64,000 nt of DNA. It comes from Chrysomallon squamiferum. Its lineage: Eukaryota; Animalia; Mollusca. The translations under genes and the position numbers were made by a program. Where the stretch lies: assembly GCA_012295275.1 (NCBI GenBank), contig CM022671.1:6324001-6388000 (forward strand). The letters are read 5' to 3'. The notes beneath the pieces are model-generated. The model was not told the DNA's origin. It made no database searches and saw only the letters and a program-made list of their open reading frames with translations. Shown in pieces: positions 1 to 64,000 of the stretch (its first letter is position 1; every line of letters begins with the position of its first letter).

Positions 1-168
1 AATAAATAAATAAATAATTATAATAATATTAAAAATAGTAATTGTCATGCACCACTAGAACTCCGATTTTTATAAATCTGACAACTTATAGTTCCAGGTT
101 TGAGAATGATTGTATCAGACACTGATGGGGGAACAAATAATCAAAAATAAATAAATAATTAAAACCAG

Positions 169-226
<58 letters not shown>

Positions 227-2241
227 TTAAAAAAAAACCCCAGAAAAACCCACCATACAATTAAAATTAAATATAATAAATAAAAAACATCACACATTTA
301 TGAATATAAAATTATAAACTTTATTATATATATTTTTTTTAAAATACAACATTCTGTATGTACAAACATATATTTTTCTACAAATTTACTATATACACAG
401 TTATTCGTAGCTGATAAATCAGAAAATGTGTATTACATACTAATGATTCTTCTTGAAAAATTCACAGAATAGCGTTATGTTTTTATGGTTTTTAAAAGAG
501 GGGAGATAACTACGAATTATTATTTATTAAATGCATTAAATACACGTGTAAACGTAGAATGATAGTGCCACGAAACCTCCATATAATTGTACAAATAATG
601 ACTGGTGGTTTTGAAAGTAATATTTTATTAACATCAAATGACCTTAACCTTTGATATTTTAAGACCGGTAGCCTTCGAAATTTTTCTATTGCTATGATTT
701 GTTATTTTGAATTTAGAACAAATATTTCTAGAAACGATTAGGAACTAAAAATAACTTTTTATGATGCGAAAGAAAAGGAATAATCTTTTTTATTATTATT
801 ATTTATAAAATGCATAATTTGCAGTAGAAAACAAGACAATATAATTGAAGAATAAAAATTAAGATTTACGCCATTGTTTACCGCCCACGGACAGCTAATG
901 ATACTTTTTTTTTTTTTGTTTTTGTGGTTTTCAACAAGAGACACAGGTCATGCACGAGCTATTCACGAGCTATTCCTGCTTATAAACAGAAAACAATCTT
1001 TTACAAGTTATTAAAAGCACATATTTCTGGGACTGGTTGGATCAAGAAAAAGTCTTAAATATAAAACATTTCTTCCAACAGCACTATCAAAATCCCCAAC
1101 TCCCGTGAAAACCTCCGTATGTATAATATATGTGACAAGTTTCCATGAGAGGCACATGTAGTCATCGATAATAATAAGCTGTGACCTTTTTTCTTTCTTT
1201 ATATATATGTTAAAATAAATTTTGAAAAAAATAAAATAAACATCTTATAATTTTACCATCATTTACTGATTAAAGTACTGAACGTAAGTATAATGAATTT
1301 AAGATAGAATATTGTTGTTGTTGTTGTTGTAAGTTTGAGAAAATAATTTTCCAATTTTTACTGCTATTAAATATGAATGCAGTATATAAAAATATTGGAT
1401 TTAAGACTGGACAAATCAAAAGAATTAACTACAAATTTGTGAAACAAAACAATCTGCATTATCATAACAGCTGTCAAATAAAATGTTATTTGTTACAGTG
1501 ACAAAAAGAAACCTATCCATCTGAAACTTTCATTTATTTAATTATTTATTTTAAACCAATCTACTAAAAATGATTTAAAAAAAATAAACAACAAAGCAAG
1601 AGAAAAAAAAAACTAATTCACAAAACAAAACTACAATGTATCATTCATGGAAACAGATCACATATGAAAAATAGTCCATAGAAAATATAAAGACATTTTA
1701 TTTCATATATAAATTTATAAAAACAAACAAAGGCTATACAAATATAAATTCTGATCTCAGTTGTTTTCTACTCTAGTAATTTCGATAAATACAGAAAAAC
1801 TAAAACATTTATTATTTTTTGTTTAAATATAATATATACATATTGCTATTCATCTACAAATATTTCAATTTCAATAAAGCTATTCAAATATCTTGCTAGT
1901 TTTTATTTTTGCTTTTAAAAATTTCTCAACAGATGTATGTCATCTCAAAATTAATTTCAGCCAAAAAAAAAAAAAAAAAAAAAAGACTAAATGTCATCAC
2001 TGTAAAAACAAAACATTTATTATGCAATGGTCTGCTTCTTTATCTAAATTGAAAAACTTTTCTTGTTTTCTGGCACACTGAAGTATTACTGCATATTTAA
2101 AGTATTTTTTTTTTTTTTTTGTTATTTTGTTGCTGTTATTGTTCTTGTTCTTTTCACTTGTTTGTTTGTTTGGCTGGTTTCAACCAGTTTCTCTTCTCAG
2201 ATCTTTCTCTTTCTCTTGATCCTTTGACTTTTCATCAAACT

Positions 2242-2257
2242 TTATTTGCCTGTAAAG

Positions 2258-2329
<72 letters not shown>

Positions 2330-5300
2330 CAACAACAACAATAATAATCATAATAATAATAATAAAGTTCATCATATTAATAGCAGAAGTAGTTATATAA
2401 CTTTAATAGTAGTTATAGTGCTAGTAACAACAGTAGTAGTAATAGTTATGATACTAGTAGTAGTAGTAGTAGTAGTAGAATTGTTTTTGGATTTCTTGTT
2501 GCTCTGGTTTAAAACTCTTTAACCAGGCTGTTTGTTAACTCTCAGAATATTTCCTTGGATTCAGTAGAAAATTAAATCTGTCATCTATCTCTACAGAAAA
2601 ATAAATTTATAATTACAAAATTTAAAAGAAAAAAGAAAAAAAAAAGCTCAAACTAGAAAAAAAAAAAATTTACCTTTAACAACAACTTCTTCATAGGCAT
2701 CAAAAGTTTGGCCAGAGGAATATTCAATTCTTTGTGTTTCTCCTCCAGGATGAACAATGATTTCTGAAGTTTCCACGCCATGTGGGTCAAATCCTTCATT
2801 CAAGACAAACACAGCTGGGTCGCCTGAGTCTTGATGGTGACTCTCTCCAGAGATAAAAACTGCAGGATCATCTGTCACATGTGGCGAGGACCCCTCTGTT
2901 ACAAACACTGTGGCTCCTTCAGAATGGTAGGGCTGCGAGTCTCCTGTTACCATGACAGTGGCTCCTTCAGAATGGTAGGGCTGCGAGTCTCCTGTTACCA
3001 TGACGGTGGCTCCTTCAGAATGGTAGGGCTGCGAGTCTCCTGTTACCATGACAGTGGCTCCTTCAGAATGGTACGGCTGCGGGTCTCCTGATACCATGAC
3101 GGTGACTCCTTCAGAGTGAGACCTCTGTGATTCTCCTGATATGACGACTGTGCCCCCTTCATGATATCCATCAGTTTGTGGTTTGCTTATGATGACAGTG
3201 GCTCCTTCTGAGTGAGATGTCTGCGATTCTCCTGATATGACAATAGTGCCTCCTTCAGTATGATGGACAGGTGAGTCTCCTGAAACAATGACAGTTGTTC
3301 CTTCATAATCATGCGAACTGGGTTCTCCTGATATAACTACAGTGGCTCCTTCAGAGTGGCGTCCCTGCGAGTCGCCTGATATGACCACAGTTGCTCCCTC
3401 AGAATCCTCCATATGTGAGTCTCGTGATATGACCACAGCTGCTCCTTCAGACTGCTGCTGTTGTGAGACAGTCTTTGTGAATGAGGTTGTCTGGCTGTAG
3501 TGAGGCTGGTGGTAGCTCTCTCGCTGCGATGCCTGAGTGTGATGTGGCTGGAAGTTGGCCCTCATCGATGCTGCGGTGTAGTAGTGTGCTCTGACAGAAC
3601 CTTCCTGCAGTCGAGGTGCATTGTCGTACTGGCGGCCATACACAGAGGCATAGTCATAGTCATTACCTGTAACACACAGTTAGTGCAATGTTAGTTCTGT
3701 CTAACAGATAACACATACTATTTGGTAAACTTGTTACACAATTGTAAAGGACTGTCCTGAAATCTATTGATGATCTGGACATTTTGAGATTTTAAATTTA
3801 TTTATTTATTTATTTTGTTTTTTGTTTTTTAAGATGACCATGAAGATAAAGATGTTTCATTATAATAAAACAAAACAGCTTTTAAAGTTTCTTTTCAAAT
3901 ATAATATCAGAAGTTTTTCCAGCTTTAATATTTTAATAAAGAAGCAAATATTTCATTCTTAATTTGTGATGGATGTCATCACTGTGTTAATTAGTATATA
4001 TCCTTAACATATTTGTTTAAACCACTGAATCAGAAGAGACAAAGTGGTTGTTTTTTTCTCTCACCTCTTTCCTTCTCGTACTCAAGATCCTCCTCCTCTA
4101 TGAGAGCCTGATATCTGCTCAGCAGCCACAGTTTCCTCAGCGGTCCACACAACAGCATGATGGTGGCATTGATGAGCAGTCCAATTGCAACAGCAGCATC
4201 TCTCACCTTGAGCACACCGATAGTTGACACGAGACACCAGATGACCCACGTGGGAACACTGAGGACAGCAATTCCCAGAATCCACCTGCTCTCGTGATGA
4301 TTCTTAGATTTGCCAAACGTTGCAAAGCCGAATATGATGCAGAGGATGATGAGGATCATAACGTAGATGAGTGAAAGGACGAGTCCAAGGTCATACACAT
4401 CAATAGGTGTGCATCTTGGCCACTGCACGCTGTTGTAGTAGACATAGGTGAAGAAAGGTGGTTGTAGGATCAACCATTCCGTGCAGATGATCACCTGGAC
4501 TGCTACAAGGAGCAGGACAATCATGAAGAATCCACAAGGCTTTCCCAGCTTGCTGTACTTTACTTCATCCTTGCTCCTTCCCCTCCAGCAGTCAATGAGC
4601 TTGACAAAGAGGGCGCTGTAACACAACGCATACACAAAACCAAGGGCAAACCTTCGCAGACCACAGATCTGTTCACTGGCATGAGCAATGAAGGCAAAGA
4701 CGAGACCATAAAGGAGAATGATACCAAAACACAGTATGTAACCAAGGATGGATGTTCCTCCTCGCACTGGGTACACCACCAGCAAGTAGATGAACATGCA
4801 GAGTGACACGAACACTCCAATTCCTGCCAGTGTCGCGACAACCAAAGCCCAGATTTGAGGGAAGCGAGATGTGGCGAAGGGAATGTTGTATGTTTTGCCA
4901 GTGAGGACATCAAAGTAAGACCAGTCTGTCCGGACGCTGGAGGCAGAGCCAGAGCCAGAGCCATAGCCTGCGACAGATGAACTTTCAAAGGCGTATGGTA
5001 TTAGTGTGATTCCATTAGCAGCCAGACACTGGCAGGATGATCCACTGGGACACTTGGAGTTGGGATAAACACCTCGATCCAGATTTCCAGCACCATAGTA
5101 CAATGTTTTGTTGAGTGTGAGACCACTTTTGTAGTAACCAATCTGCAAAAAGATTTTAAGATACCAGTATAAAATGATTTGTATGTGTTTATAGACAGGG
5201 GAAGAAAGAGTGAAAATATTTGCAGATCATCATGTTTAGTAATATCTGATGTAAGTAAACAATGTAATAAAAAGAGCTTCCCAGTTCCACTAAGCATACA

Positions 5301-8300
5301 ATTTATTGTTGTTTCCTTTTTGTAATATTATTTTATTTTATTTTACTTTTATTTATTTTATTTACATGTACAAAAGAAAAAAAAATAATGTTGCAGATTA
5401 GAAGACATTACCTGCTGGTAGATGTATCTGTCAATCTCTGCATTTCTGTAGTAGTTGAGGATGTTGTACCTCACATCACCATAGCCTTGGTCAGTGAAGC
5501 GGAACTGGAAAGAGTTGTTTTTCAGCTGGTCTGGCAGGACTGCCCACTGTGCTTTAGAAATGCCATTGAAAATCATGTCCCATCGTTTGTTTTGTTGCAG
5601 AGCAAGACAGGCAGAAATGTCAATGGGTAGCTGACGACATTGTTCAATGTTGTTGAGGCCGTATGCCACCATGAAGACGGAGATGATGGTTGAGAGGACG
5701 TAGTTGTCTTGTTTCACCATGTCCACTGTGATTCTCTCCTGACCAGTACAGATCTTGGCAAAGTGTCTGGTTACCACTGAGTTGAGAAGACGACAGTTGT
5801 GAATAGTCTGGTAGAATTCTTCAAACCAGTCGTCTGGGATGTTGTGTCTGTTGTCCAGGGTCAGTGAGGTCATGTAACTGATAAAACCCTTCACATTTTC
5901 AGACCGGATCTGTATTGTGATTGCTCCTTTAGCCTGCTCCTCGAGCTCCTTAGTCACCGAGTGACTGCTGCCCCAGTAATCACTAGCCAGCCACACAAAT
6001 CTTCCCGTGAGTCCTTTGTTTCTGGTTGCCTCAAGAAGCAGTCGGATCTGATGAGGCTCCACAAAGAGGATCACAACATTGGCACCCACCTGTTGACTCA
6101 GCCTGTCCACTGCTTGTTCAGCCTCAGCCAGAGTCATGTCCACTTTGAGCTCCACCTTGTTGGCAATGCAGGCTCTTGTGCCTGCAGCATTGGCCGATCC
6201 TAGCAGAGCTTTAACAGCCGACTGTCCATAAACAGACTCTGTGTAGACCACAGTGGCGTATGTCCAGCCAAATGACTTGAGCACCTGAAGCATGAGAAGC
6301 ACCTGGATGTTGTCAGGAGGAACTGTACGCAGGAAGTAGGGATGTTGATGTTTGTTACTCAGTTCCACGGAAGTAGCAGCAGGGCTGAGTGTGGTGATCT
6401 TCAGAGGGGACAGCATGCTGCTCAGGAGAATCGAGTTCTGGCTGCTGAATGGAATCACACTGACAATGGTTTTTGGTGCAATCACCTGGCCCACACTTCC
6501 ACCATGACACAGAGCTGTGCCACTGAGCAGGCTGTACATGTCTTGTCCCAGTCTCATTGGCTGGTTGCATGTATCGAGCACCAAACCTCCAAGTTTCAGG
6601 GAGCCAGGAAGGGTCCGGTCTTTGTTAACAAGTTCAATTGCATAGAAAAATGCCATTATCTGCTGGAAGTGCCAGTCAGCAAAGATTGGGCCGCAGCGGA
6701 AAGCATTGTTGGGGTCTTTGTCGTGAACGGCTCCCACATAGACGAGATTAAGGTCAAACTGTTTGAATGGCTTGTCAACCAACATGTACCGCGAAGGCTG
6801 GTATTCAGGAAATTTACACTGACATGCGTCTTTCACTCTGCAGTCACCTTCCACACTGATTCCATACTGGATCCACAGTTTCAAGTAATCTGTGTCATTG
6901 TAACTTCCAATCTGAAACAAGTTAATGTGACAACTGTCAAATATATTTAATACACCACCTAGGTGAAATAAATCTCGTAGTATTTAACTTTAAAAAATAA
7001 ATATACGTGTGTAAAATAGAAAGAAAAATAGAAATAAATCTGTTATAAAGATTTTATAAAATAAATGATGTTTTGAAAATAACACTTGAAAATAAATTCA
7101 GTATCTTATTTTTATCAAATGAATCCTGCGAATTATTTTTGTAAAATGTGTCTGATATCAAATTAATTTAGCATGAAATATAACATTTTTTTTGGAAAGC
7201 TTATTTTCTTTTATTTTCACTGATTAAGTAACTACAATTTTTAAAAATAAAATACACTGTTGTGTATTGATATTTATTTGAAATAATATTTACTGATACT
7301 ACTTTCTACACTCACATTTGTGTACTGGTACTTGGTACTGTTGGCCCCCATCTCTGGCTTGTAGAGATGATAGCCTCTGTCACTCTCTCCTCCCTTAGTG
7401 AAATAAAATGGCTGTTTTGTGTTGTCAGTGAATCTTGCTAGTCTTGTGCCCTTGTAGATTGTTTCACGTCTCTCTCCACTGGTGAGAAACAGAGAACATA
7501 TTCCATAGTAGTTGCCATTGCAGAGTTCTTTCAAAGCGTTGTGAACACCGATGGCAGCTGAAAAGACAGCATTGATGACGTAGAGCACATACGGATCTTG
7601 AACGTAGTTGGAGGAACGAGAAATTCCAAATTCTTTATCTGTACACATTCGTGGGTACCTGGAGTTTGTGGACTGTTTGAGGAAACACTGGTGTGCTTCC
7701 TGGAAAGCTTCGAGGAACCAGGAGGTGTTGCGAATGTAGTTGCTAGGCACTTTGTTTTCCAAGTACTCATCAAACTCGGGAACATCGGCTGTCTCCACGT
7801 CCAAAGTGACAGCGTTTTTGTTTCGGATGAGGTTTGGTATTTTAGCCAGGATGTCCATGTTGTTGCCCCATTTGTCGGTGCCAATGAAGAAGTGTTTCTC
7901 GTAAATATCCTTCATCGTTTCCGTGACTTCCAGGATGGGTCGCGGGTCGTCTACAAAGAGGACGACCACTCTAGCATTCGACTTCACTTTGTTCAGAGCT
8001 CTCTGCGCTTCCTCCCTGGTGACGGTGCCGTGCTGGCCGATGACGATCTGCTGCGACACACAGATTCGGTTGAGAACAGCCAGTCTGAGAAACTCCTCCT
8101 TCCCCTTCTCCCCGACACTGTCAAACGAGCTGATTATCTGAACGTACTCGATGTTCCACCTCTTCAGATACGAGATGATGGCCCTCGCCTGTTTGTCGTC
8201 AGCGGGGACCGAACGGAGAAAGTATCTGTACTTGCGGGGATTCTGCAGCTCCAGGCTGGTGGCTCCATACGTGATCTGTGGAATGGAGATGGCTGTGAGA

Positions 8301-11300
8301 ACATCGGCTACTCGAATGGCCGACTCGGAGTCGAAAGGACCAATGTACGTGTCAAAGTTATGGGGGTCTGCCACGAGGCTGCCTCTCTGAAGTTTGATGT
8401 TCCTGCTGTGGATGTTGGCGATGAGGTTGCCAGCACGGAGAGGATTCTGGCAGACATCAAGACCAATGCCTCCAATATCAACTCCTGGTAACAAATCTTT
8501 GAAGATTCCCTTTTTGTTGTTGACGTATTCAAGAGCAAAATTAAAGGCCTCCAGTAGCTGGTAGCCATGTTTGTTGTTGATGCTGCTGCACCCATAGGGG
8601 TTGCTGTCTTTTCCTCTGTGATGAATATCAAACAAACCTGAAAAAAAAAGCCACAAAACAATTACTTCAAAAAAAATAAGTTATGAATTTACTCCTTGAT
8701 GTTTGTAAGCTATGGAATAACTACGTGACTGAAAAACAAGTCACTCTCGCAACTAACGTACCAACAAAGTAGATATCTCCGTAGATGTGTGTGAAATCCT
8801 GGAAGTTTGTGCTGGAAGGGACGCAGATTTCTCTGCATTCATCTCCACAGGATCCACTGATGTTCAGACTGGCAAACTGGTTTCGCAGGAACTGGCTCTC
8901 TGTGAGGTTTAGCTGGTTCCAGTATGTCCCCACCTGTGTAGAGCACTTGTTATTAATATGCTTTGTTTGAAATAAACACTATTAATTATTCCTCTGTATA
9001 AATAATTAATTATTCATGTATAGCACTTCTATGTACTTTTAATTAACATGGTGGCTAATTATTTAAAATTCAGTAGTTAAATAATTATTTCTATATGTAA
9101 ACATAAGTATATAATTTATTATTATTATTATTATATTTATGTATGTATGGATGTATGTGTATGTGTGTACGTAGATACGTACGGTATGTATGTATGTATG
9201 TGTGTGTGTGTGTGTGTGCATGTATGTATGTATGTACGTCTGTGTATATTTATTTCTTTATTTTTTGTGTATAAATGTTTTGTTTAGAATAACATGTAGA
9301 AGAGTGTGATACTCACAACTTTGTGTGGCACAGATCCTTTTGATACAGAGTTTGGATAATACTGTCTCATGTCAAAACCACGATTAGCTTCTCTGTTGAC
9401 AAACTTAAACAGCTGTTGTGACAAGTCATTGAACTTTACAATCTCCAGAAAGCGGATGATGTTGGGGATGTCTATTGTACAAGTGCTGTCAAACTGACCA
9501 CCACATGCTTCGGTCATTGTCTGGTCAATTCCTTGTGCCAGCGCAAAGACAGCATTTATAGTGGACAGAACTCGGATGTCCTGTTTGAAATCATTTCTTG
9601 TCAGTCGGTAGGGACTTGAGCACTTGTTTGTTGAACCGTACAATGTGCATCCTTTCACTTTCTCGTAGTATTCGGCAAGCCATGGATTGGTCGTGCTGGT
9701 GGGGTCAAGGGTCATCATGTGCTGGATGAACTCACCGATGTCGGGATTGTTCATGCGGAAGAATACTGACCCGCTGATGACGTTTTCCTGCTGACTGGGA
9801 ACGTCCCAGTAGCGGTTGGACACAAACAGAAACTTCACCTTCGGAGACAAGGCTTGATTTGCTTTCAGCAAGTCACCGATGTACACGTCCGGCTCAGAAA
9901 AAACCATCACAACCTGAGTCTTCACTTTAGCCATGGACTGCATGATCAGAGTTGGACTCCCGTCGGTTTTGAACTCAAACGAAGCCAGGATGCAAATGTT
10001 CCGCTCTTTTGTGAGTTTCTTGAACTCTGCCAGCGTGTCTCTGCTGGAAACATCAGGAGCATTCAGAGTCATCACATGAGTCCATCCCATTGATCTGGCC
10101 AGGTCAACCATTGCCATGGCAATGTGCTTGTCACTGGGAACCGTCCTGAACAGCGACGTGAACCTCTTCTTGTCCATGAGAACTGGAGATGTTGCCGCAG
10201 GGCTGACAACAGGAAACTGCATTGGACTCAACATGTCGGCGATGTTGATGGTGCTCTGGCTGTCGTACGTCAGCCATCCACGATAGTCTAGCACTTTGAT
10301 TGGACGGTTGCTGGGGGACTTGAAGTTGATGAGACCACTCATCAGACTGCTGACAAGAGTTGTAGATCGCGTAGCCGAAGTACACCCATCCAGCAGCAGA
10401 CCTCCCAGTTTAAAATTATTCCTCGACAACCAGGATCCATTGACCTTGCCACTGTTGATGTAGTCGATAGCAAACTTGAATGCTTCGGTGTACTGGAAAC
10501 CATCAACATCTCGCAGACTGCCACAGCTGAATGGGTTCTCTCCTTGACGATGGACGTCAGCAACTGCAAGGATGATGACATCCCCGTCGATGTACAGATA
10601 CTTCTGGGTGTTGAAGAGGTACATGCACTCTGGACAAAAGTAGGGACAGGTAGGCTTAATTGTGTCCGGTGAAACTCCGTTAAACAGCTTTATAGATTCA
10701 TACTTAGAAACCTGCCTTGTGCTCACTGTGTACTGCATTTTCTGAAAAATATACAGGAATTATTTCTTGTAATCACTGATAATTCATTAATTAATAAAAC
10801 ATAAACTAAATTAATTATTTAATAAACTGTTTTACAGTTCAGTTCACACAGGTTAGGGGCAGCACTTACGTATTAGTCTGATTTTTATACATAATTCAAC
10901 AGTAGTAAGAAACCTAATAATTTATTTATATTTTCAGTGAATTCATTTAACTGCCTATTAATTGCATTTTTTTAAATTTTTTAAAATTTACCAGAATATA
11001 GTTATTTGAGTTGCGGTGGTAGTTGTAGATATCAAGAGGAATATCACCGCCATAGCCGTAAAACCTGAAAGTCTCTACAGTGTCATCCATGGTGAAGACA
11101 GCACTGCGGATGTTGTTGAGAAGCAGTGAAGTCTGATTAGCTGCATGTAGGTAATTTCCACAGACACCATTGTAACCCTGACCACATAGCTGTATCAGGG
11201 TTTTGTCCAAACCATAGGCAACAGCATACACAGCATCAATGACAAATGATGTGTATGGGTCAAGCTCAAAGTTCTTGCTGTCTGTGATTGCTTTGTTCTG

Positions 11301-14300
11301 AATGTCGGAACAGTTTGTTTTGTAACCTTTGGGATTGTCATTTCCGAGACTGCACTGGTGAACAACTTCATACCACTCTTTGAACCAGGGATTTGTTTTG
11401 TACGTGTCTGCTCGAAGTGTTTTCAAATATGTTGAAAACTTCGTCAGAGGAGAGAAGTGCCACTTGAGTGAAATGACCCCATCAGCAGTGCTCTCATGAC
11501 CTGAGATGATTTTTCTAGAATCTCCCCATGTGCTTGATGCTATGATGGAAAACTCTCCGTCTGCCTTTTCTGCAGCCAGACGTTCCAGAAATTTCCTGTG
11601 GTGCCACTCTTGAGCAATCACAACAACAGGTCTGACGGCTTTCTTCCTTCTCAGCTTTGTCACAACGTCATCATCAAGCTCATTCTCGGCTACAACGCAT
11701 ATGCCCTCTTCAGCTCCAAGACGTCTGAGTTCATCGTTTCCATTTCTGGAATAAGCGTCATCAGAGACAACAACAGTCTGGACGTAAAACCACTTGAACT
11801 CCTTGAGGAGGTGAATAATGGTGAGTACTTCCTGCGTCACCCCAGGGTTCACCCGCAGGTAGTATGGGTACTTGCTGCGATCATCTAGAAGAGAGGAGGT
11901 GCTGGCGTAGCCGACGACAGGATGCTTCAACGTATTCATCAGCTCAGCGACGGGAACAGTCCGAGGTGAGGTGTGAGCAGCTACAAATGCATCCACTGAT
12001 TCTGGTTTCAGCCGGTTGCCTTGGAGATCCTGCACCTGAAGTGACCCATGCTGCACCTGTGAAATGAGGCTCGCACCTAACATGGTGTTGCTGCAGTCGT
12101 CAAAAGCGAGGCCTCCAAGGTTCACCCCGCGTAGGAAATTTGGACCAAATTTGTTCTTCACGTTTTCCAGGGCATAAACAAAGGCCTGCATTGCCTGAGC
12201 TCCTGATCTCGTTCTTGTATCAAACAGTCCACAGGTGAAAGGCGAAGGACCCTGATTGTGCAGAGTGAAGATGCCGTTGATGACGATGTCACCGTGGATG
12301 TACAAGTACTTTGAGGTGAAGGGGTCACCGAGGCATGGTTTGCATCCTGTGGAAGGACAAGGTGATGGAGGGAGACTTGTGAGTGGTGTTGTCCTGTCGC
12401 TGTTGAACATCTGAATGTTGTTGACATTTATGTCCAGGTATTTGTTGACATATGAACCAATCTACAAAATAAGTAAAATAATCAACAGATACAACCACAG
12501 CAAAAATGAGCAACTGGATAAATATCAAACCGTAAGTATACCTTAGCATCTTGGATTCTGTTTTTTATATATATATGTATATATTTACATTCAGTGCAAA
12601 AGACCTCAAATATTTTCATAAATATAATGTTTATAATCATTATAAATAATTAATATTGATCTTATCATGACTTATGCTGCATTAAATAACAAATTAAATT
12701 CTTTGACAGCCTAAAAAACACTTGTGTTTTTTCATTTTGCATTGTATAATAATAGTTTCTTAAATTAGTGTACAATATTATCTTTCTAAAATATTATACA
12801 ATGTATAATACCTTTCTAAACTGTACAATATATATTACCTTTCTAAATTACTGTACAATGTATATTACCTTTCCAAATTACTGTACAATGTACATTACCT
12901 TTCTAAATTACTGTACAATGTACATTACCTTTCTAAATTACTGTACAATGTATATTACCTTTCTGAACCTGAAACCTTTGACACCTCTGATGGGGACATT
13001 GTTGTAGTTCCACACATCAAACTTGGGGTCTGTGATGTCGCCGTTGTCTCCGAACCTCAACCTGGCAGCAGCTTTGTAAGGCTCGTACTCGTAGGACGCC
13101 ATGCTGGGGATTCTCTCTGCCTTGCTGTATGTGAAGTTCACCTTCATCAAATAGTTCCTGAGAAAATCTCCAGACTGCATCTGGAGCAGCCCGGAGCAAA
13201 CCCCAGAGGATCCTTTCCCACACTTGTCCTGCTGTGCGTCGCGCAGTGCTCTGGCATATGCGTACACCGCGTGGACAGCAGGCTCTACAAACATGTCCTG
13301 TGTAAATGCCTTGCGTTTCTGCTCCTCCGACAGCAGCACGCACTTCTTCCACGGGCCGCTGAAGCTGCAGTCGTTTCTCTTCTCGTACCACTTCTGAAAC
13401 CAAGGGTTCTCTGCCCTCGTCTCGTTCTCCTTTATCCTCACCCAGTGATCTTCGAACTCGACGATGAACCGAGACTGCGGGACAATGACAAGAATGCCAC
13501 GCGGGTACAAGTTGTTTCCGAAATTGGAATTCAGAGAAATGGAGTCCGTGAAGACCCACTGGATTTTTCCCGATCCGGAAGAGTAAAAATGAGGGCCCCT
13601 CTTCAGAAGAGCCTCAGCAACAACAGCTGTGCCCAGGAAAAGAGTTCCTATGACAGACTCCCCCGTTTTGGACTCCAGTGTGCTGGTTATCTGCTGGAAG
13701 ATGGGATCGAGAGTTTTGTTCTGCGTGTCTGTAGGTGGTGTCTGAATGGCTGTAGTGAGACAGATGTTTGCTGCATTGAGACGAGGCCGAATTTCTTCAA
13801 ACGATGATCTGCCGTATGTGTTGTCAGTGTACACAACAACTTACATACTTCCAGCCTAATCTCTTAAGTACACTTACTATAACCTGTAACAGGAATGACA
13901 ATAACAATAATAATATTAATAGTAACAATAATAACAATAACAACAACAGTAATAGTAATAATAATAATAGTAAAAATAATAAAAATAATAATAATAGTAG
14001 GAATAATAATAATAGTAATAGTAATAATAACAATAACAATAACAGTAATAATAATACTAGTAATAATAACAAAAATAATAACAACAGTAGTAATAATAAT
14101 AAATAAAAATAATGGTACAAGTAATAATAATAATAACAGTAATAATAACAATAATAGTCATAATAATAATAATAAAAATAATAACAGTAATAACCACAAC
14201 AACAACAGATATAAAAATGCCTTACATCCATAAGGAAACCATCAGGAGGCACAGTTCTCATAAATGTTGGATATTCAGATAACTTGCTCAGTTCAGAAAC

Positions 14301-15811
14301 AGTTGATGAAAAAGAGATGACAGGAATGTCAAACTGTGCGCCAAATTTAGAAACTTCTTTAGTGTCGTCACTGGTATCAGCTCCAATAATACCTAAAATA
14401 AATACAAACACAATATTTATAATAATACTTAAAATAAATGTAATAAACACAATATTTATAATAATACTTAAAATAAATATAATAAACACAATATTTATAA
14501 TAATAATTAAAATAAATATAATAAACACAATATTTATAATGATACTTAAAATAAATATAATAAACAAAATATTTATAATGATACTTAAAATAAATATAAT
14601 AAACACAATATTTATAATAATACTTAAAATAAATATAATAAACACAATATTTATAATGATACTTAAAATAAATATAAACACAATATTTATAATAATACTT
14701 AAAATAAATATAATAAACACAATATTTATAATAATACTAAAAATAAATATAATAAACACAATATTTATAATAATACTTAAAATATATATAATAAACACAA
14801 TATTTATAATAATACTTAAAATAATAATAAACACCATATTTATAATAATACTTAAAATAAATATAATAAAACACAATATTTACAATAATACTTAAAAACA
14901 ATAATTGTGACAAATGATGACAAATACAGCAATAACATTTAAAATAAAACAATTCTCTAATAATACCTAAAATAAATATAATAAACACAGTATTTATAAA
15001 AATACTTAAAAAACTCAATAATTACAGTAAGATAATAAACAATAATTGTAATAACACCTAAAACAAGCAGAATTATTATAATAATACTTAAGTAAAATAC
15101 AATAAGTATTAAAAAACATCCTAAAATAAAGACAGTAATTAAATTAATATTGAAATATGAAGTACTGGTTAAGTTTTAAAACAAAAAACAAATAATAAAA
15201 ATCTAATGAATACAATTATCTGTAACTGAACAGATTTTTTTGTTGTTTATGTAAATATATATACACTGAACACAGAATAGAAGAAAACAAATTTAAAATA
15301 CTATTACATATAGACAGTTTTGCTGATTATTTAATTATTTCTATTTTACCTAATGTCATATTGGCTGTTGACTTAGTACAGGAGACAGAGTCAGAGGTTA
15401 GACCGGGAAAAAAGGACTCAGCTTTGTACACTGCTGTTGATGATTGGCTGCAGTAATCTTGCACGTTCATTCCTTTTTTTTTAAAAAAAAAAATACCAGT
15501 TATTAGAAATAAAGTGGATATTTTAATTAAAATATTATTAGAAATAATTTAACAAGGTTTATTATGTTGTAAAAAATCATTTATTTGTGTTTTTTTTAGA
15601 AAAAAATAACTAATTAAAGAGTGATTCATAAACCATAACTAGTAAAATATTTGAATATCTCTTTTAACTAATATTTAATATTTTAATTTTTAAAATCTTG
15701 TTAAAGGAAAATTTTTAAAAATTAAATATACACGAAAGAAAAATAATTAATGATAATAATAACAACAACAACAACAATCATAGTAATGAAAATAACAACA
15801 ATCATAATGAT

Positions 15812-15847
<36 letters not shown>

Positions 15848-16917
15848 CATAATAATATAATAAAAATATCAACAATCGTAATTATGATAATAATAACAAT
15901 CATAATAATAATAATAATCATAATAATGATAATAACAATCATAATAATAATAATTATAATCATAATAATAATAATGATGATGATGATGATGATAAGATAA
16001 AAATAAACACAAACCTAATTTAATTCCTGGAACATACGAGTCAGTGAGAAACTGTCCGTTCAGTTCAACGTTCTTCTTGTTTAACAGCTCGAGAGCCCAC
16101 CGCACAGCTTCATACGACTGCATGTCTGAAATTCATACATTAGTTTACTCACATTAAAAAAAATATACAACTTATTTATTCAAAAAAAATGACATGTACA
16201 CACGTTTTATGTGTGTGGAAAACACACCAAATTTATTTATTTATTTAAAAATGAAGAAAAAAAAAAAAAGAAGATAAAAAAGAAATAATAATAACATTCA
16301 CATCTCCAAATTCTTTCAGCGACAATCAGTAGGAAAGAGAGAGATTGTTGTGTTTTATGTAAGTAATAGTTAAATATTTGTAAATGTGAGGCCACACAGA
16401 GCTGAACATAAAGGAACAATAATGAGAGAAAATACAGCTGAATGTTTTAAGAAGTTACTGGCTGGGTCAATGAGTGGGGCTGATATTGTAATACCAAGCT
16501 GTAACTCATTCTGATTAAATGATACACATTATACACAGACTTAAACTCAAAACTTACATACACAAACACGCCACACTTACAAATATACACTGAGAAACAG
16601 TTACAAAGAGGCTTGCCCACAGTGACAGACAGACAGACAGACACACATAATGATACAGTGTTCTCAAAACCATAAAATATCATAAAACCATAAAATATCA
16701 ATATTATCTCAGTATTACCGTCTCCAATTTCACCACACCCATAGCCCTGGGATCCCTGCCTGTGCATTGAGAAGACACCACCTATGACAGCGTCTGCTCC
16801 TTTCTGAATGAATGTCTCTGTCTCTGTAGCACTGCAAGTCTGTCGCTCCATCTTCCCCTCCCCCTCGGCTCCTTGAGTCACCAACACAACCAGCACCAGA
16901 CTGGATAACCAGTTCAT
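2242..16917 (-). CDS. Giant class C GPCR-like receptor, paralogue A: signal peptide + 5 tandem Venus-flytrap domains + 7TM + repeat-rich cytoplasmic tail (~3160 aa, 13 coding exons)
   Basis: Hand-spliced exons, all GT-AG with matching phases: 16917-16719, 16125-16015, 15472-15350, 14392-14226, 13883-12959, 12461-10992, 10741-9317, 8933-8762, 8637-7316, 6911-5412, 5142-4065, 3666-2674, 2249-2242. N-terminus MNWLSSLVLVVLVTQGAEG is signal-like. mGluR/CaSR-type VFT motifs recur five times (IGGVFSMH, C-G, LGG...D-C, S/T-S..L, R(T/S)VP(P/S/A)D, NPWF.E, AVYA). 7TM in 5142-4065. One +1 frameshift near 13841. Confidence 0.88.
2774..3445 (-). repeat. Coding tandem repeat, ~14 x 48 nt (16 aa, consensus GATVVISGDSQxxHSE), in paralogue A cytoplasmic tail
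   Basis: Visible in ORF 2648..3643; three units are identical at protein level (GATVMVTGDSQPYHSE). Confidence 0.9.
4065..5142 (-). CDS. Paralogue A exon 11: short Cys linker + class C 7TM domain
   Basis: Seven hydrophobic segments; CGLRRF...CYSALFVK (TM3), QVIICTEWLIL (TM4), NHHESRWI (TM6 start), RDAAVAIG (TM7). Confidence 0.9.
5412..6911 (-). CDS. Paralogue A exon 10: Cys linker + VFT domain 5
   Basis: 1500-nt phase 0-0 exon; CRVKDACQC, LGGLVLDTC, SPAATS, FLRTVPPD, WLASDYW. Confidence 0.9.
7316..8933 (-). CDS. Paralogue A exons 8-9: Cys linker + VFT domain 4
   Basis: Exons 8933-8762 and 8637-7316; CGDECREIC, GLFDIH, IGPFDS, IPQITYGATS, FLRSVPADD. Confidence 0.9.
9317..10741 (-). CDS. Paralogue A exon 7: Cys linker + VFT domain 3
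   Basis: 1425-nt phase 0-0 exon; CPYFCPEC, GDVII, LGGLLLDGC, SPAATS, FRTVPSD, NPWLAEYY. Confidence 0.9.
10992..12461 (-). CDS. Paralogue A exon 6: Cys linker + VFT domain 2
   Basis: 1470-nt phase 0-0 exon; CPSTGCKPC linker, GDIVINGIF, LGGLAFDDC, GYASTS, NPWFKEWY, DAVYAVAYGL. Confidence 0.9.
12768..12963. repeat. 30-bp minisatellite (~6-7 units) derived from the exon 5 donor site of paralogue A
   Basis: Unit ctgtacaatgtatattacctttctaaatta; on the minus strand each unit carries AAG|GTAAT. Confidence 0.9.
12959..16917 (-). CDS. Paralogue A signal peptide and VFT domain 1 (exons 1-5)
   Basis: AVIGGVFSMH, QSYEAVRWAL, GIIGADTSD, FSSTVSELS, FMRTVPPD, ENPWFQKWY, AVHAVYAYA; extra base near 13841 shifts GWKYV to VVVYTDNTYG. 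Confidence 0.85.
14385..14895. repeat. 39-bp AT-rich minisatellite (~13 units, degenerate to ~15130) derived from the exon 4 acceptor of paralogue A
   Basis: Unit approx. ataatacttaaaataaatataataaacacaatattt(ata); first unit overlaps the true acceptor (ataatacctaaaataaat). Confidence 0.9.
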
Positions 16918-16951
16918 TTTGTCTAATAATAATAATAATAATAATAATAAC

Positions 16952-17000
<49 letters not shown>

Positions 17001-17365
17001 GCAATACTAATAAAAATAGTAGTAGTAGTAATAATAACAATAATAATAATAATAGCAATAATAATAACTATAAAATAGTAGTAGCAATAACAATAACAAC
17101 AATAATAATGATGATAATAACAACAACAATGATGATGGTGGTAATGATGTACTAGTTTGTCTGATGATATATTTAATATGCCAGTGAGATTTGAAGACTG
17201 AACCTCATATATATACTGGCTATGATGTCACAACAACTGCACCAAAAGTTAATTTTGCTATTTCTTAACTATCAGACTGAGATTATTTGTGTAATTGTAA
17301 TAATCTTGAATTTTGTCTTTTTTCTCTATATATTTAATTAATTGTTATTTATTTTATTATATTAA

Positions 17366-17402
<37 letters not shown>

Positions 17403-18216
17403 ACGTTTTAATAATGAAATATTCAATGCTATCAAAGTGTTAACAAATTTTAAAACTATTTTTAAAAAGTAAATTAGGATTTACTAAAAGTCTATGGCTG
17501 AGTAATGGAGCAAAATTATTACAAAGTTTAGTAATTAATAACAACCAGATTTACCCTCATTGAAACTGTGCTCAGTTGCAATTTTCAGACTGAATATTTA
17601 ATATTTTGTTCATGCAATCAACGACCCGAATGGGCCAAGAACTACCTCAGAAACTGGGCATGGCAGGGTATATTCCAGTGAAATATGCCGCTCCCACCTT
17701 TAATGTCACAGACGCTGTTATGAATACATAAGAAAATACCCCATGTGCAATAAATTGTATAAAAATTCATTAATGACAATGTAAGAAAATAAATTAAGTC
17801 AACGTTACTTTTAACTTTATGTTTTATTCCAAATCGCACGATATTTACCAGCACCTGTCCCCGAATCAGAAAATCGTCAGGGACATCTCGACAGACAAAC
17901 TGTTTTCTGGGTGTAAGCACCAGTGTGTGCCTGTCCAGAAATAGCTTATTCCAACGGCATTCACAATATCGCTTCATTATGCTGAATTACTTGATCCACC
18001 GAACAAACCTGTCCAACAAGTTTATGTTTTTATTTTTATTTTTAGAATGCCGGAAGTCGCAATATCAGTAAACTTGTTTATAATAACCGATTTATGTTCT
18101 GAACTAAACTCGTAACCCACGTTTGGATGGAAGACGTCTAATTTATCAAATTACTTTAAATATTTTTATATTGATAGTTTTATTTTATTTATTTATTGAT
18201 TCATTTGTTTGTTTGT

Positions 18217-18283
<67 letters not shown>

Positions 18284-18405
18284 CAACGACAATAGTATTA
18301 AGTAAGTAATTTTGCTTTATGTTTTTGTGATAGCCCAATATATTTATTAAAACAGAATTATTTTTATATTTTTAATTATTAATTTCTCATTTTCCTCTTA
18401 CTTCA

Positions 18406-18473
<68 letters not shown>

Positions 18474-18580
18474 CTGTCCCTATTTCCAGTTTTTCAGTTT
18501 TTCAGATTTTTATTAAATACATATACACACACATACATACATACTACAAACATATTACAGACATGCATGCATACATACAA

Positions 18581-18631
<51 letters not shown>

Positions 18632-18773
18632 TACATGCATGCATACATACACACACACATACATACATATATTATGTGTGTGTATACATGTTTCAATGTT
18701 TCAAATATATGTACATTTGTGTATATTATGTAAATTATTTTGTATGGTAGTGTCTGAATGTATAATACATGCA

Positions 18774-18822
<49 letters not shown>

Positions 18823-20161
18823 CTTTATATGCATACACAAGCAGCTCACCCATACACTTGAAAATGATATATTTGTGTATGTCTTGACATGTCTGTGTAA
18901 TTTTTATGTGCATATGTGCTGCTTGTATATGTATATAAAATGACACACATAGACACACAAACATTGCGCACATACACAAATACACACAAACATATTGAAA
19001 GACTGTCTGACACTGATACATCAGCTGGTTTCTTCCTAGTCTCCGTTTCAAAACATAATAATTATTTATAAAAAACATACTGAGGTAATGTTACTATTTT
19101 CATCATAGAGATGATGGAAACATCTAACTGTAAAAATGTGAAGCTGTAGAAATTCATGATAGCTGAGTGTAATGTAAAGTTGAACTCAGTGACTGCTTTT
19201 AAAAGGGTATAAACTGTTATTTTTTATTTATTTATTTATTCATTTGTCCATTAATGCATTCTATTTATTTATCCCATTCATTTATTCATTACACTGATGT
19301 TTGTTCATTTGTTTATCATTTATTTATTGTAGCTCATTTATTCATTACATTTGTTTGTTCATTCATTTATTTTATTCATTCATTCACTTTTTGAAATCAA
19401 AAACAAGAAATGGTACAAGTATAAAAATATTTATTCACAAAAACCTGTACATTATTTCAATAGTTTATATATAAAAAACAAGTAAATGTACATACATTGA
19501 AAACTCTCAGTATAAAATGTTTTCTACAGAAATATATATTTTTATATTACTCGGTCTAAATTCATTCCTTGAACTACATTCTAAAATATGTTTGTTTTAT
19601 TTTTAATTGATTATAATTTACAGATGATATTTTATATCTTTGAGATTTAAAAAAAATAAACCAGAAACTGTTATCCTCAAACACTGTGTGTATGCATGCA
19701 TGTGAGTCTGTGTGTCTGTCTGTTTGTCTGTCTCTGTGCAAGCTTTTAATCATTTATTCTTCAATTTGTTCTTTCACAGTGTTGTGTGAAAAACAGAGAA
19801 ATCTCTTCACACTTTGTTTTTTCACTTTTATGTATAAAAATTTGTCATGCCACACATTTTTCATAAATGTGTTGATTAATGTGATGACTGCATCACTTCA
19901 TTCAGAAATAAACTCTAGTTTCCTGGCAGGTGACAAATGTTAAAAATGTATTTATTCGGTTCAGACGTAACTTGAGAAAGATACAATTTTACAAACTGAT
20001 GTAAAGTATGCATGTCAAGGCCAGACAAAAATAATTATTTAAGTTACCAAAACATTTTCAATGTTTAATATACATTTTACCTACGTAAATACTTAAAACT
20101 CTTAAAAGACTGAGTATTTATAAATTTTAAAGTTGTGAAAAATAATTTTGTTAAATTTATA

Positions 20162-20203
<42 letters not shown>

Positions 20204-20826
20204 AGTACAAACTGTTTCTTTTAAAAAAAATCCTTTTTATAACTCAGATTTTTCTTACAGCAGTTTTCAGTTTGTTAGCAAATGTCCTTGTATAAAAAAG
20301 CTGGTGTATTCATCTTAATGTTTCAATAATCTGTTCAGGAAAATTGCTTTTCTTTCATAAATTAATCTAAATATTATTTTCACACATCCAGTCTCCCTGT
20401 TTAATTTTTAAAATGTTTCTAATACAGTTTATTGTAGTTGAAAGAGAACAGAATACAGTCTAGCACATCTCTCTTCACCTATAAATATCATCAATGTTCA
20501 TAAGCCGCTGTGTTTTCTTAGTCTAACATACATTCTGAAAAAAAAAAAAAAATAATATATAAATAACAGTAAGTACATTTCAAATATAGTTTTTACATTT
20601 TTTGTGAATAAAATAAAAATCACTTATAGTAATTTCAATGTGCAGCAATGTATTATTCATATTTTTAAATGAATATTATATAGTTGTAACACATGTGCAT
20701 ACACACACATACACACACACACACACACACACAGAGAGACAGAGAGAGAGAGAGAGAGAGATTTTAACATAAAATTATATACAAAGAGATAAAACATCAC
20801 AATTTATTTTTATTTCATCCAGTATT

Positions 20827-20902
<76 letters not shown>

Positions 20903-20931
20903 ATAGTAACAGTAACAATATTAATATTTAT

Positions 20932-20977
<46 letters not shown>

Positions 20978-21056
20978 CAACAACAATAATAGCAGCAGCA
21001 AGAACCACAACAACAACACAATTAACAAGTGTAATTACCTGTGTCTATATTTTTGC

Positions 21057-21424
21057 TCAGAAGCCAACGTCTGAGTCTTGTTTGGATTCTTGTCTCTGAT
21101 ACTCGTAAAAATGTGGATCATAGGCCTCATTTGTGTACACATCACTGAAGCCATTTTGATAGGATACTGAAAATAAAACATTTATTTTAAACATTATTGA
21201 TAATGTTGTAAAGTTCTAAAATGTGTGTCCTAAACAGCAACATATTTATTTTAAAACTTTAAAACTTTCGTCATTTAGCGATTCTTAAAATGTCATCACC
21301 ATTTTCTGATAGCAGATTACTAAATTTTTGTTTTAACCCTTAAAATAATTAGTGACAAAATATTAATAACTGTTCTAACTGTTACCATGGCAAAACTTGT
21401 ACAGACATTTCTATGGAAAATATT

Positions 21425-21467
<43 letters not shown>

Positions 21468-24400
21468 TGTATGTGTTTGATAAAAAGAAAGACAGAAGAC
21501 AAAGAGAGACAAAGAGAGAAGAAAGAGAAAGAAAAAGAAAGGGAAAATGAGACTGGAAGAAAAGAGAGAGAGAGAGAGAGAGAGAGGAGAGACAAGGAAG
21601 AAGAAGAGAGACAAGGAGAAGAAGAGACATGAAAGAAGAGACAGGGAGAGAGAAGGAGAATAAGAAAGTGACAGTATATAATGATGAAGAACATTTTATT
21701 ATTTTACCATCAGCTCCAGCAGCAAGTTTTTCTTTTTTTTCTTCGGTCCTCATCAACAACAACAGCGCTGCTTTTCTCAGTGGTATGCAGATGAGCAACA
21801 GCGTTGCATTAACAAAGTTAGCAATGGCCACTGTGGGGTCTCTGTACGTGAAGCCTGCGTTGGTGGACACAATCATCCAGACAAGGAAGCAGCCGGCAGT
21901 GCAGACACAGCTGACGAGAATCCACCGCGACTCGCTGTAGTTGTTCTCACTGTCCCACGACATCATGGCCACTATGCCCGTCACACCAACAATGACCATC
22001 ACGAATATGAAGGACATCACGAGTCCAGTGTCATATGAGTTGTCAATGGCGTGGCAGAACCAGAGGTCGTGTCTGACGCCTGCTGCTTTGACTGCCGTAG
22101 GTGGTATGAGAATGAGCCACTCGATGGGAATGACCGCCTGTATGCAGACAATTCCAACAGCACACAGGAAAAGTGCACATGCACTAGTGATTCCGTGGTA
22201 ACGCTTTCCTTCCCACTCGCTGTCACTGTATCTCCAGTTGTCGACGGCTTTGACTAGCAGACAGGCGAAGACCATCATGTAGACAATGCCCATGACCAGA
22301 CGTCTGGCAGCACAGGTTATTTCTGATGCGTGCACGAAGAAGGCAAAGTTGACTCCATAGATGCCCAGAATGCCTATGATCGTGAAGAAACCGAGCACTG
22401 TGGTTCCACCTCGAATAGGGTAGTAGATAAGAAGGAAGATGAGAGTCATGATGGTGACGATGATGCCAATGCTGGTAAGAACAGCCACAGCGATGGCCCA
22501 CACTGGCCATTCATACAGCTGTTCTCCTGATCACTGTAGTGGAAGAAGTTGCGAGGTTCTGGTGGTGTGGTAGTTGGTGGTGTGAGCTGCTGTTGACTGG
22601 CATCTGGCTGTGTGCAGCCACAGATGAGGCCAGCAGGACACGTGGACGTGAAGCGTTTCAGCGACTTTTCATCTTTCACTGTCAGTTTACCTTGCTTCCA
22701 CACACTAACCTGAAACATTCCAATATTTAACTCAGTTATTAACTCATAGTCAAAACCAATATTTTATCATTATAAACAAGACTCAGATTCAAAACTGATA
22801 TATAAAAGAATTTACTAAAATAATTAATAAAAAACCCCAAAAACCTATATTCAAAACAAATAAAAATATTTAAAATTAATTAACAAAACCTTAATTCAAA
22901 ACTAAAAATCTAAAAATGTTTTTAAAATAATTAATGAAAGTTGTAATTCAAAACATATAAAAAGAAAACACAATGAAATATCTGATGATTAACGTGCAAT
23001 TTTGTTTATGTAAATAATGATAACTGACAATAAATAAAGACAACTGACAATAAATTGTATATAAAAGTGACACACCAATGAAGTCTTGTTGACTTCCATC
23101 ATCAAGACATTGTAGCCAATGTCCCAGAATCTGTATTTATTAAAACTGAAAACAAAATCTTCATATGGTTCCTCTGTTTGCAGTGTTAGGTCAATTTTCA
23201 TACGAGGCCAATTTGATTTCAACACGTAGTTAAATATTGATTCCCGGGCATTGTCCGACTGGAGACAGGCTTCCACTGACTGTTGAGAACATTTCTGTGA
23301 CTTGTATGCTTCCAGCTCATTTCCAAGTGCATGAACTGCAGCAATGGTTGGCAGAATGTAACGATTTTGAGAAACATTATTAAAATTAATGGTCTCGTTT
23401 TTGAGGCATTTTTTTGTAAACTGTTTGAGTGGAAATTGAGCGTCTGTCATCTGACATTTGTGAAGTTTCTGGTAGTACTCATCAAACCAGTGCTTTGGGA
23501 TATTATACTTATCTGGACTCGTGTCAGGCTTGTTGCTGATGTCAACGATGTAGTTTTTGAACGCAGCAACACTGGCGTCACGCAGGCTGAAAACAAGACC
23601 TCTGAAATGAGTGTTAGTCAGAAAGGTGAACAGCCTGATATCTTCGTATGAAACGTCCGTGAAAACCCACAGATACGAGTCGAGTAAGTTCAACTCCTTG
23701 GCTGCTTTTAGCACTTTAATTGTGTCTTCTTTGTTCGTGAACAGAATAACAACATTTGAACCCTGTGCAGCCCTCAGAGACGCGACAGCAGTTTTGAAGT
23801 CCTCGTTGGCAGGGTTGTTGGGGAGGCTGTAAGTGAATCGCAAACATGTCTTCCCACTGGATGTCCTCACAAACTCTTGTCTACCACTGGAGTCAAAGTG
23901 CCAGTACGACTCAATACCAACAACGTAGTCCCATCCTGCCTCTTTCAAAATGTCTGCCAGCACTCTGAGAAGCTGATCTCGTGGAGGTGAAGTTCTCGCA
24001 AGGTAGGGGAAGGCAGCAGTGTTATTGAACTGCACAGACTGCGCACTGGGAGAGATGTATGCAACTTTGAGATCATTGAGAACTCGGGCTGCAGCAAACG
24101 TGTTCTTATCGTTCATGACGACCACCCCACCGATGTTGGACAGTGAAACTTTGTTGGCCTCACTGAATGCTTCCGTACATAGACCTTGCCCCGCAAGCAG
24201 ATTCCACAGGTCCTGATCTACACGCAGACTGTTTGAGCATGTGTCCACAGCCACTGCGTTGATGTTTTCAAACTGAGGCAGGCTGAATGTGTACCAGAAT
24301 GCTAAGAACTGCTGAAAACCTTCCTCTGTCTTCAGTTCACCGCATCTGTACGGATCCATGCCTTGTTCGTGGATGTCAAACACACCTATAATTGTCCATG

Positions 24401-27400
24401 GCTTTATGTTACTCATACTTTTAGGTGTCAGGACAGAGTAACGCGACCCTTGGCTGTTACGAATTACAGGACACTCGGTGCAGGTGTCGTCACGGTTACA
24501 AGTACTGTCCCAGTTTCGTGCATAGTCTGAGATTTCAAGTTTTCCTGAACTAGAAAATGTTCCAATCTGAAAAAACCCAACAATAATAAAATTACAAATA
24601 ACAGTAGTTGTAGTGGCAGCAGAAATAATAGTGGTAGTACCGGTAGAAATAACTGTAGTAGTAGTAGTAGTACTAGTAACAGTACAAATACTACTATTAC
24701 TACTACTACTACTAATAATAAGAAGAACAAGAAATTGGTAATAATTAAAAAAATAAATTCAAAAGTTTAAAACTTGCTCTATTTCAAAGTAAAAAACAAC
24801 AAAAAACACACCTCTTTGTAATCATATCCTGGTTTGTTTTCAATCGGCCTCATCACAATGGAATAAAACTGATAGCCCTTGTTGCCTTCCCTCACTTCAC
24901 TGAACCCATCTTCATCTGAGAACTTCTTGTTCGAGAAGGCAAAAAGTGTGTGGGTTGGATCAGTGAAGGAGACATTCTGGAGGTGTTTGAGGACCAGATT
25001 TCTCCTGTCAGACATCTTTTTGTACGTCTCACACACTGCGACGTAGTTGTCACCGCACACCTCTCGTATAGCCTTGTCTATAGCAAACGCTGATGCGTAG
25101 ACTGCATTGATGACGTGCAAGATTCCTGTGTCCTGTTTGTACCGAATGCTCTTTGGAAGCTTCTTCGGTTCTGACTGACATTTTTCTGGATACAGGCCTC
25201 GAGATTTTGTCAGGTAGCAGTTATGAATATATTCATAATACTCGTTAAACCAAGGGTTTTCTTGAGCGTTTGCTGGACTCTTCGTTTCCAAGTACGTGTC
25301 AAATGCGCCAATGTTTTTAGTTTCCACATTTAGCGTGACAGAGCCTAAAGCGACTTCCTCTACTCCTCTGAAAGCATCTTCATTGTTGGCCCACGTCTCT
25401 GAACCAAGAAAACGGAATTTCCCCTTCGCGTTTGTGTTTCTCTGAACAGCTTTGAGGAAAGCGTTGATGTAGCTGGTGCCGGCAAAAACGACCACGGTGT
25501 TAGCCAACGGCTTTTTCATCAGTGCGGTGATGACGTTGTTACTACTCTCAGTGGACACGGTGCCGTTGTCAGGAAACAGAATCATCTGAGCGATACAGAT
25601 TCGGAATTCCGCAGCTAGTTTCTGAAACGCTCTGGCTGCCGATTCCCGTAATTGGTCAGCGTGTAGACCACCTGGACGTATCGGAAGTCGAACCGGTTGA
25701 GAAAGCTGACCATTGCCCGAGCCTGGTGATCGTCCGCAGGCACAGTCCTGTAGAAGTATGGGTACCTGTACTGATCCTTCAGCTGGGTGGAGGTGGAGGC
25801 GTAGCTGATTTGAGGGATCTTCAAGTCTTTCAGGATCCTCGCTAGGTAAATCGACTGGTCGCTGGCGTACGAGCCCACGTAAACATCGATATCGTCGGGG
25901 TTGATGGTGTCGGTGTTGCGTACGAGTTTGGTGAGCTTGTTGTGAATGTCAGACACGAGGTACCCTGTTCTGATAGCGCTCTCGCAGGTGTCGAGGCCCA
26001 CCCCACCCAGTCGAGTGCCCCTCAGAATGTCCTTGAACTTGCCCTCCTTGCTGTTGACCTGGCCGAGTGCGTAGTGGAAAGCCTCAAGAAGCTGAAACCC
26101 GTGCAGTGGTTTGATCGCTCCGCAGGTGAACGGATTGTAACTTTTCTCATGAACGTCGAACAGTCCTGAAAAAATTAAGTTAAACAGATGAACGAATGAA
26201 AGAAATAAACAAAGAAGTAGTATCTAAATAAATAATAAATAAATGAAACATATAAATAAACAAACTAACCAAAAATTCAGATAAACAAATAAATAAAACA
26301 TACAAATAAAATAAACAAAAATACAAATAAACAAATAAATAAAACATACAAATAAACAAACAAAATACACATAAACAAATATATAAATATATAAAACATA
26401 TATATAAACAAACAAAAAATACAAATAAATAATAAATAAATAAATAAATAAATTAATAAATAAATAAATAAATAAATAAATTAATAAACACAAAAAATTA
26501 GTAAACTTCTAAAACAAATATATAAGCACAAAAATAAATAAAATCAGCAAATAAATGTAGAATTACCATCATAATAATTACAACAGTAAGCTTAAACCTT
26601 TCGTCGTTTATTCATCATCATTTATTATAATTGAATGGGGTATAAAACACGCACCTCCTATGAGAATATCTCCAGGAATGTAGGTGAAGTTTAATCCTTG
26701 CTGCACACATCGGAGACAATTGCTACTGCAACTGGAACTGATGCTGCTGTAGTGGTTGCCAACTTTTTCTGTAATAATCTGAATTGTAGCACCGGCATAG
26801 CTGCCAATCTGAAATTTAAAATCGTTTACTTTTTAATCTTCATATTCCGAAATAACGAACATTTATAACATTTCAATCCATTCATTTATTTTATTTACAA
26901 TTTTTTTTTTTTTAATTAATCTTTTATTCCTTGTTATGATTATTATTATTGTTGTTGTTATTGTTGTTATTATTATTAGTCATTATTTACAAATTTATTT
27001 CATTTTACAAATTTTATAAATATATTACATACATATATATATACATACATACATACATACATAGATTCATACATTTAACACTTTTTATATTTTATTTTAG
27101 TTAAACTTTTTCCCTTTTTTTTAATTTACAATTTTCTTTATTTACAATTTCATTTCATTTTATTTCTTTATATACTATATTTTATTTGTTTACAATTTTA
27201 TTTTGATTTTTTTTGAAGAATAAACATCATGTGATGATGTGTACTTTAAACCATACACAACATAATTATCTAAAATTATTGATTATTATTTTTGTCTGCA
27301 ATTAACAATTAAACATCTTTAAATTTATTTTGCATTTTATTTATTTTTATTTATTGATTTATTAGTTCATATATTTATTTATTCATTCATTTATTTATTT

Positions 27401-27546
27401 ATTTATTTGCATGTGTAATATTATGTAAAGAATTAAGAAAATAAAGATATGGAAAAGAAATCAACAAATTAAAATGAAATAAATAAATAAATAAATAAAT
27501 AAATAGATAGAGACAGGGAGACAGACAAACAGACACAGAAATAAAC

Positions 27547-27583
<37 letters not shown>

Positions 27584-30500
27584 TAAATAAATAAATAAAT
27601 AAATAAATAAAAAGAGAATTTAGACAGTAAGACAGACAAACAGACTCAGAAATAAACAGACAGATAGATAGATAGATAGATAGACAGATATAAATAAATA
27701 AATGAACAAATAAATAAATAATTTGTAAAGTTAACTCACAGTTTCATATTGAGATCCATTGTATCTAACAAGATCATATTCCACATTTGCGTCTCTGTCT
27801 AGGAACTGGAAAGTGTTGGTGTTTACAAACGTCACTCTGTTCAGGTTCTGTGCTAGGACTGCTTGCACATTTTGTGCTTGCTGAAACTCCAGACAAAGTT
27901 CTTTGTAGCTTTCCCCACAAAACTGCTTCAGCGTCCTGTCCAGTGCATCAGCAACAGCATACACAGCATTTATGGTTGGCAAGACAAAACTGCTGACTTG
28001 TTTTACTGAGAAGTCTCGGAGAGATGTCCCGCATGACGATGCGTATTTGAAATATCCTGGCAGGTTGCACTTGAAAACCTCGCTGTAGTATTTTGAAAAG
28101 TATCGGTTGTCTTCTGGTTTCATTTTATTGATGTAGGAGAGGAACCCAGCTGTTGCAGTAGCTGGAGATTTCAGTTTCAGTGCGAGCATGTTGGTAGCGG
28201 TGGTACCTGCACCTGACACAACGGTATCAAAAGACGTTGGCGAGATGAGGACGATGTTGCTAGCTTTTGCAGACTGTTTAGCAGTCAGAAACTTCTTCAT
28301 GTCACTTTCTCCCAGATACAAGACAACCACGTGAGAAGCGCTGTCACTGACAGCCTTCACGACATCAGCAGCAGTGTTGTTGTCAGTCATAACGTGCATT
28401 CCTATGATGCAGATGCCTTCTTGCTGGGCAGCAGCCTCCAGATACTTGACCCCACTCTTGTCCTCCTCGCTGAGTCCTCGCACAGCATGAACGTACACCA
28501 AGTTGAGAGACTTCGCCAACTTCACCATCGCCATGGCGAGAGTGTCCTCTCCCAGCACAGTTCTGTAAAACACCGGGTTACTTTTCAGAGACCTCGCCGT
28601 GGAAAACGGACTGACGACGGGTATGTTAAACTGCTGCAAGAAGCTTCCTGCCTCCGCGGCGCTGATGGTGCTGTCTGTCAACCACACTGGGACTCTCCTC
28701 GGCCGCAGCTTGCTGGTGTCAGTCCCCCACGTCGACATCGACTTCTCGACCAACCCGGAATAGAAAGAGTTCAGGAGACCGTACGTTCTCCTAGGGTTGT
28801 TGCAGTGATCCTCCATGAACCCGCCTAAAGTCACACCCTTCACACCCACCGGAGCTTTACCCGAGTTCACCATCGACAGAGCGTACTGCATCGCGGCTGT
28901 CAGCTGGAAGCCATCGGCCGTCACGCCGCTACCGCATGCGAACGGTCCACTGCCACCTGGTGTTGAAACGGCAAATATCCCGCCAATGATGAAGTCTCCT
29001 GGGATGTACATGTGCGGTTCAGCCTGATACACGTAGCACTGATAGCACTTACCACTGCACTGAGAGGGTAACCCATAGCTCGGTGGTTTTGCAACGCTCT
29101 TTGGGTCAAAATTAGAATTTAGAAATCCAGTTTTAGTGTTGTAAGAGGTAACCTAAAATAAAATTAAAAAAATTAAATTAAAAAAAAAAATTAAAAAAAA
29201 TTAAATAAAATATATTTATAATGCAAATTTATTATCTGACAAATGGTAGAATGTCAAAATATTTGTATTTCAGCTAAATATGAAATGACATAAAGGAAAA
29301 AAAAAATTGTTTCCATTAGTGGATTTAATCTAGAAACCTATGATCAAAAATTAATAAAATAATATTTAAAAGTTGTGATAAATTACAAAAACTTGCAAAC
29401 CTTGACATACTGTCCACTTTTCACACTGAAAATGTTAAAGTTCTGAGTCCCTTCACCATTCACCACCTCAAATGAATATGGCGTATTCTCCTCCACGTAG
29501 TTCAGTTGAATATTTCTGATGTTGCTAAGCAACTTCTCATTGAATTCTGGCGACACTCGTGCCTTGTTGCAGACAACACTGTAGCCACTGCCACAGATGT
29601 CAACAAGGGTGTTGTGTATAGCCTTTGCCGATGCATACACAGAGGAAATCAGTGCTGCTGTGTTGGGTTGGATCCATAGTTGTGATACCAATAAACCAGA
29701 ATCACAAGCTTTCTGGTAGAACTGTTTGTTTCCTGCGTTCAGGTAACATTTGAATTCTGATTCATACCACTTTGAAAATATAGGATCCTGTCGAATCTTC
29801 TCCAGAGTGTTGTAGGTCTGAGTGAGATACTGTTTGAATCCGAGGTTCTGCTGCGAGTCCATCTGGAAGATGATGCTGCCTTCTGCCTGCGAGTTGTAGT
29901 CCTGTATGACAGACAGACGTGTGCCCCAGGGCTCAGCTCCAATCAGCTGATACTCACCTATCGCACCCTGGTCTTTCATTCCTTGGAACAGAGTCCGGAT
30001 GTCGGCTTTGAATCCAAATACAACGATGGTACTGGCCAGGTAGTTTTCTCTGAGTTTGTTGACAAGTTCTCTGCCCGACATGCCAAACTTGTAACTTGCT
30101 GCCATGCAGATCTGAGCTTTCCTTGCTTCTCTTTCCATGTCCTTGAGGGCCTGCTCTCCAAACGCATCATCGCGAACAACAAGTTGAAAATACGTCCAGC
30201 CCATCCTCTTCATGAAAGTGACGATTGCCTTGGCCTGCACAGCATCAGAGGGCACCGCCGGTTGAAGTAGGGATACAGAGACCTGTCTGACAGTTTGGAT
30301 GCTGTTGCCATTGAATCTATTTCGGGAATTCTGAAACTGGAAGTAACCAGGGACGTCTGCTCCAGTGTGTAGGTCAGTGAACTCTGAACGAACATTTTCA
30401 GTTTGTGAGGGTCAACGTATCTGTTTTGCGAGTCTTTGTAAACCCTTGCGCCACTGAGCAGGTTGACGAGGAAAGATGACAAGACTTCCCGATTGCTGCA

Positions 30501-31052
30501 TGCATCGACGAACAGACCTCCAAGCTTGACGTTTTTCAGAGTGTTGGCTGGAAGCACGTCCTGAGTATTTGCTCAGCGCGTATTTGATTGCTATCAGACT
30601 CTGCAGATTCGTTGTGCTGTAATCTCCACAGGAAAATGGCTCATGGCCCTGGTTGTGTAGCTGGGTCAGACTTCCAATCAAGATGTCTCCCGGCACCTGC
30701 AGTATCTCAACAGGGTTGTAAGGCAGCACGCACTCGTTGCAGATGTTGCTGGTACACAGTGACACTGGAAGGCTGCTGATGATGTTGTCACGATTCCTGT
30801 TGTAGAAAGTCAGGTCTGAAGTGTTCAGATTGAGTATGTTGTTGCTGAAGTTACCAACCTGAAAGAAGACAGTTTGTTAGCTATGAGTGGCTGCTTTTGT
30901 CTGTATGTATCTGTATGTGTGTGTGTGTGTGTGTATTGTGTGTGTCTGTATGTATCTGTGTGTGTGTGTGTGTGTGTGTGTCTATTGTGTCTGTATGTAT
31001 CTGTGTGTGTGTGTGTGTGTGTGTCTATTGTGTCTGTATGTATCTGTATGTA

Positions 31053-31090
<38 letters not shown>

Positions 31091-33804
31091 TGTATGTATC
31101 TGTGTGTGTGTGTGTGTGTGTGTGTGTCTATTGTGTCTGTATGTATCTGTGTGTGTGTGTGTATGTGTGTGTGTGTCTGTTCGAATGTGGGTACTCTTTC
31201 ATATCAGTATTTAATAACCATTATTTCTATATTGTATTATCAATAACAAAACGCAAACAGAATAATTCACAAAGTGAAGTTTTTAACTCTCTCTCTCACC
31301 TGCTGAAATCTGTTGTTTTTGTACTGCCAGACACCAAACTGACTTTCCGGTGGGTCCCCATTGCTGTCAAACTGCACAGTCTGTCCAACCAGACTTGCTA
31401 TTCCGTCCGACGTCTGGAACGTGTACCGTGCTTTCTTCAAATACGAGTTATGAAACTCCATGGGATCCATGTTTCTCAACCCATAGCAAAGCTGGCCAGT
31501 GCCTCCACAGTTAAACTGACTGGCCTGGCGCAGAGCCTCTGCATATACATAAACTGCCTTGATGGTGGTGTCCACATAGGGCTGTTGTGTGAATTTGTTT
31601 ACATTGCCTTTGGGTATAAAGTCACAGGAGCTCTGGTAGTTTACATAAGGAGGGTTAGTGACTCCAGTAAATTTACATTTGTTTACCAGCATGTACCACT
31701 CCTTGTACCAAGGGTTCTCAGTCGTCTGTCCCGCAGCATTGTATTCAAGATTGACGAAGTAACTTCTGAATTCTTGTATAAGCGTTGTTGATGGTTGCAC
31801 GATGATAGCACCCTTGACAACTTTTTTCTGGTCGTACGACTGCTCTAGGGAAAGGTCGCTGAAAATCCACTGAATTTCGGCAAATTTCTGATCTGAGGAC
31901 ATCACTGAATCCATCGCATCAATAACGGTGTCGAGTGAACGAAATGAGCCCCAGACAATTCCACCCTTTGCACTGGTCTTAGACAACGTTGACAGCTGCT
32001 GTCTGTAATAATCCAGAGTTCCACTTTCTTTCAGTGGCAAAACCTGTATAATACATTTCTTCTGGCTGAAGGTCAGTTGACTAATGTCCTTGAAAAAGTC
32101 TTTGCCATAATCAGTTTCACTGTAAACAAGAACGATTTTCTGCCACTGAAGTCTTCCAAGCAGTTTATCTATTACCTGTAACAAAACAATTCAAAGAAAT
32201 ACTGAGTGAAAAACAGTGATGACTTTTAGAAAATACTATCAGTGTGGCCAGGAAGTCATTCTTCCTTTTTTTTGTGTTTGTTTACTTTTATTATTTTGTT
32301 GTTGTTGTTGTTTCCCAAAAATGCAAAAATGCAAAATAAAAAATATAAAAACAATTATTATGTTGTAATAATCAGTTATGATCAGTAATAATTATTTATA
32401 TCAGTCTGCTAATTGTTTATCGTCTGTGTAAAATTATTTATGATATGTCTAGCAATTGTTTATGATCTGTCCTACCCTTGCAAACAGGGCAGTGGAAGGA
32501 CTAGTTCTCAGGAAAGTAGGATAGAGGGCTTTGTTGCTTAGTTCAGAGGATGCAGCCCGAGGAGACACAGCTGAGGCGGTGAATGACTTGATTAGAGCTG
32601 CCACCATTTTAGATGTCCAACTACTGACAGGTCCAAGAAAACCTGGAAATAAATAAATAAATAAATAAATATTGATATAGATTACTGACTAACTAATAAA
32701 TAAATTTGTTAAGCACTTTTTATTTAAACTTTAAAAACTGTAACCAAAATACATAAAGAATTGCTTAAATACACGTACAGAATCGGCTGACAGTATTTTA
32801 AACACGTAACTAATACAACTAAATAGTTAAATAAAAAAAAAAAATAAATAAATAAATAAACCAAATATAAAAATTAATGCACAAAGAGAAAAAAAAAAAT
32901 ACCTAGAGTTATTTGCTGTGGGTTCACCGAGGTGCAGGATTCCTTTGGTGATGTAGATCTGGGGTAGAACTCATAAGCGGCATTTGTACCCTGTACGGTC
33001 GAGTAACATGTATCATAAGCCTTAATGCCTGTAAACCAATAAAACAGTTACTGAAAATAATTGTTTTAAACATATCAAATACAGAAACATAAACTGCAAA
33101 TTTATTGTGTTAAAACCAAATTCAGAAAATAATTCCGGGGAAAAATAAATAAAAATAAAAATAATCAAAGTTTGAAAACAATTAATGAAATCGTTTAATA
33201 TTTTATCTTATTTTTTTTAATTATTTAATAATAATAATAATCACATTTTTTTAATATAATTTTTCATAAATTGACAATTTAAAATACATTTTATGGAACA
33301 CACCAAAAACAAAAACAAAATAAATGTAATTAAAACGAAAGGTGAAGGTGAAAAAGGGAGAGTATTCTGTACAATGTACATCTTCAAAAATATTTACTGA
33401 AAATTATGGTATGCTGGAGAAAAAAAAAAAAAGAAGAAAAAAAAAGTATATATATATAACGATATATATATATATATCGGCTTGTGGATAAGAGCCATGT
33501 TGATACAGCATTTATTTCGAAGCCAATAGCACATATATATATATATATAGATACCTGTTTTCAAATTAACAGTGACAGACGGCACCAAGTTAAGTAGAAA
33601 TATTATCATCATCGTCTTTGTGTCCCTTTCACTTTATGTATGTTTTAAACAACAACGACAGCAACAACAACAATAATAATACTCACCCAGAGTTATGCCT
33701 GGTATTCGATTAGCTATATTTATTTTCCCAATCGCCCACCGAGCAGCTTCGTAAATCTGCATTGTATCTAGTGGAGACAACAACAACAACAATAATAATA
33801 ATAA

Positions 33805-33835
<31 letters not shown>

Positions 33836-34273
33836 AAGAAGAAGAAGAAAAAGTGGAAGAAGATCAACAACAGCAGCAACAACAATAGTAAGAGTAAGAA
33901 GAAGAAGAAGAAGAAACAATGCAAAAACTCATTGAATAAATATTTCAAAATTATTTTGGATTTACTACGTACTTCTATGTTTTATTTTATTATTATTATT
34001 TTTTTTATTATTTATTTATTTATTTGGTTAAAGTTATGCATTATTATTTATCCTTTTAAATTATAAATTATTTTTCTCACCTCGAGCGGGGAGACCACAC
34101 CCATACCCATCAGATCCCTGAATTCGCATTCCAAACAGGCCCCCAATGACAGCGTTAGCGTTAACTGGGTACACGCTGGTGGACAGTTTACTAACGTCAC
34201 AAGTCTCGGCTGCCATGTCTTCAGCCGTCACACACGTCATACACAACGCCAGCATAATCAAAAGTCTCGCCAT
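21057..34273 (-). CDS. Giant class C GPCR-like receptor, paralogue B: signal peptide + 5 tandem Venus-flytrap domains + 7TM + short tail (~2810 aa, 12 coding exons)
   Basis: Exons 34273-34081, 33767-33687, 33028-32903, 32642-32476, 32175-31300, 30858-29401, 29152-27740, 26808-26655, 26165-24812, 24566-23076, 22709-21708, 21166-21057; same intron positions and phases as paralogue A (exon 4 is 167 nt in both). Signal peptide MARLLIMLALCMTCVTA; ends ...QDSDVGF*. Four 1-nt frameshifts (~30564, ~30258, ~25646, ~22530). Confidence 0.85.
21708..22709 (-). CDS. Paralogue B exon 11: Cys/Pro-Thr linker + class C 7TM domain (one frameshift)
   Basis: CPAGLICGC, then WAIAVAVL...YPIRGGT...CAARR...IEWLIL...NYSESRWI...RDPTVAI...PLRK. 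Confidence 0.88.
23076..24566 (-). CDS. Paralogue B exon 10: Cys linker + VFT domain 5
   Basis: 1491-nt phase 0-0 exon; CNRDDTCTEC, IIGVFDIH, VDTC, LARTSPP, WFDEYY. Confidence 0.88.
24812..26808 (-). CDS. Paralogue B exons 8-9: Cys linker + VFT domain 4 (one 1-nt frameshift)
   Basis: CSSNCLRC, GLFDVH, IPQISYASTS, FYRTVPADD, SETW, ENPWFNEYY. Confidence 0.88.
27740..29152 (-). CDS. Paralogue B exon 7: Cys linker + VFT domain 3
   Basis: 1413-nt phase 0-0 exon; CSGKCYQC, PGDFIIGGIF, LGGFMEDHC, INAVYAVA. Confidence 0.9.
29401..30858 (-). CDS. Paralogue B exon 6: Cys linker + VFT domain 2 (two 1-nt frameshifts)
   Basis: Three consecutive ORFs (30412-30765, 30210-30557, 29383-30255) join into one VFT: CTSNICNEC, PGDILIG, LGGLFVDAC, VPSD, AEPWG. 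Confidence 0.85.
31300..34273 (-). CDS. Paralogue B signal peptide and VFT domain 1 (exons 1-5)
   Basis: AVIGGLFGMR, QIYEAARWAI, GFLGPVSS, FLRTSP, ENPWYKEWY, KAVYVYA. Confidence 0.87.
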
Positions 34274-34319
34274 CTTTAATCTGAAAACGAAAGTAAATAT
34301 TTAAAAACAAATCGTTCGT

Positions 34320-34363
<44 letters not shown>

Positions 34364-34833
34364 AGGTTTTGGTAAATATTTACACATATTTATAAAATTC
34401 ACACATACACATATACGCATACATTTTTATATAGATGCACACACATACATACACAAATACACATGTATTATACATGTAGCTACTCTATGTACATATATGC
34501 ACACATATGCATATGAAACATCAATTCACAGTTTAAATAAATGTACATACATGCGCACGTATATGCACATGAAACATCAATTTCAGAGTTTAAATAGATG
34601 TACATATGAACACATACACACATTTATACATATACACACGCTTACATACACACACACATGCACGCACTAGTGCTATATAATCTTATTTACGAGGTATGCT
34701 GCAACAACACTATTACTTTTTGAAGATAGTAAGTAGTACAGACGATGTGGTAAAATGACTACAAGGGATAGACACACTGAGATGGTCTGGACGTAATAAA
34801 AATAATAATAACAATCATAATAACAGTAATAAT

Positions 34834-35043
<210 letters not shown>

Positions 35044-35240
35044 TGCACAAGATCGATAGATCTCTTCGGTGTATCGAGTCCAAAACTCTGGATGTAAGTA
35101 AGCTGGGGGGTTGGGGAATGATATTTCAAGAGAAAATAAAACACTTTTTCTCCATGTTAATACATTGAGATAACATTCTGTGGTGTCCGATGTGTGTCTG
35201 TCTGACAAACAGAATGATTATCAAAGCACTAAACAGAAGA

Positions 35241-35279
<39 letters not shown>

Positions 35280-36073
35280 TTTTATATATATATATATATA
35301 TTTTTTTTTACCTGATATCAAATACTGATTAACAATATGCATTATTATAGCTGGGATTTCAGTCAACGGAAATTCATCAAACAAAATAAACTAAATATCA
35401 ACTACTTACCTGTACCGCCCTAGTACGTATAACATAAACACTTGTATTAAACATCAGGCTATATAATAAACTACAGACAAATAAATGCAGCCAGTTGACG
35501 ATATTTTACCAGAAACAAAAATTTGCTCACCCAGATGGTTAACGACACTATTGCTTTTATCCTTCTTTCTATCCTAATATCGAAAACTCAAAATTTCACA
35601 GTAAAGAGGTGTAGTCTATGCCATGTTACCTCCGACAGCCCAACCCCAGTTCTTAATATTACAGGTATCGAGTCAAGGAAATCATGTTGCCATAAATAGT
35701 TTTTCTATGCTTTATTCAGAACGCGAATCGAGGCGACAAAACCTGTTCTGCAGGTTCATTGACAAACTGGTCATTCGAGCGTCTCACTGCACTGACAGTT
35801 CGCGAGTACAAGCTAACGGTTTGCTTAATGATGTAAGGGAAATAACTCCTGTTATGCAGCAGGATATGATTTTATACATCACATTATTTTAAATTTTTAA
35901 ATAAATAAAAAGGTCAGTAATCAACAAGAGGTAACATAGATTGTAACCAAATGAAATGATTATTAACACTATTAATACTGTCTTTACTGTTGTCATTGTT
36001 GTTATGTTTGTTACTGTTGTTATTATAATTTCTTTTACAAGCTGTATTCTGACTGAATGTGTGTGTGTGTGTG

Positions 36074-36347
36074 CAGGGTTGGATTTAATGTGCTTGCTGC
36101 CCATAGGCTAACACATTTTTACCGCCCCCTCCTCAAGGCTCAAGTCCCCGTCACCCTTCCCACTTAGTTTATATAATATGAATGGTTATAACTTATGATC
36201 TAGTTTTGGCAAAAACATGGTTTTACATTTACATAATGATTTATTTAAATGTGAAAATACGAATTTATGTAACATAAAGTGCAGCCCCTATCATCTTTGC
36301 CGCCCTAGGCACTAGCCTAGAAAGCCTGTATGTGAAATCCGGCCCTG
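36074..36347. mobile_element. ~274-bp MITE, probably hAT family, inserted in a (TG)n tract
   Basis: Termini CAGGGTTGGATTT / AAATCCGGCCCTG; 8-bp flanks tgtgtgtg / tgtgtgcg (TSD ambiguous within a microsatellite). Confidence 0.65.
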
Positions 36348-36586
36348 TGTGTGCGTGTGTGTGTGTGTTGTTTGTTGGAGCGTGATATTTTATTATTATG
36401 TTGTGGGGGAGGGCTCTGGTTTGTGTTTCTCTAGGTGGGTGTGTTTGTTGTTTATTATGAACAGAAAGAAAGAAAAGATGAGAAAGAAAAATAACACGAA
36501 AATGCTGTGTAAAGGAGAAAGAAATAAATAAAGAAAAGAAATAAAAAAATTCCGGAAGCAAACCTTAATGTATTTTGGTTAATTAC

Positions 36587-36678
<92 letters not shown>

Positions 36679-37519
36679 TCTTTTTTTTATAAATATTTTT
36701 CTCTGATAATGAACGCGAAAGCCCAACATAAGTTCATGACTGCTGTTACCTAGGTTTTACTGCGAGTTTCAGGCACTTTTTAGTTTAAGTATCAGGCCAG
36801 TTTGTAGGGTTGGAGCGCGTAGGTGTTACTCTATGTGATTCTACATACAATATTTATTACTATTATTATTAGTATTTACCACTCCCTGAGATTGTTGTTG
36901 TTGATGGTTTTGTTTGGTTAAAAAAAAAAAAAAAAAATAAAAAAATAAATGGGACTTTAATTTAACAAATTCCAGAGTGAGAAATTTCAAGAATCATTGA
37001 ATGGTATCGAATCACTAAGATCTTAAATTTTGAGTATTTTGTTTTCTTCTTTGATTAAAACCAGGATAGTCTAAATAAAAATGACTAAAACTAATAAAGA
37101 CTGGCATTGTTTAAAATTAATGACTTAGTATCGCCCTCGGCTGACCAGGATCTGACATTATAACATTTTAAATTATACGCTGATTAAATTACAATAACCA
37201 CAGCATCGTGCGTTGAACAGGAAACCCAAAACACTCCTTAACTGATATACATGTATAAAAAGTGGAAACTGCACATTTAATTTTTATTAAGTAATATTCT
37301 GTTAAAATGATGTAGTTATTTGTTAAATAAGTTTAATAGTTTTATCTAATTTTAAACGGTGAAACATTCTACTTTCTACTTTAATAAAGTATCGCTTTAA
37401 CCAGAAGAGTGCGTGACTGGGCAAGGGGAGGTAACTTTCAAGTTAAATGGCTGACAGGAGGAATGTGTAAATAAAGCTTTAATGTACTTGACACAGACAG
37501 AAAACGTCATTTGTCAGCT

Positions 37520-37887
37520 ATGACAACAATTGATGAATGTAATCGAAGAAAAGTTTATGATTTTGTTGCAGCCCTTATTGAGAAAGGTATTAAGGTGCTC
37601 GCTTTAGACTTTGATCTGACGTTGATTTCTATTCATTCGGGAGGAATCTGGCGAGAAGGGACAGAAAAGTTGGCTGCGCACGTGCGGCCATGTATGGCAG
37701 ATCTGATTGAAATTGCTGTCAGTCGGGGCATGCATGTTTGTGTTGTGACGTTTCACAGACAGTCCTGGTTGATCAGAGATGTGCTAAAACTTGTCTTATC
37801 AAAAAAGTAAGTAAACTATAAAAAATACTCCATCTCGGATAGAGAGATGATGAAAAGAAATGGGAATGTTTACTAACAATTTTAAAC

Positions 37888-37930
<43 letters not shown>

Positions 37931-40900
37931 ATGTTCAAATGATATTATTATGAGATATGCAGTAAACAACTGTATTACATATTAAATATTAAAGGTGTAC
38001 TACAAGATATAAAACGTTTCACTATATCTTTGTATTCAGTCATTTACAGTTAATCGTTTCCTGCAGTTTTAGAATAAAATCAGTAGTTTAACTAAACCAT
38101 CACAAAATATTTATCAGACAGAATTTCAACATCTTATGCATATATATATGGTATATATATATATATATAAATGTAGACAGACATACATACATATATACAT
38201 ACACACAGTACATACCTAAATACTTACAATCACTGTTTCTTTTCAAAGTTCTGCAAACTACTGAAAAGTAAGAATTAACGTGTTTTCTTGCTTTGTTAAT
38301 TATTTTCAGTCGTTTTTATTTATTTATTTATTATTAGTGACATTACAATTATTTATATTCAAAAGACAACTATATAATAATAATAACAACAGTAACAACA
38401 TCATCAACAACAACAATAATAAAGGAATCAGATATGTAATTATGAATCATTGTGTAAGTGATATTAACTCAGTAGTTTGGAATTACTGTATGAATGTTTA
38501 ATACCATGACTCACTATTAACAGTATTTGTGTTTCTGACAGATGAACACTCATTTGGGGAAATGGTTGAGTCATTGACTTGGATTATTTTTACCGAATTG
38601 CTGCTTGCATTATATAGTAGAATGAGTTTCATCTCTGAGTATCTGACTTTTTACTCTGAGAATGATGTCACAAACACATACACTGTGTATTTATTTATTT
38701 GTTTCTAATATAATCAGGTCATTCTGTGTCAAATCACCCAATGGGTTAAACCCGATTGTTTCAGATTTTTATGAAACTTGGTATACTTGTTGATTAGGAT
38801 CACACAGCACCAAATCTGAAATATTAGCCCAATTGGATCAGTGGTGTGGGAGATATGGACCCCCCCCCCGAATTTTGAGATTTTGGGCAAAAATGGGCAT
38901 GATCACCAACCTTTGAACCCTTATATCTCAGAAACTACTGGGCCAATCTTCATAAAATTGGTATTGTTGAAAAGGCAATATAACAAGAATTCCAAATCTG
39001 CCATTATTGTTCAATAAAACATATATATATGTGTAATATTTTTTGTTTAGCCACATTGTAGATTTAAAAAATGCATACCTGCATGGATGATTGATACAGT
39101 GCATTACAATGTACATTTTCTACATGTATACAATTTGAAACAACGAATTACCTCATGAAAAAAAGCCATGCTATCACAGATTTCTGCATCAAGAATATTC
39201 CAGGCATTCACTTTTTCAACATCACACCAGACCACATAGCAAAGCATGAGTTGGAACTACAAGGGAGGTTTCAAGTGGCCAAAATGGTCAAGGGAACACA
39301 GCAGTTTCACCCGTTAGTTCCATTATCTAAATCAAAGATGCATGCCTACAAGCTGAGCCTGCAGAGTCGCCCACCAGAACTAGTATATGTCCAGGATTCT
39401 GAGGATGATATGATAGAGTTACCATAGGAGCCTTCCACTGAAGCCAAGAAGCAACACTATGTTTGACAATGAGGCATGGGTTGGGCTGGTTGAGGACATT
39501 TCAGAAGAGCATGGAGACTTCTTTATTCGTTTCATGCACCATCACAGATCTTCTAAGTTATTTCACTGGCCAAACAGAGAAGACACTTGTTGGATTAGTG
39601 AAAGGGACATATTCTGTGTCATTGATACACCTGCTATTGCATCTTCTCTATGGATGTACTCTTGGAGTAAAAAAGATGATGCTATAACTGCCAGATTATA
39701 GGGGAAGTGGGTTACTGAATAATTCTGTGACTGCTGAACTGGTGAGAAGACAATGAAGTAAGTAGTTTGATATCATATGATCATAAATGTAGGCCTACGA
39801 TGTCTTACTCGGTGACCAAGAGAGATGGTGATTCCTAGCATCCAGAATTGTTCATTCAGGTTTTAGCTAATCTGCAGTTAATGGCAGAAAAGGTGTTATT
39901 TTCATGGACGTGCATTTTTTAAATCTATATTGTGGCTAAACAAAAAATATTACACCCAGGAAACTTTTATATGTTTTACTTAACACATGCGAGATTAAAT
40001 TTCAATAAAGGTCATCTCAAGGTCAATACCAATTTTATGAAGATTGGCCCATTAGTTCCTGAGATATGAGGATTCAAAGCTTGGAGCTCAAGCCCATTTT
40101 TGCAAAAATCTCAAAATTTGGGAGTGGGGGGCCATATCTCCCACACCACTGGTCTGATTGGCTCCCAATCAACAAGTATACCAGGTTTCATAAAAATCTG
40201 AGATGGTCAGATTAAATTATTTTTTTGAGGGGTGTGTATTGACACAGAATAACCCAATTGCATTTACTTGCCAATATAAAAAAATATATAAAATGAAATA
40301 AACAATATAAAATAAAAACAATAATAATAATGTAAATAAATAAATAAATAAAAATCCATTGCAAAGTTGTCACATTCTCAATCATTCAGATAAATTACTC
40401 ATATCAAAATAATACATCTTTGTAACATTCTTCAAAATTATACAGAAACACTGCTATTTTAACATGAATTAAATAAAATGATAACTTGGAAGCATGTAGA
40501 AGATATAACAACTGTCTATTCAGTTACAGTCAAACTTTAACACAACCCAAAATAATAATTTGATTATTTTAAACACCACAGATACACTTTAACATGAAAC
40601 CAGTAACAAATTAGAAGGATGACCTTTTTTTTTTTTTTTTTTTGATACAACTGGGATTATATTTTATCCGTTTCACTTCAGGGCGTCTGCGCGGGTATTG
40701 GTTCAGGGAAACAGCATTGACCTGATGCAGAGACAGGGAGTTGACGAATTCATGGGGAAGGAGGCTCACCTGATCACAGTCCTAAACGAGATCTACACCA
40801 AACGGCACATCATCGTCAAACCAGAGGAGGTGATTCTGCTGGACGATGATGAGAAGAACATTCGCACGGCCATCTCGTTCAATCACTGGGCAGTGCTGAT

Positions 40901-40961
40901 ATCCGAGGACGTCAACCATGACAGTTTCGACAGTTTCAAAAAAATGCTGCTTGTCACTTAA
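37520..40961 (+). CDS. HAD-superfamily phosphatase-like protein (188 aa; exons 37520-37806, 40682-40961)
   Basis: Motif I LALDFDLT, motif II VVTF, motif III Lys (GKEAH), motif IV LLDDDEKN; phase-2 GTAAGT..CAG intron joins the two ORFs in frame. Confidence 0.85.
38716..40255 (+). mobile_element. Non-autonomous long-TIR DNA transposon (Sola2-like) in the HAD gene intron, with C-terminal transposase remnants
   Basis: Termini (A/G)GGTCATTCTGTGTCAA...TTGACACAGAATAACCC; flanks aatc/aatt; broken ORFs 39155-39427 (KGTQQFH) and 39459-39701 (WVGLV...FMH...WPNREDTCW); same family as 48882-51397. Confidence 0.8.
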
Positions 40962-41837
40962 ACAACCTTTGTTTCACATCCTTTCCTTGTGAATGTTTAT
41001 TTATTTTGTATTTTGTCCCCTTTATAAAAGTTTACACTACTTAGAATGAAGTAGAATATACAGTACACATTTTTTACATTGAAAGAAACTTACAGATGTG
41101 GGCATTGCATTGAAAAAAAGAGTTAATTTTGTAACAGAGAATTTATATACAGTGTAATTGTTTTTCTTTATAAAAACTTACAGAGACAGAAGTATAATTG
41201 AGGAAATGAATTCCTAAATAGTATTAGTAGGATAAATATAAAAATGTATGTTATAAACTTTCTATTTCTTTTCACTTTTGGTGTAAAACACAGAGATAAT
41301 GTAATGTTTCAGAAAATCGAATTGCCAGTATCATACATGTTATGTACCCTTTTTTATTTTTACTTTATAAACATTTACATGAGCATATGACGATGTTTGA
41401 GAAAACAGATTTAGTGAAAGTTTACTGTGAATTACAAATGTTTGTTTCTATTGTATGGAAAGGTGCTTTAAGAATACAGTTTGTATTGAAATTATGTCTA
41501 TACATGTATGAGAGTAACTAGCTTTAAAAAGTCAGCTTGATTACATGAATAATAAAAAAAAAAGTGCTAAATTGTATGTGAAAGGTCATTAAGCAGATTT
41601 AATGTTTATATGAATGTTAACAGATCATTTGTTTTTTTTGTTATTTTGTCTCAGTTTACTCCTAGTTCTGTTATTCAACAATAGCAATTCACAACCAGTT
41701 ACTGATTAAATAATATGTACAGGTTTATAATCACTAATTAGGTATCATTTGATTCCATTAGATTGATGAATCTGTCACAGACTAGTTATTGTATTACTAT
41801 TTAAATAGTCTTGTAATCTTTCACAATTCACCAACAG

Positions 41838-42146
41838 CCGTGCTTCCCAACTATTTTGCTACCAGTGACTCTGTTTATTTAAATGTATGTTGGACTCCAG
41901 ATGTTTGAAATGGCTGTCTACTCAACAAGATGATTTTATTAACTAATGTAAAAACTAATTTTCCCAGTTTCACATCTTTGTTTAAAGACTCATGTAACTG
42001 AATAAGCAAATAAATTTATACTCAGTGTAATTATGAGTAAAATGCATTTTACGTGTAACCTGTAGACATTTTTTTACTTGGCTCTAGGACCCCAGTTTTG
42101 CCTCTGTCACCCCTGGGGATCCAGTGACCACAAGCTGAGAACCTTG
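41838..42146. mobile_element. Possible degenerate hAT/Charlie-type MITE
   Basis: Ends ccgtgcttcccaac / gctgagaaccttg resemble CAGTGGTTCCCAAC...GTTGGGAACCACTG termini; no clear TSD. Confidence 0.3.
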
Positions 42147-42242
42147 TCTGATAGTAGTATTATCAGTAAATGACAACAAAAATATTGAAATTATCATTTC
42201 TAAATCTGGCTTAATTGCTGATGGGACTCGTTAAGTAAATCT

Positions 42243-42500
42243 CAGAATAGTGATAGTATTGGTGTAGTGATTGTTAGAGTAGTGACAGATGAATTACTGA
42301 TAATCAGAATGAGGATAGAATTGGGTTAGTGATAGTTTGAATACTAATCAATGTGGACCAGTGACTGACAGAAAATTGATAGCGATGTTTTAGTTAATGT
42401 CAGAATAGTGACAAGTGGATTAGTTATTGCTTGAGTAATGATAGAAATGGATTACTAATAGTGACTTGCATTAGTAATTATTAAAATAGTGACAACTGGT
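42243..42500. repeat. Old degenerate ~32-bp minisatellite
   Basis: Recurrent agaatagtga(t/c)a...ggattagtgat units. Confidence 0.55.
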
Positions 42501-44912
42501 TTCTGATTACATGATTAATGATGGGTTCATTTAAGTATGAGAAAATTTTGCCTTTGAAAAAGTTCAGTATAAAATGTAAATTTTAAAATTATTATCATGC
42601 ATAAATTTATTGACAGTGTTAAGTATTTAAAATAAAAAAAATAGTTAATACATGATATCAAAACTAATACACTTCTTTAATAAAATATTTCAGTGTTAGA
42701 ACATTTTAGTTTTAGAATTCAGTTTACATATATTTGAGAAAAACTTAATTTCTTTTATATGTTGATTTTAATTAGTGGAAAATTCATGATACATGATAGG
42801 CAAAAAAACACACAAACACCCTACCCCAAAAATGTTAAGTATAATTTTTTCTTTCATCTCTCTTAAATTACATGACAAAAAAAAAAAAAAATTGATATTT
42901 AATCCCAAACATTATTAATTATAAATATACACAGTTATGACAATAATTTATTTTGAATCATTTGAAAGATATCTTTGGGTGTTTTACGTTTTTTTTTTTT
43001 TTTTTTTGCAGACTTTTTATAATCAGTCAGATTTTGGAAATATCTGATTCATGTCCATTCTTAACATTCTGAAACAAAGAAGAAAATTACATCTCTGTTA
43101 TAAGAGATTATTATTAATATTATTTTATTGTATTCTTTTATATAATATAAAACTGAACCTAGCATGTGGAATTATGAAAATGACAGTTGATGGTAAGGAC
43201 TGTACTCTTGAGTCCTGCAGTCACAAAACATTCTTTATCTGGTAACTTACACTGTGTGAAATAATGTTATTTTAATTTTTTTTTTTTCTTATTTTTATTT
43301 TTTTATTTTTATATACTTACAAAGTTGGCTCATTACTTATGTTTATTCAGAGTTAAGTTGTTCAAAATTTCTGTTGGCAATTTTGTTTGTTTGTTTTTTC
43401 AGTTGTAATGAGAATTATCCATTGCTAAGTGTGCTGTTGTGTTTTGTTATTTAAAATTTAATGTTTTAGTTTTTGGGGTATATATTTGTTCAAATGGATA
43501 CACATATATGTAGGTAAACAAACATAATTATATGCAGATGAGTATAAAAATACAAATATTTTTTATTCATTTACTAATGTATTACTAATCTATGGTTCTA
43601 ATATTTTAATTTTTTGATTTTTAATTTAATTTTAATCATCGTTTATCATTAGGCAGTTTAATTTGTATTCAGATAATTATATTTAAAAATGTTTGTTTAC
43701 ATCAATACAAAACTGTAGAAGTTGTTCAAATCATTGTCATGGTAACAAATGTGATTGTTGTAAAGTTCAGATGCAGATACACTATATGGTAAAGTGGATT
43801 CAGTCACTGACAATATTAGAATGGTTGACTTTTTATTAAAAATTTAAATATTAGATGAATTTCATTCAAAAAAAGAGAAGAAAAAAATGGTTAATTAGTA
43901 AACACCTCAGTCTGCATATGTTCTTTTAGTTAGTTGGTATTTACTTACTGACCACTGTCCAGAAGTCTGGACATCAAGAGTTCTGAATCTCAATGCTTTG
44001 CCAGTAGAATATATCTTAGTATGTACACATTTACATACATACATAATACATACATACACTCAGACATACATACATACATATATATATAATACAACAATCA
44101 TACAAATGCACATACATTTATATATGTCATATTAACCCCAGAATATCATGTAAATAAACAGAGTTTTCAGATACTGATGTATGTAAATATTTTTACATGG
44201 TGCCAAGTGTTGTCTGTCTCCAATCATCACTGATTATAAAATACCAGTTAACATGTGTTTCATAAATGTTTATTGTTCAGTGAACTTCTCAGTCAGTTGT
44301 AGCTATTTTTATAGTTATTTAATAATACTAGTAGTATAATAATATTCATAGACATGTGTATTGTTTGATCTGATAAATATATGTAAGGTAAAGCTTCAGT
44401 TACAAACAATATTAAATTATCTCTCTTTCTCTCTTTCTCTCTCTGCTCAACATTTACTTAATTTTTACTTTCACAGATACACGAACATACAGTTATAAAT
44501 ACACACATTCACACACATACATATCTGTTATCTCATAGATTAATTCACACCCAGACACACACACGCACACACACACACACACACAAATGTGATAGTACCT
44601 TAGTAAGATGCTTTATAAGCAATATCCACAAGGATATAAAAATATTACAGTATATTAAAAATACGTATTATGTATATTTAAGTAGATTCCTGGTTGTTAA
44701 CATTTTAATTTTTATTTAATTTCAAAGCTACATATCAAACTGTGAAAGATTTATTTATTTATTTATTTATTTATTTGTTAGTTGTATCTTTTTTTATTTT
44801 GGAATATTTTATTGTTAACCATCAGTAAGTTTCATTTGTGTAACAACAAAGTGACAGATGTATTTGTTACAGTACTCCCTGTACATTTTCTTTTTTCTTT
44901 TTTTAAATTTGG

Positions 44913-44916
<4 letters not shown>

Positions 44917-44954
<38 letters not shown>

Positions 44955-44955
44955 G

Positions 44956-44987
<32 letters not shown>

Positions 44988-45017
44988 CATTATTACTATT
45001 ACTATTACTATTATTAC

Positions 45018-45053
<36 letters not shown>

Positions 45054-45062
45054 TACTATTAC

Positions 45063-45125
<63 letters not shown>

Positions 45126-45135
45126 CATCATTATT
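44917..45135. repeat. (ATT)n microsatellite, representative of many (AAT)n, (TG)n, (TA)n and (CT)n tracts
   Basis: Direct inspection; others include 2259-2327, 13895-14200, 16924-17000, 18410-18470, 30901-31178, 34839-34930, 36587-36672. Confidence 0.95.
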
Positions 45136-45521
45136 GTTTTAAATTATTATTATTCTTATTATTACTTATTAAGTTTAAATTTGTTTAATTCTGAGGTTAT
45201 TAATTAATCCAGGATTTTGTTACATACTCATCATCTTCTTCTTTATCATCAAAAACTGTCCACTCCTTTACCTTGCCTGTTCATCCTTAATCATGTTTAC
45301 TTTGATCATAATGTTGAGATTTCCAGTTTGAATTTATTTGGACCAAATCTGTGGATTTGTTGTTGTTTTTTTTTCAAAATTTCCTTCTGCATGAATTTCA
45401 CTGCCAGAGCTCCACTGTTTTGTTTAGTTTCTCTGTTTGGAGTGAAGTTACAAATCCAGTTTTAAAACACAGAATGTTTTGTTAGTTAATATTCATACTG
45501 ATACGTAAAACACTTGATTTA

Positions 45522-45726
45522 ATATATTTTTTAACTGTTTATGGGTAGTCAGTATATTAATGTTTTTATTAAACTTACCATCATTACTCTTTTTTATTAT
45601 ATATATATATATATAATAAAAAAAGTAAAATAATATTTTATATATATAATAAAAGAGTAATGATGGTAAGCTTAATAAAAAACATTAATATATTGACTAT
45701 CCATAAATGGTTAAAAAGAATATATA
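45522..45726. repeat. Imperfect foldback inverted repeat (~75-bp arms) around (TA)n
   Basis: tttatgggtagtcagtatattaatgtttttattaaacttaccatcattactctttt pairs with aaaagagtaatgatggtaagcttaataaaaaacattaatatattgactatccataaa. Confidence 0.85.
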
Positions 45727-45850
45727 TATATATATACACAGACACACACACACATACATACATACATACATACATACATACACACATTTGATAATATTCT
45801 TTGTTTGCTTTCTTGTTGTTTACTACTGTAGATGTAGGCTTACTTTGATG

Positions 45851-45903
<53 letters not shown>

Positions 45904-46718
45904 TATTTTTTTATTAATTATGTCAGCCACATTAAGTTGAAAAATTTTTGAACTAACACAGTTGTGACAGAATATTTATTATCATGTTTGATTTTTTTTA
46001 GTGAAATTTTGATGAATGAAGATTCGTGTTTTTGTGTTTTTATTTTTATCATTCTACTTTTTCTCATTTTCATGTTCATTGTCTCCTGACACCTCGGTGA
46101 TTATGTCTAAGGTCAAATTTATTTTGATTAATTTTAAATTATCAGAATAGGGCAGTTAGTAACAGCATTTGTTGTATATAATCACATAATTTGTTTTTAT
46201 TAATTTATTTCGATTTTTGTTGTGTTCATTTGTAACGTGAAGTCAGATTTGACTTTATAATTAACATTTTTAAATTTTCCTTAATTATTATTATTATTAT
46301 AATTTTTTTATTATTTTTTTTTATTTTGAGCTTATGTAGGTTTCATAAATTATATTTCATATGCAAAAATGTTTCAGGTTTAATTTGACACCAAAGTGCT
46401 ATTTTGAAACTTCAGTTTGCTAGTTTGAATATTCCCCCCCCCACTCCAATGTGCTGTTACCACAGATGTGAGCCAGTGTTTATGTAAATACATTGTATGT
46501 ATTATTGTTTGTAGGTTTTACACAATCCTGTTTATTGTGTGTTTACAGTGTTAAAATATTGTTACCTTTTTCAAAACTGCTGCTTTTCTCTTTCCTTTTA
46601 TTTATTTATTTATTTTGTTTCATACTTAGTTGTTTCATTATAATATAAATTCAGCTTTTGTTCTTGTTACTTTTACATAACTTAATATTGCTGTTGCTAT
46701 TATTATTATTAATATTAA

Positions 46719-46769
<51 letters not shown>

Positions 46770-47513
46770 TTATTATGATTTATTATGACTTTTATTTCCC
46801 ATTTTCCTGTATTGTGCTTACTTTATTTTCATTGTTTTGTTGTTTTTGCCAGTGGTGTTTCTTTTAATAGAAATAATTGTTATTGGAGTGTTTATTTTTT
46901 ACAGTGTTCAGTTTTTGCATTGTATGTGTTGAAATAAAACTATACAAAACACAGTTGTTTGATAATCTTTTTTTTCTTTCTTTTTTTAGAGAAAAGAAAT
47001 GAAGAAAATTAATATTAAACAAAAAATAAAAAATAAACAGTGTTCCTCTGGAACTGAAATTTTAAATATTAAATATGTTTTTACATAATAATGTACTTCA
47101 TGGAGTTTGTTAATAACTGAAAAAATTAAACAATAACCTTCAACACATTACCATGATCACAGAACTAAGAAAAACACATATACATTATTTTTATTACTGG
47201 TATCTAGAATTCTTTTGTGCTTCATGGCAAATATTATACTTGATAGTTATTTTCCAATCAGTGTAAACTTGATGAACCATCCAAGTTACTGTTTTATTTT
47301 ATTGTTGGCTAATGCTTCCTGGATTGTGAAATTATATAAATAATTCTCATATCTTTACATTCTGAATTCTAATTAGTGAAAAATAAAAAAATTATAATGT
47401 TTTACAGAATATGGTATAAATATAATATATATAAATTTATTATATATTTATTGATATGGAAATTTGTCCTGCTTTACAAAAGAAACAAACAAAAAAAAAA
47501 AAATATATATATA

Positions 47514-47573
<60 letters not shown>

Positions 47574-47706
47574 AAATTATTTATATGTCTGAAGTTGTTA
47601 GCTGTAATACAGATGTCCAAGGTTTTAATCCTTTACACACACACACACAAAAACACTAAACCAGTATTTTTGGGTTTAATTATTTCTCATTAACTTTTAA
47701 ATTCTG

Positions 47707-47746
<40 letters not shown>

Positions 47747-48362
47747 TTTTTTTAATGACAGAAAATCACCAGGTCAGATGTATCTGATAATTATGGATTA
47801 ATTTAAGAATTTACTGTTTTTCTTTGAACTGTTCATCTTACACACATCATTAGAAACTTCAAGGGATCCCAACTTCAGTTCTCTGCATTGACAACTTTGG
47901 GTTTTTTTCGTATTCCACCAAATATCTAAGATTTCATAATTTATTTTTACCTGTGTGTGAAAGTATTATGTGCTTTACTTTATTTTAATTTATAGAGGTA
48001 ATTGGTAACTTTGGTGTTAAAAAAAAAGAAGAAAAAAGTTGATACGAAATAAAATCATACTGAATTATTCTTTACACATATTATAATTTTAATTGTTATC
48101 ACTGTTGTTTTCTACATTTTGGTGCATTAATATATTCTACAACAAGTTTATTATGCTTATTTTTTATTTTATATTATTATTATTATTATTTATTATTATT
48201 ATTATTATTATTATTTATGTTAATCACTAAAACAATGTAATATAATGTCACTTTCTATGAGTTCATTAAATGGCCTAGAGTTCGTTTTGGATTTGTTACC
48301 AGAATAAATGACATAGTTATGACAATGTACTTCCGTTTCCGCACTGTCTCCTTCAGAAAACA

Positions 48363-51300
48363 ATGTTTGCACGTCTTTCGCGAAGGCTGTACCCAGCCTT
48401 GTTGGACACGCATTCTTTTTCATGCAACGTATGTTTTAACCATGCTGGGAAGAATATAGGTAACTGATGATAATTTTGTCATTTATTTAATAAAGAAATT
48501 ATCTCCGTACCCTCCATTTGATCCTAAACGGTAAACCTTAGCTTATGTTAAGGCTATGAATATAATTCTGTCATGTCTATAACTTAGTAAGATATGATCT
48601 ACCGTGGCTGTCAGTATCAGTATGATTATCACGATTCAGTTTATATAATTAGATTTTAAGATCATACTGCACTCGTTGTAACATTGCAAGATAACTGTTA
48701 TTATTATCACTTGTTATAAATACCATTTATTTACTAAAATGCAGAGAATATTACTTAATCACGAGAAAAGGTCATCATGATAAGTTATGTTCGCACAGCA
48801 AAAACTGAAAAAGACTAATCATTGCAATTTACATTGCAACAAAAAGTCTAATGATCACATCGAAACTTAAAGGGTTATACCGGGTCATTCCGTGTCAAAT
48901 CACCCAATGGTTTAAACCCGACCTTCTCAGATTTTTATGAAACTTGGTATACTTGTTGACTGGGATCCCACAGCACCAAATCTGAAATTTTAGCTCAATC
49001 AGACTACTGGTGTGGGAGATACGGCCCACCGAATTTTGAGATTTTTGCCAAAAATGGGTGTGACCACCAACCTTAGAACCCTCATATCTCAGGAACTACT
49101 GGGCCAATCTTCATAAAATTGGTATTGTTAGAAAGGCAAAATGACAAGGATTCCAAATCTGCCATTTTTGTTTAGTTTGGAAAATATTGGAGTACCTTGA
49201 CCTTTTGACCTTTGCTATGACCTTGAAATTGACTGTGTGGATCACGTGATCTCGAGATAACCTTTATTGAAATGTAATCTCCCACATGTTAACTAAAACA
49301 TATAAAAGTTTCCTGGGTGTAATATTTTTTGTTTAGCCACAATATAGATTTAAAAAATGCACATACATGAAAATAACACCTTTTCAGCCATTAACATCTG
49401 ATTAACTAAAACCTGAATGATCAATTCTGGATGCTAGGAATCACCATCTCTCTTGATCATCGAGTAAGACATTGTAGGCCTACATGTATGCATAAAGTTC
49501 ACATATAAAAGTTTCCTGGGTATATTTTTTGTTTAGCCATAATAGAGATTTAAAAAAATGCATACCTGCATGGATGATTGATACAATGCATTACAATGTA
49601 CATTTTCTCTGAGACTAAAAACTCATTTTTGGAGTTAAAACCCACCTGACATGTCTGAAGGATATGAAAAGATGCCAAATGGCATGACAAGTTCTACACA
49701 ATCAGGCTCAAAGGGTTAACAGGAAGTGATGCTTCAGGCAGGTCAGGAACACCTTTAGATTCCCTGGTGCAATCCCCATTGAGCACATGGCAATTAGAAG
49801 TTTAAGACAAAGAAGTTTCTTCATCTGCGTTTCTTTGACAATCTGAAGCTTTTTAAGTTGGACACAATGTCAGATGTTGATATATAAACAATATTTTTAT
49901 TTCATAAAACCTATTAAGTAATTTTATCATGTCATGTGGGCCTTGCCATTGGTTTTGAACAAGGTTTCAGTCAACAACAGTACAACCCAGTCTGAAATCA
50001 GACATGTACTGCATAATGTATTTGTACACCCAGTCTTCAGCACAGAGTATGAACAAGATCTACTTCACCTTAATAAACTGTGATTTATACTTGAGAAGAT
50101 TGACATAAATGCCCAAGACTTGTGGGCCTTTGGCAATAACACATGTACTCTGCTGCCATTTTATGACCTGCTTAACTTTACTGAAAGGGTTTCTGGATTT
50201 GATTTAATATTTAGGAAAGCACTGACTTTGTTCTATTGAATTGAAGGTGCAGGCCAATACTAAAAATCCTTATTTCTTCCAGGGCTAACTGCAGCTTTAA
50301 CTCTCCTGAAAATGTGTGTTATCAACACCATCATATCAAAAAGGAGTTGTTGCAAAGTGTATGAAAAACTGAGGAAGTCGAACTCCTCACTCTTTGAAGT
50401 GGGATCAAAACACGGGACATCAAGAGTATCATGAACAAGAACTTTTCATCAAATTAGGCGAAACTCCTGTCAAACTCCATTCACTAGCACGTTCCAGTAA
50501 ATGAATGAAAGGACAGAAAAAAACTAGCATCAGCTACAGTAACATTAAAATGACATCTTAATGTCTGAATCCTACCCAGAGCGTGTGCAAATCTTGATTT
50601 TGTCACCCTTTACCATTGAAAGGACAATGAATTGAAGGAGGAAATAATCCAATTTTATGAAAGTGATGAGAACAGTAGCATGTGTCTGGGAATGAAGGAT
50701 ACAGTGAGCATTTGAAACAAACATAGTGAGAAGGTTAAGCATCAGAAACACCTAGTTCTCTCAAATTTATGTGAACTTTATGCATACATGTAGGCCTACA
50801 ATGTCTTACTCGATCAAGAAAGATGGTGATCCCTAGCATCCAGAATTGATCATTCAGGTTTTAGTTAATCAGATGTTAATGGCTGAAAACGTGTTATTTT
50901 CATATATGTGCATTTTTTAAATCTATATTGTGGCTAAACAAAAAATATTACACCCAGGAAACTTTTATATGTTTTAGTTAACATGTGGGAGATTAAATTT
51001 TAATAAAGGTCATCTCAAGATCACGTGATCCACACAGTCAATTTCAAGGTCATAGCAAAGGTCAAAAGGTCAAGGTACTCCAATATTTTCCAAACTAAAC
51101 AAAAATGGCAGATTTGGAATCCTTGTCATTTTGCCTTTCTAACAATACCAATTTTATGAAGATTGGCCCAGTAGTTCCTGAGATATAAGGGTTCTAAGGT
51201 TGGTGGTCACACCCATTTTTGGCAAAAATCTCAAAATTCGGTGGGCCATATCTCCCACGCCACTGGTCTGATTGGGCTAACATTTCAGATTTGGTGCTGT

Positions 51301-53535
51301 GGGATCCCAGTCAACAAGTATACCAAGTTTTATAAAAATCTGAGACGGTCGGGTTTAAATTTCTTTTTTTTTGGGGTGATTTGACACGGAATGACCCTAC
51401 CATTACTGTAATGATATTTTGTTTTAACTTTCCATGTGGTCATATGCTGAAGCTCTTTACGTCTGTCTGGTAACATGTGCTACTTAATTTCCTATTTTTA
51501 TTAGCTTCTCTGTGGACTTCACAGCAGATTCTGCAGAAAGACAAAGGCAGCCCAAACAGTGACTTCAGAGTTAGTCCTGTCTTCATAAACAACAACCCAA
51601 GGTTATTGAATATCACATCAAAGAGTAATTTACACATAATTGTCAAATACAAGATGTAGCTACTGTGTAAAATCTTTTTCTGAATTTATTTGTCTGTATA
51701 TGTGTATATAATTTATCAATTTTATATTTCTTAAACTTCCAATTTCAGAATTGAAAAGGCCATACATCAATGATAAAGTAGATGCCATGTTAAAATATTT
51801 TGTCCATTTGTAAATATTTTTTTAATTTTTTTTTATTCTTTGTAATTAAAATTTTTTTTATTGTTTTGAATTTTGTGCATAAGCATCATAATTAAATGTG
51901 AAAAATAAATGAATCATAAAAATATTTTATTTCCTTTTTTAACTTGTTTGCATTATTATTTTATATATATATATATATTTTGTTTTTTTTTTTTTTTTTT
52001 TTTTTTAATGAAATCTGGAATTTCTTGGATTAGCAAGAAAACGTCAAGGATGGCCTCTTCAGAGTCCAAGAAAAGATTACTACAACAAGTAAAAACATTT
52101 TTCTTGTTTATTTTTAAATGAGTGTGACAAGTCTGAGTGGCAGAGTGTAGTCTAAGACCAAACTGAATAATTTCCATTCCAACCAGATTCTCACACACAG
52201 GCTGTTTTAACTGTTTCATTTGGTACAAATTTTCCTGATGTGAAGGTGCATGTAAATTGTGACTTCAGGTTAAACTTCATGAATCATAATTTTATCAAAT
52301 TTATAAGCTTGATTTATTTATTTAAAAGTTATTTCTTCACTTAGAAAATAATAAGATCTGACACTGTTCACGGCAAAAGAGAGTGTTTTTTTTTTTAAAT
52401 AACAGAAATATAAATCACAGTGTGTAGGCTGTATTTACACTAAAACAAAGACAAAAATGTTCTTGTTTTATTTTTAAGATAATTAAACTGATGGTGGAGT
52501 GGATTGTTTAAAATTTCAGGGTGGTGTTTAAGACGAGTCACAGAAACACATCAGCTTGGGTGGAACACTGGACGGGAAAAGTTGTTGTTTCAGCATCTAC
52601 CAAGGAGTGGGCAATCAAAGAACACCTTTACAGGTCAGCACCTACCTCCCTTCATTTAAAAAAAAATCATTTATCTAAATTTATCTTTCTAGAATGATTT
52701 ATTATCATATACAGGTTTATTCTGAATCATGTCAGATGACGATTTGAAATATATCAGCTAAAAAATGTTCAACTGGTTTCAAACTATTTTTCTTATTGTA
52801 GTATTTTTGTGTGGGTGATGTTTGTAACTACTGATATTCCAGATTGGATAGTTTTAATTTATTTGTTTTCCAGTACTCGGGATGTCTGCGCAGCAGAAAA
52901 CATTGGTCAGGTGTTGGCACGCCGATGCCAGGAATGTGGACTGACAAACGTCTTCCACGATGAAGCTGAGGATACAGATGACTCAGAAAAGGTTCAGTGT
53001 TGTTGTCGCTTTTCACAGTTATTATTTTTTATCTGTTATTCATACAATGCAAACCTTCAGGTTTTCAAGTATGCGCATTAATGTTTTTAACAGAGAGACT
53101 GCGATGCAAATAGACATGTGTAAGTATTGTAAATATGTGGAGTGTTTGTAACTATAATAAATATGTCTTGTTATTGCATATGTAGAATATGAACCAAGTT
53201 CAGTTAATACAGACTGTTAGCTTGTGGAAAACAAGAGTTCACAATGCACAGGTAATCAGTGTGTTGTGTTATAATATATCCATTGATAGAAATTTGTTCA
53301 GTACATTTTAGTGATGTTTGATATGAAATGGCCAATGGAAAAAAAAAATGTAAACTGACTTGTACAATTTTTATAACATTCACAGCTTAAGGAGTTCCTG
53401 GATGCATTTCAAGAGGGGGTAACTCTGGAAGAACCTGCTCAGATTGTACCAGAATACCAGCCTGGGATTGACTACGACAGAAAAAATCGTTACGCAGAAA
53501 GGAAACGATGGAAGGAGGATTATCAACCTGAATAG
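48363..53535 (+). CDS. MRPL18: Mitochondrial ribosomal protein L18 (uL18m), 217 aa, 6 exons
   Basis: Exons 48363-48459, 51505-51601, 52011-52088, 52520-52633, 52874-52991, 53386-53535. Arg-rich transit-like N-terminus MFARLSRRL; family motifs [55 protein letters not shown]. Exon 3 acceptor reads TG, not AG. Confidence 0.9.
48882..51397 (+). mobile_element. Non-autonomous Sola2-like DNA transposon (2.5 kb, ~625-bp inverted arms, 4-bp TSD TACC) in MRPL18 intron 1
   Basis: Termini GGGTCATTCCGTGTCAAATCACCC / GGGTGATTTGACACGGAATGACCC; TACC at 48878-48881 and 51398-51401; arms 48882-~49505 and ~50768-51397; decayed transposase fragment [33 protein letters not shown] near 50654-50784. GRG termini + 4-bp TSD + long TIRs fit Sola2. 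Confidence 0.85.
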
Positions 53536-54771
53536 CAGAAATTTAGATTTAATTTTAGTGTGAATATCAAACATGATTAATTTAATGAATAACAAACATG
53601 ATTAATTTACTGTAATCAAGTAAATTTCTGTCAGCTTTATTCATGAAACAAACACTTGTGTGATTAACAGAGTAAAATTTGAGAAAAAACTTATATTTGT
53701 TTGTTTTTTATTTTATAAAACAACTAAACTCAACAACTTGCAGCTTGGGTCCTCAATCTGCAGAAATAAAATCTTGTCCCTAGTTATCTCCCCTGTTGAA
53801 AAGAGTTCATTGCTGGTTTTATTGGCTGTCATCTTGTGGTGTTTACAGATTGTTGGTGATGTGCCACTTAACACAACAAGCAGAACTGAGTGATAATGTA
53901 AAAAACAATTGTGTGTGTGTGAAAAAAGAAGGAAATAAAATCCCATTAGCACCACAAGTTTAGCTAACTGTTACTTCCTGGATTAATATTCAGTGATGCT
54001 AAAAGATAAACACTTCATGTCTGCATTATGCCTGAACTACATCTGTCCAGGACATAACAGATAATTTAACACAACATTAATTAAGCAGTGCATGAATCGT
54101 GTGTGAAATCCTGGTAAAGTTTAAAATAAATAGTCCCTTAGCTGCATTTTAGACCATTTATTGTTGTAAGACTGCAGTGAAAACAACAATGTAAGTACAA
54201 CTCTTTTAATATATCAAATCTATTATTATAGTCCGTTTTATTTATTTATTTATTTATTTATTCTGAAATAAAGAACATCTATGAAATTTATCTTAAATAG
54301 TTTTATTAATTGTCATTGCTTTCATCAGTCATTCTATCTCTAAGTAATTCCAAAGTTTTTTTATTATTATTATTATTATTATTAATGATTACTATGTTAT
54401 TCTTGAAATATACAGATATTCTTTACTTTGAATAATAATAATAATAAAAAAAAATAGATTAACGAAAATCCCCAAATTGGCTTACTTGTTAAATAAAAAA
54501 AAAAAAAAAAAAAAAAAACATCAAAGGAAAAGCAAAACAACAAGAACAAAAAATCGGTTATGGTGAAGACGTTGTTCCTCACGAGTTGGCTCCCTTTACG
54601 AGGCGTACTCTTTATTTCATTACAGTCACCAACTTACAACCACGTTTAATTCCGCCTTAAGCCGGATATTCGTTATTTCTCAACCTCAAGTGATTCGCGC
54701 TGGATTTTTTTTCTTCTTCTTTTTTTTTTTTTTTTTTTTTTTTAGTACGCCCTTATTAGCTTAAATCAAAG

Positions 54772-55494
54772 ATGAGAATTGTCCTGCTTCTAGCAGTTGT
54801 CATCGCTGTTGCTGTCACAAACGGTGAAGCTTGGAGATTACGTCGTGTGTGGCGCAGAGTGAAACCTGCCGTTATTAGTACAGCTATCAAACTCGCCATT
54901 GTAGCTATTGGAAAAAGAAGTAATAAAATAAATTTAAGTAGTGAATACAAACAACAACAAATACTGCTATTATAATCAATTACAATTAGTATTAATACTA
55001 CTAATAACAACAACTACTACTACTGCTTTTACAACAATAATTACTACTACTGCAACTACCGTTGAAACAACAACTAGTATTACTACTACCCCTACAAAAG
55101 TAATAAATCGTTTTAATTTTGTAAAATCTTGTATAGCAAGTTCTGGATACGATTTGCAAATGACATCAATAAAATGCAAAATCGAAGACTATAGGGATCT
55201 ACATGCCGTGCATACTTAATTACATTTAAAAAATAAACAGTATCACAGTAGTTATTTTATTATTATTATTATTATTTTTTATTATTATTATTATTATTAT
55301 TTTTTTTTTTGGAGGTGTGGATGAAGTTGATGTTAACAATGACGGTGTGATAGGCAAAGACGAAATCGAGGCTATTCTAAGTAGTCGAGATGCAGACGAA
55401 CTTCTGGAGTTTGCTGATCGTGATGGTGAAGATTTTTATTTTTATTTTTTTATTTTTTTCAGTTTAATTTAGTTTAGTTTGTTTGTTTGTGTGC

Positions 55495-55529
<35 letters not shown>

Positions 55530-55699
55530 CACAACACACACACACACACACACACACACACGTATTTATTTAACTTGAAAATGTTTGATGGATACATTTA
55601 ATAATTTCTCTAACTTTGTTTACTAATTTACGTGTAGCTGACGAGATTGTCACCAAGGAAGAACTGCAGCAAATCTTCGATGAATTCAAACATCAGTAG
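54772..55699 (+). CDS. Secreted precursor 1: signal peptide + cationic amphipathic 26-mer + GKR + two EF-hands (106 aa)
   Basis: Exons 54772-54919, 55315-55425, 55638-55699: MRIVLLLAVVIAVAVTNGEA / WRLRRVWRRVKPAVISTAIKLAIVAI / GKR / SVDEVDVNNDGVIGKDEIEAILSSRDADELLEFADRDADEIVTKEELQQIFDEFKHQ*; 3'UTR exon from ~55990 with AATAAA. Confidence 0.85.
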
Positions 55700-56150
55700 T
55701 TGTAAGTTTGTAATAAAATACACGTTCGAATATTAATTAAATATACGTTCAAAAAATATACGTTCAAATCTTAATCATATATTTATATTAATAAGTATGG
55801 AAACTGTTTAATTGGAAAAAATCAGTTAAAATTGCTTTAGATCTTTGTATGTGTACAAATATGAATTTTAATGTCAAGTTTTGTAACCCATGCGCTAAAT
55901 ATATTTATGAATTTGTGTTAAATATTTAAATGAGATTACAAACAGAAGTCTGAACATAGAAAGTGAATATATTGTTTTTTTTGTTTCAGACTCATCCAAG
56001 TTTAACCAGAAAAATGTCCAAACAGAAGTCCTAGAGGTGACCACATTGAAAACAATAAATATGAAACCTCTCTAAAATCAGTTTTATGTTTTAATTTAAT
56101 TTAATTTAATTTAATTTAATTTAATTTATTTTTTTTTTTATTTTATTTTT

Positions 56151-56184
<34 letters not shown>

Positions 56185-56513
56185 TTATCAATACTGATGT
56201 AAGTTAACAGTCCATAATCACATGTGTGAGTACGGCTGTTTTGGTACGTTTTTATGTAACAGAAATACAAAAGATGATATATTTTTAAATAAACAAATAA
56301 ACAAACAAACAAATACATAAGGAAATAAATAAAGAAATAAACAAAGAAATACATAAGAAAATAAACAAACAAACACACAAACGAGGTGATTTGAAGAGGA
56401 GAAAACTTTTGTAGGAACTGAATTGAATTTGATCAGTGTCCAAACTAATCTGATATATATCAAATTTTGTTACAAAATCGGTCATTTGTTATTACTACTA
56501 CTACTTCTATTCA

Positions 56514-56546
<33 letters not shown>

Positions 56547-56682
56547 GGAAGTGCACGTATATTGAACCTTTAGCATTTGTCAGCTTCTGATTGCTTCAAA
56601 GGTATTTTGCTACAAGTGTGTGACATCGCGATCAGATCGAGAATTTTGTGATATTAAAAGTAGCGGAAGGCCAACCGACGCG

Positions 56683-56880
56683 AAAACAATGACGGGGGTG
56701 ATCTACAAAGACGAAATCGAGGCTATTCTAAACAGTCGACAAGCAGACGAACTTCTTGAATTTGCTGATCGTGATGGCAAAGATTTATTTTTTTAGACTC
56801 ACCCAAGTTTGACCAGCACAATGTCCAAACAGAAGACAGAGATGTGAACACAATAAAGATGAAACCTCTCTAAAATATGT
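56683..56880 (+). pseudogene. Relic of a peptide/EF-hand gene: frameshifted exon 2 fused to the 3'UTR exon
   Basis: aacaatgacgggggtgatctacaaagacgaaatcgaggct...gctgatcgtgatg followed by GC instead of GT, then agactcacccaag...aataaa; no exon 1 or exon 3. Confidence 0.75.
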
Positions 56881-58062
56881 TTTTCATTTTATTTTGTTTT
56901 ATTCATTCATTCATTCATTCATTCATTCATTCATTTATGTATTTTATGAATACTGATGTCGGTTAATAAAGTTAACAGTTGATAAATATCACACATGTGT
57001 CAGTATGGATGTTGGTGCGTTTGTGTAACAGAAGTTAATTTTCAAGTGGAGTAGTTAAAAAATATTTTGAATAAACAAACAAAAACATAAGAAAATAAAC
57101 AAATAAACAACCAACCAGCCAAACAAACAAGCAATTAAATAAACAAACAAAACTTTGTAATAATAAAACATACGAGGTGACATGAAGACGAGAAGATTTG
57201 TGTAGAAATTAACTTGAATTTGATCAAACTAATCTGAAAAAGTAAACAGAACAGTTTAAACAAGTTCAGCTAAGAAACTGGTTTAAGAGAGAATCATTTC
57301 ACAACTTAGATTTACCAGTCAGTTTACCAAGAACTATAACCGAAGACATTCCGTATAATTTGACAAATTGTCTTTGCACGTAGATTTGAGAAAGGCCAAA
57401 CGTTTATGTAGAAGTCACCAAAATAATCAAATCGAGTTTATCGTAACTTGATAAACACACTGAGGTTATTAGACATTGCTTTTAGTGGACGAAAACTAAA
57501 AATCGTAAATTTTGTTGATAGAATCTGACGTTTTGATACAAAATTTTAATGTATTTAATATGTTATTGGGAAAAGTGATGCAGAAATCCTGTTTCCACCT
57601 TATTTTGGAAAAACTGTCACCAAGGTGACAAATGGAGCTGAAATGTGTACGTATAATCACCCTTCTTTTCTCTCTCTGCTTTAACATCACCATCCTTTAC
57701 TTCTTTTCTTGTTTCAAAGATGCTGGCTTTTTGTAGCATTTGTGGACGCATTTTTACAAATATAGTACACAGACACGTTTGTATATTTTATATGAACTGT
57801 CGTGTGAAGAGAAGAATATGTCCCATTGTCTTTCATGCACCAGTCGTGTTGCCATGGTTCAGATGGGGGGAAAAGGACAATGACAATCACGTCCATTGGA
57901 GAGGGTCAATTCTGTTAACTGTGCACATCAGGCGAGAAAATTCCATTTCAGTTTGTATATCATCACTACTCGCCGATCTTTACTTTAATATATCAAATTA
58001 TATTACAAAATGATGTTCATTTGTTACTACTAATACTAATACTTCTATTAATTTCATAATTA

Positions 58063-58163
<101 letters not shown>

Positions 58164-58201
58164 TTATCAGGTGATGAAATTTTTTTAACAAATGTAAACT
58201 T

Positions 58202-58299
58202 CTCAGATCAAACCAGAATACCAGCCTGGGATTGACTACGACAGAAAAAATCGTTACGCAGAAAGGAAACGATGGAAGGAGGATTATCAACCTGAACAG
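58202..58299 (+). pseudogene. Duplicated fragment of the MRPL18 last exon (start of tandem unit 2)
   Basis: Near-identical to 53438-53535 ([28 protein letters not shown]); stop TAG changed to CAG. Confidence 0.85.
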
Positions 58300-59259
58300 C
58301 AGAAACTGAGATTTAATTTTAGTGTGAATATCAAACATGATTAATTTACTGTAATCAAGTAAATTTCTGTCAGCTTTATTCATGAAACAAACACTTGTGT
58401 GATTAACAGTGTAAAATTTGAGTAAAAACTTATATTTTTTACAATAACTAAAAGCAGTACCAGATTTATGCATAAACTTGACAAATTACAGCTTAGGTCC
58501 TCAATCTGCAGAAATAAAGTCTTGTTCCTAGTTATCTCCCCTCTGAAAAAACGTTCATTGCTGGTTTTATTGGCTGTCATCTTGTGGTGTTTACAGATTG
58601 TTGATGATGTTCCACTTAACACAACAAGCAGAACTGAGTAATAATGTAAAAAAACAATTGTGTGTGTGTGTGAATAAAGAAGGAAATAAAACCCCATTAA
58701 CACCACAAGTTGAGCTATCTGTTACTTCCTGGATTAATATTCAGTGATGCTAAAAGATAAACACTTCATGTCTGCACCATGCCTGAAATATAAATCTGTC
58801 CAGGACATAACAGATAATTAACACAACATTAATTAAACAAATTATGATGATAAGATGAGATAATAATGTAATTACAAGCAGTGCATGAATCCAGTGTGTG
58901 AAATCCTGGTGAAGTTTAAAATAAATAGAGTCACTTAGCTACATTTTAAACCATTTACTGTTGTAAGACTGCAGAGAAAACAACAATGTAAGTACAACTA
59001 TTTTTTATATATTAAACTTATGATTATGGTCTATTTTATTATTTATTTATTTTAATATTTGTGTTCGCTGTCACTGCTATGTTCAGCCATTCTATCTTTA
59101 AGTAATTCAAAAGTTTATTTATTTATTTGTCTGTTTATTCCTTTAATGATTACTGTGTAATTCATGAAATTTACGGATGCTATTTATTATGAATAATAAT
59201 AATAATAATGAAAAATTAGTAATTATAGAGATTAATTAAAATAACAAAATCTGGCTTAC

Positions 59260-59302
<43 letters not shown>

Positions 59303-59529
59303 TTAAGGTGAAGATTTCTTTCCTTCCGAGTTAGCTCCCTCTATGAAGTACGTTATGATTTCCTCCCATTTTCATATTCCATTACAGTCATCAACTTACG
59401 ACCAGGTTACGTTCCGACTAAATGGGCGTAAGTTGGATATCTGTTATTTGTATGCACGTAATCACGTTATCTCAACCTTAAGTAATCCATGTTTTTTTTA
59501 GTAAACCCTTTAATTGGTTTAAATCAAAG

Positions 59530-59993
59530 ATGAGAGTCGTGCTGATTCTAGCAGTTGTCGTTGCTGTAGCTGTCACAAACAGTGATGCTAGTTGGGGACG
59601 TCGTGCATGGCGCAGAGCCAAACCTTACATTATTGAAGCAGCCAAGCAGATCCTCTTTAAAATTATTGGAAAAAGAAGTAATAAACAAGTTTTAAGTAGT
59701 GAATATAAACTCAGACTACAAAAATAAATACTACTACAACAACAGCTACTACTAGTAGAATAATAAAAATAACAAAGTTGTGGATACGATTTGCAAATGA
59801 CACCAGTAAAATGCTCATTCGAAGACTAGGCACCTACATGACGTGCATATTAAATTACATTTTAAAAAGATAACAAACAGCATCGCAGTATTTATTTATT
59901 TATTTATTTATTATTATTATTATTTATTTTTTTTTTTTTTATTATTATTATTTTTTCATTTTTTATTTAGTATTAATATTATTATTATTATTA

Positions 59994-60053
<60 letters not shown>

Positions 60054-60550
60054 TTTGTTTTTTGTTTTGTAGGTGTGAATGAAATTGATGCGAACAATGA
60101 CGGTGTGATAGACAAAGACGAAATCGAGGCTATTCTAAGTAGCCGAGAAGCAGACGAACTTCTGGAGTTTGCTGATCGTGATGGTAAAGATTTATTTTTT
60201 AATTTTTATTTTTAATTTTTTTTTTTTTTTTTTTTTTTTTTCAGTTAGTTAGTTTGTGTGTTTTTTGTTTTTTAAAATATTTGTTTGTTTATGTATATAT
60301 GTGTACACTCGTACATGGACATGGATTAATTTTAAAGTACTTCCAAGTACAGTACATACACAAACAAACACACGCACAGAGAGACACACACACACAAATA
60401 TATATATATATATATATATCTCAATTTTAAAATGTTTGGTGGATACATTTAGTAATTTCTCTAATTTTGTTTACTAATTTACATGTAGCTGACGAGATTG
60501 TCACCAAGGAAGAATTGCAGCAAATCTTCGATGAAATCAAACATCAGTAG
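59530..60550 (+). CDS. Secreted precursor 2: signal peptide + cationic amphipathic 26-mer + GKR + two EF-hands (106 aa)
   Basis: Exons 59530-59677, 60073-60183, 60489-60550: MRVVLILAVVVAVAVTNSDA / SWGRRAWRRAKPYIIEAAKQILFKII / GKR / SVNEIDANNDGVIDKDEIEAILSSREADELLEFADRDADEIVTKEELQQIFDEIKHQ*; exon sizes 148/111/62 as in copy 1. Confidence 0.88.
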
Positions 60551-60983
60551 TTGTAAGTTTGTAATAAAATACACGTTCAAATATTAATTAATCTTATAAT
60601 TATATTAAAAACTAAGTAAACTATTTAATTGCAAAATATCTATTAAAAGTAGACGTTTGTATGCGTATATAAATATGAATTTTAATATCGAGTTTATAAC
60701 CCATGCACTAAATATATTTATGAATTCGTGTTAAATATTTAAATGACATCACAAGTAGAAATCTGAAAACATAAAGTCAGTACACTATTTTCTTAGTTTC
60801 AGACTCATCCAAGTTTGACCAGCAAAATGTCCAAACAGAAGACTGAGATGTGAACACATTGAAAACAATAAAGATGAAACCTCTCTAAAATCAGTTTTAA
60901 GTTTTTATTTCATCTTATTTTATTTTATTGTAAATAGTTATTTATTTATTATTATTACTATTACTATTATAATTAGTATTATG

Positions 60984-61064
<81 letters not shown>

Positions 61065-61627
61065 TTATCAATACTAATGTCGGTTAATAAAGTTAACAGC
61101 TGGTGCGTTTCTGTAATAGAAATTAATTTTCAACTGGAATAGTTGATAAATATTTTAAAACAAACAAACAAACAAATACATAAGAACATTTTTAAATAAA
61201 TAAATAAATAAATAAATAACCAGCCAAGCAACCAAACAACCAACCAACCAAACAAACAAACAAACAAACAAAAAACATAAGAGGTAAGATGATGATGAGA
61301 AGATTTTTGTAGGAACTGACTTGAATTCGATCAAACTAATCTGAAAAAGTAAACAGAACAGTTTACACAAGTTCAGCTAAAAAAAATGGTGTAAGAGGGA
61401 ATCATTTCACAACTTAGTCTGTTTACCAACTCATAACTCATGCAATTCCTTACAACTGGACCAATTGTCTTTCAGACTCACCCAAGTTTGACCAGCAAAA
61501 TGTCCAAACAGAAGACTGAGATGTGAACACATTGAAAACAATAAAGATGAAACCTCTCTAAAATCAGTTTTAAGTTTTTATTTCATCTTATTTTATTTTA
61601 TTTTATTTTATTTTAAATATTTATTTA

Positions 61628-61667
<40 letters not shown>

Positions 61668-62702
61668 TTATCAATACTAATGTCGGTATCAATACTAATA
61701 AAGTTAACAGCTGGTGCGTTTGTGTAATAGAAATTAATTTTCAAGTGGAGTAGTTGATAAATATTTTAAATAATAAATAAACAAACAAACAAATACATAC
61801 TAAATAAATACGCGAACACATTTAAAAAAAAAAAAAACAAGAAATAAATAAATAACCAAACGAAGAAAAAGAAAGAAAGAAAGAAAGAAACCATTAAATA
61901 ATAAATACAAAAAATAAACAAACAAACGAGGTAACATGATGATGACAAGATTTTTGTAGGAACTGACTTGAATTTGATCAAACTAATCTGAAAAAGTAAA
62001 CAGAACAGTTTATACAAGTTCAGCTAAGAAACTGGTGTAAGAGAGAATCATTTCACAACTTAGATTTTACCAGTCAGTTTACCAAGAACTATAACCGAAA
62101 ACATTCCGTATAACTGGACCAATTGTCTTTGCACGTAGATTTGAGATGGCCAACTGTTTATGTAGAAGTCACCAAAATAATCAAATCGAGTTTATAGTGA
62201 CTTGATAAACACATTGAGGTTATTAGACATTGCTTTTAGCACAAGAAAACTAAAAATCGTAAATTTTGCTGATATTTAACATTTTAGAATCTGACGTTTT
62301 GATGCAAAATTGTAATGTATTTAATATATTAGTGGGAGAAGTGATGCACAAATCCTATTTCCACCTTATTTTGGAAAAAATGTCACCAAGGTGACAAATG
62401 GAGCTGAAATGTATACGTGTAGTCACCCTTCTTTTACTGTGTGCTTTACCGTCACCATCTTTTACTGTATGTCCCATGATCTTTCATACACCAGTCGTGT
62501 TGCCCTGGTTCAGAAGGGGGAAAAAGGACAATGACAATCACGTCCACCGGAGAACGTCGATCCTGTTAACTGTGCACATCAGGCGAGAAAATTCCATTTC
62601 AGTTTGTATATCATCACTACTCGCCGATCTATGCTTTACTTTATCAAATTTTATTACAAAATGGGATTCATTTGTTACTACTACTACTACTTCTATGAAT
62701 TT

Positions 62703-62753
<51 letters not shown>

Positions 62754-62850
62754 AATAATAATAATAATAATAATTATTATTATTGTTATTATTATTATTA
62801 TTTTATCAGGTGATGAAAATGTTTTAACAAACGTAAAGTGCTCACTTCAA

Positions 62851-62937
62851 ACCAAAACACCAGCCTGGGATTGACTACGACAGAAAAATCGTTACGCAGA
62901 AAGAAAACAGTGGAAGGAGAATTATCAGCCTGAATAG
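62851..62937 (+). pseudogene. Second duplicated, more decayed fragment of the MRPL18 last exon (start of tandem unit 3)
   Basis: caccagcctgggattgactacgacagaaaaatcgttacgcag...cctgaatag, with a 1-nt deletion relative to the gene. Confidence 0.85.
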
Positions 62938-63869
62938 CAGAAATTTAGATTTAATTTTAATGTGAATAACAAAACATGATTAATTTAATGACTAACAAAC
63001 ATGATTAATTTACTGTATTCATGAGACAAACACTTATATAATTAATAGCAAAATTTGAGTAAAAACTTGAATTTGTTTATTTTTTATTTTATAAAATAAC
63101 TAAAAGCAGTACCAAATTTATGCATAAACTTGACAAATTACAGCTTAGGTCCTCAATCTGCAGAAATACAGTCTTGTTCCTAGTTATCTCCCCTCTCGAA
63201 AATAGTTCATTGCTGGTTTTATTGTCTGTCATCTTGTGGTGTTTACAGATTGTTAATGAATGTTTTTATATTTCTAACAAAATCAGCAGGACTGAATAAT
63301 AATACAAAAACAGTCATGTGTGAAAAGAAAAGACAGAAAAAAACCATTAGCACCAAATGTTGAGTTATCTGTGTTACTCCCTACATTAACAGTCTGTGAT
63401 GCTAAAAGCTAAACACTTCATGTCTGCACCATGCTTGAACTGCACATCTGTCCAGGACATAACAGATAATTAACACAACATTAATAAACAAATTATGATG
63501 AAAAGATGAGATAATGATGTAAATACAAAGAGTGCATGAATCCAGTGTGTGAAATCCTGGTGAAATTTAAAATAAATAGAGTCACTTAGCTGCACTTTAG
63601 ACCATTTGTTGTTGTAAAACTGCAGAGAAAACAACAATGTAAGTAAAACTATTTTATATATATTAGTATTATGGTCTATTTTATTATTTATTTATTTATT
63701 GTGAAACAGAGAGCATTGATGAATTACATCTTTAATATTTTTGTTCGCTGTCTCTGCTATGTTCAGTCATTCTATCTTTAAGTAATTCAAAAGTTAATTT
63801 ATTTATTTGTCTGTTTATTCCTTTATTGATTACTGTGTAATTCATGAAATTTACGGATACAATTTATTA

Positions 63870-63927
<58 letters not shown>

Positions 63928-64000
63928 AAGATTAGTAATAATACAGATTAATTAAAATCACAAAATCACACTTACTTATTAAAAAAAAAAAAGAAAAAAA

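Follow-up and report, generated by a model that had tools for sequence, protein, structure and literature searches.

Characterized G-protein-coupled receptors (GPCRs) of class C, that is, mGluR, CaSR, T1R, V2R, GPRC6A and GABA-B, possess one Venus-flytrap (VFT) domain per chain and signal as dimers; their activation is understood as the closing and reorientation of one VFT per chain within the dimer. Class IV mGluRs share this ordinary single-VFT layout. Metazoan glutamate-family architectures are described in PMC12716839 as constrained to three layouts. PMC7271767 places the mGlu2 dimer interface at L103/L154/F158 and the interchain disulfide at C121, and PMC12394075 describes helix F of mGlu2 as joining pocket residue Y216 to C234, which bonds C518 of the cysteine-rich domain (CRD).

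We analyzed a window of 64,000 nucleotides, the whole stretch considered here, from the mollusc Chrysomallon squamiferum. Two genes, A and B, form a tandem pair on the minus strand. Gene A has 13 exons (16917-2242) and encodes 3163 amino acids; gene B has 12 exons (34273-21057) and encodes 2809. The first-pass annotation had proposed two proteins of about 2800-3200 amino acids, each with five VFTs and one seven-transmembrane domain (7TM), and both gene models agree with it. The end of B at 21057 and the start of A at 16917 both lie inside the span 2242..34273 given in that annotation. Introns are GT-AG throughout in both genes, and intron positions in the upper lobe of VFT1 are common to the two. 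Positions below are those of the window.

Gene A
16719..16917, minus strand: exon 1; start codon, likely signal peptide and start of VFT1; aligns with orthologue N-termini
16125-16015, 15472-15350 and 14392-14226, minus strand: exons 2-4; VFT1 upper lobe; GT-AG; the exon 4-5 join is a loose end of run X9
12959..13883, minus strand: exon 5; remaining VFT1; ANF_receptor E 1.8e-13; one-base assembly error near 13841
10992..12461, minus strand: exon 6; three-cysteine stub and VFT2, degenerate pocket
9317..10741, minus strand: exon 7; stub and VFT3
8933-8762 and 8637-7316, minus strand: exons 8-9; stub and VFT4; best solved match mGlu7, E 1.4e-47
5412..6911, minus strand: exon 10; stub and VFT5; complete amino-acid-backbone pocket, helix-B Tyr, extra loop Cys
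4065..5142, minus strand: exon 11; final stub, then a short stalk leading into the class C 7TM; 7tm_3 E 3.3e-34; best solved match mGlu3, E 4e-22
3666-2674 and 2249-2242, minus strand: exons 12-13; cytoplasmic tail, which carries a YDN motif and 16-residue repeats specific to the lineage; stop

Gene B
34273-34081, 33767-33687, 33028-32903 and 32642-32476, minus strand: exons 1-4; start, likely signal peptide, VFT1 upper lobe
31300..32175, minus strand: exon 5; remaining VFT1; ANF_receptor E 4.9e-17
29401..30858, minus strand: exon 6; stub and VFT2; assembly frameshifts near 30570 and 30257
27740..29152, minus strand: exon 7; stub and VFT3; ANF_receptor E 3.9e-24
26808-26655 and 26165-24812, minus strand: exons 8-9; stub and VFT4, complete pocket; frameshift near 25644
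23076..24566, minus strand: exon 10; stub and VFT5; helix-B Trp, extra loop Cys, degenerate pocket
21708..22709, minus strand: exon 11; final stub, then a stalk leading into the class C 7TM; 7tm_3 E 3e-29; frameshift near 22532
21057..21166, minus strand: exon 12; short tail containing YxN motifs, then stop; the C-terminus agrees with those of B orthologues from Patella and Pinctada

Searched exon by exon with Pfam, each gene yields five ANF_receptor units, the individual pieces of which score E 1e-11 to 2e-47. Each also yields one 7tm_3 domain (PF00003), which passes the curated cut-off in both and identifies A and B as class C GPCRs. This exon-wise search returned no NCD3G match at E 0.01 in either gene, so that the outcome expected at first, 5/1/0 for ANF_receptor, 7tm_3 and NCD3G, was obtained for both. 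In the three proteins listed, every VFT is succeeded by a stub with three cysteines; as read from the sequence, the cysteine-rich domain is reduced to a three-cysteine remnant rather than absent. The ectodomain measures about 2500 amino acids. No GPS/GAIN or other adhesion module was detected by Pfam, and no extra VFT or 7TM copies were found in the window beyond A and B. A recent repeat expansion is ruled out: VFTs inside gene A are only 19-27% identical, and each VFT position forms a single clade over A, B and nemertean rows (24/24 rows each, support 0.95-1.0, FastTree). The VFT fold is mGluR-like (TM-score to target 0.90 for 3lmk). Structure models of VFT5 plus 7TM in a Haliotis orthologue (pLDDT 86, pTM 0.63, seven helices present) and of VFT4 plus VFT5 in Pecten (pLDDT 89, pTM 0.57) gave no fixed inter-domain orientation despite confident domains, although the 36-43 sequences behind them make this weak either way.

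The hydrophobic N-terminal stretch was spotted by eye in A and found by a hydropathy scan in B. The read evidence comes from gene A, between exons 4 and 12. All six introns within 3900-13895 are skipped in RNA contigs, the VFT5-7TM intron is skipped in X8, and loose ends of X9 continue into exons 4 and 12. Every junction of A from VFT1 to the 7TM is spliced in RNA contigs, if piecewise, as the longest listed RNA piece is 880 nt. These joins bear out the single transcript proposed for A and rule out, for this gene, separate single-VFT genes or secreted VFTs. The one frameshift in the assembled gene, near 13841, is an assembly error, since the base at 13840/13841 is missing from RNA runs X8 and X9 and from DNA run X4. 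Sequence variants in A comprise 24 synonymous versus 6 replacement changes. The earlier statement that the long reading frames splice in frame therefore stands for the splicing of A but not for the frames as assembled, with one frameshift in A and four in B.

Full-length relatives number forty and come from gastropods, bivalves, cephalopods and nemerteans; public databases file members of the family under the labels 'uncharacterized' or 'hypothetical'. Exactly five VFT units are present in 42/42 full-length rows. Judging from these relatives, the five-VFT layout is not peculiar to this genome; it is common to molluscs and ribbon worms. Nine Logan proteins of 2764-2893 amino acids, two of them B-type, lie on contigs of 8.6-11.1 kb; because such contigs leave no space for introns, we infer that they represent transcripts, and these proteins rule out single-VFT genes or secreted VFTs family-wide. 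In the literature covered, main texts largely outside subscription journals, we came upon no account of a class C GPCR with several VFTs, in keeping with the first-pass annotation, which knew of no functional description of the architecture. Multi-VFT proteins may be entered in domain tables, for instance in Supplementary file 12 of PMC12716839.

A and B are 29% identical, and the A clade and the B clade each include gastropods and bivalves. By this tree topology, A and B are old paralogue clades that split before gastropods and bivalves diverged. The outgroups were two mGluR-like proteins not assigned to a class. No cephalopod appears among the named B-type matches, and one B row, P0043, branches deeply. 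A and B have consecutive locus numbers in Mytilus and Mercenaria and close ones in Sinanodonta; the pair is split in Patella (SNE40_003935 vs 002421), and in Babylonia the two genes are placed on contigs that differ in length. Nemerteans also possess adjacent pairs, which cluster together: uniting one nemertean member with B was rejected (AU p 0.001) in a test of 12 rows over VFT4-7TM under LG+G4 without mixture, a test open to distortion by gene conversion or by rapid evolution of B. The same test rejects one ancestral A/B pair common to molluscs and nemerteans, and the A/B pairing is therefore not established as one ancient unit.

Ligand pockets differ by position. The glutamate pair R78 and K409 occurs together in 0/120 VFTs, and neither residue is found in any VFT of A or B. 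The five-residue backbone set is complete in most orthologues for A-VFT1 (9/12), A-VFT5 (9/12, hence incomplete in 3/12) and B-VFT4 (7/10); it is complete in 0/12 for each of A-VFT2, A-VFT3 and A-VFT4 and in 0/10 for B-VFT1. The D318-like site of A-VFT3 is Arg or Gln in 12/12 A rows. Nearly all nemertean units keep a full pocket. The pockets of A1 and B4 are thus predicted to be intact and that of B2 partly so, while A-VFT2 looks non-binding. In this animal the pocket is full in A-VFT5 and lost in B-VFT5, although the latter keeps its dimer marks. The multi-ligand sensor suggested at first is partly supported, since pockets differ by position and yet are kept by position; the apparently non-binding A-VFT2 speaks against it.

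The dimer marks concentrate in VFT5. An aromatic residue occupies the mGlu2 L103-like helix-B site in 42/42 VFT5 units, versus 1, 0, 2 and 0 of 42 in VFT1 to VFT4. An extra cysteine in the loop after helix B is likewise present in VFT5 in 42/42 rows and absent from VFT1-4; the two mGluR-like reference proteins have Cys and Val in this column. All three interface sites are hydrophobic in 9/12 A5 and 7/10 B5 rows, against 0-2 rows for each remaining unit of A and B. In every unit, hydrophobic residues predominate at the L154- and F158-like sites, and polar residues or Pro predominate at the L177-like site of helix C, VFT5 included. A C234-like cysteine is found in all five VFTs (42/42), and each ectodomain contains 53 cysteines, an odd number.

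The 7TMs of A and B both look intact. The TM3 and ECL2 cysteines and K3.50 are kept in 42/42 rows and E/D6.35 in 41/42, position labels including R3.53 following the usual numbering. Asp or Asn occupies the R3.53-like site in 42/42 rows, a change through which G-protein coupling may differ. A YxN motif, presumably an SH2-docking site, is present in 38/42 tails.

We give roughly even odds (about 0.5) to the following reading: A and B are class C GPCR subunits that probably pair, most likely with each other, via the membrane-proximal VFT5, that sense amino-acid-like ligands other than glutamate, and that probably signal through G proteins. VFT5 of each chain would form an mGluR-type upper-lobe dimer, locked by a disulfide between the spare loop cysteines. 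Closure of the VFT5 pair would reach the 7TM via the cysteine of helix F and then the three-cysteine stub, an abbreviated link of the mGluR VFT-CRD type. VFT1-4 would project as two arms lacking the dimer face of mGluRs; among them, units whose pockets are intact (A1, B4 and partly B2) may add ligand inputs or tune VFT5 via helix-F-to-stub links, and degenerate ones such as A2 may be spacers or protein-binding units. In this animal labor may be divided, A-VFT5 having the full pocket and B-VFT5 none, as in GABA-B1/B2. We may also hypothesize, tentatively and with the balance of likelihood against it, an undescribed lophotrochozoan class C family built as a ten-flytrap A/B heterodimer, in which a VFT5 disulfide hinge drives the 7TMs, the eight outer VFTs form two allosteric chains via helix-F-to-stub disulfides, and paralogue pairs arose separately in molluscs and nemerteans.

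The putative heterodimer, raised as a possibility in the first-pass annotation, has indirect support in dimer marks confined to VFT5 in both clades, in the age and frequent adjacency of the pair, and in the complete pocket of A-VFT5 next to the degenerate one of B-VFT5. The dimer marks would suit homodimers equally well. Their symmetry, together with the low A/B identity, the separation of the pair in Patella and Babylonia and two intact-looking 7TMs, would be expected if A and B worked apart, each as a VFT5-linked homodimer with its own ligands or tissues, and lay side by side only as a relic of tandem duplication. This we consider distinctly unlikely: the two genes have stayed neighbors here and, to judge from locus numbers, in two or three bivalves, although they split before gastropods and bivalves did, nemerteans also have adjacent pairs, and B-VFT5 retains its dimer marks in this animal after losing its pocket. 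A monomer whose own flytraps fold back as intramolecular VFT dimers, one option of the first-pass annotation, is barely credible. Five VFTs per chain supply the parts, and the hydrophobic L154- and F158-like sites occur in all units, but neither the aromatic residue of helix B nor the loop cysteine is present in VFT1-4, which disfavors this option; moreover, the odd cysteine count leaves the spare VFT5 cysteine without a partner in its own chain, and the stubs are short.

Another unlikely reading takes the five-VFT stalk to bind matrix, mucus or cell-surface proteins, with tension or contact moving the VFT5 pair of an adhesion or mechanosensory GPCR. It would explain the invariant number of units with position-specific identity, the retention of domains with degenerate or altered pockets (A2, A3, A4, B1) and perhaps the YxN tail, and force activation of mGlu2 is reported in 10.64898/2025.12.08.692793. 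However, full pockets in A1, A5 and B4 of most orthologues and in nearly all nemertean units would be needless for a pure stalk, and Pfam detects no adhesion module. Finally, the four frameshifts in about 8.4 kb of B coding sequence, against a single read-proven error in A, could mean that B has recently become a pseudogene here, or that this animal carries a null allele, leaving A to work alone. We hold this to be highly unlikely, as no in-frame stop occurs across 2809 codons when the breaks are read through, splice sites are all GT-AG, all breaks are single-base shifts (two adjoining short G runs), orthologues align on either side of each, the branch length of 0.70 is similar to that of Patella B (0.64), 53/53 cysteines are kept, and a like break in A proved to be an assembly error.

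A five-VFT receptor conserved in gastropods, bivalves, cephalopods and nemerteans is nature's own way of asking if a binding event can pass along chained flytraps, and how short the VFT-to-7TM link can become. The residue pattern makes definite predictions: the dimer should depend on a single cysteine, and three or four of the pockets should be live. Behind 'uncharacterized protein' labels in oysters, mussels, abalone, octopus and Biomphalaria, the family also hints at an orphan system for sensing or signaling. Should the ten-flytrap heterodimer prove true, one receptor would sum several different ligands, bound as far as four domains away from the membrane.

Among known systems, the PDB matches listed comprise mGluR, CaSR and GPRC5D, with GABA-B absent. 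A and B share with mGlu2/3/7 (PDB 2e4z, 9ii2, 3lmk) the VFT fold, the class C 7TM and the VFT cysteines including the C234-like one, and VFT5 has the same dimer-face aromatic and loop Cys. In contrast to the single VFT and nine-cysteine domain of mGluRs, they have five VFTs and three-cysteine stubs, and thus depart from the mGluR I-III layout; they also lack the R78 and K409 side-chain residues of classes I-III, carry Asp/Asn at the R3.53-like TM3 site and differ at the end of TM7. The start of TM7 (D-x-x-V-A-I...NA) and the tyrosine-motif tail resemble those of GPRC5. This motif likeness is not upheld by ranking: GPRC5D is a weak PDB match (E 8.5e-7 for A, 5e-4 for B), far outranked by mGlu3. 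Orphan GPRC5 and BOSS receptors form the relevant comparison, and the short N-termini of GPRC5 differ from the ectodomain of A and B, which sets them apart from GPRC5; GPRC5 is reported as chordate-specific in PMC3238225. Class IV mGluRs, including insect mXR (PMC6307864), are single-VFT, whereas A and B are five-VFT. GABA-B likewise gives no NCD3G match, but both VFT and 7TM of A and B match mGluRs, which places them outside GABA-B. An Atlas feature search returned only generic 7tm_3 clusters, with one row at 0.89 named GABA-B2-like as a lead only. By analogy, the GABA-B1/B2 and T1R heterodimers are also paralogue pairs in which one proximal VFT has a pocket and the other does not. A further comparison, by analogy only, is with the BvgS-family sensor kinases (PMC4352136), which likewise stack tandem VFTs, one to five per chain, over a membrane signaling unit and signal via VFT-VFT contacts in the dimer. 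Those are bacterial histidine kinases, whereas A and B are GPCRs; the ten-flytrap heterodimer, if true, would be the GPCR counterpart of these tandem-VFT bacterial sensors.

Two minus-strand genes, A and B, lie in tandem in the window, the composition of which is that of animal DNA, AT-rich and with many microsatellites:

16917-2242, minus strand: gene A, 13 exons mapped by hand, all introns GT-AG
34273-21057, minus strand: gene B, 12 exons mapped by hand, all introns GT-AG

Pfam comparison of 14 exon pieces from the two genes returned five ANF_receptor domains (Venus flytraps, VFT1 to VFT5) and one 7tm_3 domain per gene, and no match in either to NCD3G, the domain of the mGluR cysteine-rich region, as the first-pass annotation had anticipated. 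Its size estimate of about 2800-3200 aa also agrees with our products of 3163 aa (A) and 2809 aa (B), which contain no internal stops once an X is inserted at each frame break. The assembled exons carry one frameshift in A and four in B, and neither gene reads through. The two proteins are 29% identical end to end. All 11 B introns coincide with an A intron or fall within about 12 alignment columns of one, with identical phase; judged by this match, the pair is the product of a whole-gene duplication.

Of 11 listed sequencing runs, nine contain the gene A stretch; two of these nine are RNA runs from a single study. Read contigs were placed on 3900-13895 (A exons 1-3 lie outside this stretch), where RNA contigs from runs X8 and X9 lack every one of the six introns, no single contig being a full message, and join VFT1-2, 2-3, 3-4, 4-5 and VFT5-7TM; no intron skipping was seen in DNA contigs over the same stretch. 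The X9 contigs continue into A exons 4 and 12. One base is absent at 13840/13841 in X8, X9 and the DNA run X4, so the gene A frameshift is an assembly error. The earlier claim of in-frame splicing is borne out for A over this stretch; B has four breaks in the assembled sequence. A listing of 40 of the 104 variants in A includes 30 exonic ones (24 synonymous, 6 replacement). A 39-bp, AT-rich minisatellite of 16 copies (14385-15011) abuts the acceptor site of A exon 4.

Do the breaks in B mark a gene that is dead in this animal through real loss of function? We consider this improbable: all four are single-base shifts, with orthologues aligning over each, and the predicted product has no stop codon and has lost no cysteine.

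Elsewhere in the window we noted the following:

37475-40958, plus strand: exons with an ALDFDLT motif, likely from a gene for a HAD-superfamily hydrolase (weak PNK3P match, E 0.28)
52740-53078, plus strand: exon resembling mitochondrial ribosomal protein L18 (weak Ribosomal_L18p match, E 0.14)
59874-60212: EF-hand exon, matches under the curated cut-off

The HAD label is presumed from inspection of the sequence, as is the transposon-like nature of 39095-39698 within that region. Nested local duplications (0.7-1.7 kb, 74-80% identity) surround the EF-hand exon over 53432-64000; small genes for calcium-binding proteins are probably arrayed in tandem here. An inverted pair of repeats, 48882-49505 and 50768-51397, each about 630 bp long and 95% identical, has the look of DNA transposon termini; related pieces occur in 38717-40255.

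Homologue searches gave 6, 41 and 7 matches. Our counts use 42 rows, that is 40 full-length relatives (2725-3067 aa) plus A and B, and exclude nine shorter proteins (P0001-P0004, P0027, P0044, P0046 and the mGluR-like references P0005 and P0006). Six of six full-length relatives examined with Pfam have five ANF_receptor domains, one 7tm_3 and no NCD3G, and the alignment of the remainder covers all five units. Nine unnamed Logan proteins lie on contigs of 8.6-11.1 kb, with barely room for one unbroken coding sequence, and are therefore read as whole transcripts. Database labels are mainly 'uncharacterized', 'hypothetical' or 'unnamed', three being 'metabotropic glutamate receptor 3'. The unnamed Logan protein P0046 (1750 aa) has a pair of ANF_receptor domains, a single apparent membrane span and a long tail rich in glutamine; without 7tm_3, it is a two-flytrap cousin with no GPCR domain.

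The nearest relatives are in Haliotis for A (52%) and Patella for B (40%), which points to a gastropod as the likely source of the window. A quick tree and a FastTree tree recover both A (gastropods, bivalves and cephalopods) and B (gastropods and bivalves) as clades, with SH-aLRT values of 99 and 100, respectively. Locus numbers, the sole basis for judging adjacency in other genomes, run in sequence for A and B in Mytilus (LOC127711238/239) and Mercenaria (LOC123533310/311) and lie near each other in Sinanodonta (011304/011309); those of Patella and Babylonia do neither. Nemerteans also have consecutive pairs (Tubulanus LOC141898799/800, Lineus LOC135483288/289), and all four proteins cluster together. 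A mollusc A/B split shared with nemerteans, modelled by constraining two nemertean proteins with B, was rejected (AU p 0.001). When the 120 VFTs of 24 proteins were placed in one tree, each position from 1 to 5 formed a single clade over A, B and nemertean rows, so the five-VFT chain predates both gene duplications and the mollusc-nemertean split. All four nemertean proteins (P0033, P0034, P0047, P0048) have 12 cysteines in VFT3 instead of 10, and nemertean pockets are complete in nearly all cases; these proteins are possibly closer to the ancestral state.

Which ligands might these flytraps bind? We take the five positions contacting the amino-acid backbone to be S165, T188, D208, Y236 and D318 in mGlu1 numbering. 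They are complete in 9/12 rows for A1 (VFT1 of gene A) and A5, 7/10 for B4 and 5/10 each for B2, B3 and B5, and never in A2, A3, A4 or B1. In this animal the rule holds for A1, A5, B2 and B4, and B5 is degenerate. The D318 site of A3 is Arg or Gln, and the Y236 site of A4 Val or Ile, in 12/12 rows; such conserved substitutions suggest different ligands for these altered pockets rather than decay. No VFT of the 120 has both R78 and K409 (one of them alone occurs in 5 and 4, respectively), which makes glutamate an unlikely ligand, following the logic given in PMC6307864.

In the ectodomain, every repeat unit consists of a VFT and, after it, a stub with three cysteines. In several orthologues the last stub opens with P-x-S-x-C, much as the cysteine-rich domain does in the two mGluR-like references. 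Dimer and cysteine columns were placed through an mGlu7 alignment, these two references and mGlu1/mGlu2 residue numbering. Cysteines number 9, 10, 10, 10 and 11 in the VFT1-5 units, plus 3, for a total of 53 per ectodomain in both A and B. All 42 rows keep a helix-F cysteine in each of their VFTs. The same residue of mGlu2, C234, bonds the cysteine-rich domain, in a helix starting at pocket Y216 (PMC12394075), and by this analogy each VFT would be disulfide-bonded to its own stub. The odd 53rd cysteine is most simply a VFT5-only cysteine in the loop after helix B (42/42 rows), at the same place as the mGluR interchain cysteine, mGlu2 C121 (PMC7271767); of the two references, one has Cys and the other Val in this column.

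The family belongs to the class C GPCRs, and membership tests placed it in none of mGluR classes I-III, GABA-B and GPRC5. In the 7TM, all 42 rows keep K3.50 and the cysteines of TM3 and ECL2, 41 have E/D6.35, and Asp or Asn occupies the R3.53-like site. Among solved structures, mGlu3 and mGlu2 match best and GPRC5D weakly. A YxN tail motif occurs in 38/42 rows, as a raw count. The A tail is longer by about 260 residues, largely 16-residue SEGATV-type units encoded by 48-bp tandem repeats (2896-3405, minus strand); these were not found in Haliotis, Mytilus or Batillaria tails, and the long Patella tail is low-complexity of another kind. AlphaFold models of two orthologue stretches have confident domains (pLDDT 86 and 89) and no fixed inter-domain orientation (pTM 0.63 and 0.57).

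We propose, with a probability of about 0.5, that A and B chains dimerise via VFT5, as mGluRs do through their sole VFT, and would signal when amino-acid-like ligands shut VFT5, the outer flytraps serving as extra ligand inputs or as arms. This mechanism is read from residue patterns. The L103-like dimer site is Tyr, Phe or Trp at VFT5 in 42/42 rows, versus 1, 0, 2 and 0 rows at VFT1-4. Most residues at the L177-like site of helix C are polar or proline, whichever unit is considered, which counts against an mGluR-type dimer face. The chains might instead form an adhesion or force-sensing stalk, which we consider unlikely, and dimerisation between flytraps of one chain is very improbable. Independent A and B homodimers are a slightly less likely option than the stalk. 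Within the VFT5-anchored reading we favour a putative A/B heterodimer over homodimers, given the long retention of the pair and the complementarity of its VFT5 pockets.

The first-pass annotation knew of no functional description of this architecture, and our search of the accessible literature found no account of any class C GPCR with several VFTs; the proteins are already in public annotation. The five-VFT receptors are real and old, and seem to be an undescribed variant within a known receptor class, for which the sole relevant tandem-VFT precedent we found is the bacterial BvgS (PMC4352136).
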